IMG/VR virus record: IMGVR_UViG_3300043419_001406
Coordinates: 1 to 51,894 of that record
Reading direction: 5' to 3' (one strand)
Origin: a virus
Lineage: Duplodnaviria > Caudoviricetes
Length of the DNA: 51,894 nucleotides
In this document: positions 1-51,894 of the stretch, one piece after another
Numbering within the stretch: the stretch's first letter is position 1
Layout of the letters: every line of letters starts with the position of its first letter
The notes under the pieces: generated by a model
The model's input: the letters and a program-made list of their open reading frames with translations, nothing else
Told to the model about the DNA's origin: nothing
Database searches by the model: none
Program-made: the position numbers and the translations under genes

Positions 1-59
1 ACCTCCATGGAGTGGAGCTTGATAGGGCCGGCGCAATTCAGGCAGAAGTGGTCAGCCAT
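1..59 (-). CDS. DnaC-like ATPase, 5' fragment truncated by window edge
   Basis: Identical to the start of 47615..48325 (MADHFCLNC). Confidence 0.8.
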   Translation of the reverse strand, partial: MADHFCLNCAGPIKLHSME

Positions 60-225
60 TGTTCTGCTCGTAGAGCTTGATCAGGGTCTTCTGGCTGAAG
101 GCCTTGAGCTTGCCATTGATGCACAGGTTCCAATACCGGATGTTGCCCTTGAGCCTAGGCTTGAGGGGCCTGACTACCGAGCCGTCCGGCAGGACGTAGT
201 ATTTGGTTTGTTCGATCTGTTTCAT
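52..225 (-). CDS. Small hypothetical protein, 57 aa (MKQIEQTKYYVLPDGSVVRPLKP...), NUMOD4-like start
   Basis: Manual translation; fills the gap between initiator and DnaC genes; frame conserved in copy 2. Confidence 0.7.
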   Translation of the reverse strand: MKQIEQTKYYVLPDGSVVRPLKPRLKGNIRYWNLCINGKLKAFSQKTLIKLYEQNNG

Positions 226-228
226 GGG

Positions 229-909
229 TCAGAAGCCTTTGGCGTGGTCGGCGTCGGTGTGGGCAGGCTTGGAAGGGCGTCCATAGACCCCCTTGGCGGC
301 CTTCACATGGACGGATTGCCACTCGTTGCGGCCCGAGGTCTCAAGGGCGTCGATGGAGGCGCTAGGATCGAAGCCAGACAGGTATTTGGCCTGCTTGACC
401 TGCCAGCTGAGGCTGGTGGTCCATTTGCGCTGACGCCTGAGGGCCACATAGTCGCTCCAAGCGTTCCAGAGGTCCTTGGGCCAATCCTTGATGATGGCCT
501 GAAACTCCTCCCCCGCCTGTATCTTATTCCTATCGTTTATATCATTAGTATCTATAGGGTGAAGTTTCTTTCGCCCCTCCCCTGAAGTTTTCTTCACCCC
601 CCCGGTGAAGTTTTCTTCACCCCCATCCAAGGCGAGCGTGACGATATCCCAGAGGACGCCGTTAGGGTCGCGCTTGATGTGGCCGGCAAGCTCCAGCTCC
701 CCGATCAGGAGCTGGATGTTCCGGTCAGAGCAGTTCAGGTACGCACCGAGCGTGGCCCGGGACGCGTAGCAGCCATTCTCGTTCGAGAGGATGTGGATGA
801 TGGACCAGAGGAGCTTGGCGTTCGTGCTGATCGTGACATCGCTGAATATCTTGGCGGGTATCCAGACGCCCTTGAACGGAAGGCTGGCCTTGCTAAGCAT
901 GTCGCTCAT
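229..909 (-). CDS. Replication initiator (N-terminal winged HTH, lambda O-like)
   Basis: HTH_36-like N-terminus (AKLLWSII...GCYASRATLGAYLNCSDRNIQLLIGELELAGHIKR), internal iterons, upstream of DnaC-like gene. Confidence 0.8.
   Translation of the reverse strand: MSDMLSKASLPFKGVWIPAKIFSDVTISTNAKLLWSIIHILSNENGCYASRATLGAYLNCSDRNIQLLIGELELAGHIKRDPNGVLWDIVTLALDGGEENFTGGVKKTSGEGRKKLHPIDTNDINDRNKIQAGEEFQAIIKDWPKDLWNAWSDYVALRRQRKWTTSLSWQVKQAKYLSGFDPSASIDALETSGRNEWQSVHVKAAKGVYGRPSKPAHTDADHAKGF
519..624. promoter_or_regulatory. Putative replication origin: three 23-bp-period iterons plus AT-rich tract
   Basis: TGAAGTTT at 560, 583 and 606; best unit GGTGAAG-TTTT-CTTCACC is palindromic; AT-rich 519-556. 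Confidence 0.75.
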
Positions 910-1136
910 CGTTTGTGGCTGGTCGAGCGTTCCTTCCAGCCCTCGGGCGTGTAGGCCCGGATGCTGGCCGTGTAGCCGTCAGGCTTCCAATCGAGCCTGA
1001 TGGTCACGTCCTCGTATTCGTAGGTGACGTTGCCTTCGCCCTGCATGATGTAGGGCGTGTCCTCGATGGCGTTGACGAGCTTGCTGTCAGCCCACGCGTC
1101 GAAGCCGAGACGCCGGATGTGTTCGGACGAGCTCAT
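906..1136 (-). CDS. Hypothetical protein
   Basis: ATGA overlap with the initiator gene; conserved in copy 2. Confidence 0.8.
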   Translation of the reverse strand: MSSSEHIRRLGFDAWADSKLVNAIEDTPYIMQGEGNVTYEYEDVTIRLDWKPDGYTASIRAYTPEGWKERSTSHKR

Positions 1137-1137
1137 G

Positions 1138-2079
1138 TCAGATGACGGCGATGCCGAAGTACTCGTCGTCGGTCATGCTCTGATCCAGCGACTGAGTGGC
1201 GATACGCATGATGCCGTTGGCGAGCATCTGGCGTCCTTCGATGATGGACTTCTGGCCGAACAGATAGGCGCGCGGAGCACCGGTATCCTTGCCGGCCACG
1301 ATGTACATGACCAGCGCGGGCCTGTTGTAATACGCGGACGCGAGCCCGGCGTACAGCGAAGCCTGAAGCTTCCACATGTCATCACGGGCCTTCTTGATGA
1401 CCTTGCCCATCGTCGAGCTCGGAGCCGTCTTGTAGTCGATGACCACGATGGGCTCCTTGTCGCTGTCGGGGACGAAGATGGCGTCGAGCTGGCCCTTGAC
1501 CACGCGCTCGATGACGAGCTGGTGGCTGTCGTCGTCCTTCATGTCCTTGGACCAATAGCCGGCGTAGTCGTCACGCATGCGATAGGTGGCCTTGGCCATG
1601 CCCTTGAGAGGGACCTCGGTGATGAGCTTGCCGGACTTGAGGTCGACCGCGGACTCAAGCACACGCTTGGCTCCTCCGGTCAGGGCCTCGGCCTGCTCCC
1701 ACAGGTTCTCGCCGATGATGGTCTTGCCGTCGGCCGCAAGGGATTGGAAGGACGCATGGAGCGCCTTGCCCTCCTTGGTGCGACGATCCACCTTCGGCAC
1801 CTTGATGAAGGAGTCGATGATGTCCTGCTTGCCGCTCATGATGGCGTGGAACGCGCTCCCGATGAGCATGTCATCGGTGGGCTCGTCCTGCTCGTCCACG
1901 ATCTTGCGGGCCGTGTGCATGCCATGGTCCAGAACCTTCTTGATGTAGCTCTGGTTGAGGCCTTCGTCGGACCGGTAGAACATCGGGACGATGGCCTGCG
2001 GGTTGGTGATGACCACGTCTGCGTCGTGGTAGTTTTCGGCGTCATTGATCGTGACGCGCGTGTTTTTCTGTTCGCTCAT
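1138..2079 (-). CDS. PD-(D/E)XK exonuclease, RecE/ExoVIII (DUF3799)-like
   Basis: IGSAFH, PKVDRRTKEGK, KGQLD...IDYKT and LQASLY motifs. Confidence 0.85.
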   Translation of the reverse strand: MSEQKNTRVTINDAENYHDADVVITNPQAIVPMFYRSDEGLNQSYIKKVLDHGMHTARKIVDEQDEPTDDMLIGSAFHAIMSGKQDIIDSFIKVPKVDRRTKEGKALHASFQSLAADGKTIIGENLWEQAEALTGGAKRVLESAVDLKSGKLITEVPLKGMAKATYRMRDDYAGYWSKDMKDDDSHQLVIERVVKGQLDAIFVPDSDKEPIVVIDYKTAPSSTMGKVIKKARDDMWKLQASLYAGLASAYYNRPALVMYIVAGKDTGAPRAYLFGQKSIIEGRQMLANGIMRIATQSLDQSMTDDEYFGIAVI

Positions 2080-2306
2080 TTTGTGTTGGGTTGGGAAATG
2101 TGTCCGTGCGGGATGCGCCCCGTCATGTCATTGACGAGATCCAGCAGGAGGCTCCTGCTGTTGTTGTCGTACGCGATGCCATTGACTTTGACCTTGGCCC
2201 CCATGCCGGCAAGCCGATAAGCCGCGAACGCGGCACGACGCTCATGGTCGGCCTCGACGTCTGCGGCCACGAGCTTGGGGCTGGGCCTGTTGTGCGTGAT
2301 GGGCAT
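2076..2306 (-). CDS. Hypothetical protein
   Basis: Tightly packed in the operon; conserved in copy 2. Confidence 0.75.
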   Translation of the reverse strand: MPITHNRPSPKLVAADVEADHERRAAFAAYRLAGMGAKVKVNGIAYDNNSRSLLLDLVNDMTGRIPHGHISQPNTK

Positions 2307-2307
2307 G

Positions 2308-2742
2308 TCAGTAGTCGGTGTACGAGTCCTTGGTCATCTTGCCGTTGTTCCACCATTGATGCCCCCTGAAGGACATGCCCGGCTCATCGTACTTGATGCG
2401 GAACTTCAGCTTGGGGAAACGCTCGGCGATCTTCTTCATGATGCCAAGAGGCGGACTCCATGCGCTGGAGAACACGAGGTCGAGACGCCATGAGCGCGGA
2501 CCATACGCCTTGTCTGCGTTGATAGGGCCATAGACATCCAGATCAGTAGGCTCCCACTTGGTGCCGAGGTTCTGGACGTTCCAATCGTACCAATCTTCGC
2601 GCTTGGGGTCGTAGTCGGGGAACAGCCGGCCGAAGGTGGCCTCCTGCCTCTCCGTCTTGCTGAGGATCAGGTCGAGGAGAGCGTCGAGCTCTTCGCGCGT
2701 GGCGGCGAACGCCACGAAGTCATTCATTACCCAATTAGGCAT
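2308..2742 (-). CDS. YubB/DUF1281 ferredoxin-like domain protein
   Basis: MPNW start, DWYDWNVQNLGTKW, FSSAWSPP and YDEPG family motifs. Confidence 0.8.
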   Translation of the reverse strand: MPNWVMNDFVAFAATREELDALLDLILSKTERQEATFGRLFPDYDPKREDWYDWNVQNLGTKWEPTDLDVYGPINADKAYGPRSWRLDLVFSSAWSPPLGIMKKIAERFPKLKFRIKYDEPGMSFRGHQWWNNGKMTKDSYTDY

Positions 2743-2923
2743 GGCCGTACTTAAGCTTGAGGGCAAGGTCGATGACCCGGGCGAGTTTCTTGCCGTTCGC
2801 TCCTTCGAGGTGCTTGTCGAGATGGGCTTTGATTTCCTTCTCGGCCTTGAGCATGTCCTTACGGAGCTCGGCGTGGCGTTCTACCAGCTGTTCAAGCTGG
2901 TCTAGTGTTTTGTCTTTTTTCAT
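2735..2923 (-). CDS. Small coiled-coil hypothetical protein
   Basis: First gene after the promoter at 2948-2975; conserved in copy 2. Confidence 0.75.
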   Translation of the reverse strand: MKKDKTLDQLEQLVERHAELRKDMLKAEKEIKAHLDKHLEGANGKKLARVIDLALKLKYGHA

Positions 2924-2947
2924 ATGCGTGATGCGTGTGAGGCAATG

Positions 2948-3021
2948 ACTTTGACCAGCATATGATCCATGTCAATGCGTTTGACCCATTATTTCGCCAG
3001 ATATCCGCAAGTAGTTGATAT
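2948..3021 (-). promoter_or_regulatory. Sigma70-like promoter TTGACA-N16-CAAAGT with upstream IHF-consensus box
   Basis: -35 at 2970-2975 and -10 at 2948-2953 are unchanged in copy 2 while the spacer diverges; TATCAACTACTTG matches WATCAANNNNTTR. Confidence 0.6.
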
Positions 3022-3036
3022 CCAATGAAATCAATT

Positions 3037-3112
3037 TGGTGGGCCCACCCGGACTTGAACCGAGAACCAATCCCTTATGAGGGGACTGCTCTAACCATTG
3101 AGCTATGGGCCC
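3037..3112 (-). tRNA. tRNA-Ile2 (CAT anticodon, reads AUA after lysidine modification); Met not excluded
   Basis: GGGCCCATAGCTCAATGGTTAGAGCAGTCCCCTCATAAGGGATTGGTTCTCGGTTCAAGTCCGGGTGGGCCCACCA; full cloverleaf, encoded CCA, ileX-like body. Confidence 0.9.
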
Positions 3113-3118
3113 TTCAAA

Positions 3119-3517
3119 TCACTCGCGCTCGCCGGTGCGTATTATGATCGGCCGACGCTCGCCCATGTATCCCACTCCGCGCACCACATTATAATCGACC
3201 CACTCCACGGCCGTCACCATGCGGTCATCTTCATCTTCATCGTCGAAGGCCTCGTAGAATACGGCCACCAGCTTCTCGTAGCTGTAGATGACATGGTGGC
3301 CATCCATATCCCATCCGACGATTGCCTCATCGAGCTGCTCGCGCGGCTCCAGCATTATCGCACCAGAGAGCTCATCGTTCTCGTCGATCACATCATCGAA
3401 CCATGTGCGGTGCTTGGCCGGCACATCGCTCCCAAGTTTGTCAGCCGGGCATGTGCTCACCCTAGCCTTGATTTTGTTGTTGTTCCTGCGTTTGTTGTTT
3501 TTAGGTTTGCGTGCCAT
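3119..3517 (-). CDS. Conserved phage hypothetical protein
   Basis: Basic N-terminus, C-terminal AVEWVDYNVVRGVGYMGERRPII; start set at MARKPK to avoid overlap with the divergent gene. Confidence 0.75.
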   Translation of the reverse strand: MARKPKNNKRRNNNKIKARVSTCPADKLGSDVPAKHRTWFDDVIDENDELSGAIMLEPREQLDEAIVGWDMDGHHVIYSYEKLVAVFYEAFDDEDEDDRMVTAVEWVDYNVVRGVGYMGERRPIIIRTGERE

Positions 3518-3547
3518 ACCGGACCAATTCAGATCAGAGCACACGCC

Positions 3548-4039
3548 ATGTCCATACCAATCTATGAGAGCCACGCGGATCGACGTCGACAGCAGGAGGT
3601 CATAGATTTTGTAGCGCTACATTGGAACGCCACTCCGGTAATCAGCCATCCCATGGCCCAGCATGACTACGCCCTATGTCGGCATGACCATAGCGACGAC
3701 CGCATGTACGCCCACGCCTACGCAGAGGTCAAGTGTCGCTCCGAACACCGGCAGGACTATTGGCTGTCCAAGGCCAAGTGGGACTACCTCATGGACCTAT
3801 CCAACGTCACCGACAGGCCAGCCTTCCTGATCGTCCATTGTGCCAAGACCGACAAGGTCAGGTATGCCAAGGTAGGCGTCGAACAATACTATCCCAAAGT
3901 CATCAGCGCCGGCCGTACCGACCGACCAGACGACCCCAAGGCCATCGAGGAAATGGTCGTCCTGCCAATGGCCCGTTTCCATAGCCTAGGATGCCTCAGG
4001 AGGCCAGATCAGGGTAAGGACGAGCTTACTACCGGTTAG
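3548..4039 (+). CDS. PD-(D/E)XK-like nuclease
   Basis: HDYAL...AEVKCR...LSKAKW motif; start MSIPIYES. Confidence 0.7.
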   Translation: MSIPIYESHADRRRQQEVIDFVALHWNATPVISHPMAQHDYALCRHDHSDDRMYAHAYAEVKCRSEHRQDYWLSKAKWDYLMDLSNVTDRPAFLIVHCAKTDKVRYAKVGVEQYYPKVISAGRTDRPDDPKAIEEMVVLPMARFHSLGCLRRPDQGKDELTTG

Positions 4040-4110
4040 CCTGTCCCAGCTCGTTCTGAGCCGATTGGGATTGAGCTAGGATCGATATTAACGCGTGACC
4101 CCCTAGTGGT

Positions 4111-4138
4111 AGGCTCCTAAAGAACGACCCCTTGTCAA
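4111..4138 (-). promoter_or_regulatory. Putative promoter TTGACA-N16-GAGCCT
   Basis: Perfect -35 in intergenic DNA with the same geometry as the other leftward promoters. Confidence 0.4.
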
Positions 4139-4206
4139 GTGGGTATCGATCAGATTGCCGGTCAGATGGACGGAATGATGAGCTTTGAGCTCATATTGGT
4201 TCATCA

Positions 4207-4234
4207 ATTAGACATAATGGATCTTGTGCGAAAT
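4207..4234 (-). other. XerC/XerD dif-like recombination site
   Basis: ATTTCGCACAA-GATCCA-TTATGTCTAAT, 11-6-11 layout; compare E. coli dif GGTGCGCATAA-TGTATA-TTATGTTAAAT; intergenic. Confidence 0.75.
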
Positions 4235-4259
4235 CAAATCCGACGTCCATCGGTCATGA

Positions 4260-4874
4260 TTAAGGGGGCGGGGGGGGTTGAAGCTCGTCGTCCGTCTTCT
4301 GTATCGACGGGTTGCCAGACGTACTGCTCGAATCCAAAAAATCCCCCTTAGGGTCTTTGGCCCAAGTGAGGAACTTTGCGGTTTCCTCCGGCTTGGACAC
4401 CTCAAATTGGCCGTCTATGACGATTTCCTTCGCGCTCTTCAGGTCCTTACCCCTACTTTTGAGGAGTTGGTCAAGGGATTTGTGGTCAATCGTGAATCTG
4501 TGCTCGACGACCGCCTGAGGCTGGTCTTGGAGGGCCTGAATCTTGTCTATGGCGATACCCATGGCGATTGGGATCTGGGAGACGTGCAGGCTGTCCAGCT
4601 CGTCGACCAGCTTCTGGCTGGCCTGCTGGACGAACGACTTCAGGTTCCGGACGGTGGCCGCCTTGAACTCGTCGTTAAGGCCGGTTGCCTCCGGCATCGA
4701 CCTTTTGATGGCCATGACGTTGTTCGGGGACATCCGCTGGAGCTTGGCGATCTCGTCGATCGGCCTGCCGGCCCTCAGGAGCTCCTCGACGGCTGCCCGA
4801 CGCTGCGGGTCGACGCGCGAGGCGTTGTGGTCCGAGCTCGGAGAGGTGTCCAAGCGTCCATTATCGTTTGACAT
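4260..4874 (-). CDS. HTH protein, probable terminase small subunit
   Basis: N-terminal HTH (VEELLRAGRPIDEIAKLQRMSPNNVMAIK), helical core, IAMGIAIDK...VVEHR. Confidence 0.55.
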   Translation of the reverse strand: MSNDNGRLDTSPSSDHNASRVDPQRRAAVEELLRAGRPIDEIAKLQRMSPNNVMAIKRSMPEATGLNDEFKAATVRNLKSFVQQASQKLVDELDSLHVSQIPIAMGIAIDKIQALQDQPQAVVEHRFTIDHKSLDQLLKSRGKDLKSAKEIVIDGQFEVSKPEETAKFLTWAKDPKGDFLDSSSTSGNPSIQKTDDELQPPPPP

Positions 4875-4910
4875 GGTTCCGTAGTGTCTTCGTTATTACG
4901 CCCATGTCAA
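4868..4910. promoter_or_regulatory. Overlapping divergent promoters (TTGACATGG...CCATGTCAA inverted repeat)
   Basis: Each TTGACA lies inside the ATG-TCA-A start of the opposite gene. Confidence 0.5.
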
Positions 4911-5401
4911 CGAAGGAGCTCATCAGCAAGGATCCACTCCGCGTTGATTTCACCGTCGACATAGAACCGATACGGACGACCCACCAGACCGACCTAAGGA
5001 TCCTCAAGACGCGCGACGGACGGCAGTTCATCGGCAAGACGTCGAAATCCAAGGTCAAGATTTGGGGGCAGGAGTTTGCCAAGCACATCCAGAAGCACAA
5101 GCCGGACAAGCCGCTCGAGGGCCCGCTTTGGCTCAGGATGACGTTCGCCTTCCCCCTGAACAAGGGCGACAGGCGCAAGAGCCTCCCGCATACGGTCAAA
5201 CCGGATTGGGACAACCTGCCTAAGACCATCTGCGACGTGCTGACCAAGGAAGGCTTCTGGCACGACGACTCTCAGGTGGTCTTCGGTCAGGTGGTCAAGT
5301 GCCGCCACCACAAGCCGTTCGTCGGCATCCGCGTCTGTCCGGCTCCTTGGATCGACGAGGCCTTCGTCGAAGCCCTTTACGCCTCACACCATGCAGACTG
5401 A
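4904..5401 (+). CDS. rusA: RusA family Holliday junction resolvase
   Basis: KPDWDNLPKTICDVL...WHDDSQVV catalytic motifs. Confidence 0.9.
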   Translation: MSTKELISKDPLRVDFTVDIEPIRTTHQTDLRILKTRDGRQFIGKTSKSKVKIWGQEFAKHIQKHKPDKPLEGPLWLRMTFAFPLNKGDRRKSLPHTVKPDWDNLPKTICDVLTKEGFWHDDSQVVFGQVVKCRHHKPFVGIRVCPAPWIDEAFVEALYASHHAD

Positions 5402-5870
5402 GAAGGACATAATAGCGCGGTTCGGATTGCCTAGGGACGAGATGGTCCGGTTCCGTCGCGACAACCTCAAGGCCGGCGAGGATTGGAACCGGCTCAGACA
5501 GGGCGAGAAGCCCGAGCACATGTGCCCGATCGTCTTCACCGAGGCCGGCACCCGCAAGGTGTACGAGAAGTTCGGCATCTGCGACAAGCCTCAGGAGTCT
5601 TGGCCGAAGCTCGCCATCGTATCGCGGACGAATTGGCCGAACCACCGGATCATGACTGTCCTCATTGACGGCAAGTCCCACAACGTCATAGTAGCCGACG
5701 CAAGGCTGTTCTACCCCGGCGCCGAAATCCTCGTCGACCGCAAGGGGAGCAAGCTCATATGCTCGCTCCGCCCGGACAGCCCACAGAAACTTTTCACAAC
5801 CATCAGGCGCAAACATGAAGAAGCCATACAACTCAAACAAGGAAACCAGCAGCAAGTCCGAGAGGGCTGA
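5391..5870 (+). CDS. Hypothetical protein
   Basis: Overlaps rusA stop; coding-like codon bias. Confidence 0.75.
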   Translation: MQTEKDIIARFGLPRDEMVRFRRDNLKAGEDWNRLRQGEKPEHMCPIVFTEAGTRKVYEKFGICDKPQESWPKLAIVSRTNWPNHRIMTVLIDGKSHNVIVADARLFYPGAEILVDRKGSKLICSLRPDSPQKLFTTIRRKHEEAIQLKQGNQQQVREG

Positions 5871-5985
5871 ATCCGCCCGCTACGAAGCCTACGAGCGCAA
5901 GCAGCCCGGCTACGCCAAGTCCGACAAGTCCGACAAGGGCTCGTCATGTGGCAAGGGCTGGAAGGGCTACAAGGGCTGCAAGTAA
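5815..5985 (+). CDS. Small basic protein, 56 aa (MKKPYNSNKETSSK...CGKGWKGYKGCK)
   Basis: Manual translation; TAA abuts the next ATG; AAGGGCT repeats. Confidence 0.6.
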   Translation: MKKPYNSNKETSSKSERAESARYEAYERKQPGYAKSDKSDKGSSCGKGWKGYKGCK

Positions 5986-6786
5986 ATGCCCGACGAGCCG
6001 GACTTAATCAAGGGCAGCGAGGAGGCCTACCGACAGGTAAGGCAGGCCCAGCTTGATCGAGCCCGGGCGAACGATACGCCGGAGGACGCCAGCCCGGATA
6101 CCGCGGCTTCGATGGGCGCGCTCTTCAGGAAGCAGGAGGACGCGGCCCAGACCGCCGCCGTCCACTATAACGCGGCGATCAACCTTCAGAACTACGTCCA
6201 GCAACAGCGCGAGTACTTCGACGACAAATCGGACGCCATGTCGCTCAAGGGGATGCTTGAGCGCGGCGGCGAGCGTAAAGGCGGCGTCGTAAGGGTCTCC
6301 GACGGATTGGCCGGAATGCTGGCGGCCGGCGGCGAAAGAAAAGGGGGCATGGTAAAGGTGTCGGACGGGCTGGCCGGAATGCTGGCCGCTGGCGGACAAA
6401 AAACAGGACCTGAGCTCAAGATCGGAGCCAGCTTCAAGGAGCAGCTCGAAGCGGTCAGGTGGGGTGCTAGGATGCAAGCCCTTCGCATCGCAGGCAGAGA
6501 GTACGCGAGTCAGCGAAAAATAAAAAACGATGGCGGCCTGTCGGCCGCCAGACAGCCGTACGCCGGCGTAAACTTCTTCGGCCACAGGTCCCAATTCACG
6601 AGGGGCGCCGTAACGTTCACGCCAATGGATTTTTCAAACGGGGTTCCGATAGTCGGGGTGCACAAGGCCGTCGAGGACGGATGGGCGCCCGTGGGTGCCG
6701 GCTATTCGGCGGCCATGAAGAGAGCCCTGCTTCAGATGGGCCGAAATTACAGGAGTACGCTTCCGCTGTACGGAAACAGCTACTAA
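5986..6786 (+). CDS. Hypothetical protein with internal 21-aa tandem repeat
   Basis: ORF abuts terL. Confidence 0.8.
   Translation: MPDEPDLIKGSEEAYRQVRQAQLDRARANDTPEDASPDTAASMGALFRKQEDAAQTAAVHYNAAINLQNYVQQQREYFDDKSDAMSLKGMLERGGERKGGVVRVSDGLAGMLAAGGERKGGMVKVSDGLAGMLAAGGQKTGPELKIGASFKEQLEAVRWGARMQALRIAGREYASQRKIKNDGGLSAARQPYAGVNFFGHRSQFTRGAVTFTPMDFSNGVPIVGVHKAVEDGWAPVGAGYSAAMKRALLQMGRNYRSTLPLYGNSY
6250..6402 (+). repeat. 63-bp coding tandem repeat, about 2.4 copies
   Basis: GGERKGGVVRVSDGLAGMLAA / GGERKGGMVKVSDGLAGMLAA / GGQK; units start at 6265, 6328 and 6391. Confidence 0.85.
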
Positions 6787-8427
6787 ATGTCGTTCGATCA
6801 GGTCAACATAGGGACGCGGGAAGCCCCGCTGATGGTGACGAAGCATCCCATCATACACACTCCGTCCCGCGAAGACCTGATAGACTTGGCGCGCGAGATA
6901 GGTCCAGAAGGCGTCGTCGAGGTGTTGAAGCGCCGCGAGGAAAAAATAAAGGCCGAGGTAGCCGACCCATACAGGCATGGATTCGAGCCGGATCATTGGC
7001 GCGAGGCCGACGGCCTGCTCATGTCCGGAAACGAGCTGCTTATCATGGGCGGAAACCGAGCCGGTAAGACCGAGTACGCGGCCAAGCGGATCATGCAGCT
7101 TCTCTGCACTAGGCCTAATTCGCGAATATGGTGCCTGCACACGACCTCGCAGACATCCATCCAGATGCAACAGGCGGTCATCTGGAAGTACATGCCGCCG
7201 GAGTTCAAGAACGCCAAGAAGACCAAGGTAACGAACATCCAATACTCGCAGAAGAACGGCTTCACCGACGCGACGTTCGTCCTGCCAAACCGGAGCCAAT
7301 GTTTCTTCATGAACTACGGTCAGGAGAAGAAGGTCATCGAAGGTGGCGAGCCGGACATGATCTGGTGCGACGAGCTTGTCCCTCCTGATTGGGTTGAGAC
7401 GTTGCGCTACCGACTAGTGACTAGGTCGGGCAAGATGCTCCTGACCTTCACCCCTATCACGGGCTATACGCCTGTCGTCAAGGAGTACGTCTCCGGGTGC
7501 CGCTTCAAGAAGACCCTCAAGGCGGACCTGCTTCCTGACACGCAGAACGTTCCCAACATACCCAAGGGCCACATGCCCTACACGGCCTCCTGCCTGAAGG
7601 GTTCCGCGAACGTTATCTGGTTCCATTCGATACTGAACAGCTACTCCCCGTTCGAGCAGATCAAGCTGGCCCTCAGGGGCCGCGGGCCGTACGAAGTCAA
7701 GATACGCGCGTACGGATGGGCCGAGTCCCTGTCTGGCTCACAGTTCCCAAGGTTCGGAGAGCCGAACATAATACCGGCCGACAAGATACCCAGCGAGGGC
7801 ACGAACTACATGGTCGTCGATCCGGCCGGAGCTAGGAATTGGTTCATGTGCTGGATGCGGGTAGATAAGAATGGGAACAAGTATGTGTACCGAGAATGGC
7901 CCGACATCAGCATGGGTGAGTGGGCTCTCAACGGCGAGAAGCCGGACGGCAAGCCCGGGCCCGCGCAACGCCAAGGAGCCGGCATGGGCGTCATCGAGAT
8001 CAAGGAGCACATACGCTCGCTTGAAGCCGGCGAAGAGATTTTCGAGAGGTACATCGACCCTAGGGCTGGGAACGCCACGGCCATAAACAAGGAGGGCGGA
8101 GTGACCCTGATACAACTCCTAGAGGAAGACCCGAACCCCATGTGGTTCACTCCGGCGGCCGGCCTCAGGCTCGAAGAGGGCGTTGGGATCCTCAACGATT
8201 GGTTCTCCTACGACCAGAACAACCCCCTCAGCGCCGTCAATCAGCCAAAGCTTTACATATCCGAAGACTGCATAAACACGATCTGGTGCCTGCGCGAATG
8301 GACAGGCCTCGACGGAGAGAAGGGCGCCAGCAAGGACCCCGTCGATTGCATGAGGTATCTCGCCGTCATGCAACCGGGTTACTCGGACGACAAGACGTTC
8401 AAGGCGGTCGGAGGAGGAAGCTATTGA
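6787..8427 (+). CDS. terL: Terminase large subunit
   Basis: Walker A GGNRAGKT, Walker B IWCDE, LLTFTP motif, nuclease motifs VVDPAG and KDPVDCMRY. Confidence 0.95.
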   Translation: MSFDQVNIGTREAPLMVTKHPIIHTPSREDLIDLAREIGPEGVVEVLKRREEKIKAEVADPYRHGFEPDHWREADGLLMSGNELLIMGGNRAGKTEYAAKRIMQLLCTRPNSRIWCLHTTSQTSIQMQQAVIWKYMPPEFKNAKKTKVTNIQYSQKNGFTDATFVLPNRSQCFFMNYGQEKKVIEGGEPDMIWCDELVPPDWVETLRYRLVTRSGKMLLTFTPITGYTPVVKEYVSGCRFKKTLKADLLPDTQNVPNIPKGHMPYTASCLKGSANVIWFHSILNSYSPFEQIKLALRGRGPYEVKIRAYGWAESLSGSQFPRFGEPNIIPADKIPSEGTNYMVVDPAGARNWFMCWMRVDKNGNKYVYREWPDISMGEWALNGEKPDGKPGPAQRQGAGMGVIEIKEHIRSLEAGEEIFERYIDPRAGNATAINKEGGVTLIQLLEEDPNPMWFTPAAGLRLEEGVGILNDWFSYDQNNPLSAVNQPKLYISEDCINTIWCLREWTGLDGEKGASKDPVDCMRYLAVMQPGYSDDKTFKAVGGGSY

Positions 8428-8431
8428 TACC

Positions 8432-8650
8432 ATGCTAAACCTACCCGCCAACACCCCTCCCCTGCTCCGTCTGGCCGAAGCTTCGGTCGTATTCAACCTG
8501 AGCAAGTCGACCCTGCTACGCCTAAGGCGGAGCGGATCCGTGAGAACATACAAGACCAACGGAGGTCAGTATATGTTCTACCGGGACGACATCATAGATT
8601 TCATAACCAAGAACACCAATGGCCTCGATAAAGTACAAGAATCACCCTAA
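8432..8650 (+). CDS. MerR/excisionase-like HTH_17 DNA-binding protein
   Basis: LLRLAEASVVFNLSKSTLLRLRRSGSVRTYKTNGGQYMF. Confidence 0.8.
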   Translation: MLNLPANTPPLLRLAEASVVFNLSKSTLLRLRRSGSVRTYKTNGGQYMFYRDDIIDFITKNTNGLDKVQESP

Positions 8651-10871
8651 TCAGCGCGACCAGCTGGCATTCCACAACAGGGTGCCGGACATACAGTTCC
8701 TGCTGAACGAATATCAGCGCTCGGCTTATCACGGCACCATGGTGTCGAAGATGAACTATGCCGACGATATTCGTCTCGCCCGCTGGCCCGGACAGACCGA
8801 CGACGGCAAGAAGCACAGCTACGCCCGCCCGGACGGAGATCCCGCGTTCCCCTTCGAGGGCGCGTCAGACGTTCGCATCAGGCTGGTCGACCGCCTCGTG
8901 CGTGAGCAAAAGGCCCTGCTAATGCACTCGTTCAAGGCATGCACCCTCAAGGTGGGCGGCACCGAGATCGGAGACACCATGGCGGCCGCGTCGGCCACGA
9001 ACCTGATGCGCTGGCTGATCGAGACCAAGATGAAGCTTGAGCTTCACAAGGAGGCCGAGCTCCACGCCGACTACATGCTAAATTACGGATGGTCCGTGGT
9101 GCAGGTCACTTGGGACCGCCAGATGGGCAAGCGCACCCAGACCATCAGCTTGGAAGAGTTGGCCATGGCAGCCGAGCAGGCCCGCATGCAGAACTCCGGA
9201 GACTCCATGATGGCCAATCTGGTCGCCGCGATTCAGTCCGGAAAGGACGACTACGCCGTTCAGCTCATGACGGCCCTCCTTCCGAACATCAAGGAGCCTG
9301 ACCTCAGGAAGTGCGTCAAGTCGATGCGCGAGACGGGTACCGGCTACATCGACGAGCCGTACGTCGCCCGCAACCTCCCCGTCGTTTCGGCCCTGAAGCC
9401 ATATGACGAGGTGTGCTTCCCGCCAGAAACCAGCGACCTTCAGAAGGCCCGCGTCATCTTCCGGCGTCAGTACGTCACAGAGGTCGAGCTTCGCTCAATG
9501 GGCGAAGTAGACGGATGGGATAAAGAGTTCGTCGAAAGCGCCAGCCGCACGATGGGAAATCATTACTACTTCAATGACCCCAATCTGGTTCCGACCACGA
9601 CGATGTTGAACTCCAACATCCAGCGCGGCGACAACCTTGTGGAGCTCGTATGGGCCTACTATCGCCAGCTGGACAAGGATAACATCCCGGCAATCTATTA
9701 CACAGTCTTCTGCCCTCAGGTCGGCAGCGAGCTGTACGCGAAGCAGGAGCTTCTGAACTACGCTCACAACATGTACCCGTTCGTTGAGCTCCGGATGGAG
9801 ACTTCGCGGCGACAGGTCACGGAATCCCGCGGAATCCCGGAGATATGCAAGACCGAGCAGGAGGAGGTCAAGGCCCAGCACGACGCCATCCGTGACCGCA
9901 CGGCCATCGAAGTGCTTCCGCCCGTCAAGGTGGTCAAGAGAATAGGAGCCCTGAATAGGATCGCACCCGGTCAGGTCCTGCCCGTCACCAACAAGGATGA
10001 CTACACTTGGCTCGAGCCCCCTGCCGGCCGTGCCGAGTACGCCTTCCAAGTCATCGAGCAGGTCGAAAAGAACCTTGGCAATTACTTCGGCTTCCAAGTC
10101 GGAGAAAAGCCCATCGACCCCGTCAAGATCCAGATGATGAAGCAGCTTCAGGTTGATAATTGGCTGATGTTCTGGACGCGCTGCTTCAGCCAGATGTTCT
10201 CCCTGTGCCTTCAGTTCATGGAAGAGGAAGAGGTGGTCCGCATCACAGGATCCCCGCTTAAGCAGGGCCTTTCGGACATCCACTCGCAGTATGACCTGAA
10301 CGTAAGGTTCGACGTCAGGGACGCCGACCCGGACTTCGTCCGCGAGAAGCTCAAGTCCATCGTCGAGACTGTCGTTCCGTTGGACGTTTCCGGGGTCATT
10401 GACCGCGATAAGCTGGTCAAGCTCGTCATCGAGTCGATCAGCCCGGACGCCGCCCGCGAGCTCGTCATCGACAAGGCAACCGCGTCCCAGAAGCTCTACA
10501 AGGACGTCACGAACGACATCGCCCTGATGATGCTCGGCAACGAGGCCCAATACGTCGAGAACGACCCTCAGGCCTCCTCGAAGCTTCAGTTCGCTCAGGA
10601 CATCTTGGCGAAGAACCCGAAGGCACAGCAGGCCGCTCAGGGGGACCGCATCTTCCAGATACTGCTGGAGAACTACATGAAGCAGCTTCAGTTCTCCGTC
10701 GAGCAGGAGAAGAACAAGCAGATCGGCCGAGTCGGCGTTTCGCCGGCATCGGAAAAGATCCAAGAGGAGTTCAGCAAGGCCCGAGAAGAGCAGGCCGCCG
10801 CCGCCGCGGAGACGCAGGCCCCCGCCCCTCAGGTCGAGACCCAGCCTCCTCCCGCCCAGATGATGATCTAA
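8619..10871 (+). CDS. Portal protein
   Basis: 750 aa after terL; FPFEGASD and SRGIPE motifs; long helical C-terminus. Confidence 0.88.
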   Translation: MASIKYKNHPNQRDQLAFHNRVPDIQFLLNEYQRSAYHGTMVSKMNYADDIRLARWPGQTDDGKKHSYARPDGDPAFPFEGASDVRIRLVDRLVREQKALLMHSFKACTLKVGGTEIGDTMAAASATNLMRWLIETKMKLELHKEAELHADYMLNYGWSVVQVTWDRQMGKRTQTISLEELAMAAEQARMQNSGDSMMANLVAAIQSGKDDYAVQLMTALLPNIKEPDLRKCVKSMRETGTGYIDEPYVARNLPVVSALKPYDEVCFPPETSDLQKARVIFRRQYVTEVELRSMGEVDGWDKEFVESASRTMGNHYYFNDPNLVPTTTMLNSNIQRGDNLVELVWAYYRQLDKDNIPAIYYTVFCPQVGSELYAKQELLNYAHNMYPFVELRMETSRRQVTESRGIPEICKTEQEEVKAQHDAIRDRTAIEVLPPVKVVKRIGALNRIAPGQVLPVTNKDDYTWLEPPAGRAEYAFQVIEQVEKNLGNYFGFQVGEKPIDPVKIQMMKQLQVDNWLMFWTRCFSQMFSLCLQFMEEEEVVRITGSPLKQGLSDIHSQYDLNVRFDVRDADPDFVREKLKSIVETVVPLDVSGVIDRDKLVKLVIESISPDAARELVIDKATASQKLYKDVTNDIALMMLGNEAQYVENDPQASSKLQFAQDILAKNPKAQQAAQGDRIFQILLENYMKQLQFSVEQEKNKQIGRVGVSPASEKIQEEFSKAREEQAAAAAETQAPAPQVETQPPPAQMMI

Positions 10872-10874
10872 CCC

Positions 10875-11141
10875 ATGACACCAGAATCCAACAAATACGT
10901 CCAAAACGCATTCGGCGCCACGGACCCGAACGCATCCGAACTGTTCAAGGCCGTGCTAGTCGTCATTGACTTCGCCCTCCAGATAGAGATGGGCAAGGTC
11001 ATGTCTCCGGCCACCACGGGAGAAGCTAGGGTTCACTCAGCCGGTAGGCTTGATGCGCTGAACGAGATTCTCGTGCATCTCCAAGACCGCCGGGACGCCG
11101 CTCTTAAGCCGAAAACGGGTCAAACCAGCGCACAGCAGTAG
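10875..11141 (+). CDS. Small head-associated hypothetical protein
   Basis: Position between portal and scaffold; RVHSAGRLDAL. Confidence 0.75.
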   Translation: MTPESNKYVQNAFGATDPNASELFKAVLVVIDFALQIEMGKVMSPATTGEARVHSAGRLDALNEILVHLQDRRDAALKPKTGQTSAQQ

Positions 11142-11217
11142 AGTGTATTGCTTTGCTGAATACGTCGACCATCAATCCTTACGTCTCTGCGGACGTTAAA
11201 CGCTGACCTCCATACAT

Positions 11218-12174
11218 ATGGAAAACGACCAACAGCCACAAGCTGATCTCGAACTTGGGAACGAGATTAATCCCCCCATGAACGAAAACGTTAGGCAAGC
11301 CGAACCTAACGCAAAAGAAAGCCCGGAAGATTTTTTCTCCCGGGTGCTGTCTGGCGGCCAGATAGAACAAACCACCGGCGTGGAGTCGCCGGAAGCGCCC
11401 GAGGCAGTAATGCCGGAGGCAACCACGGAAGCCGAAGATGCCGAGCAACAGGTTGACGATAGCACGGAACGCCCCACCACAGGCGTCCAAAAGCGACTCG
11501 CCAAGCTGACGGCCCTGAGGCGGGAAGCCGAGGAGAAGGCTAGCAGGCTAGAACAGGAAGTCGCAGAACTCAAGCGATCCAAGGCCGTCGTCCGCACAGA
11601 TGCGCAAAATCCATTCGCGCAGCTCGAAAGCGTGGGCGATATTCAGGCCGAGTTTGAGAAACAGCGAAAGATCCGACTATTTTGCGAGCGCTACCCGGAC
11701 GGATACTACCCTGAAGGTGAAGGCGAGCCGGTGTCGAAGGAGAACATAGCCAAGGCGAAAGTCAGGGCCCTCCAAGCCATCGAGGAAGAACTTCCCAAGC
11801 AGTTGATGTATCTCGAAGAAAAGGACAAGGCCAAGAAGTTCGCCCGAAGCGAGTTCAGCTGGCTCAATGATCCCACGGATGACAGGACGACCAAGGTCAA
11901 GGCCTTCGTTGATGCCATGCCCGAGATCAAAAGGTTCCCGGACTACGAGATATACGCTGCCCACATGGTCAATGGCATGATGAGCTACAAGGCTCAGAAG
12001 GCCGTCGCCCAGAATACTCAGAGGAGGGTTCCGGTGCAACCCAGCATGAGCAGCGCACCCGCGCCGCGGCCGCAGAAAAGCGACCCGGTTCAGTACGCCT
12101 CTAGCATGGAGCGCTACCGCAAGAGCGGGACGATCGACGATCTGGCAGATGTGTTCAAAAGCAAGTTCATCTAA
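11218..12174 (+). CDS. Capsid scaffolding protein
   Basis: Acidic disordered N-terminus, GVQKRLAKLTALRREAEE coiled coil, directly upstream of the capsid gene. Confidence 0.8.
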   Translation: MENDQQPQADLELGNEINPPMNENVRQAEPNAKESPEDFFSRVLSGGQIEQTTGVESPEAPEAVMPEATTEAEDAEQQVDDSTERPTTGVQKRLAKLTALRREAEEKASRLEQEVAELKRSKAVVRTDAQNPFAQLESVGDIQAEFEKQRKIRLFCERYPDGYYPEGEGEPVSKENIAKAKVRALQAIEEELPKQLMYLEEKDKAKKFARSEFSWLNDPTDDRTTKVKAFVDAMPEIKRFPDYEIYAAHMVNGMMSYKAQKAVAQNTQRRVPVQPSMSSAPAPRPQKSDPVQYASSMERYRKSGTIDDLADVFKSKFI

Positions 12175-12186
12175 CGACCAAACATC

Positions 12187-13530
12187 ATGGCTAATCTCTA
12201 CGAACGGGACTTCCAGAACCAGCGCCCCCTCCCCGGCGCCCGCATCGGTATCCGCGAGGAACTGAGCGACCTCATCCTCAACGTCGACGCCAAGGACACG
12301 CCCATCACCTCGATGGCCAAGCGTGGCTCCAAGCCCGGCAACACGACCTTCCGCTGGCAGGTCGACCGCAATCCCGAGCCCTCCGTGGAACTCGGTATCG
12401 TGGACGGCAAGGACGTTGATCCTAACAACATGGACGGCGCCAACGCCGGCCTCGGTGGCAACACGTTCAAGCAGTACACCGTCGGCTTCAGGACTGAAGT
12501 CGAGAACAACATCCACATGTTCCGCAGGGCCGTCCACGTCTCCAACCTGACGCAGGACGTCCTCAACATCGCGGGCGTCAAGGATGAGCTCTCGCGTCAG
12601 CTCTCGAAGGCCACCATCGACCTGAAGCGCTCCATGGAGCTGACCTTCACCTCGGACATCCTCCCGGTCCTCGATAACGGCACCCTGCCCTATCGTACCC
12701 GATGCCTCACGGCGTGGATCAAGCCCGAGCTGGCCTCCGCTCAGTACAACACCCAGACCAAGTATGGCATTCAGGCCACCAACTCGGCCGCGGGCAACTA
12801 CAGGCAGGAAATCCGCTCGATCAACGAGAACTTCCTGACTCCGTCGACCTCCATCGTCGGCACCGGCCTCACCGTCGACAATCTCTCCGAGAACGACGTT
12901 CAGGACGTGATGACCTCGGTGTACGAGCAGACCGGTCAGTTCCGCTCCCACGAAGCCGTCGTCGGCACCTCCCTCAAGAGGCAGTTCACGAACCTCGTGT
13001 ACACCCAGCGCGCTCCTGCCGACACCAGCAAGATCACGAACAACCGCGACGCCAACTCGGACACCATCAAGGCTTCCGTGGACGTGTTCGAGGGTGACTT
13101 CGGCCGTCTCTCGCTGATCCCGTCGCAGTTCCTGCATGCCGGCGTCAACCCCTACACCATCAAGTTCGTCGAGGGCGACGCCGCCGGCGAGTGGCACGTC
13201 TACGACGGCGACATCAGCATCGCCGCCAACCTCGTCGCCGTCAAGGTGACCGACTTCGTCACCGGCGCCACCACGGCTGCCCCGGCGAAGTACGAAACCG
13301 AGGCCGACGCCAAGAAGCACGTCAATCTTCACGCCCAGAACGCGAAGACCAAGGGCTTCATCATCCCGTGGGAGTACCTCGAAATCCGATACGGTGGCAA
13401 CATCGCGCAGGTTCGCGAGCTCACCGAAAACGGTGGTGGCCCTCGTCGCATGATGGAAGCCATGGCCGCTCTGGTCGTCCAGAGCCCGCTGTGCTTCGGC
13501 ATGTTCGACTACAAGGCTAACAACGCCTAA
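12187..13530 (+). CDS. Major capsid protein (SU10/DUF5309-like)
   Basis: REELSDLILNVDAKDTPITSM, FRWQVD, FRRAVHVS, DLKRSME and VDVFEGDFG motifs; strong codon bias. Confidence 0.9.
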   Translation: MANLYERDFQNQRPLPGARIGIREELSDLILNVDAKDTPITSMAKRGSKPGNTTFRWQVDRNPEPSVELGIVDGKDVDPNNMDGANAGLGGNTFKQYTVGFRTEVENNIHMFRRAVHVSNLTQDVLNIAGVKDELSRQLSKATIDLKRSMELTFTSDILPVLDNGTLPYRTRCLTAWIKPELASAQYNTQTKYGIQATNSAAGNYRQEIRSINENFLTPSTSIVGTGLTVDNLSENDVQDVMTSVYEQTGQFRSHEAVVGTSLKRQFTNLVYTQRAPADTSKITNNRDANSDTIKASVDVFEGDFGRLSLIPSQFLHAGVNPYTIKFVEGDAAGEWHVYDGDISIAANLVAVKVTDFVTGATTAAPAKYETEADAKKHVNLHAQNAKTKGFIIPWEYLEIRYGGNIAQVRELTENGGGPRRMMEAMAALVVQSPLCFGMFDYKANNA

Positions 13531-13542
13531 TCGTACGAGGTC

Positions 13543-13881
13543 ATGGCTGAGCTGCCGCCCATCCATGAAGCCATCCCGGGCGACCTTCTCCAGCCTATGC
13601 TGGAGGAGTTTCGCTCGGGGTGGAACCTCCGTAAGGTCCAAGCAGAGGCAGCTCGGAAGCTCATCGCCGAGACCAACAAAAATGAGCACCACTTTACCGA
13701 GGGTCTTGGCCAGCTCAAGGCCCGCATCCCCATAGACTTCTACCAGCACATGAAGTTCTTGTTCGGCCCGGACATCTGGCAGGACAAGAAGTTCTTGAAC
13801 CGAGTCCTTCAGGAGAACCCTGAGTTCAAGCCGACTGTCGCGTCCAAGGCGCAGATCGTCGCGCCGGGACTGCCCTTTTAA
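13543..13881 (+). CDS. Hypothetical virion-associated protein
   Basis: Follows the capsid gene; GLGQLKARIP...NPEF. Confidence 0.75.
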   Translation: MAELPPIHEAIPGDLLQPMLEEFRSGWNLRKVQAEAARKLIAETNKNEHHFTEGLGQLKARIPIDFYQHMKFLFGPDIWQDKKFLNRVLQENPEFKPTVASKAQIVAPGLPF

Positions 13882-13886
13882 CCGTC

Positions 13887-14597
13887 ATGGCCGAATATAA
13901 CAACGGCAGGGAGCGCCCGAGGAACGCCGGACCCACCCCTCCGAGCAAGCCAACTCCGCCAACCCCGCTTAACCAGCAGCGGACAAAAAACCCGAACGCC
14001 TACGAAAGTTCGGCGGACATAGTCGCTCGAAGGAATGCTGAAAACGCCCGCAAGGCTGAAGAGGCCGCTCGTAGGAACCCGATAGCTCGTCCGGGCGGTC
14101 CAGATAGGTTCCAATACTTCGAGAACAAGCCCCTGCCCCAGATGCCTCCGCTTCCGCGCGAAGGCATGACCGGGCTAGAGCCTCAGGCTAAAAACACATT
14201 ACGAACTCCGTTCCATCTCTATCCTAGCTTTGGGGGCGAAGAAAGCCCTCTGATTCCCGACAGGTTCCTAGGCGAAGTTGTTGCAGGAGCCTCTGGATCC
14301 GGAAAGGCCTTTACGCCCGAAGAGGAAATGATGATCGCCGAACAAATCATGCAGGCGCTGCAAGGGAAGAGGTTTGGCAATCAGGATGAATATAGGATGG
14401 ATGGAACATACAGTCCGTTCAGGATCAAGGGCGGCCCGGCAACGATATACGAAAACTCCGGATATGAGGATGAGAACGGAAGGCCCATAGCGACCGGACG
14501 TAGAGGCATGAGCGGTCAGCCGATTATGCCATACCTGCCTCAATTCCATGCTGACCTCGGCACCATACCGGGAGTCGGAAGCTACCTTATACCTTAA
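13887..14597 (+). CDS. Proline-rich hypothetical protein
   Basis: Fills the operon gap; TAATG overlap with the next gene. Confidence 0.7.
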   Translation: MAEYNNGRERPRNAGPTPPSKPTPPTPLNQQRTKNPNAYESSADIVARRNAENARKAEEAARRNPIARPGGPDRFQYFENKPLPQMPPLPREGMTGLEPQAKNTLRTPFHLYPSFGGEESPLIPDRFLGEVVAGASGSGKAFTPEEEMMIAEQIMQALQGKRFGNQDEYRMDGTYSPFRIKGGPATIYENSGYEDENGRPIATGRRGMSGQPIMPYLPQFHADLGTIPGVGSYLIP

Positions 14598-15376
14598 TGC
14601 GATACTCCAACTTCAGCGAAATCCTCCACTCGGCCTTGCAATTCTGCGGGCTGGACAGGAACCTTACGACCCCTGACAGGTTCGCCATGATCCGCGACTA
14701 CGCCAGCCGCAGGATCCAGCTCATCTGGGAGTCCAACGATTGGCCCGACCTCAAGCGTTACACCAAGTGCAACGTCGCCTTGGAGGACGGAAGGAGCAAG
14801 ATAGTCACTCCGGCTGATCTCGGCCAGCTCATTGACGTGTGGTCCATGGACCCGCTCGCCTCGACCAACTCGATCCAGCTCGACTTCAATGGCATCAATA
14901 ACGGCTTTTACCTGTCTGCCTCTGGTCCGTCTGACGTCTGGGTGGAACATCGACCAGACTCGCCTGTCCTGTCCGGAGACGCTTGGAGGGTCGCAACTTC
15001 TTACCGAAAGGGCTCTCAGGTCTACTACGACGAGGGCCCCGGCCTAGCCGGCATTGTCGACGGAGCTTCCAGCTTGGTTCCCGTGAACGGATACCCGTCC
15101 AAGGGCAACTTCTGGAATTACACGGGCGAAGAGCCTTCCGTTGCCGGAACCCCTCCCGACTTGGACCCAAATTGGGTCCGTGTGACCATCCCGCGCCTCT
15201 TTGCCGACTACGTCGCTCAGGGCTCCTTCTCCGATTACAGCCGCGCTCAGGGATCTCTTGACGTGAACACCCTCGGGTTCATCGAGAACCGGGCCGAGAA
15301 CGCCAAGGAGCATGCCCTTGACCAAGTGCTCCGACAGCAGGGCATGACGCGAAGGATCAATTTTCGAGGATACTAA
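14597..15376 (+). CDS. Head-tail adaptor / tail tubular protein A-like
   Basis: Position; IWESNDWP and IPRLFADY motifs; inserted CBM-like segment. Confidence 0.65.
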   Translation: MRYSNFSEILHSALQFCGLDRNLTTPDRFAMIRDYASRRIQLIWESNDWPDLKRYTKCNVALEDGRSKIVTPADLGQLIDVWSMDPLASTNSIQLDFNGINNGFYLSASGPSDVWVEHRPDSPVLSGDAWRVATSYRKGSQVYYDEGPGLAGIVDGASSLVPVNGYPSKGNFWNYTGEEPSVAGTPPDLDPNWVRVTIPRLFADYVAQGSFSDYSRAQGSLDVNTLGFIENRAENAKEHALDQVLRQQGMTRRINFRGY

Positions 15377-15379
15377 TCT

Positions 15380-15655
15380 ATGTTCAACAAGACCACCCCG
15401 CTAATCAAGCGGTTCAAGACGAAGACCTTCGAGGCCTCCGCCACCCCTACCAAGATCAACCCTGTCGAGCTCGGCGAACAGCGCATCCAGCTGCACATCC
15501 AGCCGCTGGACAACCATTGTGACATCACCTACAATGAAGGTGACACCGATGGCCTGAAGATCCTCAAGGACGGCATCTACATCGTGGAAGGCTACCAAGG
15601 CCCGCTGTACATCGTCGGCAACGGTACGGTCGTCGTCTACGAGGGCGTCATCTAA
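15380..15655 (+). CDS. Small beta-rich structural protein
   Basis: In the tail operon; TAATG overlap. Confidence 0.7.
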   Translation: MFNKTTPLIKRFKTKTFEASATPTKINPVELGEQRIQLHIQPLDNHCDITYNEGDTDGLKILKDGIYIVEGYQGPLYIVGNGTVVVYEGVI

Positions 15656-16758
15656 TGGGATCGTCGTATCTGCCCCCTCCGGAGCAGAACGTCGTCAACG
15701 TTGGCGATGAGATATCTGCGTCCGCGCTAGCCGCCCTACAAGCGGCCAGTCCCTCGCTGTCTCAGGCCAACCCTGTGGCGTCCGAGGACTATGTTGATGC
15801 GGCCATAGGAGGCATTGAGCCATCCGGAGCCGGCAAGATAGCGGACTACGATAACGGCAAGACCTACGCCGCCGGCGATCAGGTCGTATTCAATGACAGG
15901 CTGTACAAGTTCAAAGCCTTCATCGGGGCCGCCGGATACGCTCCTGATACTCATCCAGCCGCTTGGACCGAGCTGTCCGCAGGCATTCAGACTTCGTCTG
16001 TTAGGTATGAGTCAAGTAGGGCAAACGCCCATCATGTTTTGCTAACGGAGTGCGAGGTGTTTACTTCCGGGATGGGGGCGTTTAGCCAAACAGGGCTGTC
16101 GGCTATCACTCCGAATACTAGGCGCTTGATAGCGCCATCTTCATCTACGGGCTACGCAAGCTTCACCTACAACGCGACCATGCTTGCGGTTGGATGCCCC
16201 ATCGTACCCGGAACGCTGCTGAACAACCTAGACCAGCCTAGGCTTGATTGGTCTAAGGAGATAAGACTTTCCGCGATCGTTAAGCACTACGGGGCAAGCA
16301 CGTCCGTTGACGCGAACAGCCATTTCTGGCTTGGACTATCATCCAAGCACAACACGGCATTCATCCTTTCTAGCACTTACTATTTTGACGGGTTTGGATC
16401 CATCGGTATCACTAGGATAGGATCTGGACCAATAAACCTAGTGTACAAGGACAACACCGTCTCGGGCAGCCTTCATCAGTCCGACCTCCTTAACAGGGGC
16501 AATCAGATAAGAACCATTCCGACATCGTTTACGCCCGTAGATGGCAGGTCTGTCGAGTATCAGATCCACAGCAATGGCAATGGCGTCGTCAGGCTGTACG
16601 CAAATGGAATAGAGCTGGTCGCCGTATACAATGCCTACGCATCGCTCCCTCCAACCGTCGAGGGAGCAGTCATACACGCTGGAGTCGTCAATACGGCCAC
16701 CATGACCGGAATGAGGGCGGCCTGCTACGTCAGTAACCTCAAAGTCACATACGCATGA
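15655..16758 (+). CDS. Tail fibre / receptor-binding protein
   Basis: ASEDYVD neck motif, CBM5/12-like YDNGKTYAAGDQVVFNDRLY, beta-rich lectin-like C-terminus. Confidence 0.65.
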   Translation: MGSSYLPPPEQNVVNVGDEISASALAALQAASPSLSQANPVASEDYVDAAIGGIEPSGAGKIADYDNGKTYAAGDQVVFNDRLYKFKAFIGAAGYAPDTHPAAWTELSAGIQTSSVRYESSRANAHHVLLTECEVFTSGMGAFSQTGLSAITPNTRRLIAPSSSTGYASFTYNATMLAVGCPIVPGTLLNNLDQPRLDWSKEIRLSAIVKHYGASTSVDANSHFWLGLSSKHNTAFILSSTYYFDGFGSIGITRIGSGPINLVYKDNTVSGSLHQSDLLNRGNQIRTIPTSFTPVDGRSVEYQIHSNGNGVVRLYANGIELVAVYNAYASLPPTVEGAVIHAGVVNTATMTGMRAACYVSNLKVTYA

Positions 16759-16979
16759 CCAAGTACAAGGCAACAAAGCCGTTTGGCGGAAATGAAACCG
16801 AGTGCCCTCCTGCTTGGATTTCAATCGTGTTCCCGGATTTCAACGGAGAGCCAGCCTCCGTGTTCGGCGCGACTTGCATCATCGAGTTCGCCACCGAAAC
16901 CACCGTAATGCCAAACCCTAACGTCGTCATAGAGAAATGGAGCGAGACGACGGAAGCTTGGGAGCCTTTCCAACCATGA
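16755..16979 (+). CDS. Small protein, possible tail fibre chaperone
   Basis: ATGA-coupled to the fibre gene. Confidence 0.6.
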   Translation: MTKYKATKPFGGNETECPPAWISIVFPDFNGEPASVFGATCIIEFATETTVMPNPNVVIEKWSETTEAWEPFQP

Positions 16980-17083
16980 TCACCATCACCCTCCTCATCG
17001 TCGCCTTCCTTGGCGGCGTCTATGTCGGCGCTCGCTGGGCTGAAAAGCTCCGTGAGGTCTACACCTCCATCACCGGCAAGTAA
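16976..17083 (+). CDS. 35-aa single-TM peptide (MITITLLIVAFLGGVYVGARWAEKLREVYTSITGK)
   Basis: Manual translation; ATGA and TAATG overlaps on both sides. Confidence 0.7.
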   Translation: MITITLLIVAFLGGVYVGARWAEKLREVYTSITGK

Positions 17084-18477
17084 TGGCCAGAGAGGTCACA
17101 GCCGATGCCGACCTGAGGTTCGAAGGTTTCGCTAGCTACCCCAATAGCGCGACCTTCGAGCCTAGCTCGTTTCTGGAATACGCCAGCAACGTCAGGATAA
17201 CGGACGGCGTGATCTCCCCTAGGAAGGGCTCCCTGCTCGTCCTTTCCCTAGGTAGCAACTCATTGGCAGACTACGCCGTGCCTGCACATGGGGCCAGCGG
17301 AGACTCCATCATATTCTTTGGCTCAAACCAGCGCTACACCATCGATAGCGAGATGGTTATCAGCGATCTGGGAATCCAGCAGTACCAAAGGGTTCGCGGC
17401 CAAGGCTACCAAAACGCCATTTGCGCCGAGTCGACGGACCAATCCTTCACGGCCTGCGGGAATATCACGGAAAGGCTCGTGACGGCCGAGAACGACCAGC
17501 TCAGGTTCACGGCCTATGGCGGCGTAAAACCCGTCCCGGCTGACAGCCTAAGCCTCATTCAGGGCACTTACGACCCCATCCAAGCCATTTCGACGGCCCA
17601 CAACTCCATATTGGCCTTCGGCAAGAGGAGCATCTACTCCATCAAGGCCGGCGTGGGCTATCTGGCTACGCCCAAAAAGCAGGACGCCCTGCACCAAGTC
17701 CAGAAAATCAGCTCTTTCGACGGAGTGACGGGCAAGGATGCCTTGGCGACCATGGGAGGCATCACCGTTTTCTTTGATTCCAACCGCCGCCCGGGCATAA
17801 AAGTCCTCGCCGGCGAGAAGTTCTTGGAGGGAGGAGAGCCGATGAGCACCTTGATCCATGATATCATCGATCGTGTGGACCCTGCTTACTACGACAAGGT
17901 CTGCATCGTCGCTTTTTGTGGCCGTTTCTACGTTTCTCTCCCGTTTTCAGAGGGAGGTCAGCTCCGCTGGCGAGTCTTGGTGCTCAATCCGCAGCTTAAG
18001 GGCATGTTTGAGTCCCTCGACGAGTACCCATTCAACCCATCCGTCCTGCTCGTGGCCCGCAAAGACGGCCGTCCTAGGCTCCATGCCTTCGATGTGACGT
18101 CAAAAGAGCTCTACAGGCTCGAAGATGGCCTAGTGGATGACCGGGTTGACGCCTCTCAGGCCGTCACGTCCGAGATCAGGACGCGCAACTACATGTTCCG
18201 CACCATGGCTGACAAGAAGTATGACGCCTTCTATGTCCACATGGACAACACGGACGAATCCAACGTCCAGATCAAGGCAATAACCATAAACCCTGACTCC
18301 GAACAGGTCATGGACAAGTTTAGCGACGCCAAGGGCGCCACGGTTAGGCGCGGTTTGATCAACAAACGTGCCATGGGTGTTAAGCTCAAGATCATTGTCA
18401 CCGGCGGGTCGGCGCGCATCCTTGCATGCGGATTGGACGCCTCCGTAGCTGGAAGATCCCTATTTAGCATCTACTAA
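17083..18477 (+). CDS. Tail nozzle / tubular protein B-like (beta-propeller)
   Basis: ASNVRITDGVISPRKG, ILAFGKRSIY and PMSTLIHDII pattern of P22 gp10-like nozzles. Confidence 0.7.
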   Translation: MAREVTADADLRFEGFASYPNSATFEPSSFLEYASNVRITDGVISPRKGSLLVLSLGSNSLADYAVPAHGASGDSIIFFGSNQRYTIDSEMVISDLGIQQYQRVRGQGYQNAICAESTDQSFTACGNITERLVTAENDQLRFTAYGGVKPVPADSLSLIQGTYDPIQAISTAHNSILAFGKRSIYSIKAGVGYLATPKKQDALHQVQKISSFDGVTGKDALATMGGITVFFDSNRRPGIKVLAGEKFLEGGEPMSTLIHDIIDRVDPAYYDKVCIVAFCGRFYVSLPFSEGGQLRWRVLVLNPQLKGMFESLDEYPFNPSVLLVARKDGRPRLHAFDVTSKELYRLEDGLVDDRVDASQAVTSEIRTRNYMFRTMADKKYDAFYVHMDNTDESNVQIKAITINPDSEQVMDKFSDAKGATVRRGLINKRAMGVKLKIIVTGGSARILACGLDASVAGRSLFSIY

Positions 18478-19403
18478 TGTTATCCCCGCTTCCAGATCCT
18501 CACTATCCTTGGGGTAACGGAGTTTATCCGTACGCAGGCACTACTGCGAATTACACACTCCCTACGGGACATACCGCATCCCCGAGCCAATCTCATTGGA
18601 AGCCTGACCAATGGGGGTACATCCCCAACAGGGGATACACCCTGTACGCCCGGGATCTCAAGACCGAGATGCTCGGCACCCAAGATGCGTACAACGAGAC
18701 TCTCGCCAGCTGGATAGACAACAACAACGTCGCCAAGTGGTGGATGAGCAAGGATGCCGAAGAGATGACTCCGAACTTCAGGAGTCAGCTGCTCTACGGG
18801 ATGGCCAATGACGTCGGTGGCACCACGTTCCTTAACAACGTCCCCACCAACGCAGACCAGAGGGAAAAGCTCGTCGAGCTGGCCGCCAAAGCAAAAGCCC
18901 TGTATGAAGACCCTGAGATAGACGTCAGCCAGAACACCCAATATGCGGCCGGCATGAGCGCGGCCATGGGTGGAGGCCATAACGCCGCCACGGCGATCAA
19001 GGACAATATTTCGTTCGAGCAGAAGCTTGAAGCCAAGAAGGTCGCCCTTCAGGCCTACACGCAAGCATTGGACGCCTACTTCAAGACCTATACGTCCACC
19101 GCCGTGCAGATGGGGTCGGACATCAACAAGTCCGCCTTGGTCGCCGCCACCAGCGTACCTACCGTCGTTCCGTTCGAGTCGCAGCTCGCCGGCGACGTCT
19201 ACTCGAATTGGCAGGACATCAAGAATACCGGCCAGATGCGCGACCAGCAGATCAGGCAGACCTACAATGGTGCCAAGGCCATGCTTTCTTACTACAAGAA
19301 GACCGATGCTTGGATCGAGCAGAACTCATGGAATTGGTACCCTGAAACCACGGCCACGGTCCTAGGCATCCGCTCTCAGTACCACGCCGCCGCCTCCTTC
19401 TAA
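18477..19403 (+). CDS. Putative internal virion / ejection protein
   Basis: Position after nozzle; helical and Ala/Gln-rich. Confidence 0.55.
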   Translation: MLSPLPDPHYPWGNGVYPYAGTTANYTLPTGHTASPSQSHWKPDQWGYIPNRGYTLYARDLKTEMLGTQDAYNETLASWIDNNNVAKWWMSKDAEEMTPNFRSQLLYGMANDVGGTTFLNNVPTNADQREKLVELAAKAKALYEDPEIDVSQNTQYAAGMSAAMGGGHNAATAIKDNISFEQKLEAKKVALQAYTQALDAYFKTYTSTAVQMGSDINKSALVAATSVPTVVPFESQLAGDVYSNWQDIKNTGQMRDQQIRQTYNGAKAMLSYYKKTDAWIEQNSWNWYPETTATVLGIRSQYHAAASF

Positions 19404-19404
19404 C

Positions 19405-20298
19405 ATGCAACAGCTCAACTCGCCGTACCAAGGAGATCGAAGCGACAGCCTGTCCAACATCATGGGCATGCAGTACCAACCTCAGAATCAGCTCAATCAG
19501 TTCACATCCCAGCTTGGAATAACAGGAATAAACAACGCCTCTGCCACCAATCGCGCCGCCATGCAGAATTGGTCGAGCGAGAAGATAGCGGCCAATAACC
19601 TCAGGGAGACCACTAGGTTCAACACGTTGAACTACATGCTTGGAGCAGGCAGGCTTGGAATGGACATGGACAAAAGTGAGTTCGATATGCAAAAGGACAT
19701 CGCTACGTTCCGAGAAAATAGGGCCAACAAGGTCATCGATCAGCAGAACGAAAGTGATAAGATCCGTAATGAAAAGCTTCGCGTAACTGCCGGAGAAAGG
19801 CTGAAAACCCTAGCCGACGCGGACGCTGACAAGGCCGCTTCGGCCGCATGGGGCGTGTGGGAAAGGCAGGCCGACGACGTGCTGGAACAGCTCAAGGAAT
19901 CCGTAAGGACCGCAAAAACGCCCGAAGAAAAGGCCAGATACGAGTACCAACTCAACTCATTCGCCAGAAAGTACAGCTGGGCTGCGGGCGAGTGGAATAA
20001 GCGCGGAAGGCACTTTATGACCGCCTTCAGCACGTCTCCGCTAGGAAACCCGATGACGCTTCGAGAGACGGCTATCGCCGGTTTCAGGCCGCAACAATCA
20101 GGCCCGGCGGCAGCGGCAGGCGGAGGCGACGTATGGTCCGACGAGTATAAGCAGATACCGGGCGCTCCAGACCCTGCCGCTCCGTCGGCTAATTGGGCTC
20201 CCGCCGTAGTCCCTGCGCCTGCCACAGCCGCTACTCCTGCTCCCACCCCTGCCGATCCGGCCGCACCGGCTCCCACTTGGACCCCTACGGAATACTGA
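19405..20298 (+). CDS. Putative ejection protein with Pro/Ala-rich tail
   Basis: Q/N-rich N-terminus, coiled coil, PAAP repeats. Confidence 0.55.
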   Translation: MQQLNSPYQGDRSDSLSNIMGMQYQPQNQLNQFTSQLGITGINNASATNRAAMQNWSSEKIAANNLRETTRFNTLNYMLGAGRLGMDMDKSEFDMQKDIATFRENRANKVIDQQNESDKIRNEKLRVTAGERLKTLADADADKAASAAWGVWERQADDVLEQLKESVRTAKTPEEKARYEYQLNSFARKYSWAAGEWNKRGRHFMTAFSTSPLGNPMTLRETAIAGFRPQQSGPAAAAGGGDVWSDEYKQIPGAPDPAAPSANWAPAVVPAPATAATPAPTPADPAAPAPTWTPTEY

Positions 20299-20304
20299 TA
20301 TCAG

Positions 20305-21267
20305 ATGGCTGACACCTACAGGAGAGACGCCGGGAACCAAGGAAATGCCGGCATAAGCAAAGCCGTAAACGAGCTTGCCTCCTCTGGACGTCGACGGGTC
20401 ATTAAGCCTAACCAATTTTCCGGAGTTCCAACTCCTGAGCTTATTTATCTGGATGATTCGTCCGGAAGGAAGATGGACGATGAGACGTACTCCATCCTTA
20501 CGCAGGAGCTCGGCAAGCGTGGAGTCGCCATGGGCGTACAGAACAAGGCCGCGATATCGGATGCCGGGATAAACGTCGCAGACTCCTTGGCGGGGGTCAC
20601 GGGAGCCACATCGAGGTTCAAGAACGTCGCAAGGCTGTCCAAGGCAGCCCCGATCGCCGGATCGGTCCTAGGAGCCGTTCAAGGAGTTTCTCAGGCCGCA
20701 TCGGGAACAAACCCATACGGAGAGGGCATGCCGTCCGGATGGAATATACCGATAGACATCATCGAGGGATCTTATGGCTACACGGGCCCGTTCTATCCGC
20801 TGGCGCAGGCCGTTTTCGGAGGAGCTCTTTCCGAGATGGCAAATACATCGAACATGAAAGACGAAAGGCAGCGCCTTCTTGAGCTGGCTAAGGCCGGCAA
20901 GTTCGATGAGATCGAAAGAAGCCTCATGAGTTATGACTCTAGGGATTGGGACAGGGGAAAGCTGTCCCAGATATTTACGTCCGGCCTTCAGCAGGTTGAG
21001 AACAAGAGAAGGAACATGTTCAGGACGAACTTCAGGTCGCTTACGTCCAAGCAAGAAAGGGAGGCGGCCTTGATGGCAGAAATGGAAGACAGGTATAACT
21101 ATGACAGGGCGATGAGCGACTCAGATTTCGTATCCAAGTCCATCGCAGGCTACAGGGCCCGCGAGGCCGGATGGGACGCCGATCAGGTCGAGACGCTAAA
21201 ACGTTGGATAAAGGAATCGCTTGCTGGCCATGAGAGCGCAAGATATGAGGGAGTTCCCTCGCTTTAA
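20305..21267 (+). CDS. Putative ejection protein with glycine-rich hydrophobic segments
   Basis: AAPIAGSVLGAVQGVSQA; position. Confidence 0.5.
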   Translation: MADTYRRDAGNQGNAGISKAVNELASSGRRRVIKPNQFSGVPTPELIYLDDSSGRKMDDETYSILTQELGKRGVAMGVQNKAAISDAGINVADSLAGVTGATSRFKNVARLSKAAPIAGSVLGAVQGVSQAASGTNPYGEGMPSGWNIPIDIIEGSYGYTGPFYPLAQAVFGGALSEMANTSNMKDERQRLLELAKAGKFDEIERSLMSYDSRDWDRGKLSQIFTSGLQQVENKRRNMFRTNFRSLTSKQEREAALMAEMEDRYNYDRAMSDSDFVSKSIAGYRAREAGWDADQVETLKRWIKESLAGHESARYEGVPSL

Positions 21268-21275
21268 TTTCAAAA

Positions 21276-22766
21276 ATGCCCGCAGATCCTCGCTTTGCCG
21301 CTCCTCCGGCTCCTCCATATAACTCGCCAGAAGAGGTCGTAGCTGAATGGCGAAAACAGTTCGGCGTGTGGTGGGAACAACACGGACGAACACATAATAC
21401 TGATGGATCTAGGAAGGATGGCGCCGACAATCCGCCTAGCGACGCGGAAACTCCGCCCAAAGAAAACCAATCTAAACCAAAACCACCTATGGCAGATCAA
21501 ACAAACCCTCCAAAAGAGCCCCCGAAAGAGCTGACCCCCAACCAAATTGCCGAGGCAATATTGGCCGAACAGGCGTCAAAAAATCAGATCGGCGAGATTC
21601 CCGGAAGGAGGCCGACTTCTCTAAGCGAAGTAGCACGACGGGCTGAAGGGTACTTGCAGACCCCCGAAGAGGACCTGTCTGGATTCTGGAAGGCCTTAGT
21701 GGGGCAAAGCGTTCCAAGGAGCAGGTTGGCCTTGCTTGCGCAGATGTTCAACCCTGTGGCATTCTTTACCTCCACTCCGACCGGAATTGCGGCGAGGCTT
21801 GAAGCCGCAGACGCCTTGGAGGAGGGGAGAAAATCAACGGTCGATGAGGCTAAAATCACGGGACTTGTTCCTGAATCTGAGCTTCAAGCTGACCCAGACA
21901 AGGTAGAGACGATAATTCCAGAAGAAGCGGAAGGCCAGACCGGAAACGTTCAAAAAAGGGCCAGAAAAATAGTAGCAGGCGTCAAGGAGCAATACGCACA
22001 AGGGCGCGAAAAAGTTGTTAAGGCTAAGAACGAAAGTGCTGCGGCCGCAGGCGTCCTTGGTGGCGCGAGCAAGGCTGTTCAGGGCGCCGGCGCCGGAGCG
22101 TTGCTCTATAATTTCTGGCCTCAAGGCGTCTGGCCGAGGGACCCGGCTCCCACCCTTAAAGATAAGCTTGAAGACTCCACCAAGCTTGAGGGGGATAGGT
22201 GGAACGCGGTCATGCAGAGGCTGGAGCCACTCCGTGTAAAAGCGATAGAAGGCGATACCGTTGAGCTTGCAAACAAGCGCGAAGAGTCTCGCAAGCTTGC
22301 GTCCAAAGCCCTCTCTTCAGCCCTCAAGGTGAACATAGAGGGCCTTAAGGAATCAGATCTGGCGGCGGTAGTTAAATCGTCCGGAGTAAGGAGCGACCTT
22401 AACGCCAAGTTCGTCCAATCGATACCCCCTGAAAAGATAGACTCTTGGATGCAGGACAGGAGCGCCGCCTCCAGAAGGAGCCTGAATGAAGCCATGGATG
22501 CTCAATCCAAGATCGAGGGAAAGAAGGACATGGTGTATCTTGGGCGCGGAAGGTTCGCGATAAAAATGAAGGGCCTCGAAGGCGAGAATCCCGGCTGGAC
22601 CATAGCGAGCCTTAAGGACGGTAAGGTGGTCATACCCAATGAAAATAGCGACCTCGACAATAAGCCCACGAAGGGCATGACCTACGGAGAGTACAAGAAG
22701 CTCAAGGGAAGCGACAAGGCGCTGGCGGAATACTCGGGCAATGGTGGCCCAGAAATAGAGTTTTAA
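21276..22766 (+). CDS. Putative internal virion protein
   Basis: Long ORF in the ejection cluster; AAAGVLGGASKAVQGAGAGALLY. Confidence 0.5.
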   Translation: MPADPRFAAPPAPPYNSPEEVVAEWRKQFGVWWEQHGRTHNTDGSRKDGADNPPSDAETPPKENQSKPKPPMADQTNPPKEPPKELTPNQIAEAILAEQASKNQIGEIPGRRPTSLSEVARRAEGYLQTPEEDLSGFWKALVGQSVPRSRLALLAQMFNPVAFFTSTPTGIAARLEAADALEEGRKSTVDEAKITGLVPESELQADPDKVETIIPEEAEGQTGNVQKRARKIVAGVKEQYAQGREKVVKAKNESAAAAGVLGGASKAVQGAGAGALLYNFWPQGVWPRDPAPTLKDKLEDSTKLEGDRWNAVMQRLEPLRVKAIEGDTVELANKREESRKLASKALSSALKVNIEGLKESDLAAVVKSSGVRSDLNAKFVQSIPPEKIDSWMQDRSAASRRSLNEAMDAQSKIEGKKDMVYLGRGRFAIKMKGLEGENPGWTIASLKDGKVVIPNENSDLDNKPTKGMTYGEYKKLKGSDKALAEYSGNGGPEIEF

Positions 22767-22772
22767 CAGCTC

Positions 22773-23708
22773 ATGGAAGACGAAGATATCTCATCCCTGA
22801 TAAGCCAAATGGCGTCTCAGGGCCCGACTCAGTACGGAGCCACTTCGTCTGCCGTGCCCGGCAGGCAGCCTCGGCCGGCGCCGGTAAGTTTTGACGTCGC
22901 TAGGCAGATGTACGACGACGACTCGATGGCTCTGGCCGCTGTTTACGACACCAGCGGACGTGCCTCCGCGGCGCAACAGGCATATCTGGATCAGCAAAGG
23001 AAGATGCAGGACCCGAACTTTCGGGCTCAGCAGTTCTACATGAGCACGGGCAACTTGGCCGGAGCGATCCAGATAGGTAAGTCAAAAGGTTCGGCCCTGT
23101 TCAAGATGGGGTCCGAGATCAACATGGGTAGGGCAGGAACCTTCATGATGGCTCCTCAAGGCGAAATGGAGGCCAAGACGCCCGACGGCAGGTCGATCAG
23201 AATACCGGCATACATGGTGGCCGCAAAGAACGGCATCAACGTCCTTCCGTTCACGGGTGGGGACGAAAACGCGGACGCTTACAAGAGCACGATCATGAAC
23301 GCCGAGAGGGCATTCAGCCTGCTCGATGAGCTAGAGGATCTGTATAATGACAGCGGATACATCGGAACGATGTCGCCCACCGCCCGCGCCGCAAAAGCCG
23401 TCCAAATCGAGTCAATGCTGACTCCGCTTGTCCTCCAGACGCTCTCCGGAACAAAGAGCCTAGCTAGCACATCCGAGAAAGAGCTTGAGCTCATTCAGGG
23501 CGGAGTGCCTAGGGCTGCCAGCTCCATGATGTGGAATCGAAGGTCCAACGAGATCCTGAAGTTGCGCAAACTGAGGACCGATATTCAGGGCGTAATTTAT
23601 CGCTCATCCAAGCTCAATGGTATTGAATTGATCCCGAAGAAGCGCCAATCTTCTGGCGCCGGTGGGGCGGCCCAGACCGTCTCCATTCCCGGAGTCATAC
23701 CTGAATAA
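22773..23708 (+). CDS. Putative ejection protein
   Basis: TAATG-coupled to the giant gene; helical-bundle C-terminus. Confidence 0.55.
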   Translation: MEDEDISSLISQMASQGPTQYGATSSAVPGRQPRPAPVSFDVARQMYDDDSMALAAVYDTSGRASAAQQAYLDQQRKMQDPNFRAQQFYMSTGNLAGAIQIGKSKGSALFKMGSEINMGRAGTFMMAPQGEMEAKTPDGRSIRIPAYMVAAKNGINVLPFTGGDENADAYKSTIMNAERAFSLLDELEDLYNDSGYIGTMSPTARAAKAVQIESMLTPLVLQTLSGTKSLASTSEKELELIQGGVPRAASSMMWNRRSNEILKLRKLRTDIQGVIYRSSKLNGIELIPKKRQSSGAGGAAQTVSIPGVIPE

Positions 23709-26700
23709 TGGAACCTACCGAACCTACCCAACCGCAAACTCCAGAAGACAGGGACGCCCAGATAAAGCGAGACATCATCGCCGGGCTTCAGTCTGGAGGA
23801 ATGGACTTAAGGGCCGCGCCTGCTTTCAATTTTGAGGAAGAGGAGAAGCCCGACGTCGCGGCTCAGACCGATCCGTCGTTGCTCACCGGCAAGGACATCT
23901 ATGAGTACATGCAGATGAACCGAAAGGCCCGGTTCTCTCATGACGAGATGGGCAGGAAGTCGTTCAGGATGATGATGGAGTACATGGACACCAAGAAGTC
24001 CGACTTCATGGGGTCAGCCGAAAACGCCTTAAGCACGATGGTTGAGGAGCTTGGCGGTCTGGCCGATGCTCCGCTGAATCCCGTAAAGTTCGCCGCCAGC
24101 ACGGCTGAAGGAGCCGCGAAGGGCATACAAGACATGTACGGCATCTTCGCCCAATCTGAAGATCCGGGAAGCTGGGGCTTCAAGCTGAAGAGCTATTTCA
24201 TGCGTCTTGCCGGAAAGGACGACGGAGACGTCGACTCGCAGATACGTCAATTCCATGAGGCCCGCGATTTCAATAATCGCTCTTACGAGCACATGGAAGG
24301 CAAGGGGACGATCCTCGGTGATTACATGCCGGAAGGCTGGAGGAAGACCTACGAAGGCCTCGTCGATTCAAAGTTCGCCACGGCCATGTCCTATGCCGTG
24401 CTCGACATACCGGAATGGTTTTTCTCTGCCGGATCCTCCACGCCGTCCACCGCGCTCAAGCTAGCCGCAACCGGAGCCGCCAAGAGCAGGCAGGCAACTT
24501 GGGCGGCTAGGGCCGTCGAGCGCCTAGGCGGATATGGAACTAATCTATTAGGCAAGAACTTGGACTTGGCAGCCGGCAAGTCGCTCGAAGCCGCCGGAAC
24601 AATCATCAGGGCCCCTTTCAAGGCCATCTACGGATCGTCTGCCGCCGCCGCACAGCTTGCTGGCGACTATGCCGGCAACGCCGTCCGCAACGCCTCCACG
24701 GCAGCCGCCGTAGAGATGGGCGCCGAGATAGTCGGCAACGGCATCAGGCACCCGGCCATGGGCTTCATGCGAAGCATCGGCCTTGAAGCTCTTGGCGAGC
24801 TGGCCCAGACCGCCGGAGCCGACATCGTCGACCGCGCGCTCGGCAAGGCCATGGTCAAGCCGGACGCGATCGGAATGACGACCCTTGAGCGCCTTGCTTC
24901 CGGAACCGCCCGCGGAGCCGAGACCATGTCCCGCGAGGCTCAGATGCTCGCCGTCGGTCTCAACGCTTCCGTCGGCTGGTCTACCAGCATGTCCAGCTCC
25001 GCCCTCAAGGCCATGTTCAGGGACGGCCTCATTGGCGCTGGCATCGGATACTACAACTCGCGCGAAGAAGGCGCCGGTGCCGGCGTAGGCATGGGTGTCG
25101 CTTGGGGCGGCCTTTCTGGAACCGTCCGCCACATGGGCGCGTACACTCGCTTCCAGCATCAAGACCAGCTGCTCGTCGACAATTTCAAGGGCTACGGCAT
25201 CGAGGCGTTCCGCCGGGTCCTAGGCACCACGGGCTACGAAAGCGCGAAGAGGTTCACCGAGCACGTCGAGAGCTTCGGAGATCTCCGTACGTCCGCCATC
25301 GAAATGGCGCACCTTCAGACGCTCATAGCTCACGAGGGCAACCTCATGGGCGTCGGTAACGTCAATTTCTACTTCGGCGACGTCTCCAAGAACCCGTCAG
25401 AACTGATGCAGGTTCTTGTCGACATGAAGATGCCGGCCAGCGAGATCGTGAAGACGATCGAGGGGGTGAAGAATAACCCGGGCATGATGGCAGACTTCAA
25501 GGACGTCAACAACGCCAACAAGAAGGTCCTGATACTCAACAGCGAGCAGTACAGGCCGACCACGGGCAGGCATGAAGTAGCCCACCTGCTCCTCAGATCT
25601 GTCGCGGAAGCCAACGGGGACATGGAGCTCATCGGCGATGCCGCAGGGAATAAGTTCAAGATCTTCAGGCCTAACTACCTGCTGAATCTTCTTGGCGCAT
25701 CCAAGGACATGGGCGCCATGCCGGACAAGGCGTGGAACGCCATGATACAGTCGTACACCGCGCTCTACGCCATGGCAACAGAAGGCCTCGACGAGGCTGG
25801 CGCCAAGGCTAGGGGCATGCAGATGGCGAATGCCGTCGAGACATATCGCGAGGCCTACAACAATGGCCAACTCAAGCTTCAAGACCCGGACGTAGCTTAT
25901 TTCGTAGCTCAAATCTCTAGGGTGGCCGAGGAAGCCTTCGCTTACTATCAGGGCGGACTCAGCAACGTTCTCCCCGTCGACCAATACACAAAGGACCCTG
26001 CCGCTAGGAATATGCTGAGGGCTTGGGCCGAAAACAGGGCCGCCCGCAAGAACAGCCTGATCATGGCCGACCTTGAGCTGGCTGGCGTCGAGATCCGGTC
26101 TAGGCTCACCAATCCGGACGGCTCTCCCAAGCTTTTCAGCGATCAAAAGGACGCTCACGGCAATCCCATCCCTGTCTTCGACTCCTTCCTTTTCGACGAC
26201 GGCAAGATGCTCCGCACTCCGGGCATGGACTCGTGGATCGACATGGTCATGCGTCAGGCCTACTCCAAGGGCGAAGTGCTCACCTCTACGATGGATCCGT
26301 TCCGTCAGGAGGCTTTGGCAAAGTCTGCCGGCAAGACTCATCTGTTCAGCTCTGTAGCCGGTGGCGGCATGAGGCTTAAGTCTCCCAAGGAGCTGGACGA
26401 GATGTCCAGCGAGCAGGCCAAAAAGATATTGGGCGCCGCCGGATCGGTTCCGGAAGACGTCCGTCCCTTCGTGGAGGTGGACCAAGAGGGCGCCACCAAG
26501 ATAAAGCTGGAGTCCATCGGAGCCGAGGCGCTCGAAGCCATCAGGCAGTCAGGAGCGTTCACGAAGCAGGAGTGGGATGCCATCGCCGGCATGATCAACA
26601 TCGTCCAGCGCAACCGGCAGGGCTCGATGCACAACAATGTGCTGAACGCCACGCTTCTCGCCCACACGATGCAGGTTCGCAAGGGCGCCAGCGTCATCCG

Positions 26701-29700
26701 CCTTACCGGCAAGGATGTCCCCGTCACCTACAGGTCGTTCGTCCCTCTCAGCGTTGAGGTCTACGTCAAGACCCATGACGCCCAAGGCAACCCGCTCAGG
26801 AGCCCTAAGGGCGGAGTGCTCATCCACTCTCTGGACATCGCGGCCGAGAACCGCAGGCTCCAGCGCGTATTCAAGAGGGCCGACGTCCAGCAGCTCTTCG
26901 GCGGAGACTTTGATAAGTTCGTCAAGACCTTCAACGCATACGTCATTAATCAGTCAGGCCTCAACGGAGCTAGGGTTCCGACGGCAGACCTTCTAAGGCC
27001 TATCTACGGCCCAGATGCCGAACGAGTCCGAGACATCCTGTATGAGGCTTTTGGCGGAAGGAAGACCAAGGATTCGGCTTGGATCAATGAGCCGGGCAAC
27101 GGATACAGGGGCGGAGCAGACGACCCCAACAGGCCGTTCTTCACCATGCGGTTCGACACGATGGCTGACATCCAAGTTCAGCCCACCGCTTGGAACCCCT
27201 ATTCTCGCGTCCCGTTCTTCCCGTACATCCACAACGTGGCGTACGAAGGAATCACGAAGAACTTCCAGCTTTCTGGATTCGCCGCCAGCCCGCTCGCCAA
27301 CGGAGGCATGATGCTCCGCAACCGGCAGGGCTTCGAGATATACGAAAGCAAGAAGGGCTATACCCTTTTCGATCCGTTCGGCATCAAGGTCGGCGTGTTC
27401 AAGACAGCCGCCAAGGCCATGAAGAAGGCGGCCAAGGACGCCGGCGAGCTAGACGAAGCCGACACCATCCCGGGCAACTCCACCTTCCATACGCCAGAGG
27501 GACCGTCCGAGATGGAGCCCTCGGCTTACCTGTCCAGCACCATGATGCTTGGCGGAAGGTCCGGCCAGATTGCGGCAAAGCTTTCGGCAGGCCGTAGCGC
27601 CCGCGGCATGAGCCCTGTCGAATATGTCGCGGCCCTTGCTAGGACCAACCCGAAGGCCAGCTTTGATGCCAGCCCTGTAAGCTCTTCGTCTTCTCCGAAC
27701 GTATTTCACCCGACCAACAACGCCGGGGTCGGGCTAGTCAACCTTCCGCCTATCGTTGCCCCAGACGGCACCGTCATCATCGACAAGGCCGTTCCGAAAA
27801 AGTTCATCAGGATGGATGAGGCCTTCGGCTCCGCGGCCCTTAATCTGGATGGCATAGACATACCTGCCGAGCAGGCCATCCTCAGCGCCGACGGAACGAC
27901 GCCTACTGCCATGCCGGGCGGAGACATGATCAATATCGCCATGTCTTTCAGCCCTGCACATGTCAGGGGGCTGGTCTCGCTTCATGGCCTAGACTTCGCG
28001 AATGCCGCATTTTCAAACAGGGCTGCAACCAGCCTTGTCGTGGCTACCGCCGTAAGGAACGGATCAATACCCATCCCAAGCACCTCCGGCGCCGGCAACG
28101 CTAGCCACGCCATGGCGCTTGCGTCTCTGATGGGGCAGAGGGATGCAAGCGGAACGAGCATCCATGAGGGCTATGTGGATGATTTCGTCTCAAAGAAGCA
28201 GATAGATGTCTTGGGCGACATGGCCACAAAGGTTGCTGGCGGCAACGTGGGCGCATACGACCTAGATAAAATAGGAAATTATAAAGACCAGAAACCGAAT
28301 CCGGCATTCCTTAAGTCGGCATTGTCCATAAGGGCCACATTTGGTACGCTTGATTGGGCGAAGGGAATCGTAAAGTCCGTCCAATCCGGCAAGACCCCGA
28401 GCACGGCTCAAGTGGCAGCGGCCCGCGCCATTCTCTCGGCCGTCGAGGGCAAGGCGACCCAGACGGGATCGCCGGCTCGCATGCAGCTCACTAGGGTCGC
28501 AAACCTAGACTTCGCGAGGGCCTACACGGAAGCGAAGATGGTCTATGGCACCGAGCAGAATGCTCCTCTAGCTGGAGGCGCCGCCGGAGGACAATGGATA
28601 TTTAGCGCTCCGGATAATCCTGACCATGTGATCATGTTCAATGACGCCATGGTCGACCTGTCGGACGTGGACCCAAGTGTATCTTCGTATCAGGCTGCGC
28701 TTGTTGTAAGGGAAATAGAGGCCCATCACGCAAAGTTCATGCAGGCCGTCAAAGCCTCTGGCAGCAAGATTCCCGTCTTTGATGAAGGCTCTGTCAGGAC
28801 TTCTTGGATTTCCGGACTTAATGATCTCATCCCGGGCCTGTCAGATGCCTTCACGGACATAATCATAAACCCGAAACGATCCCCTAGGCCTTCCGCAAGG
28901 GTTCAGACGTTCTTGGACGCATGGCGCGACTCCGCCAATAGGACGGCATCTAACGGAGGCATATTCAAGAAGACCGTAATCGGAAAGTTCGGGACGAATG
29001 GGAAGCTGGAGCTAGCGAAGACCGGATCAAAGATCGGCTTTGCTTGGATGTCTCTGGACAATGTGAATGATCCTGACGTGGATAACGTGCTCACGCACAG
29101 GTCTATCTACGAGGGCATAGAGGACGCCATAAACAGGCATGCGGTAGGAGACCCGAATGCCATTGTAGACGCCGCGGTTCTGTACGGAGTGATAAGCTCC
29201 TTGACCTCTGATGGGAATCCGTTCTTCCACCTTATAAAGCCGACGTATGAAAGGACGCTAGCCGGTGGAGTAAAAGACACGTTCAACAGGACCACCTTCT
29301 CCTCGGTCAGGGACCAGAGATACGGCAAATACAACACCTCAGCAGGGTATCCTTCTAGGCCCTACAGCAAGCCGGCAACAAGCATCTATGACCTTCCCGC
29401 GTCGAGGGCTTATGTCACGAAGCGGTCTACAAAGGCTTTGAAGGCTGCCGACGCTTCGGCGCCAATGTATCTGGAGGCGTCCGTCAATTCGGCAGACCCT
29501 TCGAGATACAGGTCGGTAGCAAGGGACAACGCCATAATAGGGTCCTCCATATCTCCGATAGTCGTAAGGACCAAGGGGACCAACCCCGTTCTTCAGGGCG
29601 GAGCGGCGAGCATGGTGGTTCATTCTAAGTCGGCGTCCGTCATGTGGTACGCTGGAACGAAGAACCCCGGGCACATGACGATGATCCCCGAGTCCCTAGG

Positions 29701-32700
29701 GGCCGATAATCTCATAACCGGCGGGACTGTGATGGACCCTGCCGGACAGACCTCCAGCCCGGCGTTTCTTTCGATCGCCATGGAGTCCATGGACGCCGCA
29801 GGAAACTTCGACTTCTCCAAGAAGATAGCCCGCGTAGACAAGGATGTCGGCGAGTGGCTGGGCATGTATTCCAATCTCGGAAACAACTCCCGCAACTTCG
29901 TAGACCAGATCACGAAGAGCATCCGCGAAGGGCTGGATCAAGCCGCCGGAGATACGGACAAGGTAGGATTGGTGTACGCCAGCCTCACTAAGGCCCTGAT
30001 CGACGTCGGGGTTTCCCACGATCAGGCCATGTTCGCCGAAAGGATGATCATAGAGCGGATCAAGCTTCAGGATGCCGTCCGGTCCTCCGGCGTCGGCTCC
30101 GCCGAAGCGCTGAACTCTCTGGCATCCATATCTGACGCCATCTTGCAGAGCGAAGAAGCTCGCGCCGGTGGTCCTAGGATAGGAGGCCTTTCAAAGAATA
30201 AGATCGAGTCGTACACCGCGATGCTCAAGGAGTACCGGAAGACCGGAGAGTTTCAGCTCGGGTCCAAGGAGGTAGCCAAGGGCAAGACCATCGAAGGCGA
30301 CAATCTGCTGATGCTCTCCGGAAGGAAAGCAGAGGCCTATCTGTCCAAGGAGCGCAAGGAAATGCTCATCGCCATGGGGCTGATGGGCAAGCTCAAGGAC
30401 TCCGCCGGCAACATCCATACCTACTTCGAGATATCGGACGCCCGCGCAAAGCTGAACACCGCTACCTTCGCCAACGGCCTAGCGGGAGTCCTGACCGAAG
30501 GACTTCCCGACGCCGAAGCCGCCATCGAAGGCGCGCTCCTGTCCCGCATAGGCAGGGCAAATACTGTCGACCTTCAGTCGCTCATAGACAATTTCAACTC
30601 GCGCAACCTCAAGCTCAAGGACCTGCTGATTCATGACGAGCTGTACGCTCTCTACCCTCAGCTTCCCGAGATGAAGGTCACCTGCACCCGTGGGCTGGGC
30701 GCCTCGTTCAATCCAGCCGGAGACAAAGGCTTCCAAATAGGCGTGGATAACCTGCTCAGGCAAGAATACGCGTCCCGACTCGATATCGACTCGTCGTCCG
30801 CTAGGGCTGGCGAAGGCATGGGCCATGAAGGTCATGGCGAGTTTCCTTCCTACGAGGAGCTCCTGAGGGACACCTTGCTGCATGAGGTCCAGCATGCCAT
30901 CCAAAATGCCGAAGATTGGAGGGATATAGCCTTCCAAGCCGACGCCGGAATCAGGTCAATGACGACGGATCCGACGGCTCCCGTGTTCTCGGACGCCCAG
31001 AATCCGTCCGGCTATCTGACCCCCTTCTATGTCGGAGCCGCCAAGGCTCTTGGGTCCGACGAGAACATAGGCATCATGGGCCCGTTCGAAGACGACGGAA
31101 CCCTTAGCTCAGACGTCGTCAGGATCCTCAAGAAGCACTTCGCCGATCATGACAAGCTTGCCAACGTGGTCATCCGCAACACCGGAGCCGCAGGCATCCG
31201 CGAAAGCATCGGCTACGCCGGCACGGATGACGTCGTAAGGGCGATCAAGGCCATAATCGAATCGCCTTTGGCCAAGACGCTCGTCGCCGACGAGATACCC
31301 TCCGTCGTCAGGATAGCCGAGAGGTACGCCACGGCCATAGACCTGTTCGAGTTCGCCCTGTCCAACAGGGCTTCTGAGTTCGATGATACGGCCCGGGCCA
31401 ACATGGCCGCCAAGCTTAGGGCCAACAGGGTCGCCGTCATGAACATGCGGGCCGCCGCCATGGCCTCCCTTGAGCGCGTCAAGGAAGGTTCAGATCCTCT
31501 GGTCGAGGCTTCCGCCTTGGCCGGAGTGGTCCGCGACCTCCAGCCCAGCATGATCATAAAGGACCCGTCGCTGTCCATCCTCGCGAAGGACGTCGTCGGC
31601 AACATGGACTACCTGACGTACGTCCAAGAGGTCGCCGTGAGGCCGCTCACTAGGTCCCTTAGCAAGCTGGCCCTCGCCGCCCATAACGGCCCCTCGTCCC
31701 TCTCTCCGCTTCAGGCCAACCTCAGGATCGCCGAGGTGGTCCATGGACTCATGGGGGCCCTGTACATGCAGGACCCGATGGAGATATCCGCCCGCGAGAC
31801 CGAGGCTAGGTCCAAGATGAGCCTTGAGCAGCTCGCCAAGCTTCCTCGTAAGACGACCGAAGACATCGTCAAGATGCCTGAAGCCCTTCGCATCGGCTTG
31901 TTCGCTAGGTCTGTCGCCATGTCCGACATGGGCATGGAGATGAGTCCCGGCATGTTCGACGAGTTCAAGAATGACAACTTGCTCATGATCGGTGGTTCCA
32001 AGGGCAGCCAGAAGCTCTCCTCGGAAGTGCTCACCAGCCAATCCGCCGTCTACGAGCTGGGCCTCAGGTACATGGCTAGGGCGTCCTTGCTCAGCCACCT
32101 GATAAAGCCCGACGACATCATCAAGCGAGCCAACGAGCTGGCATACAAGAGCCGCGGCTGGAAGATAACCCCGGAGGGCAAGGCGGTCTACGTCGTGTCC
32201 GAGGGCTTGCTTTCCATCAGCAGGGAAGGCGTGTCCGGAAGGGATGTGGTCTTCAACCTGATGAACACCTTGGATACTACCGCGGGACAGCCGCGTAGGG
32301 ACAGGGCTATCAGGAACGATACCGATCAGCGCATACAAAGGATCGAGGCCGGCAAGAACAAGGATGCTAGGAGCAGGGCCATGTCTGGCATCGTTGGCCC
32401 CAACCCGGAAAACCTCAGCCTTCAGGATATCGAGAAGATGGGCTCGGCGTTCGGCAGGGTCGCCGACGCAGAATACTACAGGGACAATGATTCGAGCGGA
32501 GACGCCGGAGTGCTGTTCGCGGCCGGCCTTTCCAAGGACGGAACGTCCGTCACCATTGAAGACATAGCGGACGCCATCGGCGCCGCCATCAAGGTTGAGT
32601 CCGAGATGACCATGGGAAGCCCGGCCCTTGACGCCGTGATGTCCAGCAACTTCCCCGACTTCTTCCTCGGCGAGAACTTGGTCCAGATGCTACGCACCGC

Positions 32701-35700
32701 AGGCGTCGACGAGCAGTCCATACTGTCATCTAGGGCCGACGAGATATCCAAGTCGTTCGCCAACAAGCGCGTGTCCAAGTCGGAAGTGGCCGACCTTATG
32801 GCCATCATGCATGACGTCCCGTTCGCGGACTATGCGAATGACGTCACCAACAGGGAGCAGGTGCTGATGAGCGTAGGAAAGCTGGATGAAGAACTGCCGG
32901 AAAAGATAAGGGCCGCCTACTTCGAGGACGGCGACATGGGCAAGTTCATCAGGTCGACGGTGCACACCATCCTGAACTCAAGGACCACCTCTGGGGATGA
33001 GCCGTTAAAGTACATGTTCGACAGCGACACGGCTCTTTCGGGCGGGTCTGGCATCATGAGGCTCCATAACGTGGTAACCACGGTCATAACCCAGCATTGG
33101 AACATGATAGAAGGCCTCTACAACCTTACGGGGAACAGGTCTGTCGCAGAAAAGCTCCTGAAGAGGCTCACGGATAGGTATCCCACCGCGCGTGACGTGT
33201 CTCCCAGCTTCCACAGCAATAGGGTGGTGTTCCAGAAATCTGTCACGATGGCTGGCGGCGGAATCGATCGCGACACCGCGGCCAACATGATGAGAAAGGC
33301 GTTTACCAACAGGCTGAGCAAGCTTCTCATGGCCCTCACGCCGCTTGCCGAGCGCGTCGCTGAGCTCTCCCGCGCGGACGAAACCACGGCAACCCTCAAG
33401 CTCCTCGAGCACATATACGGCAAGGTCATCGACGAGACGCTTCAGCATGTCGAACGCATGCGTATGAGCGCCGACGACTCCGGAGGTGTCATTAGCGGCT
33501 ACTCGGCCCTCGTCGGCAGGCACATAGGAATGGGGGGAGGGTCCTACTCGATCACCGACAAGTCTAGGGCGACGTTCCAGAAGCTGGCCGAAAGGACGCT
33601 TGGTGGCACTAGGGTGAGCCGCATGTCCGGCACCCTGCCGCTGGTAGGACTTTATGGAGGAGCGACGCACCTGATGCGCCTGTCCTCTAGGGTCGACAAT
33701 GTCTTCATGAGCACGGCCGGCGTTGCCCTGCAAGGTCAGGGAGGATTTGTCTCTGACAGCGGAAGGTCCTCCAACCTGATCAGCAACCAGACCGCCGGAG
33801 AAACTGAGCTCAGGCTCATGCTTGAATCTAGGCCGGACGTCACCAGAATATTGGAAGAAAGCGCTGACCTAGCCGACGAAGCCGACCTGACGGCGGCTAG
33901 GCTTATCGTCTCCAAGATGGGCGACATGGTCACCGCTGGAAGCGAGGACATGGTCGAAAATCATGCGCCCATGATAGTGAGCGTCATGCGAGCCCATAGG
34001 AGGCTCAGGCAAATGGCAAAGGGCGTCATGGCGGCAATAGACACCCAAGGAAACTATCTCGGGGTAGGGTCGCAGCTCCGTCCATCAAAGATGATTTCCT
34101 ACTATGGGAACGTCTTCCTTTCGGACCAGACGGCCGCGCTGATCAATAAGACCATCGCCGATGACCAAGTAGGCATGGAGCTGACCCTTCACCACCTGCA
34201 AGACCAGCGCGAAAAGGCAACGGCCTTGCTTGAGCTGATGAGGTCCATCGAAGATCAGCCCGGCATCCTGCAAAACTTCGGCACCATAATGACCGAATCG
34301 TTTGGCGATACCTATCATACGGCCGCCGACGTCAATAATGCTAGGAGGCTAACCAATCTGTCCACCCTCAGGACCTACGTCCCCAAGGATGGCGAAAAGA
34401 GGCTGGTCATAACATCGGCCCACGAAAGCCTGATGAGCGCGGCCGAAGAAAAGGATATCACGATCCTGTCCGGCATGGACACGACGTCCATGAACTCGCC
34501 GGCGTTCGCATCCGGTCGGTACGCCGCCAATGATTACACCGTATCGGCCAACCTTTTCGGAGACATGCCCGGAGAGCCGATAGGCACGGCGCTCGAACGG
34601 ACGTCATCCGTGCTGGCAAAGGCCCTCGATACCTCGCAGATGAGGGATATTCAGTTCGCCGATCAGGTCGCTAGGACGATGCGGTCGTTCAAGGGACAGA
34701 CGAGCATGTCCTACAAGCAGAACTCGATAGGCAGGTCCATGATACATGTGGCCGGCGGAGGCTTCGGTCTTTACGGCGCCGCCGACCAACTGTCTAAGTC
34801 CAATGACGCAAAGCTGAGGGCTCTCGGGGAAGCCCTAAGGAGCTTCGATCACGAAGTGGGCGTCGACTATGAGACCGACCTAGCCAGCTCCTTGCTCGCA
34901 GGCCTTATGGTCCCCCTTCTCAAGAGGCTTTCTGATCGCGAGTCTCTGTATGACGCCAAGGCGGACATAGCATTCCTTGTAGATGCATTCAGCAAGGATA
35001 AGGCGAATTGGTCTGGGAACCTAGACGATTTCGTGTTGAGCTGCCAAAACGCGATGAGCCGAAGCAACGGCATCGGCATACGCAGGCTTGGGCAGTATAT
35101 GAGCGTCAGATTCTCTTCGGCCGATTGGCAGGGCATGGCTAGGGCGGCCGGAGCCGTCATGTTCGACAGGCACATAAGCCTCGGATTGGCCACCAAGTTC
35201 ACGGCCGATGAGATCAAGGCCATACGAAGGGAATACATGAAGACCTTGGCCTCCAACAAGGCCGACACGCCCGAGTATGAGTCCTATCATCGTCAGAGGT
35301 CTCAGGCAGGAGAACTTCCTTACACCAGAGAAGTGCTATTAGAGGAGGGTCAGGGATTGTCAAAGGGCACGAAGATCTCGGAGTCTAAGAGCGCCCTGTA
35401 TGCGATGAATAACCTGATCGAACAGGTCCTAGGCACTAGCGACCATGGGTCCGGTTCGGCCCTGTTCTTCGCAGTTCTCGGCGGGCTTACTGATCATGAA
35501 GGCGTGAAGCATTCCCCGGCGGCCATCAAGACTGATGACGGGTGGAAGGTCGCTCCCAGCGGTTTTTCCCAAAACGCCGACAGCTCAGCCAGAGATATCG
35601 CCTACGGAAGCGTCACCGCGGACGAAGTCTTCGTCGAGGGTCCGAGTGGATTTAGCGAAGCATCCGGAGCCAGCATATACGAGAAGGGCTCGTTGTTCTC

Positions 35701-38700
35701 TTCCGGCGAAGTGATGACTGCCGATAGGGGCGGTATCGCGATGGCCTTGATGACGCACCCCGAGATGGAGTCATATCTGTCCGTCGTAAGGTCTCAGGGC
35801 GTTCCCGTAACCACGTCGTTCAAGCCGGCAAGGCATCCTAGGCTTACCAAGGACATAGTCAGGACCCACATCAGGAAGTCCATCGCCGCTAGGCTCAGGG
35901 ACTCGGGCACCGACGTGATCGAAATCCAGCCGGCAAGCATGTCCCTCTCATACAGGGCTCCGAGCGCCGCGATGCTGATAGGCATGCGCGGAATGGATAC
36001 CATCAAGGAGGCGGTCAAGGATTGGAACGGCTCCGGCATCAGGTCGATAGACCGAAGCATACAGTACAAGACAGGCACCCAGAAAGGAAACTACATAGCG
36101 GCTGGCGAAAAAGGCCTGTCGTTGGTGGAGGGCATGTATGGAGACATCGGAGCCATGGCCGAATCAAGGCCGTCCAGAGGCTTCTCTTGGACCCGCGCCG
36201 CGAACGGAGACATATTGGTGAACATATCCGGAGACCACCTCGGCTATAAGCTGGATGCACGAGGCCAAGGAAAGAAGATGGGCTTCGGATTCTCCCTGAC
36301 AGAAGGCGTCGGCTTCGATGGCACTAGGGGAATATTCATACCCGCCAAGGGCGGAGTACAGTCCGCGATACGCCACATCATGGGCACCTACGGGCACTTC
36401 ATGGGAGACGCCTACGACACGGGGTCTTCATCCATGAAGGCGGCTTACATCAGGGCCGATGAGAGGATGGGCGGAAGGATCCACAGGTCTAGGATAGATG
36501 GAGCCGGAAAGGACATCGCCATAGCTGCCAAGGAAGTGGTGAGCCCGTCGGTCGGACCCAAGACAGACCTGACGAGGGCGGCCAGCAGGCTGGCCTTGGG
36601 TCAGTCGGCCGGATATGTGACCATCAGGATACCTGCCAACTCCAACATGGAGACGATAAGGCAGATGCTTCTGACGGCTCACATGGATCCTACCATCACC
36701 CCCAACTACGGGCTGGCGGCGAATACGGGACGATTGGATAACATCACGCTGCACGAAATGTCCGTAGGTAACGGCGGCATAATGAGCCCCATTCAGGATC
36801 AGTCGGGCTCATACAGCAGGAGCATCAAGCACAAGATAAGGACCGAGGGTAATAGCATCTTGGACTCCGATCAAGACGCCAAGTCGCTGATAGACAGCCT
36901 GACAAGGATCAAGTCCCAGATCGATCCGCACGTCGTCGAAGACATCGAGCTTCTCGTGGCCAAGATAGTCGGAAAAGAAAGCGGCTACTTCCTGCCGGAT
37001 GCCGAAAGGAAGCTGGCGCTGGACGGCGATACCGGAATGGCGATAGCCTCCCTGTTCCCCGGCCGCGAAGACCTGCTGAAGTACTCTTGGGACGCCAAGG
37101 CTCGGCATGGCATCAAGGTCTGGAAGCGCACCGGCCCCAAGGGTGACGCCAACTTCAGGGCGCATGTCGTTCAGTTCGACACGCCCGTTTCCATCAGCCC
37201 GGAAGGCGGACTACAGATATCCAAGACGGCCTTCGCCTTCAAGACGGCGGCCGAAGCCGAGCAGTATGCCAATCAGGTGTCCCGCATGATGAGCGGCGCC
37301 GAAATGGTAAAAGCCCTCGCCGACGGAGACATTGAAGTCGTCGACAGGCCTGACCTCGCCAAAGCCAATGATGACTTCATAGGCGACGTCGAGCCCCGGA
37401 AGCTTTCCATGCTCGGAGAGGAAGGCATCGTGCAGTCCGAAAACGGCTATACCGTCGGAGACCTCGACTCGGTGTTCGACAAGAAGACCGCCTCTCAGAT
37501 GTCGAAGGTGCTCGGCTCTAGGAAGCACGTCAGGTTCAAGTCCAGCAACTTGCTCATGATAGGCTCTAGGAGCATGGACGAGCTGGAGTCCTTGGTTAAG
37601 AGCAAGCTGAACTTCGGCCTTCCCAAGGGCCCGATCAGGTTCGCCTCCAAGGCCATGAACGCAATCTCTAGGGGCTTGGATAACCACAAGCGTCACAGGG
37701 ATGTCATGAGCGGAGCGGATTGGTTCGCTTTCATGAAGACGAACGGCGTCTCCGGCGAAGAAATCCGTCAGTCCGGCCTAGGCCAGCTGTTCTCCACCTC
37801 GCTTGAAACGCCCTTGTCTAGGATGGATGTCGCCGAGTTCTTGGCGGCCATGATGCCCAATCTGGTCAAGAATGACTTCAAGTTCAGCCCCTACCAGAGG
37901 GCGATCGAGGCCATGACGATGGACATTCCTTCGTCCCCCCAGAATCCGGCCCCTGCCTTCTTGCAGTCCTCCGGATGGCATGTGCCTTACATCCAGAACG
38001 CCGCGATCCAGACGGTCGCCAACATGAAGATGAGCATAGACGCCGTCCGTGGACCGGTTTCAGAGCTCAGCAACAGGCTCAAGGCGGCGGTCGACGCCAA
38101 CAATGAACCGGCCGTCGCGAAACTTAAAGCCGCCATCAACGTCATAAGCGACGCCCTGATATCGGCCGCCGGCCGACTTGGAATCCCTGAGGACAGGGTG
38201 GTCGACATGATGCGCGGAGGACTTGGCATGGCCGACGTCGTCGAAGCCATGAACGAGCAGCTCAAGCAAAGGCTTCGTGAGGCCACCAGCGAGACCTCGA
38301 CTTCCAGCGACATAGCAAAATTGGCCAACGACCTTGACTTCACGGGAGTCGAGTCCGTCAGGCAGAAGTACAACGACGAGGTGGCCAAGATGATGAAGGA
38401 CGCCGCCCTGCTGGAGGCCCTGTCTGGCGTCGCCCCTGAGATATACGCCCCCTTGAGGCTCATGAAGCATGGCTGGATCGGCGCTACAAATCCGTCCTTG
38501 GGAGCCCTTTCCACCACAATCGGCGGAAGCGGAGAAATACCTAAGAACATGTGGTTCGGCTCCGGATACACGGAGCTGATGGGCCAGACGCTCGGAACCC
38601 GAAAGGAAGGATGGGCCACTTACTCGACCGGCAAGCAGGAAACCGGAACGAACACCGCCGTCCAATACTACAGCCCCGCCATTCGGGATCAGATAAGTCA

Positions 38701-41700
38701 GTACATCGCGGACCTCGGAGAGCAGGCTCTTGCCGCCGAACAGGCCGGCGACCTTCAAAAAGCCGACGCTGCTAGGAAGTTGCGAGATGCGGCGAAGCGA
38801 GTCGCAACCGTGAGGGAAGCCCTGTCGGGGGCCCCTTATGGCTCCGCTGGAAGCCACTTCGGCAACTACCTTCCGTCTGGAGATGTCACTCCTGCCGGTG
38901 GTGAGTATGAGATCGGTCACTACAGGTACTCGCTCAACCTAGCCCTGTCCGGACTTTCCGTGCCGCTGTTCGACAAGCCGGAAGCCCTGCTGATAGGCGC
39001 GAAGGAAGCCGGCCTGCCCATGGAGGTCAGGCTCGATAAGCTCGGATACCCCGTGATGATGCTCGAAGAGTTCCAATCCGACCTGTTCCAGAGGTACGGC
39101 GGAACCGGCGTCGTCGAGGAGGCTGATGCGTTCCTTCCTGCCAGCGCAGAAGAGGCCGTCAGGATGCAGTCGGTCCCGGCAATCAAGGAGAAGAAGGAAA
39201 GGATGGCCAGCCTCACGGCCATCAGGGACAACATGGCCAAGCACCTGCTTGAATCCCTGATGGATGTCACGGACGACAAGTCCTTCACCGACCTCACGAT
39301 AAGGCTTCAGCTCAACAACCTAGATTTGATGAACAAGATGTTCATCACGGCGAGCTGCCCGGGCCTGTTCCGCGGAACGGGAAGGTATGTCAAGACCCCC
39401 GAAACGCTGATAGCTTCGATCAAGAAGCAGGCCGGCTTCACCCTGCCCGAGCGCATGCTCGTGGTCGAGCCGGACGTCGAGCTCATCAAGATAGGCATGG
39501 GCGGAGAGCTTTCCGAAGCCTCATGGCAGAAGGTTTCCGACAGGATGATCCGGAACATGAGGTCCGCCGAGGACGTCCATGTCCTGTTCCGCGAGGGCGG
39601 CATGAACATGGATCAGATCGTTCAGGCCGTAATGAGGCACCCGCGCAGGAGCCTTGAACAGTCGATGAGGTCCATATCCCAGCTGATGGCCAAGGCCAAC
39701 ACGGACATGCTCTCTGAGAATTACCTCCTGAAAATCCTGCCCAACGTCGAAAACGCCCCCAATGGAGACCTTAAGCAGCTCTTGTTGGGCCTCGCCGAAA
39801 GGATACAACAGCGTGGAACCTCAGGAGGAGCAGAAGGGTCGGCGAACCTTCTCGCCGCCCAGCTGGCCGCCATGGTGCTTCTGGACGAGAAGTACGTCTT
39901 GGACATATCGAAGGCGGTGCAGGACGGATCCAAGATCGACTATGAAGCCGTCGCTAGGAGGACCCTTGAGACCATCAGGGCCAAGTTCGCCGACAGCCGT
40001 TCGTTCAACGGAAAGACCGTCCTGACGGCCTTTGAGGTCATGCTCATGCAGGCTTCTGAGCCCAAGCCGTTCCTCGGCGCGGAAAATAACTTCTCCGCTG
40101 GCACGGGAATAGGCCACGCCGAGCTCGGAAGCCTTATCGCTGCGGCTGAAATACCGGAAGCGGATCTGGCCGACGTCGAGAACATCTCCATCAACCAGCT
40201 CAACGAGTACCTCGGCCTCACGATGCGTCAGAGGGAAAGGATGGTCGGAGAGATAGCCGAATCGATATCCATGGGCGGAGACCTTTCCAAGAAGGCCATC
40301 TACATAAGCAGGGGCCCGAGCGTCGACGACGTCGGACCGCAGAGGTCTTACGTCACCATACGCACCACGAACTTGGAGCCCATGCAGCTCGCGAACAGGG
40401 TCGTGCTTGAGATGCTCAAGGCCAAGAAGGAAGGCCGTGCGATAAGGTCGATAGTCGTCGCGGACTACAACCGGTACTCCGGAACTCAGGCCGGCGCGTT
40501 CGTCCGATCCATATCGGAGCTGTTCGTCGCCATGGCCAAGAAGGAGTCCCTTACTCCTGAGATCGATAAGCTCGGATCCGAGATAGCGGAGCTGTCCAAG
40601 GGCGTACCCGAGATAGGGTCGCTCAAGGGCGCGCAGAAGCACGGGTCGAGCGCCGTCCTCCCGAACAGCCTCCCTCTGGTGGACATCAACGGATACAAGT
40701 CGGCCCACCTGTCCATGGCTGTCATCGATTCGATGAACCACGGGATGAGGGGCGTAGGCCTTTACGACGCCTCGTTCCAGCTGGAGCGCGGTCACGGACT
40801 CGATAATGATCCGACCACCTACATAGGCTTCGGTAAGAACAACAGGTATGTGTTCGCCCTAGATGACAAGCTGGCGTTCAAGCCGATCCAAGCGCTCCTC
40901 TACACCTATGAGAAGCTCTTGGGCGAATACAACGGTCAGGACGGGCCTCATGGAGGCTTCCTCTATAGGCTGGCCAACTTGGACGAAGAAGACGTGATCC
41001 GCCTCAAGTCCGGCAGCACGATAGATCATAACGGCGTCACGGGCACCCTCGGCAAGCACATGGCCATCTTCATGAAGGACATGAGCGAAAGGATCCCGGA
41101 CGGAATGGTGGAAACCATCAAGACGTCCTATGACACCAACGTGTCCTTCGAGATGGGAGGAAGGCTTCTCAGCAGGTTCGAGCAAAGCATCGACAAGAGC
41201 CTCAAGCGCAACCTGACGTCATCCCTTTCGGGCCCGGCGTTCGTAGGAGGCAAGAAGGTCGAGAACGTGCTCTGGGAGGGCGGAACCAAGTTCAACGCCA
41301 ACGCGATGAAGGATTCCGTGCTAACCCTGATGCCGGCCCAAGCGCACGGTAGCGCCGGCTGGGGCTATCTGACCAACTACGGACTTCCCGGATGGAAAGT
41401 TGACCTCATGATGACGGGCGCGTCCCGTGCATTCAGGGACAACTACAGCCTCGACGCCTTCGACAGGCCTAAGTTCGAGGTCAGGGGGAGCAACATGGTC
41501 CTTCTGGATCCGAAGACCGGAAGGGAGCTCGTCACGGTCGATGTCACCAGCGAGCAAGGCATGCGGATATTCCGCGAGAAGTACCTGCAAGCCAGCAAGT
41601 ATCGCGGAGGAAATTGGGCGATAAGGGCGTTCATGAAGGAGTGGGGAGCCGCCGGCGCCTACATAGACACGACCGTCCTTGCGGACCTTCCTAATTACCG

Positions 41701-43018
41701 AGGCGAAGTCTCCGGCTACAAGCTGGACGTCGATAGCGGAATGCCCAGCTACATATCCAACCTGTCCGCGCTGAGCAGGCAGAACGACGATCCTCGTGTT
41801 TCCGCGATCATAAGGGCCACCCAAGAAGGCAAGCTCAGCCCTGAAGGCTTCAATAATCCTCCCGGATTCGGAGGCTTCAGGATTTCGCCCCAAGAAGGCG
41901 GCATGATAATCGGTCAGGCCGGAGGCTCCTATAATCCGGAAACCCCGATATCGTCGTCGGGCAACTACATAAACGCCGAAAGCGAGCCGGGCGCCGGATC
42001 ATTCAGGGGCCAGCAGCTTTCCGCCGAAAGGTCCGAAGCTCAGCCCACGGCGTCGTCGCTCACCCAAAATGGGGCGGTTCATCCGGCCGTATACGCCGCC
42101 GTGCTCGGCGGAGGAGTTGCCACCCCCGAGGCCGTGGCCAGCATGATAATCAAGATGAGGAACACCACCGTCACCACGATGGTCCATACCCCCGAGATGC
42201 GGACCAAGGAGCACGAGCTCGCGTTCAGGACGAAGGTGTCGTCTGGCATACACCTGCTGATGGCTTCCGGCCGGAAGGCTGAGCCCGGCAAGCCTGTCGA
42301 CCCGAACATCATCTCCGCCTTGGCCCAGCTTGCTGAAAAAGTCGAGGCCATGGGCCAGCTGAGCAACAGGCGCAGGTCTGAAAGCGTCGAAGACACCCGA
42401 TACAGGGACCTGAGGGATAACACCCCCATCACCTACGCGGACAACCTGATGGTCGACAGGTCGCAGCTGCCTAAGCTCCCTATGGCCGAGAAGCCCGCTG
42501 AGATCGATCCCAACGACAAGCGCTTCAGGATCTACGACAGGGACAAGGCCGTTGGGCTGCTCAAGGCCGGCCACTCGGATCTTGAGGTCGCGAAGCACAT
42601 GGGCGTCTCTAGGACCTTGATCGTACTCCTAAGGGCCAAAGAAGGCATAGCTCCCCTGCCGGAAGGCAGTCCGAGCAAGAGAGACCGCCGGGCGGTTCAT
42701 AAGCTTGGCGAAGAAGAAATCGTCAAGCGGATGGATGCCGTCGTCGAAGGCCTGAAGTCCAATCAGGGCACGGCGACCGAGCTCATCAGGAAGACCAACC
42801 TGACTGATTCCAAGCGCCAGCATGGCGGGTGGAAGAAGGTAAGGGATTATGTCGAGAGCAAGGGCGTTCCTAAGCCCAAGCGTCGCAGCCCAAAGAAGGT
42901 CGATCCTTCGCCTTCTGACAGCCTCAGCGACCCGACCCATGAAGCTCAGGTCAAGAAGCCTTCCAACCAATCAGATCTCATGAAACGCGAACAACTAGAA
43001 GGGGACATGAATGGATAA
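23708..43018 (+). CDS. Giant polyvalent (LPD-type) internal virion protein, 6436 aa
   Basis: Uninterrupted 19.3-kb ORF; glycine-zipper hydrophobic N-region; HEVAH (aa 622); LPD23-like FEISD...LLIHDELYALYPQL...LLHEVQHAIQ (aa 2392); EEFQSD module; C-terminal HTH. Confidence 0.85.
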   Translation: MEPTEPTQPQTPEDRDAQIKRDIIAGLQSGGMDLRAAPAFNFEEEEKPDVAAQTDPSLLTGKDIYEYMQMNRKARFSHDEMGRKSFRMMMEYMDTKKSDFMGSAENALSTMVEELGGLADAPLNPVKFAASTAEGAAKGIQDMYGIFAQSEDPGSWGFKLKSYFMRLAGKDDGDVDSQIRQFHEARDFNNRSYEHMEGKGTILGDYMPEGWRKTYEGLVDSKFATAMSYAVLDIPEWFFSAGSSTPSTALKLAATGAAKSRQATWAARAVERLGGYGTNLLGKNLDLAAGKSLEAAGTIIRAPFKAIYGSSAAAAQLAGDYAGNAVRNASTAAAVEMGAEIVGNGIRHPAMGFMRSIGLEALGELAQTAGADIVDRALGKAMVKPDAIGMTTLERLASGTARGAETMSREAQMLAVGLNASVGWSTSMSSSALKAMFRDGLIGAGIGYYNSREEGAGAGVGMGVAWGGLSGTVRHMGAYTRFQHQDQLLVDNFKGYGIEAFRRVLGTTGYESAKRFTEHVESFGDLRTSAIEMAHLQTLIAHEGNLMGVGNVNFYFGDVSKNPSELMQVLVDMKMPASEIVKTIEGVKNNPGMMADFKDVNNANKKVLILNSEQYRPTTGRHEVAHLLLRSVAEANGDMELIGDAAGNKFKIFRPNYLLNLLGASKDMGAMPDKAWNAMIQSYTALYAMATEGLDEAGAKARGMQMANAVETYREAYNNGQLKLQDPDVAYFVAQISRVAEEAFAYYQGGLSNVLPVDQYTKDPAARNMLRAWAENRAARKNSLIMADLELAGVEIRSRLTNPDGSPKLFSDQKDAHGNPIPVFDSFLFDDGKMLRTPGMDSWIDMVMRQAYSKGEVLTSTMDPFRQEALAKSAGKTHLFSSVAGGGMRLKSPKELDEMSSEQAKKILGAAGSVPEDVRPFVEVDQEGATKIKLESIGAEALEAIRQSGAFTKQEWDAIAGMINIVQRNRQGSMHNNVLNATLLAHTMQVRKGASVIRLTGKDVPVTYRSFVPLSVEVYVKTHDAQGNPLRSPKGGVLIHSLDIAAENRRLQRVFKRADVQQLFGGDFDKFVKTFNAYVINQSGLNGARVPTADLLRPIYGPDAERVRDILYEAFGGRKTKDSAWINEPGNGYRGGADDPNRPFFTMRFDTMADIQVQPTAWNPYSRVPFFPYIHNVAYEGITKNFQLSGFAASPLANGGMMLRNRQGFEIYESKKGYTLFDPFGIKVGVFKTAAKAMKKAAKDAGELDEADTIPGNSTFHTPEGPSEMEPSAYLSSTMMLGGRSGQIAAKLSAGRSARGMSPVEYVAALARTNPKASFDASPVSSSSSPNVFHPTNNAGVGLVNLPPIVAPDGTVIIDKAVPKKFIRMDEAFGSAALNLDGIDIPAEQAILSADGTTPTAMPGGDMINIAMSFSPAHVRGLVSLHGLDFANAAFSNRAATSLVVATAVRNGSIPIPSTSGAGNASHAMALASLMGQRDASGTSIHEGYVDDFVSKKQIDVLGDMATKVAGGNVGAYDLDKIGNYKDQKPNPAFLKSALSIRATFGTLDWAKGIVKSVQSGKTPSTAQVAAARAILSAVEGKATQTGSPARMQLTRVANLDFARAYTEAKMVYGTEQNAPLAGGAAGGQWIFSAPDNPDHVIMFNDAMVDLSDVDPSVSSYQAALVVREIEAHHAKFMQAVKASGSKIPVFDEGSVRTSWISGLNDLIPGLSDAFTDIIINPKRSPRPSARVQTFLDAWRDSANRTASNGGIFKKTVIGKFGTNGKLELAKTGSKIGFAWMSLDNVNDPDVDNVLTHRSIYEGIEDAINRHAVGDPNAIVDAAVLYGVISSLTSDGNPFFHLIKPTYERTLAGGVKDTFNRTTFSSVRDQRYGKYNTSAGYPSRPYSKPATSIYDLPASRAYVTKRSTKALKAADASAPMYLEASVNSADPSRYRSVARDNAIIGSSISPIVVRTKGTNPVLQGGAASMVVHSKSASVMWYAGTKNPGHMTMIPESLGADNLITGGTVMDPAGQTSSPAFLSIAMESMDAAGNFDFSKKIARVDKDVGEWLGMYSNLGNNSRNFVDQITKSIREGLDQAAGDTDKVGLVYASLTKALIDVGVSHDQAMFAERMIIERIKLQDAVRSSGVGSAEALNSLASISDAILQSEEARAGGPRIGGLSKNKIESYTAMLKEYRKTGEFQLGSKEVAKGKTIEGDNLLMLSGRKAEAYLSKERKEMLIAMGLMGKLKDSAGNIHTYFEISDARAKLNTATFANGLAGVLTEGLPDAEAAIEGALLSRIGRANTVDLQSLIDNFNSRNLKLKDLLIHDELYALYPQLPEMKVTCTRGLGASFNPAGDKGFQIGVDNLLRQEYASRLDIDSSSARAGEGMGHEGHGEFPSYEELLRDTLLHEVQHAIQNAEDWRDIAFQADAGIRSMTTDPTAPVFSDAQNPSGYLTPFYVGAAKALGSDENIGIMGPFEDDGTLSSDVVRILKKHFADHDKLANVVIRNTGAAGIRESIGYAGTDDVVRAIKAIIESPLAKTLVADEIPSVVRIAERYATAIDLFEFALSNRASEFDDTARANMAAKLRANRVAVMNMRAAAMASLERVKEGSDPLVEASALAGVVRDLQPSMIIKDPSLSILAKDVVGNMDYLTYVQEVAVRPLTRSLSKLALAAHNGPSSLSPLQANLRIAEVVHGLMGALYMQDPMEISARETEARSKMSLEQLAKLPRKTTEDIVKMPEALRIGLFARSVAMSDMGMEMSPGMFDEFKNDNLLMIGGSKGSQKLSSEVLTSQSAVYELGLRYMARASLLSHLIKPDDIIKRANELAYKSRGWKITPEGKAVYVVSEGLLSISREGVSGRDVVFNLMNTLDTTAGQPRRDRAIRNDTDQRIQRIEAGKNKDARSRAMSGIVGPNPENLSLQDIEKMGSAFGRVADAEYYRDNDSSGDAGVLFAAGLSKDGTSVTIEDIADAIGAAIKVESEMTMGSPALDAVMSSNFPDFFLGENLVQMLRTAGVDEQSILSSRADEISKSFANKRVSKSEVADLMAIMHDVPFADYANDVTNREQVLMSVGKLDEELPEKIRAAYFEDGDMGKFIRSTVHTILNSRTTSGDEPLKYMFDSDTALSGGSGIMRLHNVVTTVITQHWNMIEGLYNLTGNRSVAEKLLKRLTDRYPTARDVSPSFHSNRVVFQKSVTMAGGGIDRDTAANMMRKAFTNRLSKLLMALTPLAERVAELSRADETTATLKLLEHIYGKVIDETLQHVERMRMSADDSGGVISGYSALVGRHIGMGGGSYSITDKSRATFQKLAERTLGGTRVSRMSGTLPLVGLYGGATHLMRLSSRVDNVFMSTAGVALQGQGGFVSDSGRSSNLISNQTAGETELRLMLESRPDVTRILEESADLADEADLTAARLIVSKMGDMVTAGSEDMVENHAPMIVSVMRAHRRLRQMAKGVMAAIDTQGNYLGVGSQLRPSKMISYYGNVFLSDQTAALINKTIADDQVGMELTLHHLQDQREKATALLELMRSIEDQPGILQNFGTIMTESFGDTYHTAADVNNARRLTNLSTLRTYVPKDGEKRLVITSAHESLMSAAEEKDITILSGMDTTSMNSPAFASGRYAANDYTVSANLFGDMPGEPIGTALERTSSVLAKALDTSQMRDIQFADQVARTMRSFKGQTSMSYKQNSIGRSMIHVAGGGFGLYGAADQLSKSNDAKLRALGEALRSFDHEVGVDYETDLASSLLAGLMVPLLKRLSDRESLYDAKADIAFLVDAFSKDKANWSGNLDDFVLSCQNAMSRSNGIGIRRLGQYMSVRFSSADWQGMARAAGAVMFDRHISLGLATKFTADEIKAIRREYMKTLASNKADTPEYESYHRQRSQAGELPYTREVLLEEGQGLSKGTKISESKSALYAMNNLIEQVLGTSDHGSGSALFFAVLGGLTDHEGVKHSPAAIKTDDGWKVAPSGFSQNADSSARDIAYGSVTADEVFVEGPSGFSEASGASIYEKGSLFSSGEVMTADRGGIAMALMTHPEMESYLSVVRSQGVPVTTSFKPARHPRLTKDIVRTHIRKSIAARLRDSGTDVIEIQPASMSLSYRAPSAAMLIGMRGMDTIKEAVKDWNGSGIRSIDRSIQYKTGTQKGNYIAAGEKGLSLVEGMYGDIGAMAESRPSRGFSWTRAANGDILVNISGDHLGYKLDARGQGKKMGFGFSLTEGVGFDGTRGIFIPAKGGVQSAIRHIMGTYGHFMGDAYDTGSSSMKAAYIRADERMGGRIHRSRIDGAGKDIAIAAKEVVSPSVGPKTDLTRAASRLALGQSAGYVTIRIPANSNMETIRQMLLTAHMDPTITPNYGLAANTGRLDNITLHEMSVGNGGIMSPIQDQSGSYSRSIKHKIRTEGNSILDSDQDAKSLIDSLTRIKSQIDPHVVEDIELLVAKIVGKESGYFLPDAERKLALDGDTGMAIASLFPGREDLLKYSWDAKARHGIKVWKRTGPKGDANFRAHVVQFDTPVSISPEGGLQISKTAFAFKTAAEAEQYANQVSRMMSGAEMVKALADGDIEVVDRPDLAKANDDFIGDVEPRKLSMLGEEGIVQSENGYTVGDLDSVFDKKTASQMSKVLGSRKHVRFKSSNLLMIGSRSMDELESLVKSKLNFGLPKGPIRFASKAMNAISRGLDNHKRHRDVMSGADWFAFMKTNGVSGEEIRQSGLGQLFSTSLETPLSRMDVAEFLAAMMPNLVKNDFKFSPYQRAIEAMTMDIPSSPQNPAPAFLQSSGWHVPYIQNAAIQTVANMKMSIDAVRGPVSELSNRLKAAVDANNEPAVAKLKAAINVISDALISAAGRLGIPEDRVVDMMRGGLGMADVVEAMNEQLKQRLREATSETSTSSDIAKLANDLDFTGVESVRQKYNDEVAKMMKDAALLEALSGVAPEIYAPLRLMKHGWIGATNPSLGALSTTIGGSGEIPKNMWFGSGYTELMGQTLGTRKEGWATYSTGKQETGTNTAVQYYSPAIRDQISQYIADLGEQALAAEQAGDLQKADAARKLRDAAKRVATVREALSGAPYGSAGSHFGNYLPSGDVTPAGGEYEIGHYRYSLNLALSGLSVPLFDKPEALLIGAKEAGLPMEVRLDKLGYPVMMLEEFQSDLFQRYGGTGVVEEADAFLPASAEEAVRMQSVPAIKEKKERMASLTAIRDNMAKHLLESLMDVTDDKSFTDLTIRLQLNNLDLMNKMFITASCPGLFRGTGRYVKTPETLIASIKKQAGFTLPERMLVVEPDVELIKIGMGGELSEASWQKVSDRMIRNMRSAEDVHVLFREGGMNMDQIVQAVMRHPRRSLEQSMRSISQLMAKANTDMLSENYLLKILPNVENAPNGDLKQLLLGLAERIQQRGTSGGAEGSANLLAAQLAAMVLLDEKYVLDISKAVQDGSKIDYEAVARRTLETIRAKFADSRSFNGKTVLTAFEVMLMQASEPKPFLGAENNFSAGTGIGHAELGSLIAAAEIPEADLADVENISINQLNEYLGLTMRQRERMVGEIAESISMGGDLSKKAIYISRGPSVDDVGPQRSYVTIRTTNLEPMQLANRVVLEMLKAKKEGRAIRSIVVADYNRYSGTQAGAFVRSISELFVAMAKKESLTPEIDKLGSEIAELSKGVPEIGSLKGAQKHGSSAVLPNSLPLVDINGYKSAHLSMAVIDSMNHGMRGVGLYDASFQLERGHGLDNDPTTYIGFGKNNRYVFALDDKLAFKPIQALLYTYEKLLGEYNGQDGPHGGFLYRLANLDEEDVIRLKSGSTIDHNGVTGTLGKHMAIFMKDMSERIPDGMVETIKTSYDTNVSFEMGGRLLSRFEQSIDKSLKRNLTSSLSGPAFVGGKKVENVLWEGGTKFNANAMKDSVLTLMPAQAHGSAGWGYLTNYGLPGWKVDLMMTGASRAFRDNYSLDAFDRPKFEVRGSNMVLLDPKTGRELVTVDVTSEQGMRIFREKYLQASKYRGGNWAIRAFMKEWGAAGAYIDTTVLADLPNYRGEVSGYKLDVDSGMPSYISNLSALSRQNDDPRVSAIIRATQEGKLSPEGFNNPPGFGGFRISPQEGGMIIGQAGGSYNPETPISSSGNYINAESEPGAGSFRGQQLSAERSEAQPTASSLTQNGAVHPAVYAAVLGGGVATPEAVASMIIKMRNTTVTTMVHTPEMRTKEHELAFRTKVSSGIHLLMASGRKAEPGKPVDPNIISALAQLAEKVEAMGQLSNRRRSESVEDTRYRDLRDNTPITYADNLMVDRSQLPKLPMAEKPAEIDPNDKRFRIYDRDKAVGLLKAGHSDLEVAKHMGVSRTLIVLLRAKEGIAPLPEGSPSKRDRRAVHKLGEEEIVKRMDAVVEGLKSNQGTATELIRKTNLTDSKRQHGGWKKVRDYVESKGVPKPKRRSPKKVDPSPSDSLSDPTHEAQVKKPSNQSDLMKREQLEGDMNG

Positions 43019-43355
43019 CCCAGCAGACAAGGCAGATGCCGTGTTCGTAAAAGACGCGGTAATCTCAGGCATATTAGGGGGAGCCGCCATGGGTGCCCGA
43101 ATACTCCTCAGCCCCGAGCCGCTATCGCTGGCTTGGATAATCCGCCGGGCGGCGGCCGCCATGATAACGGCGGCCATCGTCGGGCTCGTCGCACAGGACT
43201 ACATACAGAGCAAGGGAGCCCTGTACGCATCGATCGGAGCGGCCGGAGCAGTAGCCCCGGAGCTCATGGAATACCTCATACGCTACGTCCGCGCTCGCGG
43301 CGAAAAGGAACTCCAACATGCGACACGAACCAAACAAAAGAAACGACGAAAGTAA
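43011..43355 (+). CDS. Holin
   Basis: 114 aa, about three hydrophobic segments, basic C-terminal tail. Confidence 0.7.
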   Translation: MDNPADKADAVFVKDAVISGILGGAAMGARILLSPEPLSLAWIIRRAAAAMITAAIVGLVAQDYIQSKGALYASIGAAGAVAPELMEYLIRYVRARGEKELQHATRTKQKKRRK

Positions 43356-44346
43356 CCTTCTATGGGCTACTACGATAATTCTATCAATGGCCGCATCCTG
43401 CGCGGCCTATACCAGCTATGTCGTGCAATCGGTATTAAACTCCCTGAGGTCGACGGAGGCCATGGTCGTCCTTCTGACGCCGGACGGAATCGCAAGCGAC
43501 GACAAGAATCTGGAGCGAAACCTGAACGCCGCGCAAAGAGCCCTCGAAACAAGCGCCGACCTGTCGCTCGCCCTGACCATAGCCTGCGCGATCGTCGCAT
43601 CAGGCCTGATAACCCGCGTCGTTAGGTCCATGAGGTCCGTGCCCGTCATCGTGGCCGTCCTGCTTCTCGCAGGCTGTTCAAGCCGCAGGGAGAAGCTCCC
43701 AGAAGCACAGCCCGCACCCAAGGGAGCGGAGCTCGAAAGGGTCGGCAAAGATTTGGATGTCATCGACTCTCGGGTTGCCGCGGCCGTAAGTGTGGCTCGG
43801 GAGGCTAACACGGCGGGCAAGCCGGCCGTCGTCGAGTCTGAGCTGTCGGTGGCATCCTCCTTCCTGCCTAAGGCCACGGAGGGCGATCTAGCCTACGCGC
43901 GCCAGCGTTCGGAGAAAGCCACGCCGGCCGAGTACGAAGCCCAGCGCAAGAAGGCGGCCGAGAAGCAGAAGGCCCTCGAAGCCGAATGGGCCAACCTTGA
44001 GAAGCAGGCCGCGGCCAGCAAGGCCGCCCTAGTGGCGAGGGACGCCCGCATCGTCGAGCTTGTCGCCGAGCTGGACAGGGCGAAGAAGGACGCGGCATCC
44101 CAGCTATGGACCATGGCCGGCATAGCCATGGCGGCCCTTGGCGGGCTATGCGTGGCGTTCGTAGGCCCGAAGAAGGGCCTGCCCCTCATCGTGTGCGGAG
44201 CAGCCATGGGAGCCGTGCCGTTCGTGATAGACTCGGCCTACTTCACCTATGTGATGGCCGGTACGCTCGGGTGCCTATCGCTCCTGCTGGTCTGGTACGC
44301 TTGGGATTGGGTTCGTGACAGGGTCAAGGGCGGCGGTACGGCTTGA
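43318..44346 (+). CDS. Membrane protein with internal lipobox; spanin-like
   Basis: Two N-terminal TM segments, MRSVPVIVAVLLLAGC from 43630, coiled coil, about three C-terminal TM segments. Confidence 0.6.
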   Translation: MRHEPNKRNDESNLLWATTIILSMAASCAAYTSYVVQSVLNSLRSTEAMVVLLTPDGIASDDKNLERNLNAAQRALETSADLSLALTIACAIVASGLITRVVRSMRSVPVIVAVLLLAGCSSRREKLPEAQPAPKGAELERVGKDLDVIDSRVAAAVSVAREANTAGKPAVVESELSVASSFLPKATEGDLAYARQRSEKATPAEYEAQRKKAAEKQKALEAEWANLEKQAAASKAALVARDARIVELVAELDRAKKDAASQLWTMAGIAMAALGGLCVAFVGPKKGLPLIVCGAAMGAVPFVIDSAYFTYVMAGTLGCLSLLLVWYAWDWVRDRVKGGGTA

Positions 44347-44461
44347 CTCAAGGCGACCCCGCGCGATCATCTTAATCGAGGCGTCGTTGTTGTCGTCTCA
44401 TTAAGTGTGCGTGGGGTAGCTACGGCTTTAAAGGGGGAGGTTCGCCTCCCCCGCCTACCGC

Positions 44462-44493
44462 AAAATAAAGAAGCCCGGATTTCTCCGGACTTC
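44462..44493 (-). terminator. Intrinsic terminator after tRNA-Leu
   Basis: GAAGTCCGGA-GAAA-TCCGGGCTTC followed by TTTATTTT. Confidence 0.8.
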
Positions 44494-44494
44494 G

Positions 44495-44575
44495 TGCCCA
44501 AGGAGGGACTTGAACCCTCATGTCTTTCGACGCCCGTGCTTAAGACGGGTGCGTATGCCATTCCGCCACTTGGGC
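44495..44575 (-). tRNA. tRNA-Leu (TAA)
   Basis: GCCCAAGTGGCGGAATGGCATACGCACCCGTCTTAAGCACGGG...GGTTCAAGTCCCTCCTTGGGCA; long variable arm; CCA not encoded. Confidence 0.9.
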
Positions 44576-44581
44576 CTCCGG

Positions 44582-45013
44582 TCAGGATGCGAGAGCCTTG
44601 AGGGCTTTGCGCAAATCGCGGATGGCCTTACGGGCTTCGACCTTGGTCGAGCGATCGACCTTGGCTTCGGCCTTGGTTTCGACGACCTGCTGGCCGGCGA
44701 CGCCGTAGGTGGCGGGATCGAGACCGAGCGCGCGGGAGAAGCGGATGGCTCCGATCTCGCGCATCACTCCGCGCCGGATGAGGTCGGAGACGTTGATCTT
44801 CTCCTCGCGGGCGGTGTTGACGATCTGCTTGTACAGCTCGCCCGGGACGGCGGCGCTGAGCACCCCGTGGACCGACTTGCCGTAGGCCATGCCCAAGCTG
44901 GCCTTGCGGCCGTTGAGCTTGTCCTGCTTCGCGGCGGCGATGCGGGTGCTGTTCTTCTTGCCGACCTTCTTGAGGGAGAAGCCGGACTCGTTGTTGATGC
45001 TGATGTTCTGCAT
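44582..45013 (-). CDS. Basic ribbon-helix-helix (CopG/Arc-like) DNA-binding protein
   Basis: VLSAAVPGELYKQIVNTAREEKINVSDLIRRGV. Confidence 0.65.
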   Translation of the reverse strand: MQNISINNESGFSLKKVGKKNSTRIAAAKQDKLNGRKASLGMAYGKSVHGVLSAAVPGELYKQIVNTAREEKINVSDLIRRGVMREIGAIRFSRALGLDPATYGVAGQQVVETKAEAKVDRSTKVEARKAIRDLRKALKALAS

Positions 45014-45036
45014 GTGTGTGTTTGGGTGGAAAGTTT

Positions 45037-45108
45037 TGGCCCCACTAGGAGTCGAACCTAGATTAAGCGTTTAGGAAACGCCTGTCCTATCCGTTGAACG
45101 ATGAGGCC
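45037..45108 (-). tRNA. tRNA-Arg (CCT)
   Basis: GGCCTCATCGTTCAACGGATAGGACAGGCGTTTCCTAAACGCTTAATCTAGGTTCGACTCCTAGTGGGGCCA. Confidence 0.9.
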
Positions 45109-45115
45109 GAGATGA

Positions 45116-45835
45116 TTAGAACGGGACTTCGTCGCTGGTGGGCTCGGGGCGGGTGATGCCCGGGCTGCTCTTGGCCTTGATGTAGTCGTCGAGGGCGGCC
45201 CTCAGGATCACATCGGCTTCAGAGATGCCCTTGTCGCCGTAGGGCTTGGGCTGCCATTCCTTGGCGTACCAATCGAGGCTGTTGGCCGGCAGGGAGCCAA
45301 GCGTCTGGCCCTTGTTCTTGCCGAAGTGGAGGGCGACGTTACGCCACTCGCCGGCGACGGCGGACGGAGCCTGCTTGGGCTTGGCCGGAGCGTCGTAGGA
45401 GGCCTTGGCATGGGGGACGTAGGTGTTCGTCTCGACGGCGGCCTGACCATCGTCATCCTCTGCGGCCAGATTTGCGATGGCGCTCAGGGCGTACCGCCTC
45501 AGGTAGCTGTAGATCGAGCCGGCTTTCTGAGCGTCAATCTTGGCCGGGTCCACCGGAAGATGGGCGACGAAGTCGAGCTGGTCTCCGCTGACGTGGAGCA
45601 GGATGGTCTTGATGCCGACCTGTCCGCTGTAGGAGGACGGGTGCTGGATGATGGTCCATCCGTGCTTGGCGAAGGTGCCCTTGATGGCTTCAATGTGCGA
45701 ACCGAGGGTCGCATACTTATTGCCGTAGTGAGGGTTCTTGGCGTCGAACTTTGGCGGCTGAACTTCGCTGATAGCCTTGACCAGAGCCGCGGAAGCGACG
45801 GCGCTGAGCTTGTTGTTGGGTTCTTGGTATTCCAT
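45116..45835 (-). CDS. erf: ERF family single-strand annealing protein
   Basis: KNPHYGNKYATL, AQKAGSIYSYLRRYAL and EDDDG motifs; C-terminal FGKNKG domain and DEVPF tail. Confidence 0.9.
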   Translation of the reverse strand: MEYQEPNNKLSAVASAALVKAISEVQPPKFDAKNPHYGNKYATLGSHIEAIKGTFAKHGWTIIQHPSSYSGQVGIKTILLHVSGDQLDFVAHLPVDPAKIDAQKAGSIYSYLRRYALSAIANLAAEDDDGQAAVETNTYVPHAKASYDAPAKPKQAPSAVAGEWRNVALHFGKNKGQTLGSLPANSLDWYAKEWQPKPYGDKGISEADVILRAALDDYIKAKSSPGITRPEPTSDEVPF

Positions 45836-45844
45836 GGTGGGAGA

Positions 45845-46051
45845 TTATTTGATCTTGGTGAAAGTGTGGCCGGACAGACGGATGCCGTCGGCGCGTCGCT
45901 CAAGGAGCCAATCGCTTATGATCTGGGAGCCGATGACGGTCTTGGATGTTTTGTTCTTTTTTGCGATTTTGGCCAGCAAGGACCATTCGGCTTTGGTCAG
46001 GCGAAGCGTCAGGAATTGGCGAGGCTGATCGTAGACCTTGGGCCTGCTCAT
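45845..46051 (-). CDS. Small RHH/Arc-like regulator
   Basis: FLTLRLTKAEWSLLAKIAKKNKTSKT. Confidence 0.65.
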   Translation of the reverse strand: MSRPKVYDQPRQFLTLRLTKAEWSLLAKIAKKNKTSKTVIGSQIISDWLLERRADGIRLSGHTFTKIK

Positions 46052-46350
46052 TTGGTGATGCTTTCGCCCTCCTTGAGCTCGGCGGCCTTGATGACCTTGA
46101 GGCTCTCGACGTACTTGATGCCTTCGAGCCGGATGGCCGTGAAGTCCATCTGCTTGTAGCCCATGACCAAGAAGCCTTCGGAGGCCATGAGGTGGTGGAC
46201 GTTGGCCTCGTGGGCCGTGACTTCGGCTTCGCCGGGATTGAAGCCGGCCGCGTACTTGAGCATCGAACCGCGATCCGTGAACGAGTTCACGAGCAGCTCA
46301 TTGATGGTGGGCCATCTTGCGATGACCGTGTATATTTTGTCTGTTTTCAT
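46048..46350 (-). CDS. Hypothetical protein
   Basis: ATGA overlap; CA-rich leader. Confidence 0.75.
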   Translation of the reverse strand: MKTDKIYTVIARWPTINELLVNSFTDRGSMLKYAAGFNPGEAEVTAHEANVHHLMASEGFLVMGYKQMDFTAIRLEGIKYVESLKVIKAAELKEGESITK

Positions 46351-46366
46351 TGTGTGTGTTGGGAGA

Positions 46367-46441
46367 TGGAGGCGGGTGTGGGATTTGCACCCACGTTGGT
46401 CGGCTTTGCTGGCCGGGGCATAACTACTCTGCTAACCCGCC
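46367..46441 (-). tRNA. Atypical tRNA-Cys (GCA)
   Basis: GGCGGGTTAGCAGAGTAGTTATGCCCCGGCCAGCAAAGCCGACCAACGTGGGTGCAAATCCCACACCCGCCTCCA; U73 and CCA present, but A33. Confidence 0.75.
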
Positions 46442-46469
46442 GTAAATTGGTGCCCCGCTAGGGGCGTTT

Positions 46470-46497
46470 AGACTTGGCGTATTGCCTTTAGCGTCAA
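46470..46497 (-). promoter_or_regulatory. Putative promoter TTGACG-N16-AAGTCT for the tRNA-Cys/erf operon
   Basis: Lies between a terminator hairpin and the tRNA. Confidence 0.5.
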
Positions 46498-46520
46498 GGC
46501 CCACGTTTAAAGTGCGCCGT

Positions 46521-46542
46521 AAAGGGAACCCCCTTTCGGGGG
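46521..46542 (-). terminator. Probable intrinsic terminator
   Basis: CCCCC-GAAA-GGGGG then TTCCCTTT, 10 nt after the stop codon at 46553. Confidence 0.6.
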
Positions 46543-46552
46543 CGTGGCTCGA

Positions 46553-46789
46553 TTACTTGGTGATCGAGTTCAGGCCGAGTTGGGACTCGATGCGAGAAAC
46601 GCGAGCATTCAGTTCTTCGATGGCCTTGACCATACCGTTGTGGATCCGGACGATGTCTCCGGCGTCGGAGAGCTGGTCGAGTTCGAGGACGCGCTTGTTG
46701 AGGAGCGCGATGCTCGGATTTTCCAGATCCGCGAGGAGGGCATCAATCTCGGCCTTGGTGGTCTTGGCCTTGTGGTCGATAAACGACAT
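46553..46789 (-). CDS. Small coiled-coil protein, monocistronic early gene
   Basis: Own promoter and terminator; CA-rich leader. Confidence 0.75.
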   Translation of the reverse strand: MSFIDHKAKTTKAEIDALLADLENPSIALLNKRVLELDQLSDAGDIVRIHNGMVKAIEELNARVSRIESQLGLNSITK

Positions 46790-46848
46790 TGTGCTTATTG
46801 GGTTGTTGTTAATGAACGAGACCGGTGCTGTGTGCGCCGATGAGAAGA

Positions 46849-46922
46849 ACCATGTTAAGTGTCATCTCATGTGCAACACATATTTAACACAAAGTGCTAA
46901 GATTTACCTAAGTCGTTGGTAT
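46849..46922 (-). promoter_or_regulatory. Putative promoter TTGCAC-N16-CATGGT with upstream IHF-like box
   Basis: AT-rich intergenic DNA; TACCAACGACTTA at the same offset as the box at 3009-3021. Confidence 0.5.
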
Positions 46923-47326
46923 TTAACGTGATACTTTTCCATCTTTTTCTGGAAACTGACCGGTGTGCACCAGATCCGACCCCCCATTCTGACATATCCC
47001 GTGACCCCGAAGCGGTATCCGGCGTACACGTCGGCGAAGCTGGGCTCCCTGCGGAGCCTTGCTTTCAGGCGTATGTAAGTAATTTCCAAATACAGAGCGC
47101 AAGCTCGTCGTGCCGGGACGGGAAGATGGGCGTCGGTCCAAGGAGAGTTGGACACTTCTTCCCAAGCGTCCTTGGAAAGTCCATACGCACCGCGGGCGAT
47201 TATGATGCCCCTGTGCGTGTGCAGGTATTCGTCGGCGTCCTTCACGATGCCGGTCTCGAGCTCGCGCACGATGTCGAGCTGATCGGCCTTGGCCATGATG
47301 CCAAGCATAAGCAATAGCCACCTCAT
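46904..47326 (-). CDS. Lysozyme-like / lytic transglycosylase-like protein with signal peptide
   Basis: Hydrophobic N-terminus, IVRELETG (catalytic E position), ARGAYGL...AW and YAGYRFG motifs. Confidence 0.55.
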   Translation of the reverse strand: MRWLLLMLGIMAKADQLDIVRELETGIVKDADEYLHTHRGIIIARGAYGLSKDAWEEVSNSPWTDAHLPVPARRACALYLEITYIRLKARLRREPSFADVYAGYRFGVTGYVRMGGRIWCTPVSFQKKMEKYHVKYQRLR

Positions 47327-47502
47327 CCTCTGGGGTCCTCCAAGAAATCTAGGCGAGCCTCTAGATCGCGTATGTCTTCCTTCAGCCGCTCGACCTCGGC
47401 CTTTAGGCGGGCGTAGTCCTCGTAGCGGACAAAGACTCCGTTTTCTTCTTCAACCAATGCCGCAGAAAATCCACGGATGGCGTATCGCTTCGGTTCGCTC
47501 AT
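47323..47502 (-). CDS. Small coiled-coil hypothetical protein
   Basis: MSEPKRY...VRYEDYARLKAEVERL; ATGA overlaps. Confidence 0.75.
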   Translation of the reverse strand: MSEPKRYAIRGFSAALVEEENGVFVRYEDYARLKAEVERLKEDIRDLEARLDFLEDPRG

Positions 47503-47618
47503 TTGTTTGCCTCCAATAGTTTGATGACATCTTCGAGTCGTCCAATGATTAGGTAAAGCAAGGCAATCACAACGCCCCAGCAAAACAGGCTCATATCAAA
47601 CGGCGGCTTCTCGCTCAT
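47499..47618 (-). CDS. 39-aa single-TM peptide (MSEKPPFDMSLFCWGVVIALLYLIIGRLEDVIKLLEANK)
   Basis: Manual translation; ATGA overlaps at both ends. Confidence 0.6.
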   Translation of the reverse strand: MSEKPPFDMSLFCWGVVIALLYLIIGRLEDVIKLLEANK

Positions 47619-48325
47619 AGCATCTCTGGGGTCTCAGCTCCGGGCGCCACGCCGACGACGCTGAACAAGTCCTTGTCCTTGATCCGCGCGAGCAAGGCGT
47701 TGCCAACCTCCTTGTCGTGGAAGCGTTCGGCTAGGCTCGCGCCGGTGTGGTTGGTCGTGATGACTGTGGCTCGCTTATGCTGGGCCCGCTGGTCGATGAT
47801 GGCGAACAGCACGGAGGCCATGCGTTCGGTCATCTTCTCCTTACCCAAGTCATCCAACCCGAGCACCTCGGCTTCGATCAGGGCCTTCATGGCCTGATCC
47901 CAGCGCTCTTTGCCCCAAGCTGCGGCCATGTCCGCTTCAAGCTCGAACATGGTCATCACCTTCATGGAGATGCCAAGGCCCTTGAGCCGGTTGCGGATGA
48001 ACCACATGCACCTCGTCTTGCCCTTGCGGGTGACGCCGTGGATGAGCAGGGACTTCTTCTGGGTCTCCGGGTGCCATGTCGTCGCGAGCGCGGCGAGCAC
48101 GGGAGGAAGCCTCTTGGGATCCGTGTCCTTGAACAGCTCCGGGCAGCCGTCGGTGTTCGACGGCATGTGGACATGGAACTCCTTGGCCCGCTCGGCCTCA
48201 GCGATGGCCACGCATGCGTCCTTGGAGCAGTACTTGGCCGGCGACAGGTGGATGACGCGTCCGGCCACCTCCATGGAGTGGAGCTTGATAGGGCCGGCGC
48301 AATTCAGGCAGAAGTGGTCAGCCAT
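47615..48325 (-). CDS. DnaC/IstB-like AAA+ helicase loader
   Basis: N-terminal Cys cluster, Walker A GVTRKGKT, Walker B LGLDDLG, IIDQR and ITTN motifs. Confidence 0.88.
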   Translation of the reverse strand: MADHFCLNCAGPIKLHSMEVAGRVIHLSPAKYCSKDACVAIAEAERAKEFHVHMPSNTDGCPELFKDTDPKRLPPVLAALATTWHPETQKKSLLIHGVTRKGKTRCMWFIRNRLKGLGISMKVMTMFELEADMAAAWGKERWDQAMKALIEAEVLGLDDLGKEKMTERMASVLFAIIDQRAQHKRATVITTNHTGASLAERFHDKEVGNALLARIKDKDLFSVVGVAPGAETPEML

Positions 48326-48491
48326 TGTTCTGCTCGTAGAGCTTGATCAGGGTCTTCTGGCTGAAGGCCTTGAGCTTACCGTTGATGCACAGGTTCCAAT
48401 ACCGGATGTTGCCCTTGAGCCTAGGCTTGAGGGGCCTGACTACTGAGCCGTCCGGCAGGACGTAGTATTTGGTTTGTTCGATCTGTTTCAT
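48318..48491 (-). CDS. Small hypothetical protein (copy 2)
   Basis: Homolog of 52..225. Confidence 0.7.
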   Translation of the reverse strand: MKQIEQTKYYVLPDGSVVRPLKPRLKGNIRYWNLCINGKLKAFSQKTLIKLYEQNNG

Positions 48492-48494
48492 GGG

Positions 48495-49157
48495 TCAGAA
48501 GCCTTTGGCGTGGTCGGCGTCGGTGTGAGCGGGTTTGGCAGGACGTCCATAAGCCCCCTTGGCTGCCTTCACATGGACGGATTGCCACTCGTTGCGGCCC
48601 GAGGTCTCAAGAGCGTCGATGGAGGCGCTAGGATCGAAGCCAGACAGGTATTTGGCCTGCTTGACCTGCCAGCTGAGGCTGGTGGTCCACTTGCGCTGAC
48701 GCCTGAGGGCCACATAGTCACCCCAAGCGTTCCAGAGGTCCTTGGGCCAATCCTTGATAATGGCCTGAAACTCCTCCCCCGCCTGTATCTTATTCCTATC
48801 GTTTATATCATTAGTATCTATTGGGTGAAGTTTCTTTCGCCCCTCCCCTGAAGTTTTCTTCACCCCCCCGGTGAAGTTTTCTTCACCCCCATCCAAGGCG
48901 AGCGTGACGATATCCCAGAGGACGCCGTTAGGGTCGCGCTTGATATGGCCGGCAAGCTCCAGCTCACCGATCAGAAGCTGGACGTTCCGGTCAGAGCAGT
49001 TCAAGTACGCACCGAGCGTTGCCCGGGACGCGTAGCAGCCCTTCTCGTTCGAGAGGATGTGGATGATGGACCATAGGAACTTCGCGTTCGTGCTGATCGT
49101 GATGTCGCTGAATATCTTGGCGGGTATCCAGACGCCCTTGAATGGAAGGTCACTCAT
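48495..49157 (-). CDS. Replication initiator (copy 2, 6 aa shorter)
   Basis: Homolog of 229..909; iterons at 48824-48890 unchanged. Confidence 0.8.
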   Translation of the reverse strand: MSDLPFKGVWIPAKIFSDITISTNAKFLWSIIHILSNEKGCYASRATLGAYLNCSDRNVQLLIGELELAGHIKRDPNGVLWDIVTLALDGGEENFTGGVKKTSGEGRKKLHPIDTNDINDRNKIQAGEEFQAIIKDWPKDLWNAWGDYVALRRQRKWTTSLSWQVKQAKYLSGFDPSASIDALETSGRNEWQSVHVKAAKGAYGRPAKPAHTDADHAKGF

Positions 49158-49384
49158 CGCCTGTGGCTGGTCGAGCGTTCCTTCCAGCCCTCGGGCGTAT
49201 GCGCCCGGATGCTGGCCGTGTAGCCATCAGGCTTCCAATCGAGCCTGATGGTGACGTCCTCGTATTCGTAGGTGACGTTGCCCTCGCCCTGCATGATGTA
49301 GGGCGTGTCCTCGATGGCGTTGACGAGCTTGCTGTCAGCCCACGCGTCGAAGCCGAGGCGCTGGATGTGTTCGGATGAGCTCAT
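49154..49384 (-). CDS. Hypothetical protein (copy 2)
   Basis: Homolog of 906..1136. Confidence 0.8.
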   Translation of the reverse strand: MSSSEHIQRLGFDAWADSKLVNAIEDTPYIMQGEGNVTYEYEDVTIRLDWKPDGYTASIRAHTPEGWKERSTSHRR

Positions 49385-49385
49385 A

Positions 49386-50327
49386 TCAGATGACGGCGAT
49401 GCCGAAGTACTCGTCGTCGGTCATGTTCTGATCCAGCGACTGAGTGGCGATACGCATGATGCCGTTAGCGAGCATCTGGCGTCCTTCGATGATGGACTTC
49501 TGTCCGAACAGATAAGCGCGCGGAGCACCGGTATCCTTGCCGGCCACGATGTACATGACCAATGCCGGCCTGTTGTAGTACGCGGACGCGAGGCCGGCGT
49601 AGAGCGAAGCCTGAAGCTTCCACATGTCGTCGCGGGCCTTCTTGATGACCTTGCCCATCGTCGAGCTGGGAGCCGTCTTGTAGTCGATGACCACGATGGG
49701 ATCCTTGTCGCTGTCAGGCACGAAGATGGCGTCGAGCTGGCCCTTGACCACGCGCTCGATGACAAGCTGATGGCTGTCGTCATCCTTGATGTCCTTGGAC
49801 CAATAGCCGGCGTAGTCGTCACGCATGCGATAAGTGGCCTTGGCCGTGCCCTTGAGAGGAACCTCGGTGATGAGCTTGCCGGACTTGAGGTCGACCGCGG
49901 ACTCAAGCACACGCTTGGCTCCGCCGGTCAGGGCCTCGGCCTGCTCCCACAGGTTCTCGCCGATGATGGTCTTGCCGTCAGCCGCAAGGGATTGGAAGGA
50001 CGCATGGAGCGCCTTACCCTCCTTGGTGCGACGATCCACCTTCGGCACCTTGATGAAGGAGTCGATGATGTCCTGCTTGCCGCTCATGATGGCGTGGAAC
50101 GCGCTCCCGATGAGCATGTCATCGGTGGGCTCGCCCTGCTCATCCACGATCCTGCGGGCCGTGTGCATGCCATGGTCCAGAACCTTCTTGATATAGCTCT
50201 GGTTGAGGCCGACGTCGGACCGGTAGAACATCGGGACGATGGCCTGCGGGTTGGTTATGACCACGTCTGCGTCGTGGTAGTTTTCAGCGTCATTGATCGT
50301 GACGCGGTTGTTTTCTTGTTCGCTCAT
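49386..50327 (-). CDS. RecE/ExoVIII-like exonuclease (copy 2)
   Basis: Homolog of 1138..2079. Confidence 0.85.
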   Translation of the reverse strand: MSEQENNRVTINDAENYHDADVVITNPQAIVPMFYRSDVGLNQSYIKKVLDHGMHTARRIVDEQGEPTDDMLIGSAFHAIMSGKQDIIDSFIKVPKVDRRTKEGKALHASFQSLAADGKTIIGENLWEQAEALTGGAKRVLESAVDLKSGKLITEVPLKGTAKATYRMRDDYAGYWSKDIKDDDSHQLVIERVVKGQLDAIFVPDSDKDPIVVIDYKTAPSSTMGKVIKKARDDMWKLQASLYAGLASAYYNRPALVMYIVAGKDTGAPRAYLFGQKSIIEGRQMLANGIMRIATQSLDQNMTDDEYFGIAVI

Positions 50328-50554
50328 TTTGTGTTGGGTTGGGAAATGTGTTCGTGCGGGATGCGCCCCGTCATGTCATTGACGAGATCCAGCAGGAGGC
50401 CCCTGCTGTTGTTGTCGTACGCGATGCCATTGACTTTGACCTTGGCCCCCATGCCGGCAAGCCGATAAGCCGCGAACGCTGCGCGACGCTCATGGTCGGC
50501 CTCGACGTCTGCGGCCACGAGCTTGGGGCTGGGCCTGTTGTGCGTGATGGGCAT
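50324..50554 (-). CDS. Hypothetical protein (copy 2)
   Basis: Homolog of 2076..2306. Confidence 0.75.
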   Translation of the reverse strand: MPITHNRPSPKLVAADVEADHERRAAFAAYRLAGMGAKVKVNGIAYDNNSRGLLLDLVNDMTGRIPHEHISQPNTK

Positions 50555-50555
50555 A

Positions 50556-50990
50556 TCAGTAGTCGGTGTACGAGTCCTTGGTCATCTTGCCGTTGTTCCA
50601 CCATTGGTGGCCCTTGAAGGCCATGCCCGGCTCATCGTATTTGATGCGGAACTTCAGCTTGGGGAACTTCTCCGCGATTTTATTCATGATGCCGAGAGGC
50701 GGACTCCAAGCGCTGGAGAATACGAGGTCGAGACGCCAAGAGCGTGGACCATAGGCCTTGTCTGCGTTAATCGGGCCATAGACGTCCAGATCCGTAGGCT
50801 CCCACTTGGTGCCAAGGTTCTTCACGTTCCAATCATACCAATCCTCACGCTTGGGGTCGTAGTCAGGAAAGAGCCGACCGAAGGTGGCCTCCCCCTTCTC
50901 AGACTTGCTGAGGATGGTGTCGAGAAGAGCGTCGAGCTCTTCACGCGTGGCGGCGTACGCCACGAAGTCGTTCATCACCCAATTAGGCAT
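50556..50990 (-). CDS. YubB/DUF1281-like protein (copy 2)
   Basis: Homolog of 2308..2742. Confidence 0.8.
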   Translation of the reverse strand: MPNWVMNDFVAYAATREELDALLDTILSKSEKGEATFGRLFPDYDPKREDWYDWNVKNLGTKWEPTDLDVYGPINADKAYGPRSWRLDLVFSSAWSPPLGIMNKIAEKFPKLKFRIKYDEPGMAFKGHQWWNNGKMTKDSYTDY

Positions 50991-51171
50991 GGCCGTACTT
51001 GAGTTTGAGGCCAAGGTCGATGACCCGGGCGAGTTTCTCGCCGCTCGCTCCTTTGAGGTGCTTTTCGAGATGGGCTTTGATTTCCTTCTCGGCCTTGAGC
51101 ATGTCCTTGCGGAGCTCGGCGTGGCGTTCTACCAGCTGTTCAAGCTGATCTAGTGTTTTGTCTTGTTTCAT
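50983..51171 (-). CDS. Small coiled-coil protein (copy 2)
   Basis: Homolog of 2735..2923. Confidence 0.75.
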   Translation of the reverse strand: MKQDKTLDQLEQLVERHAELRKDMLKAEKEIKAHLEKHLKGASGEKLARVIDLGLKLKYGHA

Positions 51172-51284
51172 ATGCGTTATGCGTGTGAGCCAATGACTTT
51201 GACCAGCGTGTGAGCTGTGTCAATGTATTTGACCAACTATTCACTCAGATATCCGCAAGTAGCTGATATCCAATGAAATCAATT

Positions 51285-51360
51285 TGGTGGGCCCACCCGG
51301 ACTTGAACCGAGAACCAATCCCTTATGAGGGGACTGCTCTAACCATTGAGCTATGAGCCC
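51285..51360 (-). tRNA. tRNA-Ile2 (CAT), copy 2
   Basis: Same as 3037-3112 except C4 to U, giving a U-G wobble in the acceptor stem. Confidence 0.88.
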
Positions 51361-51366
51361 TTCAAA

Positions 51367-51765
51367 TCACTCGCGCTCGCCGGTGCGTATTATGATCGGC
51401 CGACGCTCGCCCATGTATTCCGCTCCGCGCACCACATTATAATCGACCCACTCAATGGCGGTCACCATGCGGTCATCTTCGTCTTCATCATCGAAGGCTT
51501 CATAGAATGCTGCCACCAGCTTCTCATAGCTGTAGATGACATTGCGGCCTTCCATGTCCCATCCGACGATCGCCTCATCGAGCTGCTCGCGCGGCTCCAG
51601 CAATATCGAGCCCGTCAGCTCATCGTTCTCGTCGAGCACATCATCGAACCATGTGCGATGCTTCGCCGGCACATCGTTCCCAAGTTTGTCAGCTGGGCAT
51701 GTGCTTACCCGAGCCTTGATTTTGTTGTTGTTCCTGCGTTTGTTGTTTTTATGTTTGCGTGCCAT
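51367..51765 (-). CDS. Conserved phage hypothetical protein (copy 2)
   Basis: Homolog of 3119..3517. Confidence 0.75.
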   Translation of the reverse strand: MARKHKNNKRRNNNKIKARVSTCPADKLGNDVPAKHRTWFDDVLDENDELTGSILLEPREQLDEAIVGWDMEGRNVIYSYEKLVAAFYEAFDDEDEDDRMVTAIEWVDYNVVRGAEYMGERRPIIIRTGERE

Positions 51766-51795
51766 ACCGGGCCAATTCAGATCAGAGCACACGCC

Positions 51796-51894
51796 ATGTC
51801 CATACCAATCTATGAGAGCCACGCGGATCGACGTCGACAGCAGGAGGTCATAGATTTTGTAGCGCTACATTGGAACGCCACTCCGGTAATCAGC
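51796..51894 (+). CDS. PD-(D/E)XK-like nuclease, 5' fragment truncated by window edge
   Basis: Identical to the start of 3548..4039. Confidence 0.65.
   Translation, partial: MSIPIYESHADRRRQQEVIDFVALHWNATPVIS

Follow-up and report, generated by a model that had tools for sequence, protein, structure and literature searches.

The question raised by this locus is why a tailed phage in which no integrase is recognised should carry, between two of its genes, a 28-mer resembling dif, the chromosomal site of host XerCD. The window analysed here, i.e. the whole stretch of 51,894 nt, is the complete viral record IMGVR_UViG_3300043419_001406 (Duplodnaviria; Caudoviricetes). Exploitation of XerCD by IMEX and by dif-type double-jelly-roll phages is described in several papers (PMC9966536; PMC6744903; PMC9226527; PMC12715192). 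The reports of Xer exploitation that we found concerned filamentous phages, tailless double-jelly-roll phages, plasmids and genomic islands, and none concerned tailed phages.

The dif-like site and its surroundings

A first-pass annotation of this DNA had described an intergenic 28-mer on the minus strand with 11-6-11 geometry, and its sequence, coordinates and position in a gap all check out. The site occupies positions 4207-4234 and reads 5' ATTTCGCACAA GATCCA TTATGTCTAAT 3'. By direct reading on the minus strand it consists of an XerC-type arm, ATTTCGCACAA (4234-4224), a central region of 6 bp, GATCCA (4223-4218), and an XerD-type arm, TTATGTCTAAT (4217-4207). The two arms are complementary at 7 of 11 positions and partly palindromic toward their inner ends, as expected of a Xer core, and the spacer measures 6 bp in the record and in every relative found, within the 6-8 bp of such cores. 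Its assignment as a dif-like Xer core site is based on sequence, on conservation in relatives and on the identity of its arms to single-copy sites of Verrucomicrobiota.

Against a dif consensus that serves as a rough guide, the site shows 4 mismatches and is the sole 28-mer of the record with six or fewer; approximately 0.0025-0.003 sites of this quality are expected per genome of this size, a figure of little weight, as the consensus string used had 0 occurrences in the text of PMC2731167. Comparative evidence, namely the retention of position and arms and the identity of the arms to the dif of a host clade, is at the sequence level a stronger test than a consensus score.

The 28-mer lies inside a 220-bp gap between two convergent genes, a plus-strand gene with its stop at 4039 and a minus-strand gene of 204 codons' worth of protein (4260-4874; 204 aa), the first of the leftward block, whose stop is 25 nt before the site. 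Two short ORFs overlapping the gap have a codon-position GC unlike that of coding sequence. The XerC side of the site is thus the 3' end of the 204-aa gene, while its XerD side bears a second conserved non-coding block, CTTGACA.GGGGTC (4126..4139, minus strand), approximately 70 nt past the XerD-type arm, whose columns are invariant or nearly so among 47 distinct sequences. This block is possibly a candidate -35 box for the next leftward genes; a full sigma-70 match was not found there. Between the 204-aa gene and the site, the consensus scan alone marks a short terminator-like hairpin (4240..4253, minus strand) with a T-rich tail entering the XerC-type arm; two such hairpins were found in the site region where 1.0 was expected. 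Neither a tRNA nor an Rfam family nor a sigma-70 promoter was supported as an explanation of the site region.

The 204-aa gene shows the codon-position GC of this genome's real genes, and its product combines an N-terminal helix-turn-helix (HTH) with long helices and a Pro-rich tail. Mean column identity in the alignment of this protein is 73%. Comparison with Pfam returned weak HTH matches only. The structural model is poor overall (pLDDT 61) and better in the HTH (81-85); a Foldseek search of it against PDB had no match at E<=0.001, and its top rows (E 0.4-2.3) are generic HTH folds, among them FtsK gamma, small terminases and a serine-recombinase HTH. The convergent plus-strand gene (3098..4039) encodes a putative endonuclease of the PDDEXK_14 family (Pfam E 5e-15; phrog_7141), with the domain at approximately 3557-3986 (residues 154-296). 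It was found by tblastn in closer relatives only, on the strand opposite to the leftward block, and more distant relatives have at this position a homologue of the 151-aa minus-strand ORF (3119-3574) alone. The PDDEXK_14 gene may therefore be an inserted nuclease gene.

Gene content of the phage genome

CheckV completeness of the record is 100%. Its ends overlap (1-300 with 48267-48566 at 96%, 888-1187 with 49136-49435 at 93%), indicating a unit genome of approximately 48.25 kb in which the site is present once. Positions 1-3646 and 48249-51894 are diverged copies of one 3.6-kb stretch; the contig wraps round the unit and joins two strain variants, so that the tRNA-Met, RecE-like and O-like genes appear twice.

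The absence of tyrosine and serine recombinases and of parAB, claimed in the first-pass annotation, was borne out, since PF00589, PF00239, PF02195 (ParB_N) and PF13614 (AAA_31, ParA-type) had no match in the record at E<=1. PF00589 was likewise absent from all 10 other near-complete site-bearing viral records (five complete family members and five non-family records). No repressor or lysogeny module was recognised in the record, which has many small ORFs without a match. The RecE/Erf system that had also been proposed is present: a RecE-like PD-(D/E)XK exonuclease is encoded in the leftward gene block (1138-2079) and an Erf-like single-strand annealing protein on the minus strand (45116..45835). 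Together with RusA (4868-5401, plus strand), these form the phage's own homologous-recombination set, which would generate multimers. The leftward block also holds four tRNAs and a DnaC-like loader (47615-48325).

A lambda O-like replication initiator is encoded at 229..909 on the minus strand (phrog_678, 270; HTH_36). Inside its gene lie iteron-like direct repeats of approximately 19-23 nt, TGAAGTTT(T)CTT(T)C.CCCC (repeat family D3; 560-624, with a copy at 48826-48890), which likely represent the replication origin, about 3.6 kb from the dif-like site. The initiator, the iterons and the DnaC-like loader imply a circular replicative form. Signs of circularity in relatives, i.e. permuted assemblies and terminal repeats in three of five, make a circular replicon plausible, and from its gene content the genome looks like that of an actively recombining phage replicating as a circle.

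The podovirus label and the position near terS given in the first-pass annotation found no confirmation. TerL (6787-8427, plus strand) and a major head protein are the only head or packaging genes recognised. A small terminase gene (terS) was not identified in the record, and TerL starts 2.55 kb from the site. The 266-aa ORF directly upstream of TerL is a positional candidate for the small terminase, with no family match; two tandem 63-nt units of 75% identity lie inside it (6250-6375, plus strand). A further observation concerns a single open frame of 6436 aa (23708-43018, plus strand), which makes up 37% of the genome and has real-gene codon-position GC. Searched against Pfam in three pieces it gave no match, and its relatives have homologous stretches at 25-34% identity.

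Conservation of the site in viral relatives

A scan of viral contigs for both arms with any spacer returned 15 stretches. When the neighbouring 204-aa protein was used instead, 63 viral loci were found at 60-99% identity, many of them in contigs of 47.5-50 kb; the gene occupies many different contig positions, and the assemblies are therefore circularly permuted. A site with at most three arm mismatches follows the 204-aa gene at 30-60 nt, always in one orientation, in 54 of the 63 loci, and the other nine stop at the 204-aa gene match or no more than 24 nt after it. The metagenome scan added 46 further loci, 42 of which have the site.

For the alignment of relatives 55 stretches were collected, 49 of them distinct, and after two short ones were dropped 47 distinct sequences remained. 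The mean majority fraction among these is 0.94 in the arms (14 of 22 columns invariant), 0.65 in the spacer (no column invariant) and 0.56-0.59 in the flanks; the runner-up 11-6-11 window of the alignment reaches 0.83 and is located in coding sequence. The 54 loci and the record together display 14 spacers, among them GATCCA, CATGAA, TAGTCA, CAGGTA, CGGGGA and CGGGCG. This is the pattern of conserved arms and variable spacer that had been predicted for relatives. Judging from the alignment, the 28-mer is not a chance match, and purifying selection on a dif mimic appears clear.

The closest relatives are 0.86-0.91 identical to the record upstream of the site and 0.82-0.88 downstream, with no abrupt change, and a drop of identity at the site is confined to two loci (L034 and L357). 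The lack of a similarity breakpoint thus gives no sign of natural exchange there. A megablast of positions 1-12000 against isolated phages gave no match.

It was also observed that contig ends cluster just past the 204-aa gene: among the 63 loci, 18 stop within 800 nt downstream, compared with two within 1000 nt upstream, and the record's own right end maps 561 nt past the site. The cluster may reflect an assembly-graph break at the boundary between conserved and variable sequence, or a physical end.

The bacterial counterpart and the predicted host

Bacterial genomes, one per species, were scanned using a pattern constrained at arm positions 4-11 and 18-28 only, and at least 120 stretches matched. 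Among the 80 titled matches listed, 66 belong to Verrucomicrobiota (including Opitutales, Opitutaceae, Puniceicoccales and Coraliomargarita), seven to Kiritimatiellota or PVC and seven to other phyla. Of the 120 matches listed, 32 start with ATT like the phage site, at positions left unconstrained by the pattern, and their arms are hence identical to those of the phage at 22 of 22 positions. The peculiarities of this host clade, CACAA in the XerC-type arm and TCTAAT ending the XerD-type arm, are present in the phage arms. Median GC of the 32 exact-arm bacterial loci (among the matches listed) is 0.589, against 0.580 for the phage record.

The bacterial site is single-copy in four of five genomes tested. 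In the class of genome G001 it was found in 56 of 401 genomes, single-copy in all 56, with 0 for a reversed-pattern control. On the 5.5-Mb scaffold of G001 the site lies at 827,637, where the GC skew switches: sampled values run from +0.17 to +0.32 up to 740 kb, fall to +0.008 at 800-820 kb, reach -0.09 at 835-855 kb and are negative on to 3.8 Mb, which places the site at the replication terminus. XerD scored above the curated cut-off in four of five genomes, and each of the five also has a second Xer-like paralogue, so the candidate hosts possess XerC/XerD genes together with a cognate terminus dif. In terms of position and copy number, these bacterial sites are chromosomal dif sites. Predictions of dif for Opitutus were made by Kono 2011 (PMC3025954).

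None of the 120 bacterial loci listed has similarity to the phage (tblastn with 310 ORF segments at 1e-5, plus blastn), so the match is not due to a captured fragment or a binned phage contig. The comparison with candidate-host dif suggested by the first-pass annotation had a clear outcome, as the arms match the dif of one coherent clade. The identity of all 22 arm positions predicts an Opitutales-type Verrucomicrobiota host, and the site does serve as the host-prediction handle that had been envisaged. The runs that contain at least 0.22 of the sampled words are labelled as freshwater or freshwater-sediment metagenomes (four runs from three studies).

The central region is where phage and host part. 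On the basis of distinct 28-mers, host spacers among the matches listed follow T 0.91, A 0.87, T/A, A 0.67, T/C, A 0.87. Counted over the 120 stretches listed, they are AT-rich, and the most frequent are TATACA (28) and TATATA (20), followed by TAAACA, TATGCA, TAAATA and TATATC (9 each). The spacers of the phage family keep A at positions 2 and 6 only, and one of the 14 is also bacterial among the matches listed. GATCCA shares four of six positions with TATACA, while CGGGCG and CGGGGA differ from it at five and four of six, respectively, with the arms kept.

The same site in other phage groups

Among the 15 viral contigs with exact arms, one (L005; GC 0.405) has no similarity to the record; its genes include a T7-type TerL (phrog_38, 3e-113) and a tail-fibre N-terminus like that of T7. 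When viral contigs were scanned with a degenerate pattern, at least 118 stretches matched, and 127 site-bearing viral loci were compared among the matches listed. Of the loci listed, 55 have tblastn matches to ORFs of the record; 36 of these possess a homologue of the 204-aa protein, and the remaining 19 show one to three distant matches only, mostly to TerL at 33-45% identity. The other 72 have no match to the record: 53 cluster as the L005 group, others form groups of 4, 3, 2, 2 and 2, and six are singletons. One singleton (L261) shares genes with bacterial dif flanks, is probably bacterial and was excluded from the phage counts. Two further loci (L324 and L334) were considered as carriers of dif flanks owing to weak tblastx matches and proved to be plain family fragments.

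A T7-like RNA polymerase (PF00940) was detected in all three complete L005-group members tested, and each of five near-complete non-family records has one site and no integrase. In the L005 group the site is intergenic: TerL and a small gene lie on one side of it and the early region, at the RNAP-side genome end, on the other. The small genes flanking it in L005 have no match in Pfam or PHROGs. Among 40 listed loci with a visible TerL, the site is in one orientation in 21 and in the other in 19, which suggests repeated gain or inversion of the 28-mer. The group lacks the 204-aa protein, and the site is hence independent of that protein. Six of its 19 spacer types equal bacterial spacers among the matches listed, so that integration may suit this group better. 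Four spacers not known from hosts, TATGTA, GATCCA, GATTCA and TAGTCA, are common to both phage groups. In the Puniceicoccales phage P8625, the one cultured phage compared, no such site was found at up to three mismatches, which makes the trait common but not universal.

Search for integrated copies

Integration at the chromosomal dif had been offered as one option for this phage, with junction reads at the site as a way to detect it. The search sets were samples, consisting mostly of metagenome-assembled genomes (MAGs), and no lysogen and no junction was found in them; many relatives, moreover, have spacers incompatible with host dif. Phage genes beside the bacterial dif were found at 0 of 120 loci listed, and none of the 56 site-bearing class genomes has two sites. 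The 204-aa protein has a match in one of 401 class genomes, at 32% identity; this genome (G007) was rejected as a lysogen, as it contains no related prophage and has no site within 40 kb of the match. T7-like RNAP was found in 0 of 401 class genomes, with a model that does match phage records.

The first 20 kb of the record, compared with 137 genomes of G003's family, matched only tRNA-Met and one distant phage contig of 11.5 kb (G493:C45), a distant relative with a TerL of 59% amino acid identity and a degenerate site. That site is unlike the canonical dif of the same genome, and the contig is thus uninformative with regard to the host. In the metagenomes, none of the 41 loci with at least 150 nt past the site shows a junction; all run into phage DNA, identified by tblastn to the record in 34 and by blastn to family loci in seven. 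No joints at the site were seen in the contigs of four runs, one of which crosses the site unbroken. A 31-nt unitig with a depth of 85 (against 13.7 for the phage contig) falls on 4206-4234 with two differing letters and could be host dif with TATACA.

Proposed role and alternative explanations

That the 28-mer is a host-type XerCD site is, on the evidence of its arms, highly probable. Its binding and recombination by XerCD, and the reaction that matters to the phage, are inferred. Our best overall explanation, to which we give about the same weight as to all others combined, is a host dif mimic selected for XerC/XerD binding and used chiefly for phage-phage recombination. The 28-mer would mimic the dif of an Opitutales-type host, with selection keeping both arms for host XerC and XerD; lambda-like O/DnaC-type replication and the Erf, RecE and RusA genes would yield multimers of the circular replicative form; and host XerCD would recombine the copies of the phage site, interconverting monomers and multimers in the way that psi and cer do for plasmids. 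The specific role, XerCD recombination between the phage's own copies, is proposed tentatively, at slightly under an even chance, and we rank it above integration at dif, and integration above binding alone.

That no integrated copy was found in the sets searched, together with the intact arms that many relatives keep around spacers nearly unrelated to those of host dif, favours self-recombination over integration. Strand exchange with dif requires homology of the central region, a condition that the phage's own copies, being always identical, satisfy, and this favours either phage-phage recombination or binding alone. According to the appendix of PMC8340030, the Xer core in a minicircle made from pSDC153 by Xer recombination has GATCCA as its central region. 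We take this core to be psi, the multimer-resolution site of plasmid pSC101. Other considerations weigh against self-recombination. During lytic growth it is multimers that are packaged, so that resolution alone would bring no obvious gain. The lack of recognised partition genes lowers the odds of a plasmid prophage, the main setting for dimer resolution. T7-like phages replicate as linear DNA, and the site of the L005 group is therefore hard to explain by resolution of circles. The recurrence of four non-host spacers in unrelated groups is not predicted by self-recombination with free spacer drift, and no analogue of the accessory sequences of cer or psi was identified at the site.

The principal competitor is the view that the site is the attP of a tailed IMEX, i.e. 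that the phage is temperate and is integrated by XerCD at host dif, possibly through a single strand-pair exchange as in VGJphi and TLCphi. Like IMEX, it combines a dif-like candidate attP, with arms identical to host dif at 22 of 22 positions, with the lack of an integrase or other recombinase of its own. The site of the T7-like group, with TerL on one side and the RNAP-side genome end on the other, falls in what is presumably the interval in which marine T7-like phages carry int, and six of 19 spacer types there equal listed bacterial spacers. Central regions of IMEX attP sites are typically only partly homologous to dif (PMC4246890; PMC9226527), and GATCCA matches TATACA at four of six positions. 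Against this, the spacers CGGGCG and CGGGGA of some relatives show hardly any homology to those of hosts, the genome has no recognised repressor or lysogeny module, and the integrated state at dif between two dif-like sites was not seen in the samples, mostly MAGs: phage similarity was absent from all 120 listed dif loci and a second copy from all 56 genomes, the single 204-aa match in 401 class genomes (32% identity) lies outside any prophage of this family, the first 20 kb found only tRNA-Met and the distant 11.5-kb contig in 137 genomes, and 41 of 41 metagenome loci continue into phage DNA, with contigs of four runs free of joints. We thus consider integration unlikely, although it comes second in our ranking.

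Recombination may also not be the purpose of the site at all. If it bound XerC/XerD without recombination, it could act as a dif decoy affecting SMC-type unloading, decatenation by Topo IV or stopping of FtsK. It is background to this idea that dif is a major Topo IV site and that Wadjet-like defence complexes cut small circular DNA. XerD unloads SMC at the terminus (PMC12322038, citing Karaboja 2021), and published work deals with how FtsK stops at XerCD-dif (PMC2800217) and with where Topo IV binds and acts along the E. coli genome (PMC4865107). Selection on both arms and on their spacing with a largely free spacer would suit a decoy, as would the free orientation in the T7-like group (21 versus 19 of 40 listed) and the occurrence in lytic-looking phages, T7-like ones included, where neither integration nor circle resolution is obviously useful. 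Yet A is kept at spacer positions 2 and 6 in phages and hosts and the length is strictly 6 bp, as expected of a catalytically competent site, and it is in Bacillus and E. coli, not in Verrucomicrobiota, that these mechanisms are known; binding alone is accordingly rated improbable. A broader form, in which dif mimicry is general in verrucomicrobial tailed phages, including lytic T7-like ones, and acts without recombination, seems to us quite improbable too. XerCD on phage DNA could then mark a 'terminus', unloading or blocking chromosomal SMC or Wadjet-like complexes or recruiting Topo IV for the unlinking of phage circles during replication, and the site would be a host-factor decoy, neither an attachment nor a resolution site. 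By far the least credible alternative is that the 28-mer merely resembles dif and is bound by a phage protein as its operator or recognition site, for example by the adjacent HTH protein, whose gene is always directly upstream in the family, or by a terminase, whose genes are within a few kb of the site in several groups. The same arms occur, however, in unrelated phages without the 204-aa HTH protein and constitute the single-copy terminus site of bacterial chromosomes, and their asymmetry is of the dif type.

Relation to known systems and significance

The phage site has the same 11-6-11 arrangement as Verrucomicrobiota dif, with arms 22/22 identical in 32 of 120 listed sites and A at spacer positions 2 and 6. 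It differs in its setting, which is a 48-kb phage genome and not a replication terminus, the putative phage origin being only 3.6 kb away, and in its spacer, GATCCA, which is not of the TATACA/TATATA type and varies widely among phage relatives. The psi site of pSC101 and the cer site of ColE1 are likewise dif-like cores with a non-dif central region on extrachromosomal replicons without a recombinase of their own. Both depend on accessory sequences of approximately 160-180 bp, to which PepA binds along with ArcA or ArgR, whereas no accessory element was recognised at the phage site, and the replicon here is a tailed phage without partition genes. IMEX, such as CTXphi, VGJphi and TLCphi of Vibrio and the NO16-like double-jelly-roll phages, likewise lack an integrase and carry a dif-like site for host XerCD. 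Those are filamentous or tailless and integrated at dif, while the present case is a tailed dsDNA phage of 48 kb with both arms intact, of which an integrated copy was found in none of the sets searched. A single site on a tailed phage is also known from Cre-loxP of phage P1, but P1 encodes Cre, while this phage encodes no such recombinase and would rely on the enzymes of its host; loxP serves phage-phage recombination, by which terminally redundant DNA is cyclised and plasmid dimers are resolved.

A dif mimic thus occurs in a 48-kb tailed family as well as in other groups, one of them T7-like and unrelated to it; all are without integrase, and the host phylum indicated is the same throughout. 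Should XerCD act on these sites, genome maintenance or lysogeny in tailed phages would draw on a recombinase of the host, a mode invisible to lifestyle predictors based on integrases. In addition, clade-specific dif arms provide a sequence-only host handle for uncultured phages, in a phylum, Verrucomicrobiota, with very few cultured phage-host pairs.

Additional dif-like sites in bacterial genomes

Two bacterial cases deviate from the single canonical site. In one MAG, two contigs (L108 and L155) each have the exact XerC-type arm followed by TATACA, and they differ only at the XerD-type end (TAGT and TAAT). No phage genes were found near either, and the pair may stem from two strains binned together or from duplication of dif. 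Of the 12 dif-like sites in the Opitutales genome G002, one is canonical, with TATACA as its spacer, and eleven read CGCACAA-N6-TTATGTC(T/C)A(G/T)T, with GA(A/C)C before CGCACAA in the four that were fetched (L202 and L205-L207). At least three of them (L202, L205 and L206) are at mid-position in a repeated element of approximately 1 kb, which has no ORF of 80 aa or more in L205 and no match in an Rfam search. Judging from this arrangement, the repeats of G002 are possibly a family of small Xer-dependent elements.

Follow-up and report, generated by a model that had tools for sequence, protein, structure and literature searches.

A short motif at six conserved positions of a giant phage protein: a possible polyprotein with putative processing sites

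The described proteins closest to the one reported here are the polyvalent proteins of phages. Metallopeptidase domains were proposed to process these proteins (Iyer et al. 2017, PMC5512222). This prediction of self-processing came without a recognition site; in the main text of that paper no junction motif of the kind described below appears, and the term 'cleavage site' occurs in the reference list only. The virion RNA polymerase of phage N4 has such a peptidase domain, yet it is packaged unprocessed (PMC5512222). Another polyvalent protein, gp47 of phage phi24B, is 2811 aa long and combines LPD5, LPD1 and LPD38 with a Muf-C peptidase; a cell-wall role was proposed for its peptidase domain (phi24B preprint). 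A literature search limited to the articles themselves found no published description of the giant family or of the junction motif presented here.

The window, by which we mean the whole stretch of DNA that was analysed (51,894 nucleotides), is one whole IMG/VR record. Its ends overlap (1-3646 versus 48267-51894, 94.4% identity); therefore the genome unit measures about 48.27 kb, and a single giant ORF occupies 40% of it. Position, length and share of the genome unit agree with what an earlier reading of the letters alone (the sequence-only reading) had claimed for this ORF:

23708..43018, + strand: giant ORF P0001, 6436 aa, about 700 kDa

P0001 follows the terminase, portal and capsid genes on the late strand and shares one base of its start codon with the stop codon of the ORF just upstream on that strand (TAATG). 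The sequence-only reading had placed it at the end of an ejection-protein cluster, a setting for which Pfam and PHROGs searches of the neighbouring ORFs provided no annotation. The window encodes an SU10-like portal, and its capsid and terminase are distantly like those of LUZ24-like and phiM5-like podoviruses. Many late ORFs of the window are without annotation. The closest terminase belongs to phage C75C1 (33.6% identity), whose three large late genes (2770, 376 and 1344 aa) display no similarity to P0001, no HExxH and no copy of the motif. Cysteine accounts for only 3 of the 6436 residues of P0001 and is absent from three homologues. No strong hydrophobic segment was detected, the only candidate being a weak stretch at aa 6130-6148. 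Gene position and the near-absence of Cys suggest that P0001 may be a virion protein delivered into the host.

The motif LLM.[GS][GS] occurs four times in P0001, with its leading L at aa 2200, 2758, 4615 and 6183, and these strict copies account for four of the five LLM tripeptides of the protein. They are the four strong copies of the sequence-only reading, found where it had located them, and the evidence for them is now stronger. Indeed, only 0.058 strict copies are expected from composition (Poisson probability of at least four, 4.5e-7). When P0001 was shuffled 2000 times, 1888 shuffles contained no copy, 108 contained one, 4 contained two and none contained three or more, which bears out the proposed enrichment over shuffled sequence. 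The motif is also confined to P0001 when compared with the rest of the proteome. A position-weight scan of the six frames of the window retrieved five M-type sites only, with scores of 19.6-31.9 (next best 7.4), and detected no copy in the genome's other ORFs, among them the capsid and portal genes and those in scaffold position.

The weaker copies listed in the sequence-only reading had different fates. STMMLGGRS (aa 1277) is kept in 9/9 close homologues and was retained. QVLMSVGK (aa 3051) is not kept even among these nine and was rejected as a site, while DNLMVD (aa 6245) is conserved only within the window's own clade and is without the Gly. A seventh candidate at aa 5901 was likewise rejected, since it is not kept outside the window's clade. 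Finally, a sixth conserved site, KNFQLSGF (aa 1184-1191), had been overlooked. The six sites, with the aligned rows that match the motif pattern, are as follows:

27257..27280, + strand: site 1, KNFQLSGF, aa 1184-1191, central Q1187; conserved in all clades, 25/27 rows match
27536..27562, + strand: site 2, STMMLGGRS, aa 1277-1285, M1280; 14/27 rows match
30299..30328, + strand: site 3, DNLLMLSGRK, aa 2198-2207, M2202; 27/29 rows match
31973..32002, + strand: site 4, DNLLMIGGSK, aa 2756-2765, M2760; 19/29 rows match
37544..37570, + strand: site 5, SNLLMIGSR, aa 4613-4621, M4617; 19/28 rows match
42248..42277, + strand: site 6, IHLLMASGRK, aa 6181-6190, M6185; 23/28 rows match

Twenty-eight other giant proteins (3639-6525 aa, identity down to about 25%) align full-length with P0001, and nine full-length homologues are 53-56% identical to it. 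A HMMER search over 1.84 billion representatives gave 22 matches, 20 of which are giants of 3639-6525 aa. In the giants the motif is found at six aligned positions, corresponding to P0001 residues 1187, 1280, 2202, 2760, 4617 and 6185; the comparison with homologous giant proteins proposed in the sequence-only reading thus found the six sites kept in 29 giants. At these positions one 5-residue pattern matches 127 of 168 cells, against 509 of 11600 random windows (4.4%). P0017, which is about 24-27% identical to P0001 over aligned fragments, contains six N[LMF]M[VILA]G matches versus 0.04 expected (0 in 300 shuffles), and all six are located at sites homologous to those of P0001. Judged by these alignments, the motif is a selected short element kept at six aligned places in 29 giants.

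It might be argued that the motif has no shared function and results from chance, composition, start codons left over from genes that were once separate, or translation that starts internally. In the close clade, the five M-type sites do have a central Met in 50/50 instances, as start codons would. Shine-Dalgarno-like sequences, which are absent at motif sites and at real gene starts alike, cannot separate starts from motif sites. However, the flanking residues and the Gly of the motif are conserved likewise, and the enrichment is far above chance. Moreover, other clades have Gln or Ser in place of Met at these sites, which excludes the start-codon reading. Absence of a shared function is therefore hardly credible, and this explanation is close to refuted.

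The central residue differs from one clade to another and is common to most sites of a clade: Met in clades I and III, Met or Gln in clade II, and Ser in clade IV. Site 1187 has Gln in both clades I and II. This concerted change, clade by clade, points to one common reader of all sites. Two kinds of reader were rejected on the motif residues: Asn is absent from some sites, which speaks against self-cleavage of the Asn-lyase type, and the residues do not fit sortase-like or prepilin-like signals across clades.

Our preferred reading, to which we give a probability of about 0.5, is that P0001 is a polyprotein with six processing sites. The late structural operon of a podovirus-like phage with a genome of about 48 kb would thus encode a giant precursor, about 700 kDa in mass and similar in kind to the polyvalent proteins of phages. 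One common reader, most probably a protease, would recognise all six strand-plus-glycine copies, whose putative general form is hydrophobic-[M/Q/S]-hydrophobic-small-G and which in the window's phage would read N-L-L-M-x-[G/S]-G-[R/S]-[K/R]. Cutting at the six sites would release seven pieces of about 130, 10, 97, 61, 201, 170 and 28 kDa. We infer the proteolysis itself, as well as the domain that cuts, its timing, the scissile bond, packaging and delivery to the host.

The segments that such cutting would produce have a constant plan: the six sites define seven segments in P0001, and every full-length row has them in the same order and with conserved sizes. The fragment sizes given in the sequence-only reading match the spacing of its sites, but with the extra site at 1187 the number of pieces becomes seven instead of six. 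After site 6, the tail is variable and clade-specific, with 33-260 aa across the giants. A helix-turn-helix (HTH) assignment had been made for this tail in P0001; it is reduced to one sub-threshold match, and the tail of P0029 contains a sub-threshold HTH_28 match. The EEFQSD sequence, used as query for a pattern scan, had been placed just after aa 4613; it actually lies some 500 residues beyond site 4617. The two features are:

42545..42622, + strand: weak HTH-like stretch in the tail, aa 6280-6305; HTH_23 E = 0.02, below the curated cut-off
39065..39082, + strand: EEFQSD, aa 5120-5125; conserved family-wide, inside segment 4621-6188

Conservation was also analyzed site by site. At site 2, block identity goes down from 74% to 28%; at site 3 it climbs from 30% to 56%, and 68 insertion columns are found just upstream of this site. 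Site 4 reads NDNLLMIGGSKGS in all 10 close sequences, save for one N-to-T change in P0010. In the structure model, residues 2180-2201 and residues 2724-2776, the latter including site 4, have a pLDDT below 50. The contrast between motif and flank conservation reaches the 99.5th percentile at site 4, and percentiles of 12.9 to 86.4 at the other sites. A composition-based disorder proxy (TOP-IDP) was mixed overall and not raised around site 1 or site 4. The surroundings of site 1 are highly conserved, without indels and with flanks 74-76% identical, as inside a folded domain. Site 3 was modelled as the first beta-strand of the following HExxH domain (pLDDT about 69) and not as a free linker. Not every site is thus a free linker, sites 1 and 3 departing from the expectation that the motif would lie in linkers. 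The sites mark boundaries of conservation regimes and of the variable C-terminal module.

The behavior of these last two sites might instead reflect a recognition or assembly element that is not cleaved. The motif would then be a beta-strand with a glycine turn, docking six times by strand addition onto one partner. Possible partners are the portal or core, a chaperone, an adjacent domain within P0001 itself, or, during ejection, the tail channel. Docking of this kind would order the packing or threading of the intact 6436-aa chain. It is consistent with the integration of site 3 as a strand into the domain that follows and with the position of site 1 in a conserved block free of indels. The concerted dialects also fit any co-evolving reader, protease or not. 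Moreover, no split form of the gene was found: uninterrupted frames of 5654-6460 aa were present in 4/4 related IMG/VR records, and shorter or split homologues of aa 1-1400 were absent from the 8000 candidates scored, a result that does not prove their absence. A search of IMG/VR for related loci with one protein found nothing. A precedent is the peptidase-bearing virion protein of N4, reported to be packaged intact (PMC5512222). However, four of the six sites are at junctions where the sequence varies, indels are frequent or the model has low confidence, and a clade-specific tail is joined exactly after the last site, which is typical of release sites. Docking also points to no particular partner and would require another role for two conserved HExxH motifs. 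We thus consider it rather unlikely.

If the six sites are cut, the most likely protease would be one of the two HExxH domains within P0001:

25571..25585, + strand: first HExxH, HEVAH, aa 622-626; HExxH or HExxxH in 25/29 giants (5 as HExxxH)
30881..30913, + strand: second HExxH, HEVQHAIQNAE, aa 2392-2402; in 29/29 giants
30308..30937, + strand: folded alpha/beta domain with the second HExxH, aa ~2201-2410; candidate zincin-like peptidase

E623 and E2393, named earlier as residues to mutate, are indeed the glutamates of the two motifs. In the second motif, H, E, Q and H are invariant across all 26 rows of alignment A3. E2402, the only residue considered as a possible third metal ligand, is invariant in 10/10 rows of alignment A1 and in 18 rows of alignment A2 (clade III included), and is replaced by other residues in clade IV. 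This clade also has HExxxH where others have the first HExxH, a correlation between dialect and HExxH form that is based on very few independent events. No kinship between the first and second HExxH regions was detectable with hhalign (probability 2.6%). The second domain is flanked directly by sites 3 and 4, as with self-excising viral proteases. An internal cysteine protease was rejected, P0001 having only 3 Cys and three homologues none.

Modelling of aa 2190-2460 gave a mean pLDDT of 72.2 and a pTM of 0.70. With the model of the second HExxH domain, Foldseek returned six BFVD matches at E <= 0.001 (E = 9.4e-7 to 8.5e-4), the named ones being 'Large polyvalent protein associated domain-containing protein' and 'LPD38', with query TM-scores of only 0.27-0.37; nothing was found in the PDB at E <= 0.001. 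The wide VIA search gave a best Z of 3.7 and no chain with a Z of at least 5. About 30 of the 50 VIA matches listed, all at low Z, are presumably HExxH zinc peptidases, judging by their titles; we take their kinds to be minigluzincins, M1 and M13 enzymes, Wss1/SprT, ArdC and HtpX. They align over model residues ~60-220, with the HExxH helix included. The modelled domain thus weakly resembles zincin peptidases, and it resembles LPD-containing phage polyvalent proteins in BFVD. A predicted complex of the HExxH domain (2206-2470), Zn and the site-4 peptide (2738-2790), run without controls, scored 0.02 against a mark of 0.32, an outcome that counts neither for nor against cutting. A 700-residue model produced only generic helical-bundle matches in the wide VIA search and with Foldseek against the PDB.

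The LPD23/metallopeptidase unit of the sequence-only reading is retained in part: a domain with the second HExxH lies between sites 2202 and 2760, but Pfam recognised no LPD23 in it. Indeed, neither LPD23 nor any other Pfam family was detected in both halves and the six segments of P0001 that were searched; segments 1-4 gave nothing at E <= 10, segment 5 a noise-level Baculo_PEP_C match (E = 10) and segment 6 the sub-threshold HTH_23. Four distant homologues matched no Pfam family either, P0029 alone giving its sub-threshold HTH_28. With PHROGs, segments 1-5 had no match at E <= 0.1, and the 248-aa tail had three sub-threshold matches (E = 0.011-0.052), with no gp14/15/16-type family among them. 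NCBIfam searches of the six segments yielded sub-threshold matches only and no family. Phmmer searches of PDB sequences with both halves gave 0 matches at E <= 1, and none of the 50,697 phage records of INPHARED matched aa 2001-3000 in a tblastn search. The stored homologue P0016 retrieved only low-score, unnamed or unrelated matches from the ESM Atlas. A DxDGD polymerase loop at aa 4438-4442 was discarded as it is not conserved.

The sites could also be cut by a separate protease, which might come from the host or be a prohead protease of the phage that escaped recognition, with the HExxH domains acting on host targets such as the cell wall or defence proteins. Head-maturation proteases of the T4 and phiKZ type do cut packaged internal proteins at short motifs. 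The late ORFs lacking annotation would leave room for such an enzyme, and the cell-wall role proposed in the phi24B preprint would suit the HExxH domains. However, the motif is in no other ORF of the genome, no protease family was recognised among the 20 ORFs analysed with Pfam or the 10 analysed with PHROGs, and the dialects change along with the giant protein itself. Cutting by a separate enzyme is thus improbable. The polyprotein reading can also be stated in a fuller form, in which the zinc protease within a single precursor of 5600-6500 aa would cut this precursor at six sites, protease and site wording (Met, Gln or Ser) would be specific to each lineage, and the last site would be a docking point for appended cargo, for example an HTH regulator, released in the host. 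We hold this form as possible, if tentative.

For the giant family the hypothesis is concrete and open to mutational testing, with six sites, two candidate catalytic glutamates and dialects that predict how proteases and sites should pair. If cutting is true, a tailed phage would use a polyprotein strategy, the family would provide zinc proteases that are sequence-specific and have short defined sites, and insight would be gained into the way in which about 0.7 MDa of protein is packed and delivered by a phage of about 48 kb. Should the self-cutting dialects also hold, they would constitute a natural set of mutually orthogonal protease/site pairs and a protein-delivery chassis on a 48-kb phage. 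Even if cutting is false, the six-fold motif still marks an undescribed recognition system in a family without annotated domain.

Compared with known systems, P0001 shares with the polyvalent proteins (phi24B gp47, N4 virion RNA polymerase, P1 DdrB) a very large size, multiple modules, a place among late or structural genes and HExxH peptidase-like domains. Size, modules, gene setting and a structural likeness to LPD proteins are thus those of a polyvalent protein, while no LPD or effector domain appeared in sequence-profile searches. P0001 differs from these proteins by its six-fold junction motif and by having no LPD or other Pfam family by sequence. It is more than twice as large as phi24B gp47 and takes up 40% of its genome. 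The near-absence of Cys is common to P0001 (3) and the large phi24B ORF (2), in which the motif is not enriched (1 match versus 0.57 expected).

Like the T7-type gp14/15/16, P0001 is encoded downstream of capsid and tail genes in a podovirus-like late operon, and by our own estimate its total mass is comparable to that of an internal core; it has no sequence or PHROG similarity to these proteins and is one gene instead of three. During head maturation, T4 gp21 cuts at L/I-x-E in proteins with capsid-targeting sequences, and phiKZ and SPN3US have a prohead protease. These enzymes process internal or ejected proteins at a short consensus, either while the particle assembles or afterwards, and the predicted sites of P0001 liken it to such systems. 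However, in phages of the T4 and phiKZ type many head proteins carry the motif and a gene of its own encodes the protease, whereas the P0001 motif is in one protein and no separate protease was recognised.

Polyproteins with an embedded protease are well known from eukaryotic viruses, as with picornavirus 3C and coronavirus Mpro; the adenovirus protease cuts at (M/L/I)-X-G-G|X and ASFV pp220 is cut at G-G|X. P0001 differs from these in belonging to a tailed dsDNA phage, in having a zinc and not a Cys or Ser enzyme as candidate protease, and in that its cleavage is predicted only. Its sites nevertheless resemble the adenain-type consensus, with a hydrophobic residue three places before Gly or Gly-Gly. 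Moreover, as in the eukaryotic viral polyproteins, a protease module, here a candidate, is flanked by its own sites, and a short junction motif keeps a fixed position while its wording drifts in each lineage with the protease.

The window spans a whole IMG/VR virus record (51,894 bases, classed as linear). Bases 1-3646 return at 48267-51894, but the two copies are only 94.4% identical, with 20 gaps, and form no clean terminal repeat. Because the ends repeat each other, the genome unit amounts to approximately 48.27 kb; the assembly seems to have continued beyond a full genome length and into the sequence of a strain variant. The proposal that a 6436-aa ORF at 23708-43018 fills 40% of this unit was borne out by ORF calling. 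Its start shares one base with the preceding stop.

Genes of the window, with the late block in the order listed
Late block, + strand: large terminase (phrog_2)
Late block, + strand: SU10-type portal
Late block, + strand: major head protein (phrog_1328)
Late block, between head protein and giant ORF, + strand: approximately 12 ORFs without annotation
23708-43018, + strand: giant ORF, 6436 aa, end of the listed late-block order
15655-16758, + strand: 367-aa late ORF; its match to the carbohydrate-binding module CBM_5_12 passes the curated cut-off (E = 3.1e-6)
45116-50327, - strand: early genes (ERF recombinase, IstB/DnaC-like ATPase, HTH_36 protein, PD-(D/E)XK nuclease)

The window ORFs scanned included neither a polymerase nor an integrase. 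The capsid and terminase proteins share just 25-34% identity with their counterparts in LUZ24-like, phiM5-like and C75C1 podoviruses. The CBM_5_12 ORF is possibly a receptor-binding or tail-fibre protein for a chitin-like or peptidoglycan-like sugar. A Shine-Dalgarno-like sequence was absent from the 25 upstream bases at all seven late gene starts inspected (6787, 8619, 12187, 21276, 22773, 23708 and 43318), which hints that the host or translation mode makes little use of it.

The sequence-only reading described the giant product (P0001, used here for residue numbering) as a self-cleaving polyprotein punctuated by LLM.[GS][GS]. All four copies were found where it had placed them, and they account for four of the five LLM tripeptides of P0001. 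Composition predicts 0.058 copies, and at least three copies occurred in 0/2000 shuffles. A weight matrix derived from five sites across ten sequences (central Met in 50/50 instances, Gly three places after it in 48/50) scored 19.6-31.9 at the five sites and 7.2 at the next best place in P0001. Outside the giant ORF, no score exceeded 6.8 in all six frames of the whole window. The proposed list of sites was partly retained: the four strong copies stood, but site 1280, called weak, is conserved, and site 1187 had been overlooked.

A search limited to proteins close in length to P0001 gave nine full-length homologues (6422-6459 aa, 53-56% identity, contigs of approximately 26-49 kb). When aa 2151-2850 were compared by HMMER with 1.84 billion representatives, 22 matches were obtained. 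Twenty were giants of 3639-6525 aa; the remaining two (194 and 629 aa) look like fragments containing the motif of site 2202, the third site. A search for shorter homologues of aa 1-1400 gave none among the 8000 candidates scored. Uninterrupted frames of 5654-6460 aa were present in four of four related IMG/VR records, one of which has terminal repeats.

In a MAFFT alignment of 29 giants, the motif recurred at six aligned positions. A match was counted when one permissive five-residue pattern lay no farther than 10 residues from the aligned position, among the rows having the region.

Rows matching the permissive pattern (sites named by central residue of P0001)
Site 1187: 25/27
Site 1280: 14/27
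Site 2202: 27/29
Site 2760: 19/29
Site 4617: 19/28
Site 6185: 23/28

Over all six sites, 127/168 matched, versus 509/11,600 random 20-residue windows of the same proteins; some non-matches are variants outside the pattern, for example LNMIGG and MQSIGG, both at site 2760. P0017, a giant homologue with approximately 24-27% identity to P0001 over aligned fragments, contains six N[LMF]M[VILA]G matches versus 0.04 expected, all at homologous sites. The central residue varies between lineages.

Central residue of the motif
Clade I (the window's): Met; Gln at site 1187
P0013 and P0014 (giant homologues): Met or Gln
Clade III (5600-6100 aa): Met
Clade IV: Ser at most of the clade's sites

If a single factor reads all sites, their wording is expected to change at most sites together. 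The motif is very probably a selected element, read by one common factor. Use of the motif Met as an internal start codon was excluded by the Met-to-Gln and Met-to-Ser changes. In clade IV, the first HExxH is written HExxxH and the Glu after the second is absent; this does not identify the reader domain, because it is one lineage event.

All full-length members share one plan of seven segments, delimited by the sites.

Segment lengths
Segment 1: 1100-1241 aa
Segment 2: 93-112 aa
Segment 3: 621-935 aa
Segment 4: 475-564 aa
Segment 5: 1757-2144 aa
Segment 6: 1365-1574 aa
Segment 7 (tail): 33-260 aa

Among ten sequences, block identity was 66-85% over aa 751-1250, fell to 22-36% from aa 1251 on, around site 1280, and rose again at site 2202. 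Site 1187 lies within a strongly conserved block devoid of indels, which speaks against the cleavage reading. As for the HTH tail proposed after site 6185, a tail of approximately 250 aa is present in the window's clade, but its HTH_23 match (42545-42622) is sub-threshold (E = 0.02). P0029, another giant homologue, has a different 178-aa tail with a sub-threshold HTH_28 match (E = 9.8e-4, residues 3988-4018). Judging from these matches, the two clade-specific tails may represent separate acquisitions of DNA-binding cargo at one and the same position. A short tail (33-51 aa) was observed in 13 of the 28 rows reaching site 6185.

The unannotated segments contain patches that are strictly conserved across proteins down to approximately 25% identity.

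Conserved patches
aa 5120-5125 (39065-39082): EEFQSD..Q
aa 4175-4181 and 4427-4443: GDHLGYK and YFLP..ER.L...GDTG

These patches look like enzyme active sites. The stretch at aa ~240-480 (24400-25150) is Gly/Ala-rich and highly conserved, with many invariant glycines and no strong hydrophobic segment; a membrane-active role of the glycine-zipper-like kind is conceivable for it.

Sequence profiles (Pfam, PHROGs, NCBIfam) recognised no domain in P0001, a point against cleavage; no LPD family was matched, including the LPD23 unit put forward earlier. The AlphaFold2 model of aa 2151-2850 (17 homologues) had a mean pLDDT of 56.5. Site 2760 fell within a stretch of pLDDT <50 (2724-2776). Residues 2180-2201 were also below 50, but site 2202 (L-M-L-S) was modelled as the strand with which a folded alpha/beta domain begins, a point against cleavage. 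This strand reappeared, at a blockwise pLDDT of ~69, in a second model of aa 2190-2460 (pLDDT 72.2, pTM 0.70). Foldseek against BFVD gave six matches to this domain, which carries the second HExxH, at E <= 0.001 (best 9.4e-7, TM by query 0.27-0.37); the phage proteins matched bear the names 'LPD38' and 'Large polyvalent protein associated domain-containing'. Against 48,161 PDB representatives, the best Z was 3.7 and none reached 5. Approximately 30 of the best 50 PDB rows are, judging by their titles, HExxH zinc peptidases aligned over the HExxH-helix part, including jannalysin, abylysin, selecase, ECE-1, PepO, M1 aminopeptidases, Wss1, SprT, ArdC, HtpX, BlaR1 and BepA. The models are thus consistent with a small zincin at the second HExxH, although such weak fold evidence also counts against the cleavage reading.

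Altogether, P0001 is most likely a giant polyvalent-type precursor whose six motifs are sites of one reader. The leading candidate for this reader is a protease, because the sites fall on module boundaries, two of them bracket one HExxH module and new tails join exactly after the last site. We put the probability that the motif is a cleavage site of some protease at roughly 0.6; that an embedded HExxH domain is the cutter is possible but less likely than not. The scissile bond may lie after Gly-Gly or before the hydrophobic residue, e.g. Met or the next residue. A hydrophobic residue with Gly three places on is reminiscent of sites cut after Gly-Gly; zincins tend rather to cleave on the N-terminal side of a hydrophobic residue. 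A protease is also favoured because self-processing is proposed for polyvalent proteins in PMC5512222; against cleavage, the same paper describes the N4 virion polymerase as packaged uncut despite its peptidase domain.

P0001 contains 3 Cys in 6436 aa, its homologues 0-20, and the unrelated polyvalent-type phi24B ORF (2807 aa) just 2. Proteins passing through tail or periplasm may generally be poor in Cys. From gene position, the near absence of Cys and the example of phi24B gp47, we infer that P0001 is delivered into the host; gp47 was detected in virions by mass spectrometry and is a proposed ejection protein, according to a preprint (10.64898/2026.04.10.717836).

No paper found in the main literature, supplements aside, describes the P0001 family or a junction motif. 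The large phi24B ORF (2807 aa as annotated, HM208303.1; 29149-37572) contains one motif match versus 0.57 expected; on this single control, the motif characterises the P0001 family rather than polyvalent proteins in general. Its architecture and one structural match place P0001 with phage polyvalent proteins, although no LPD family recognises it by sequence profile; in its presumed workings, it most resembles a viral polyprotein.
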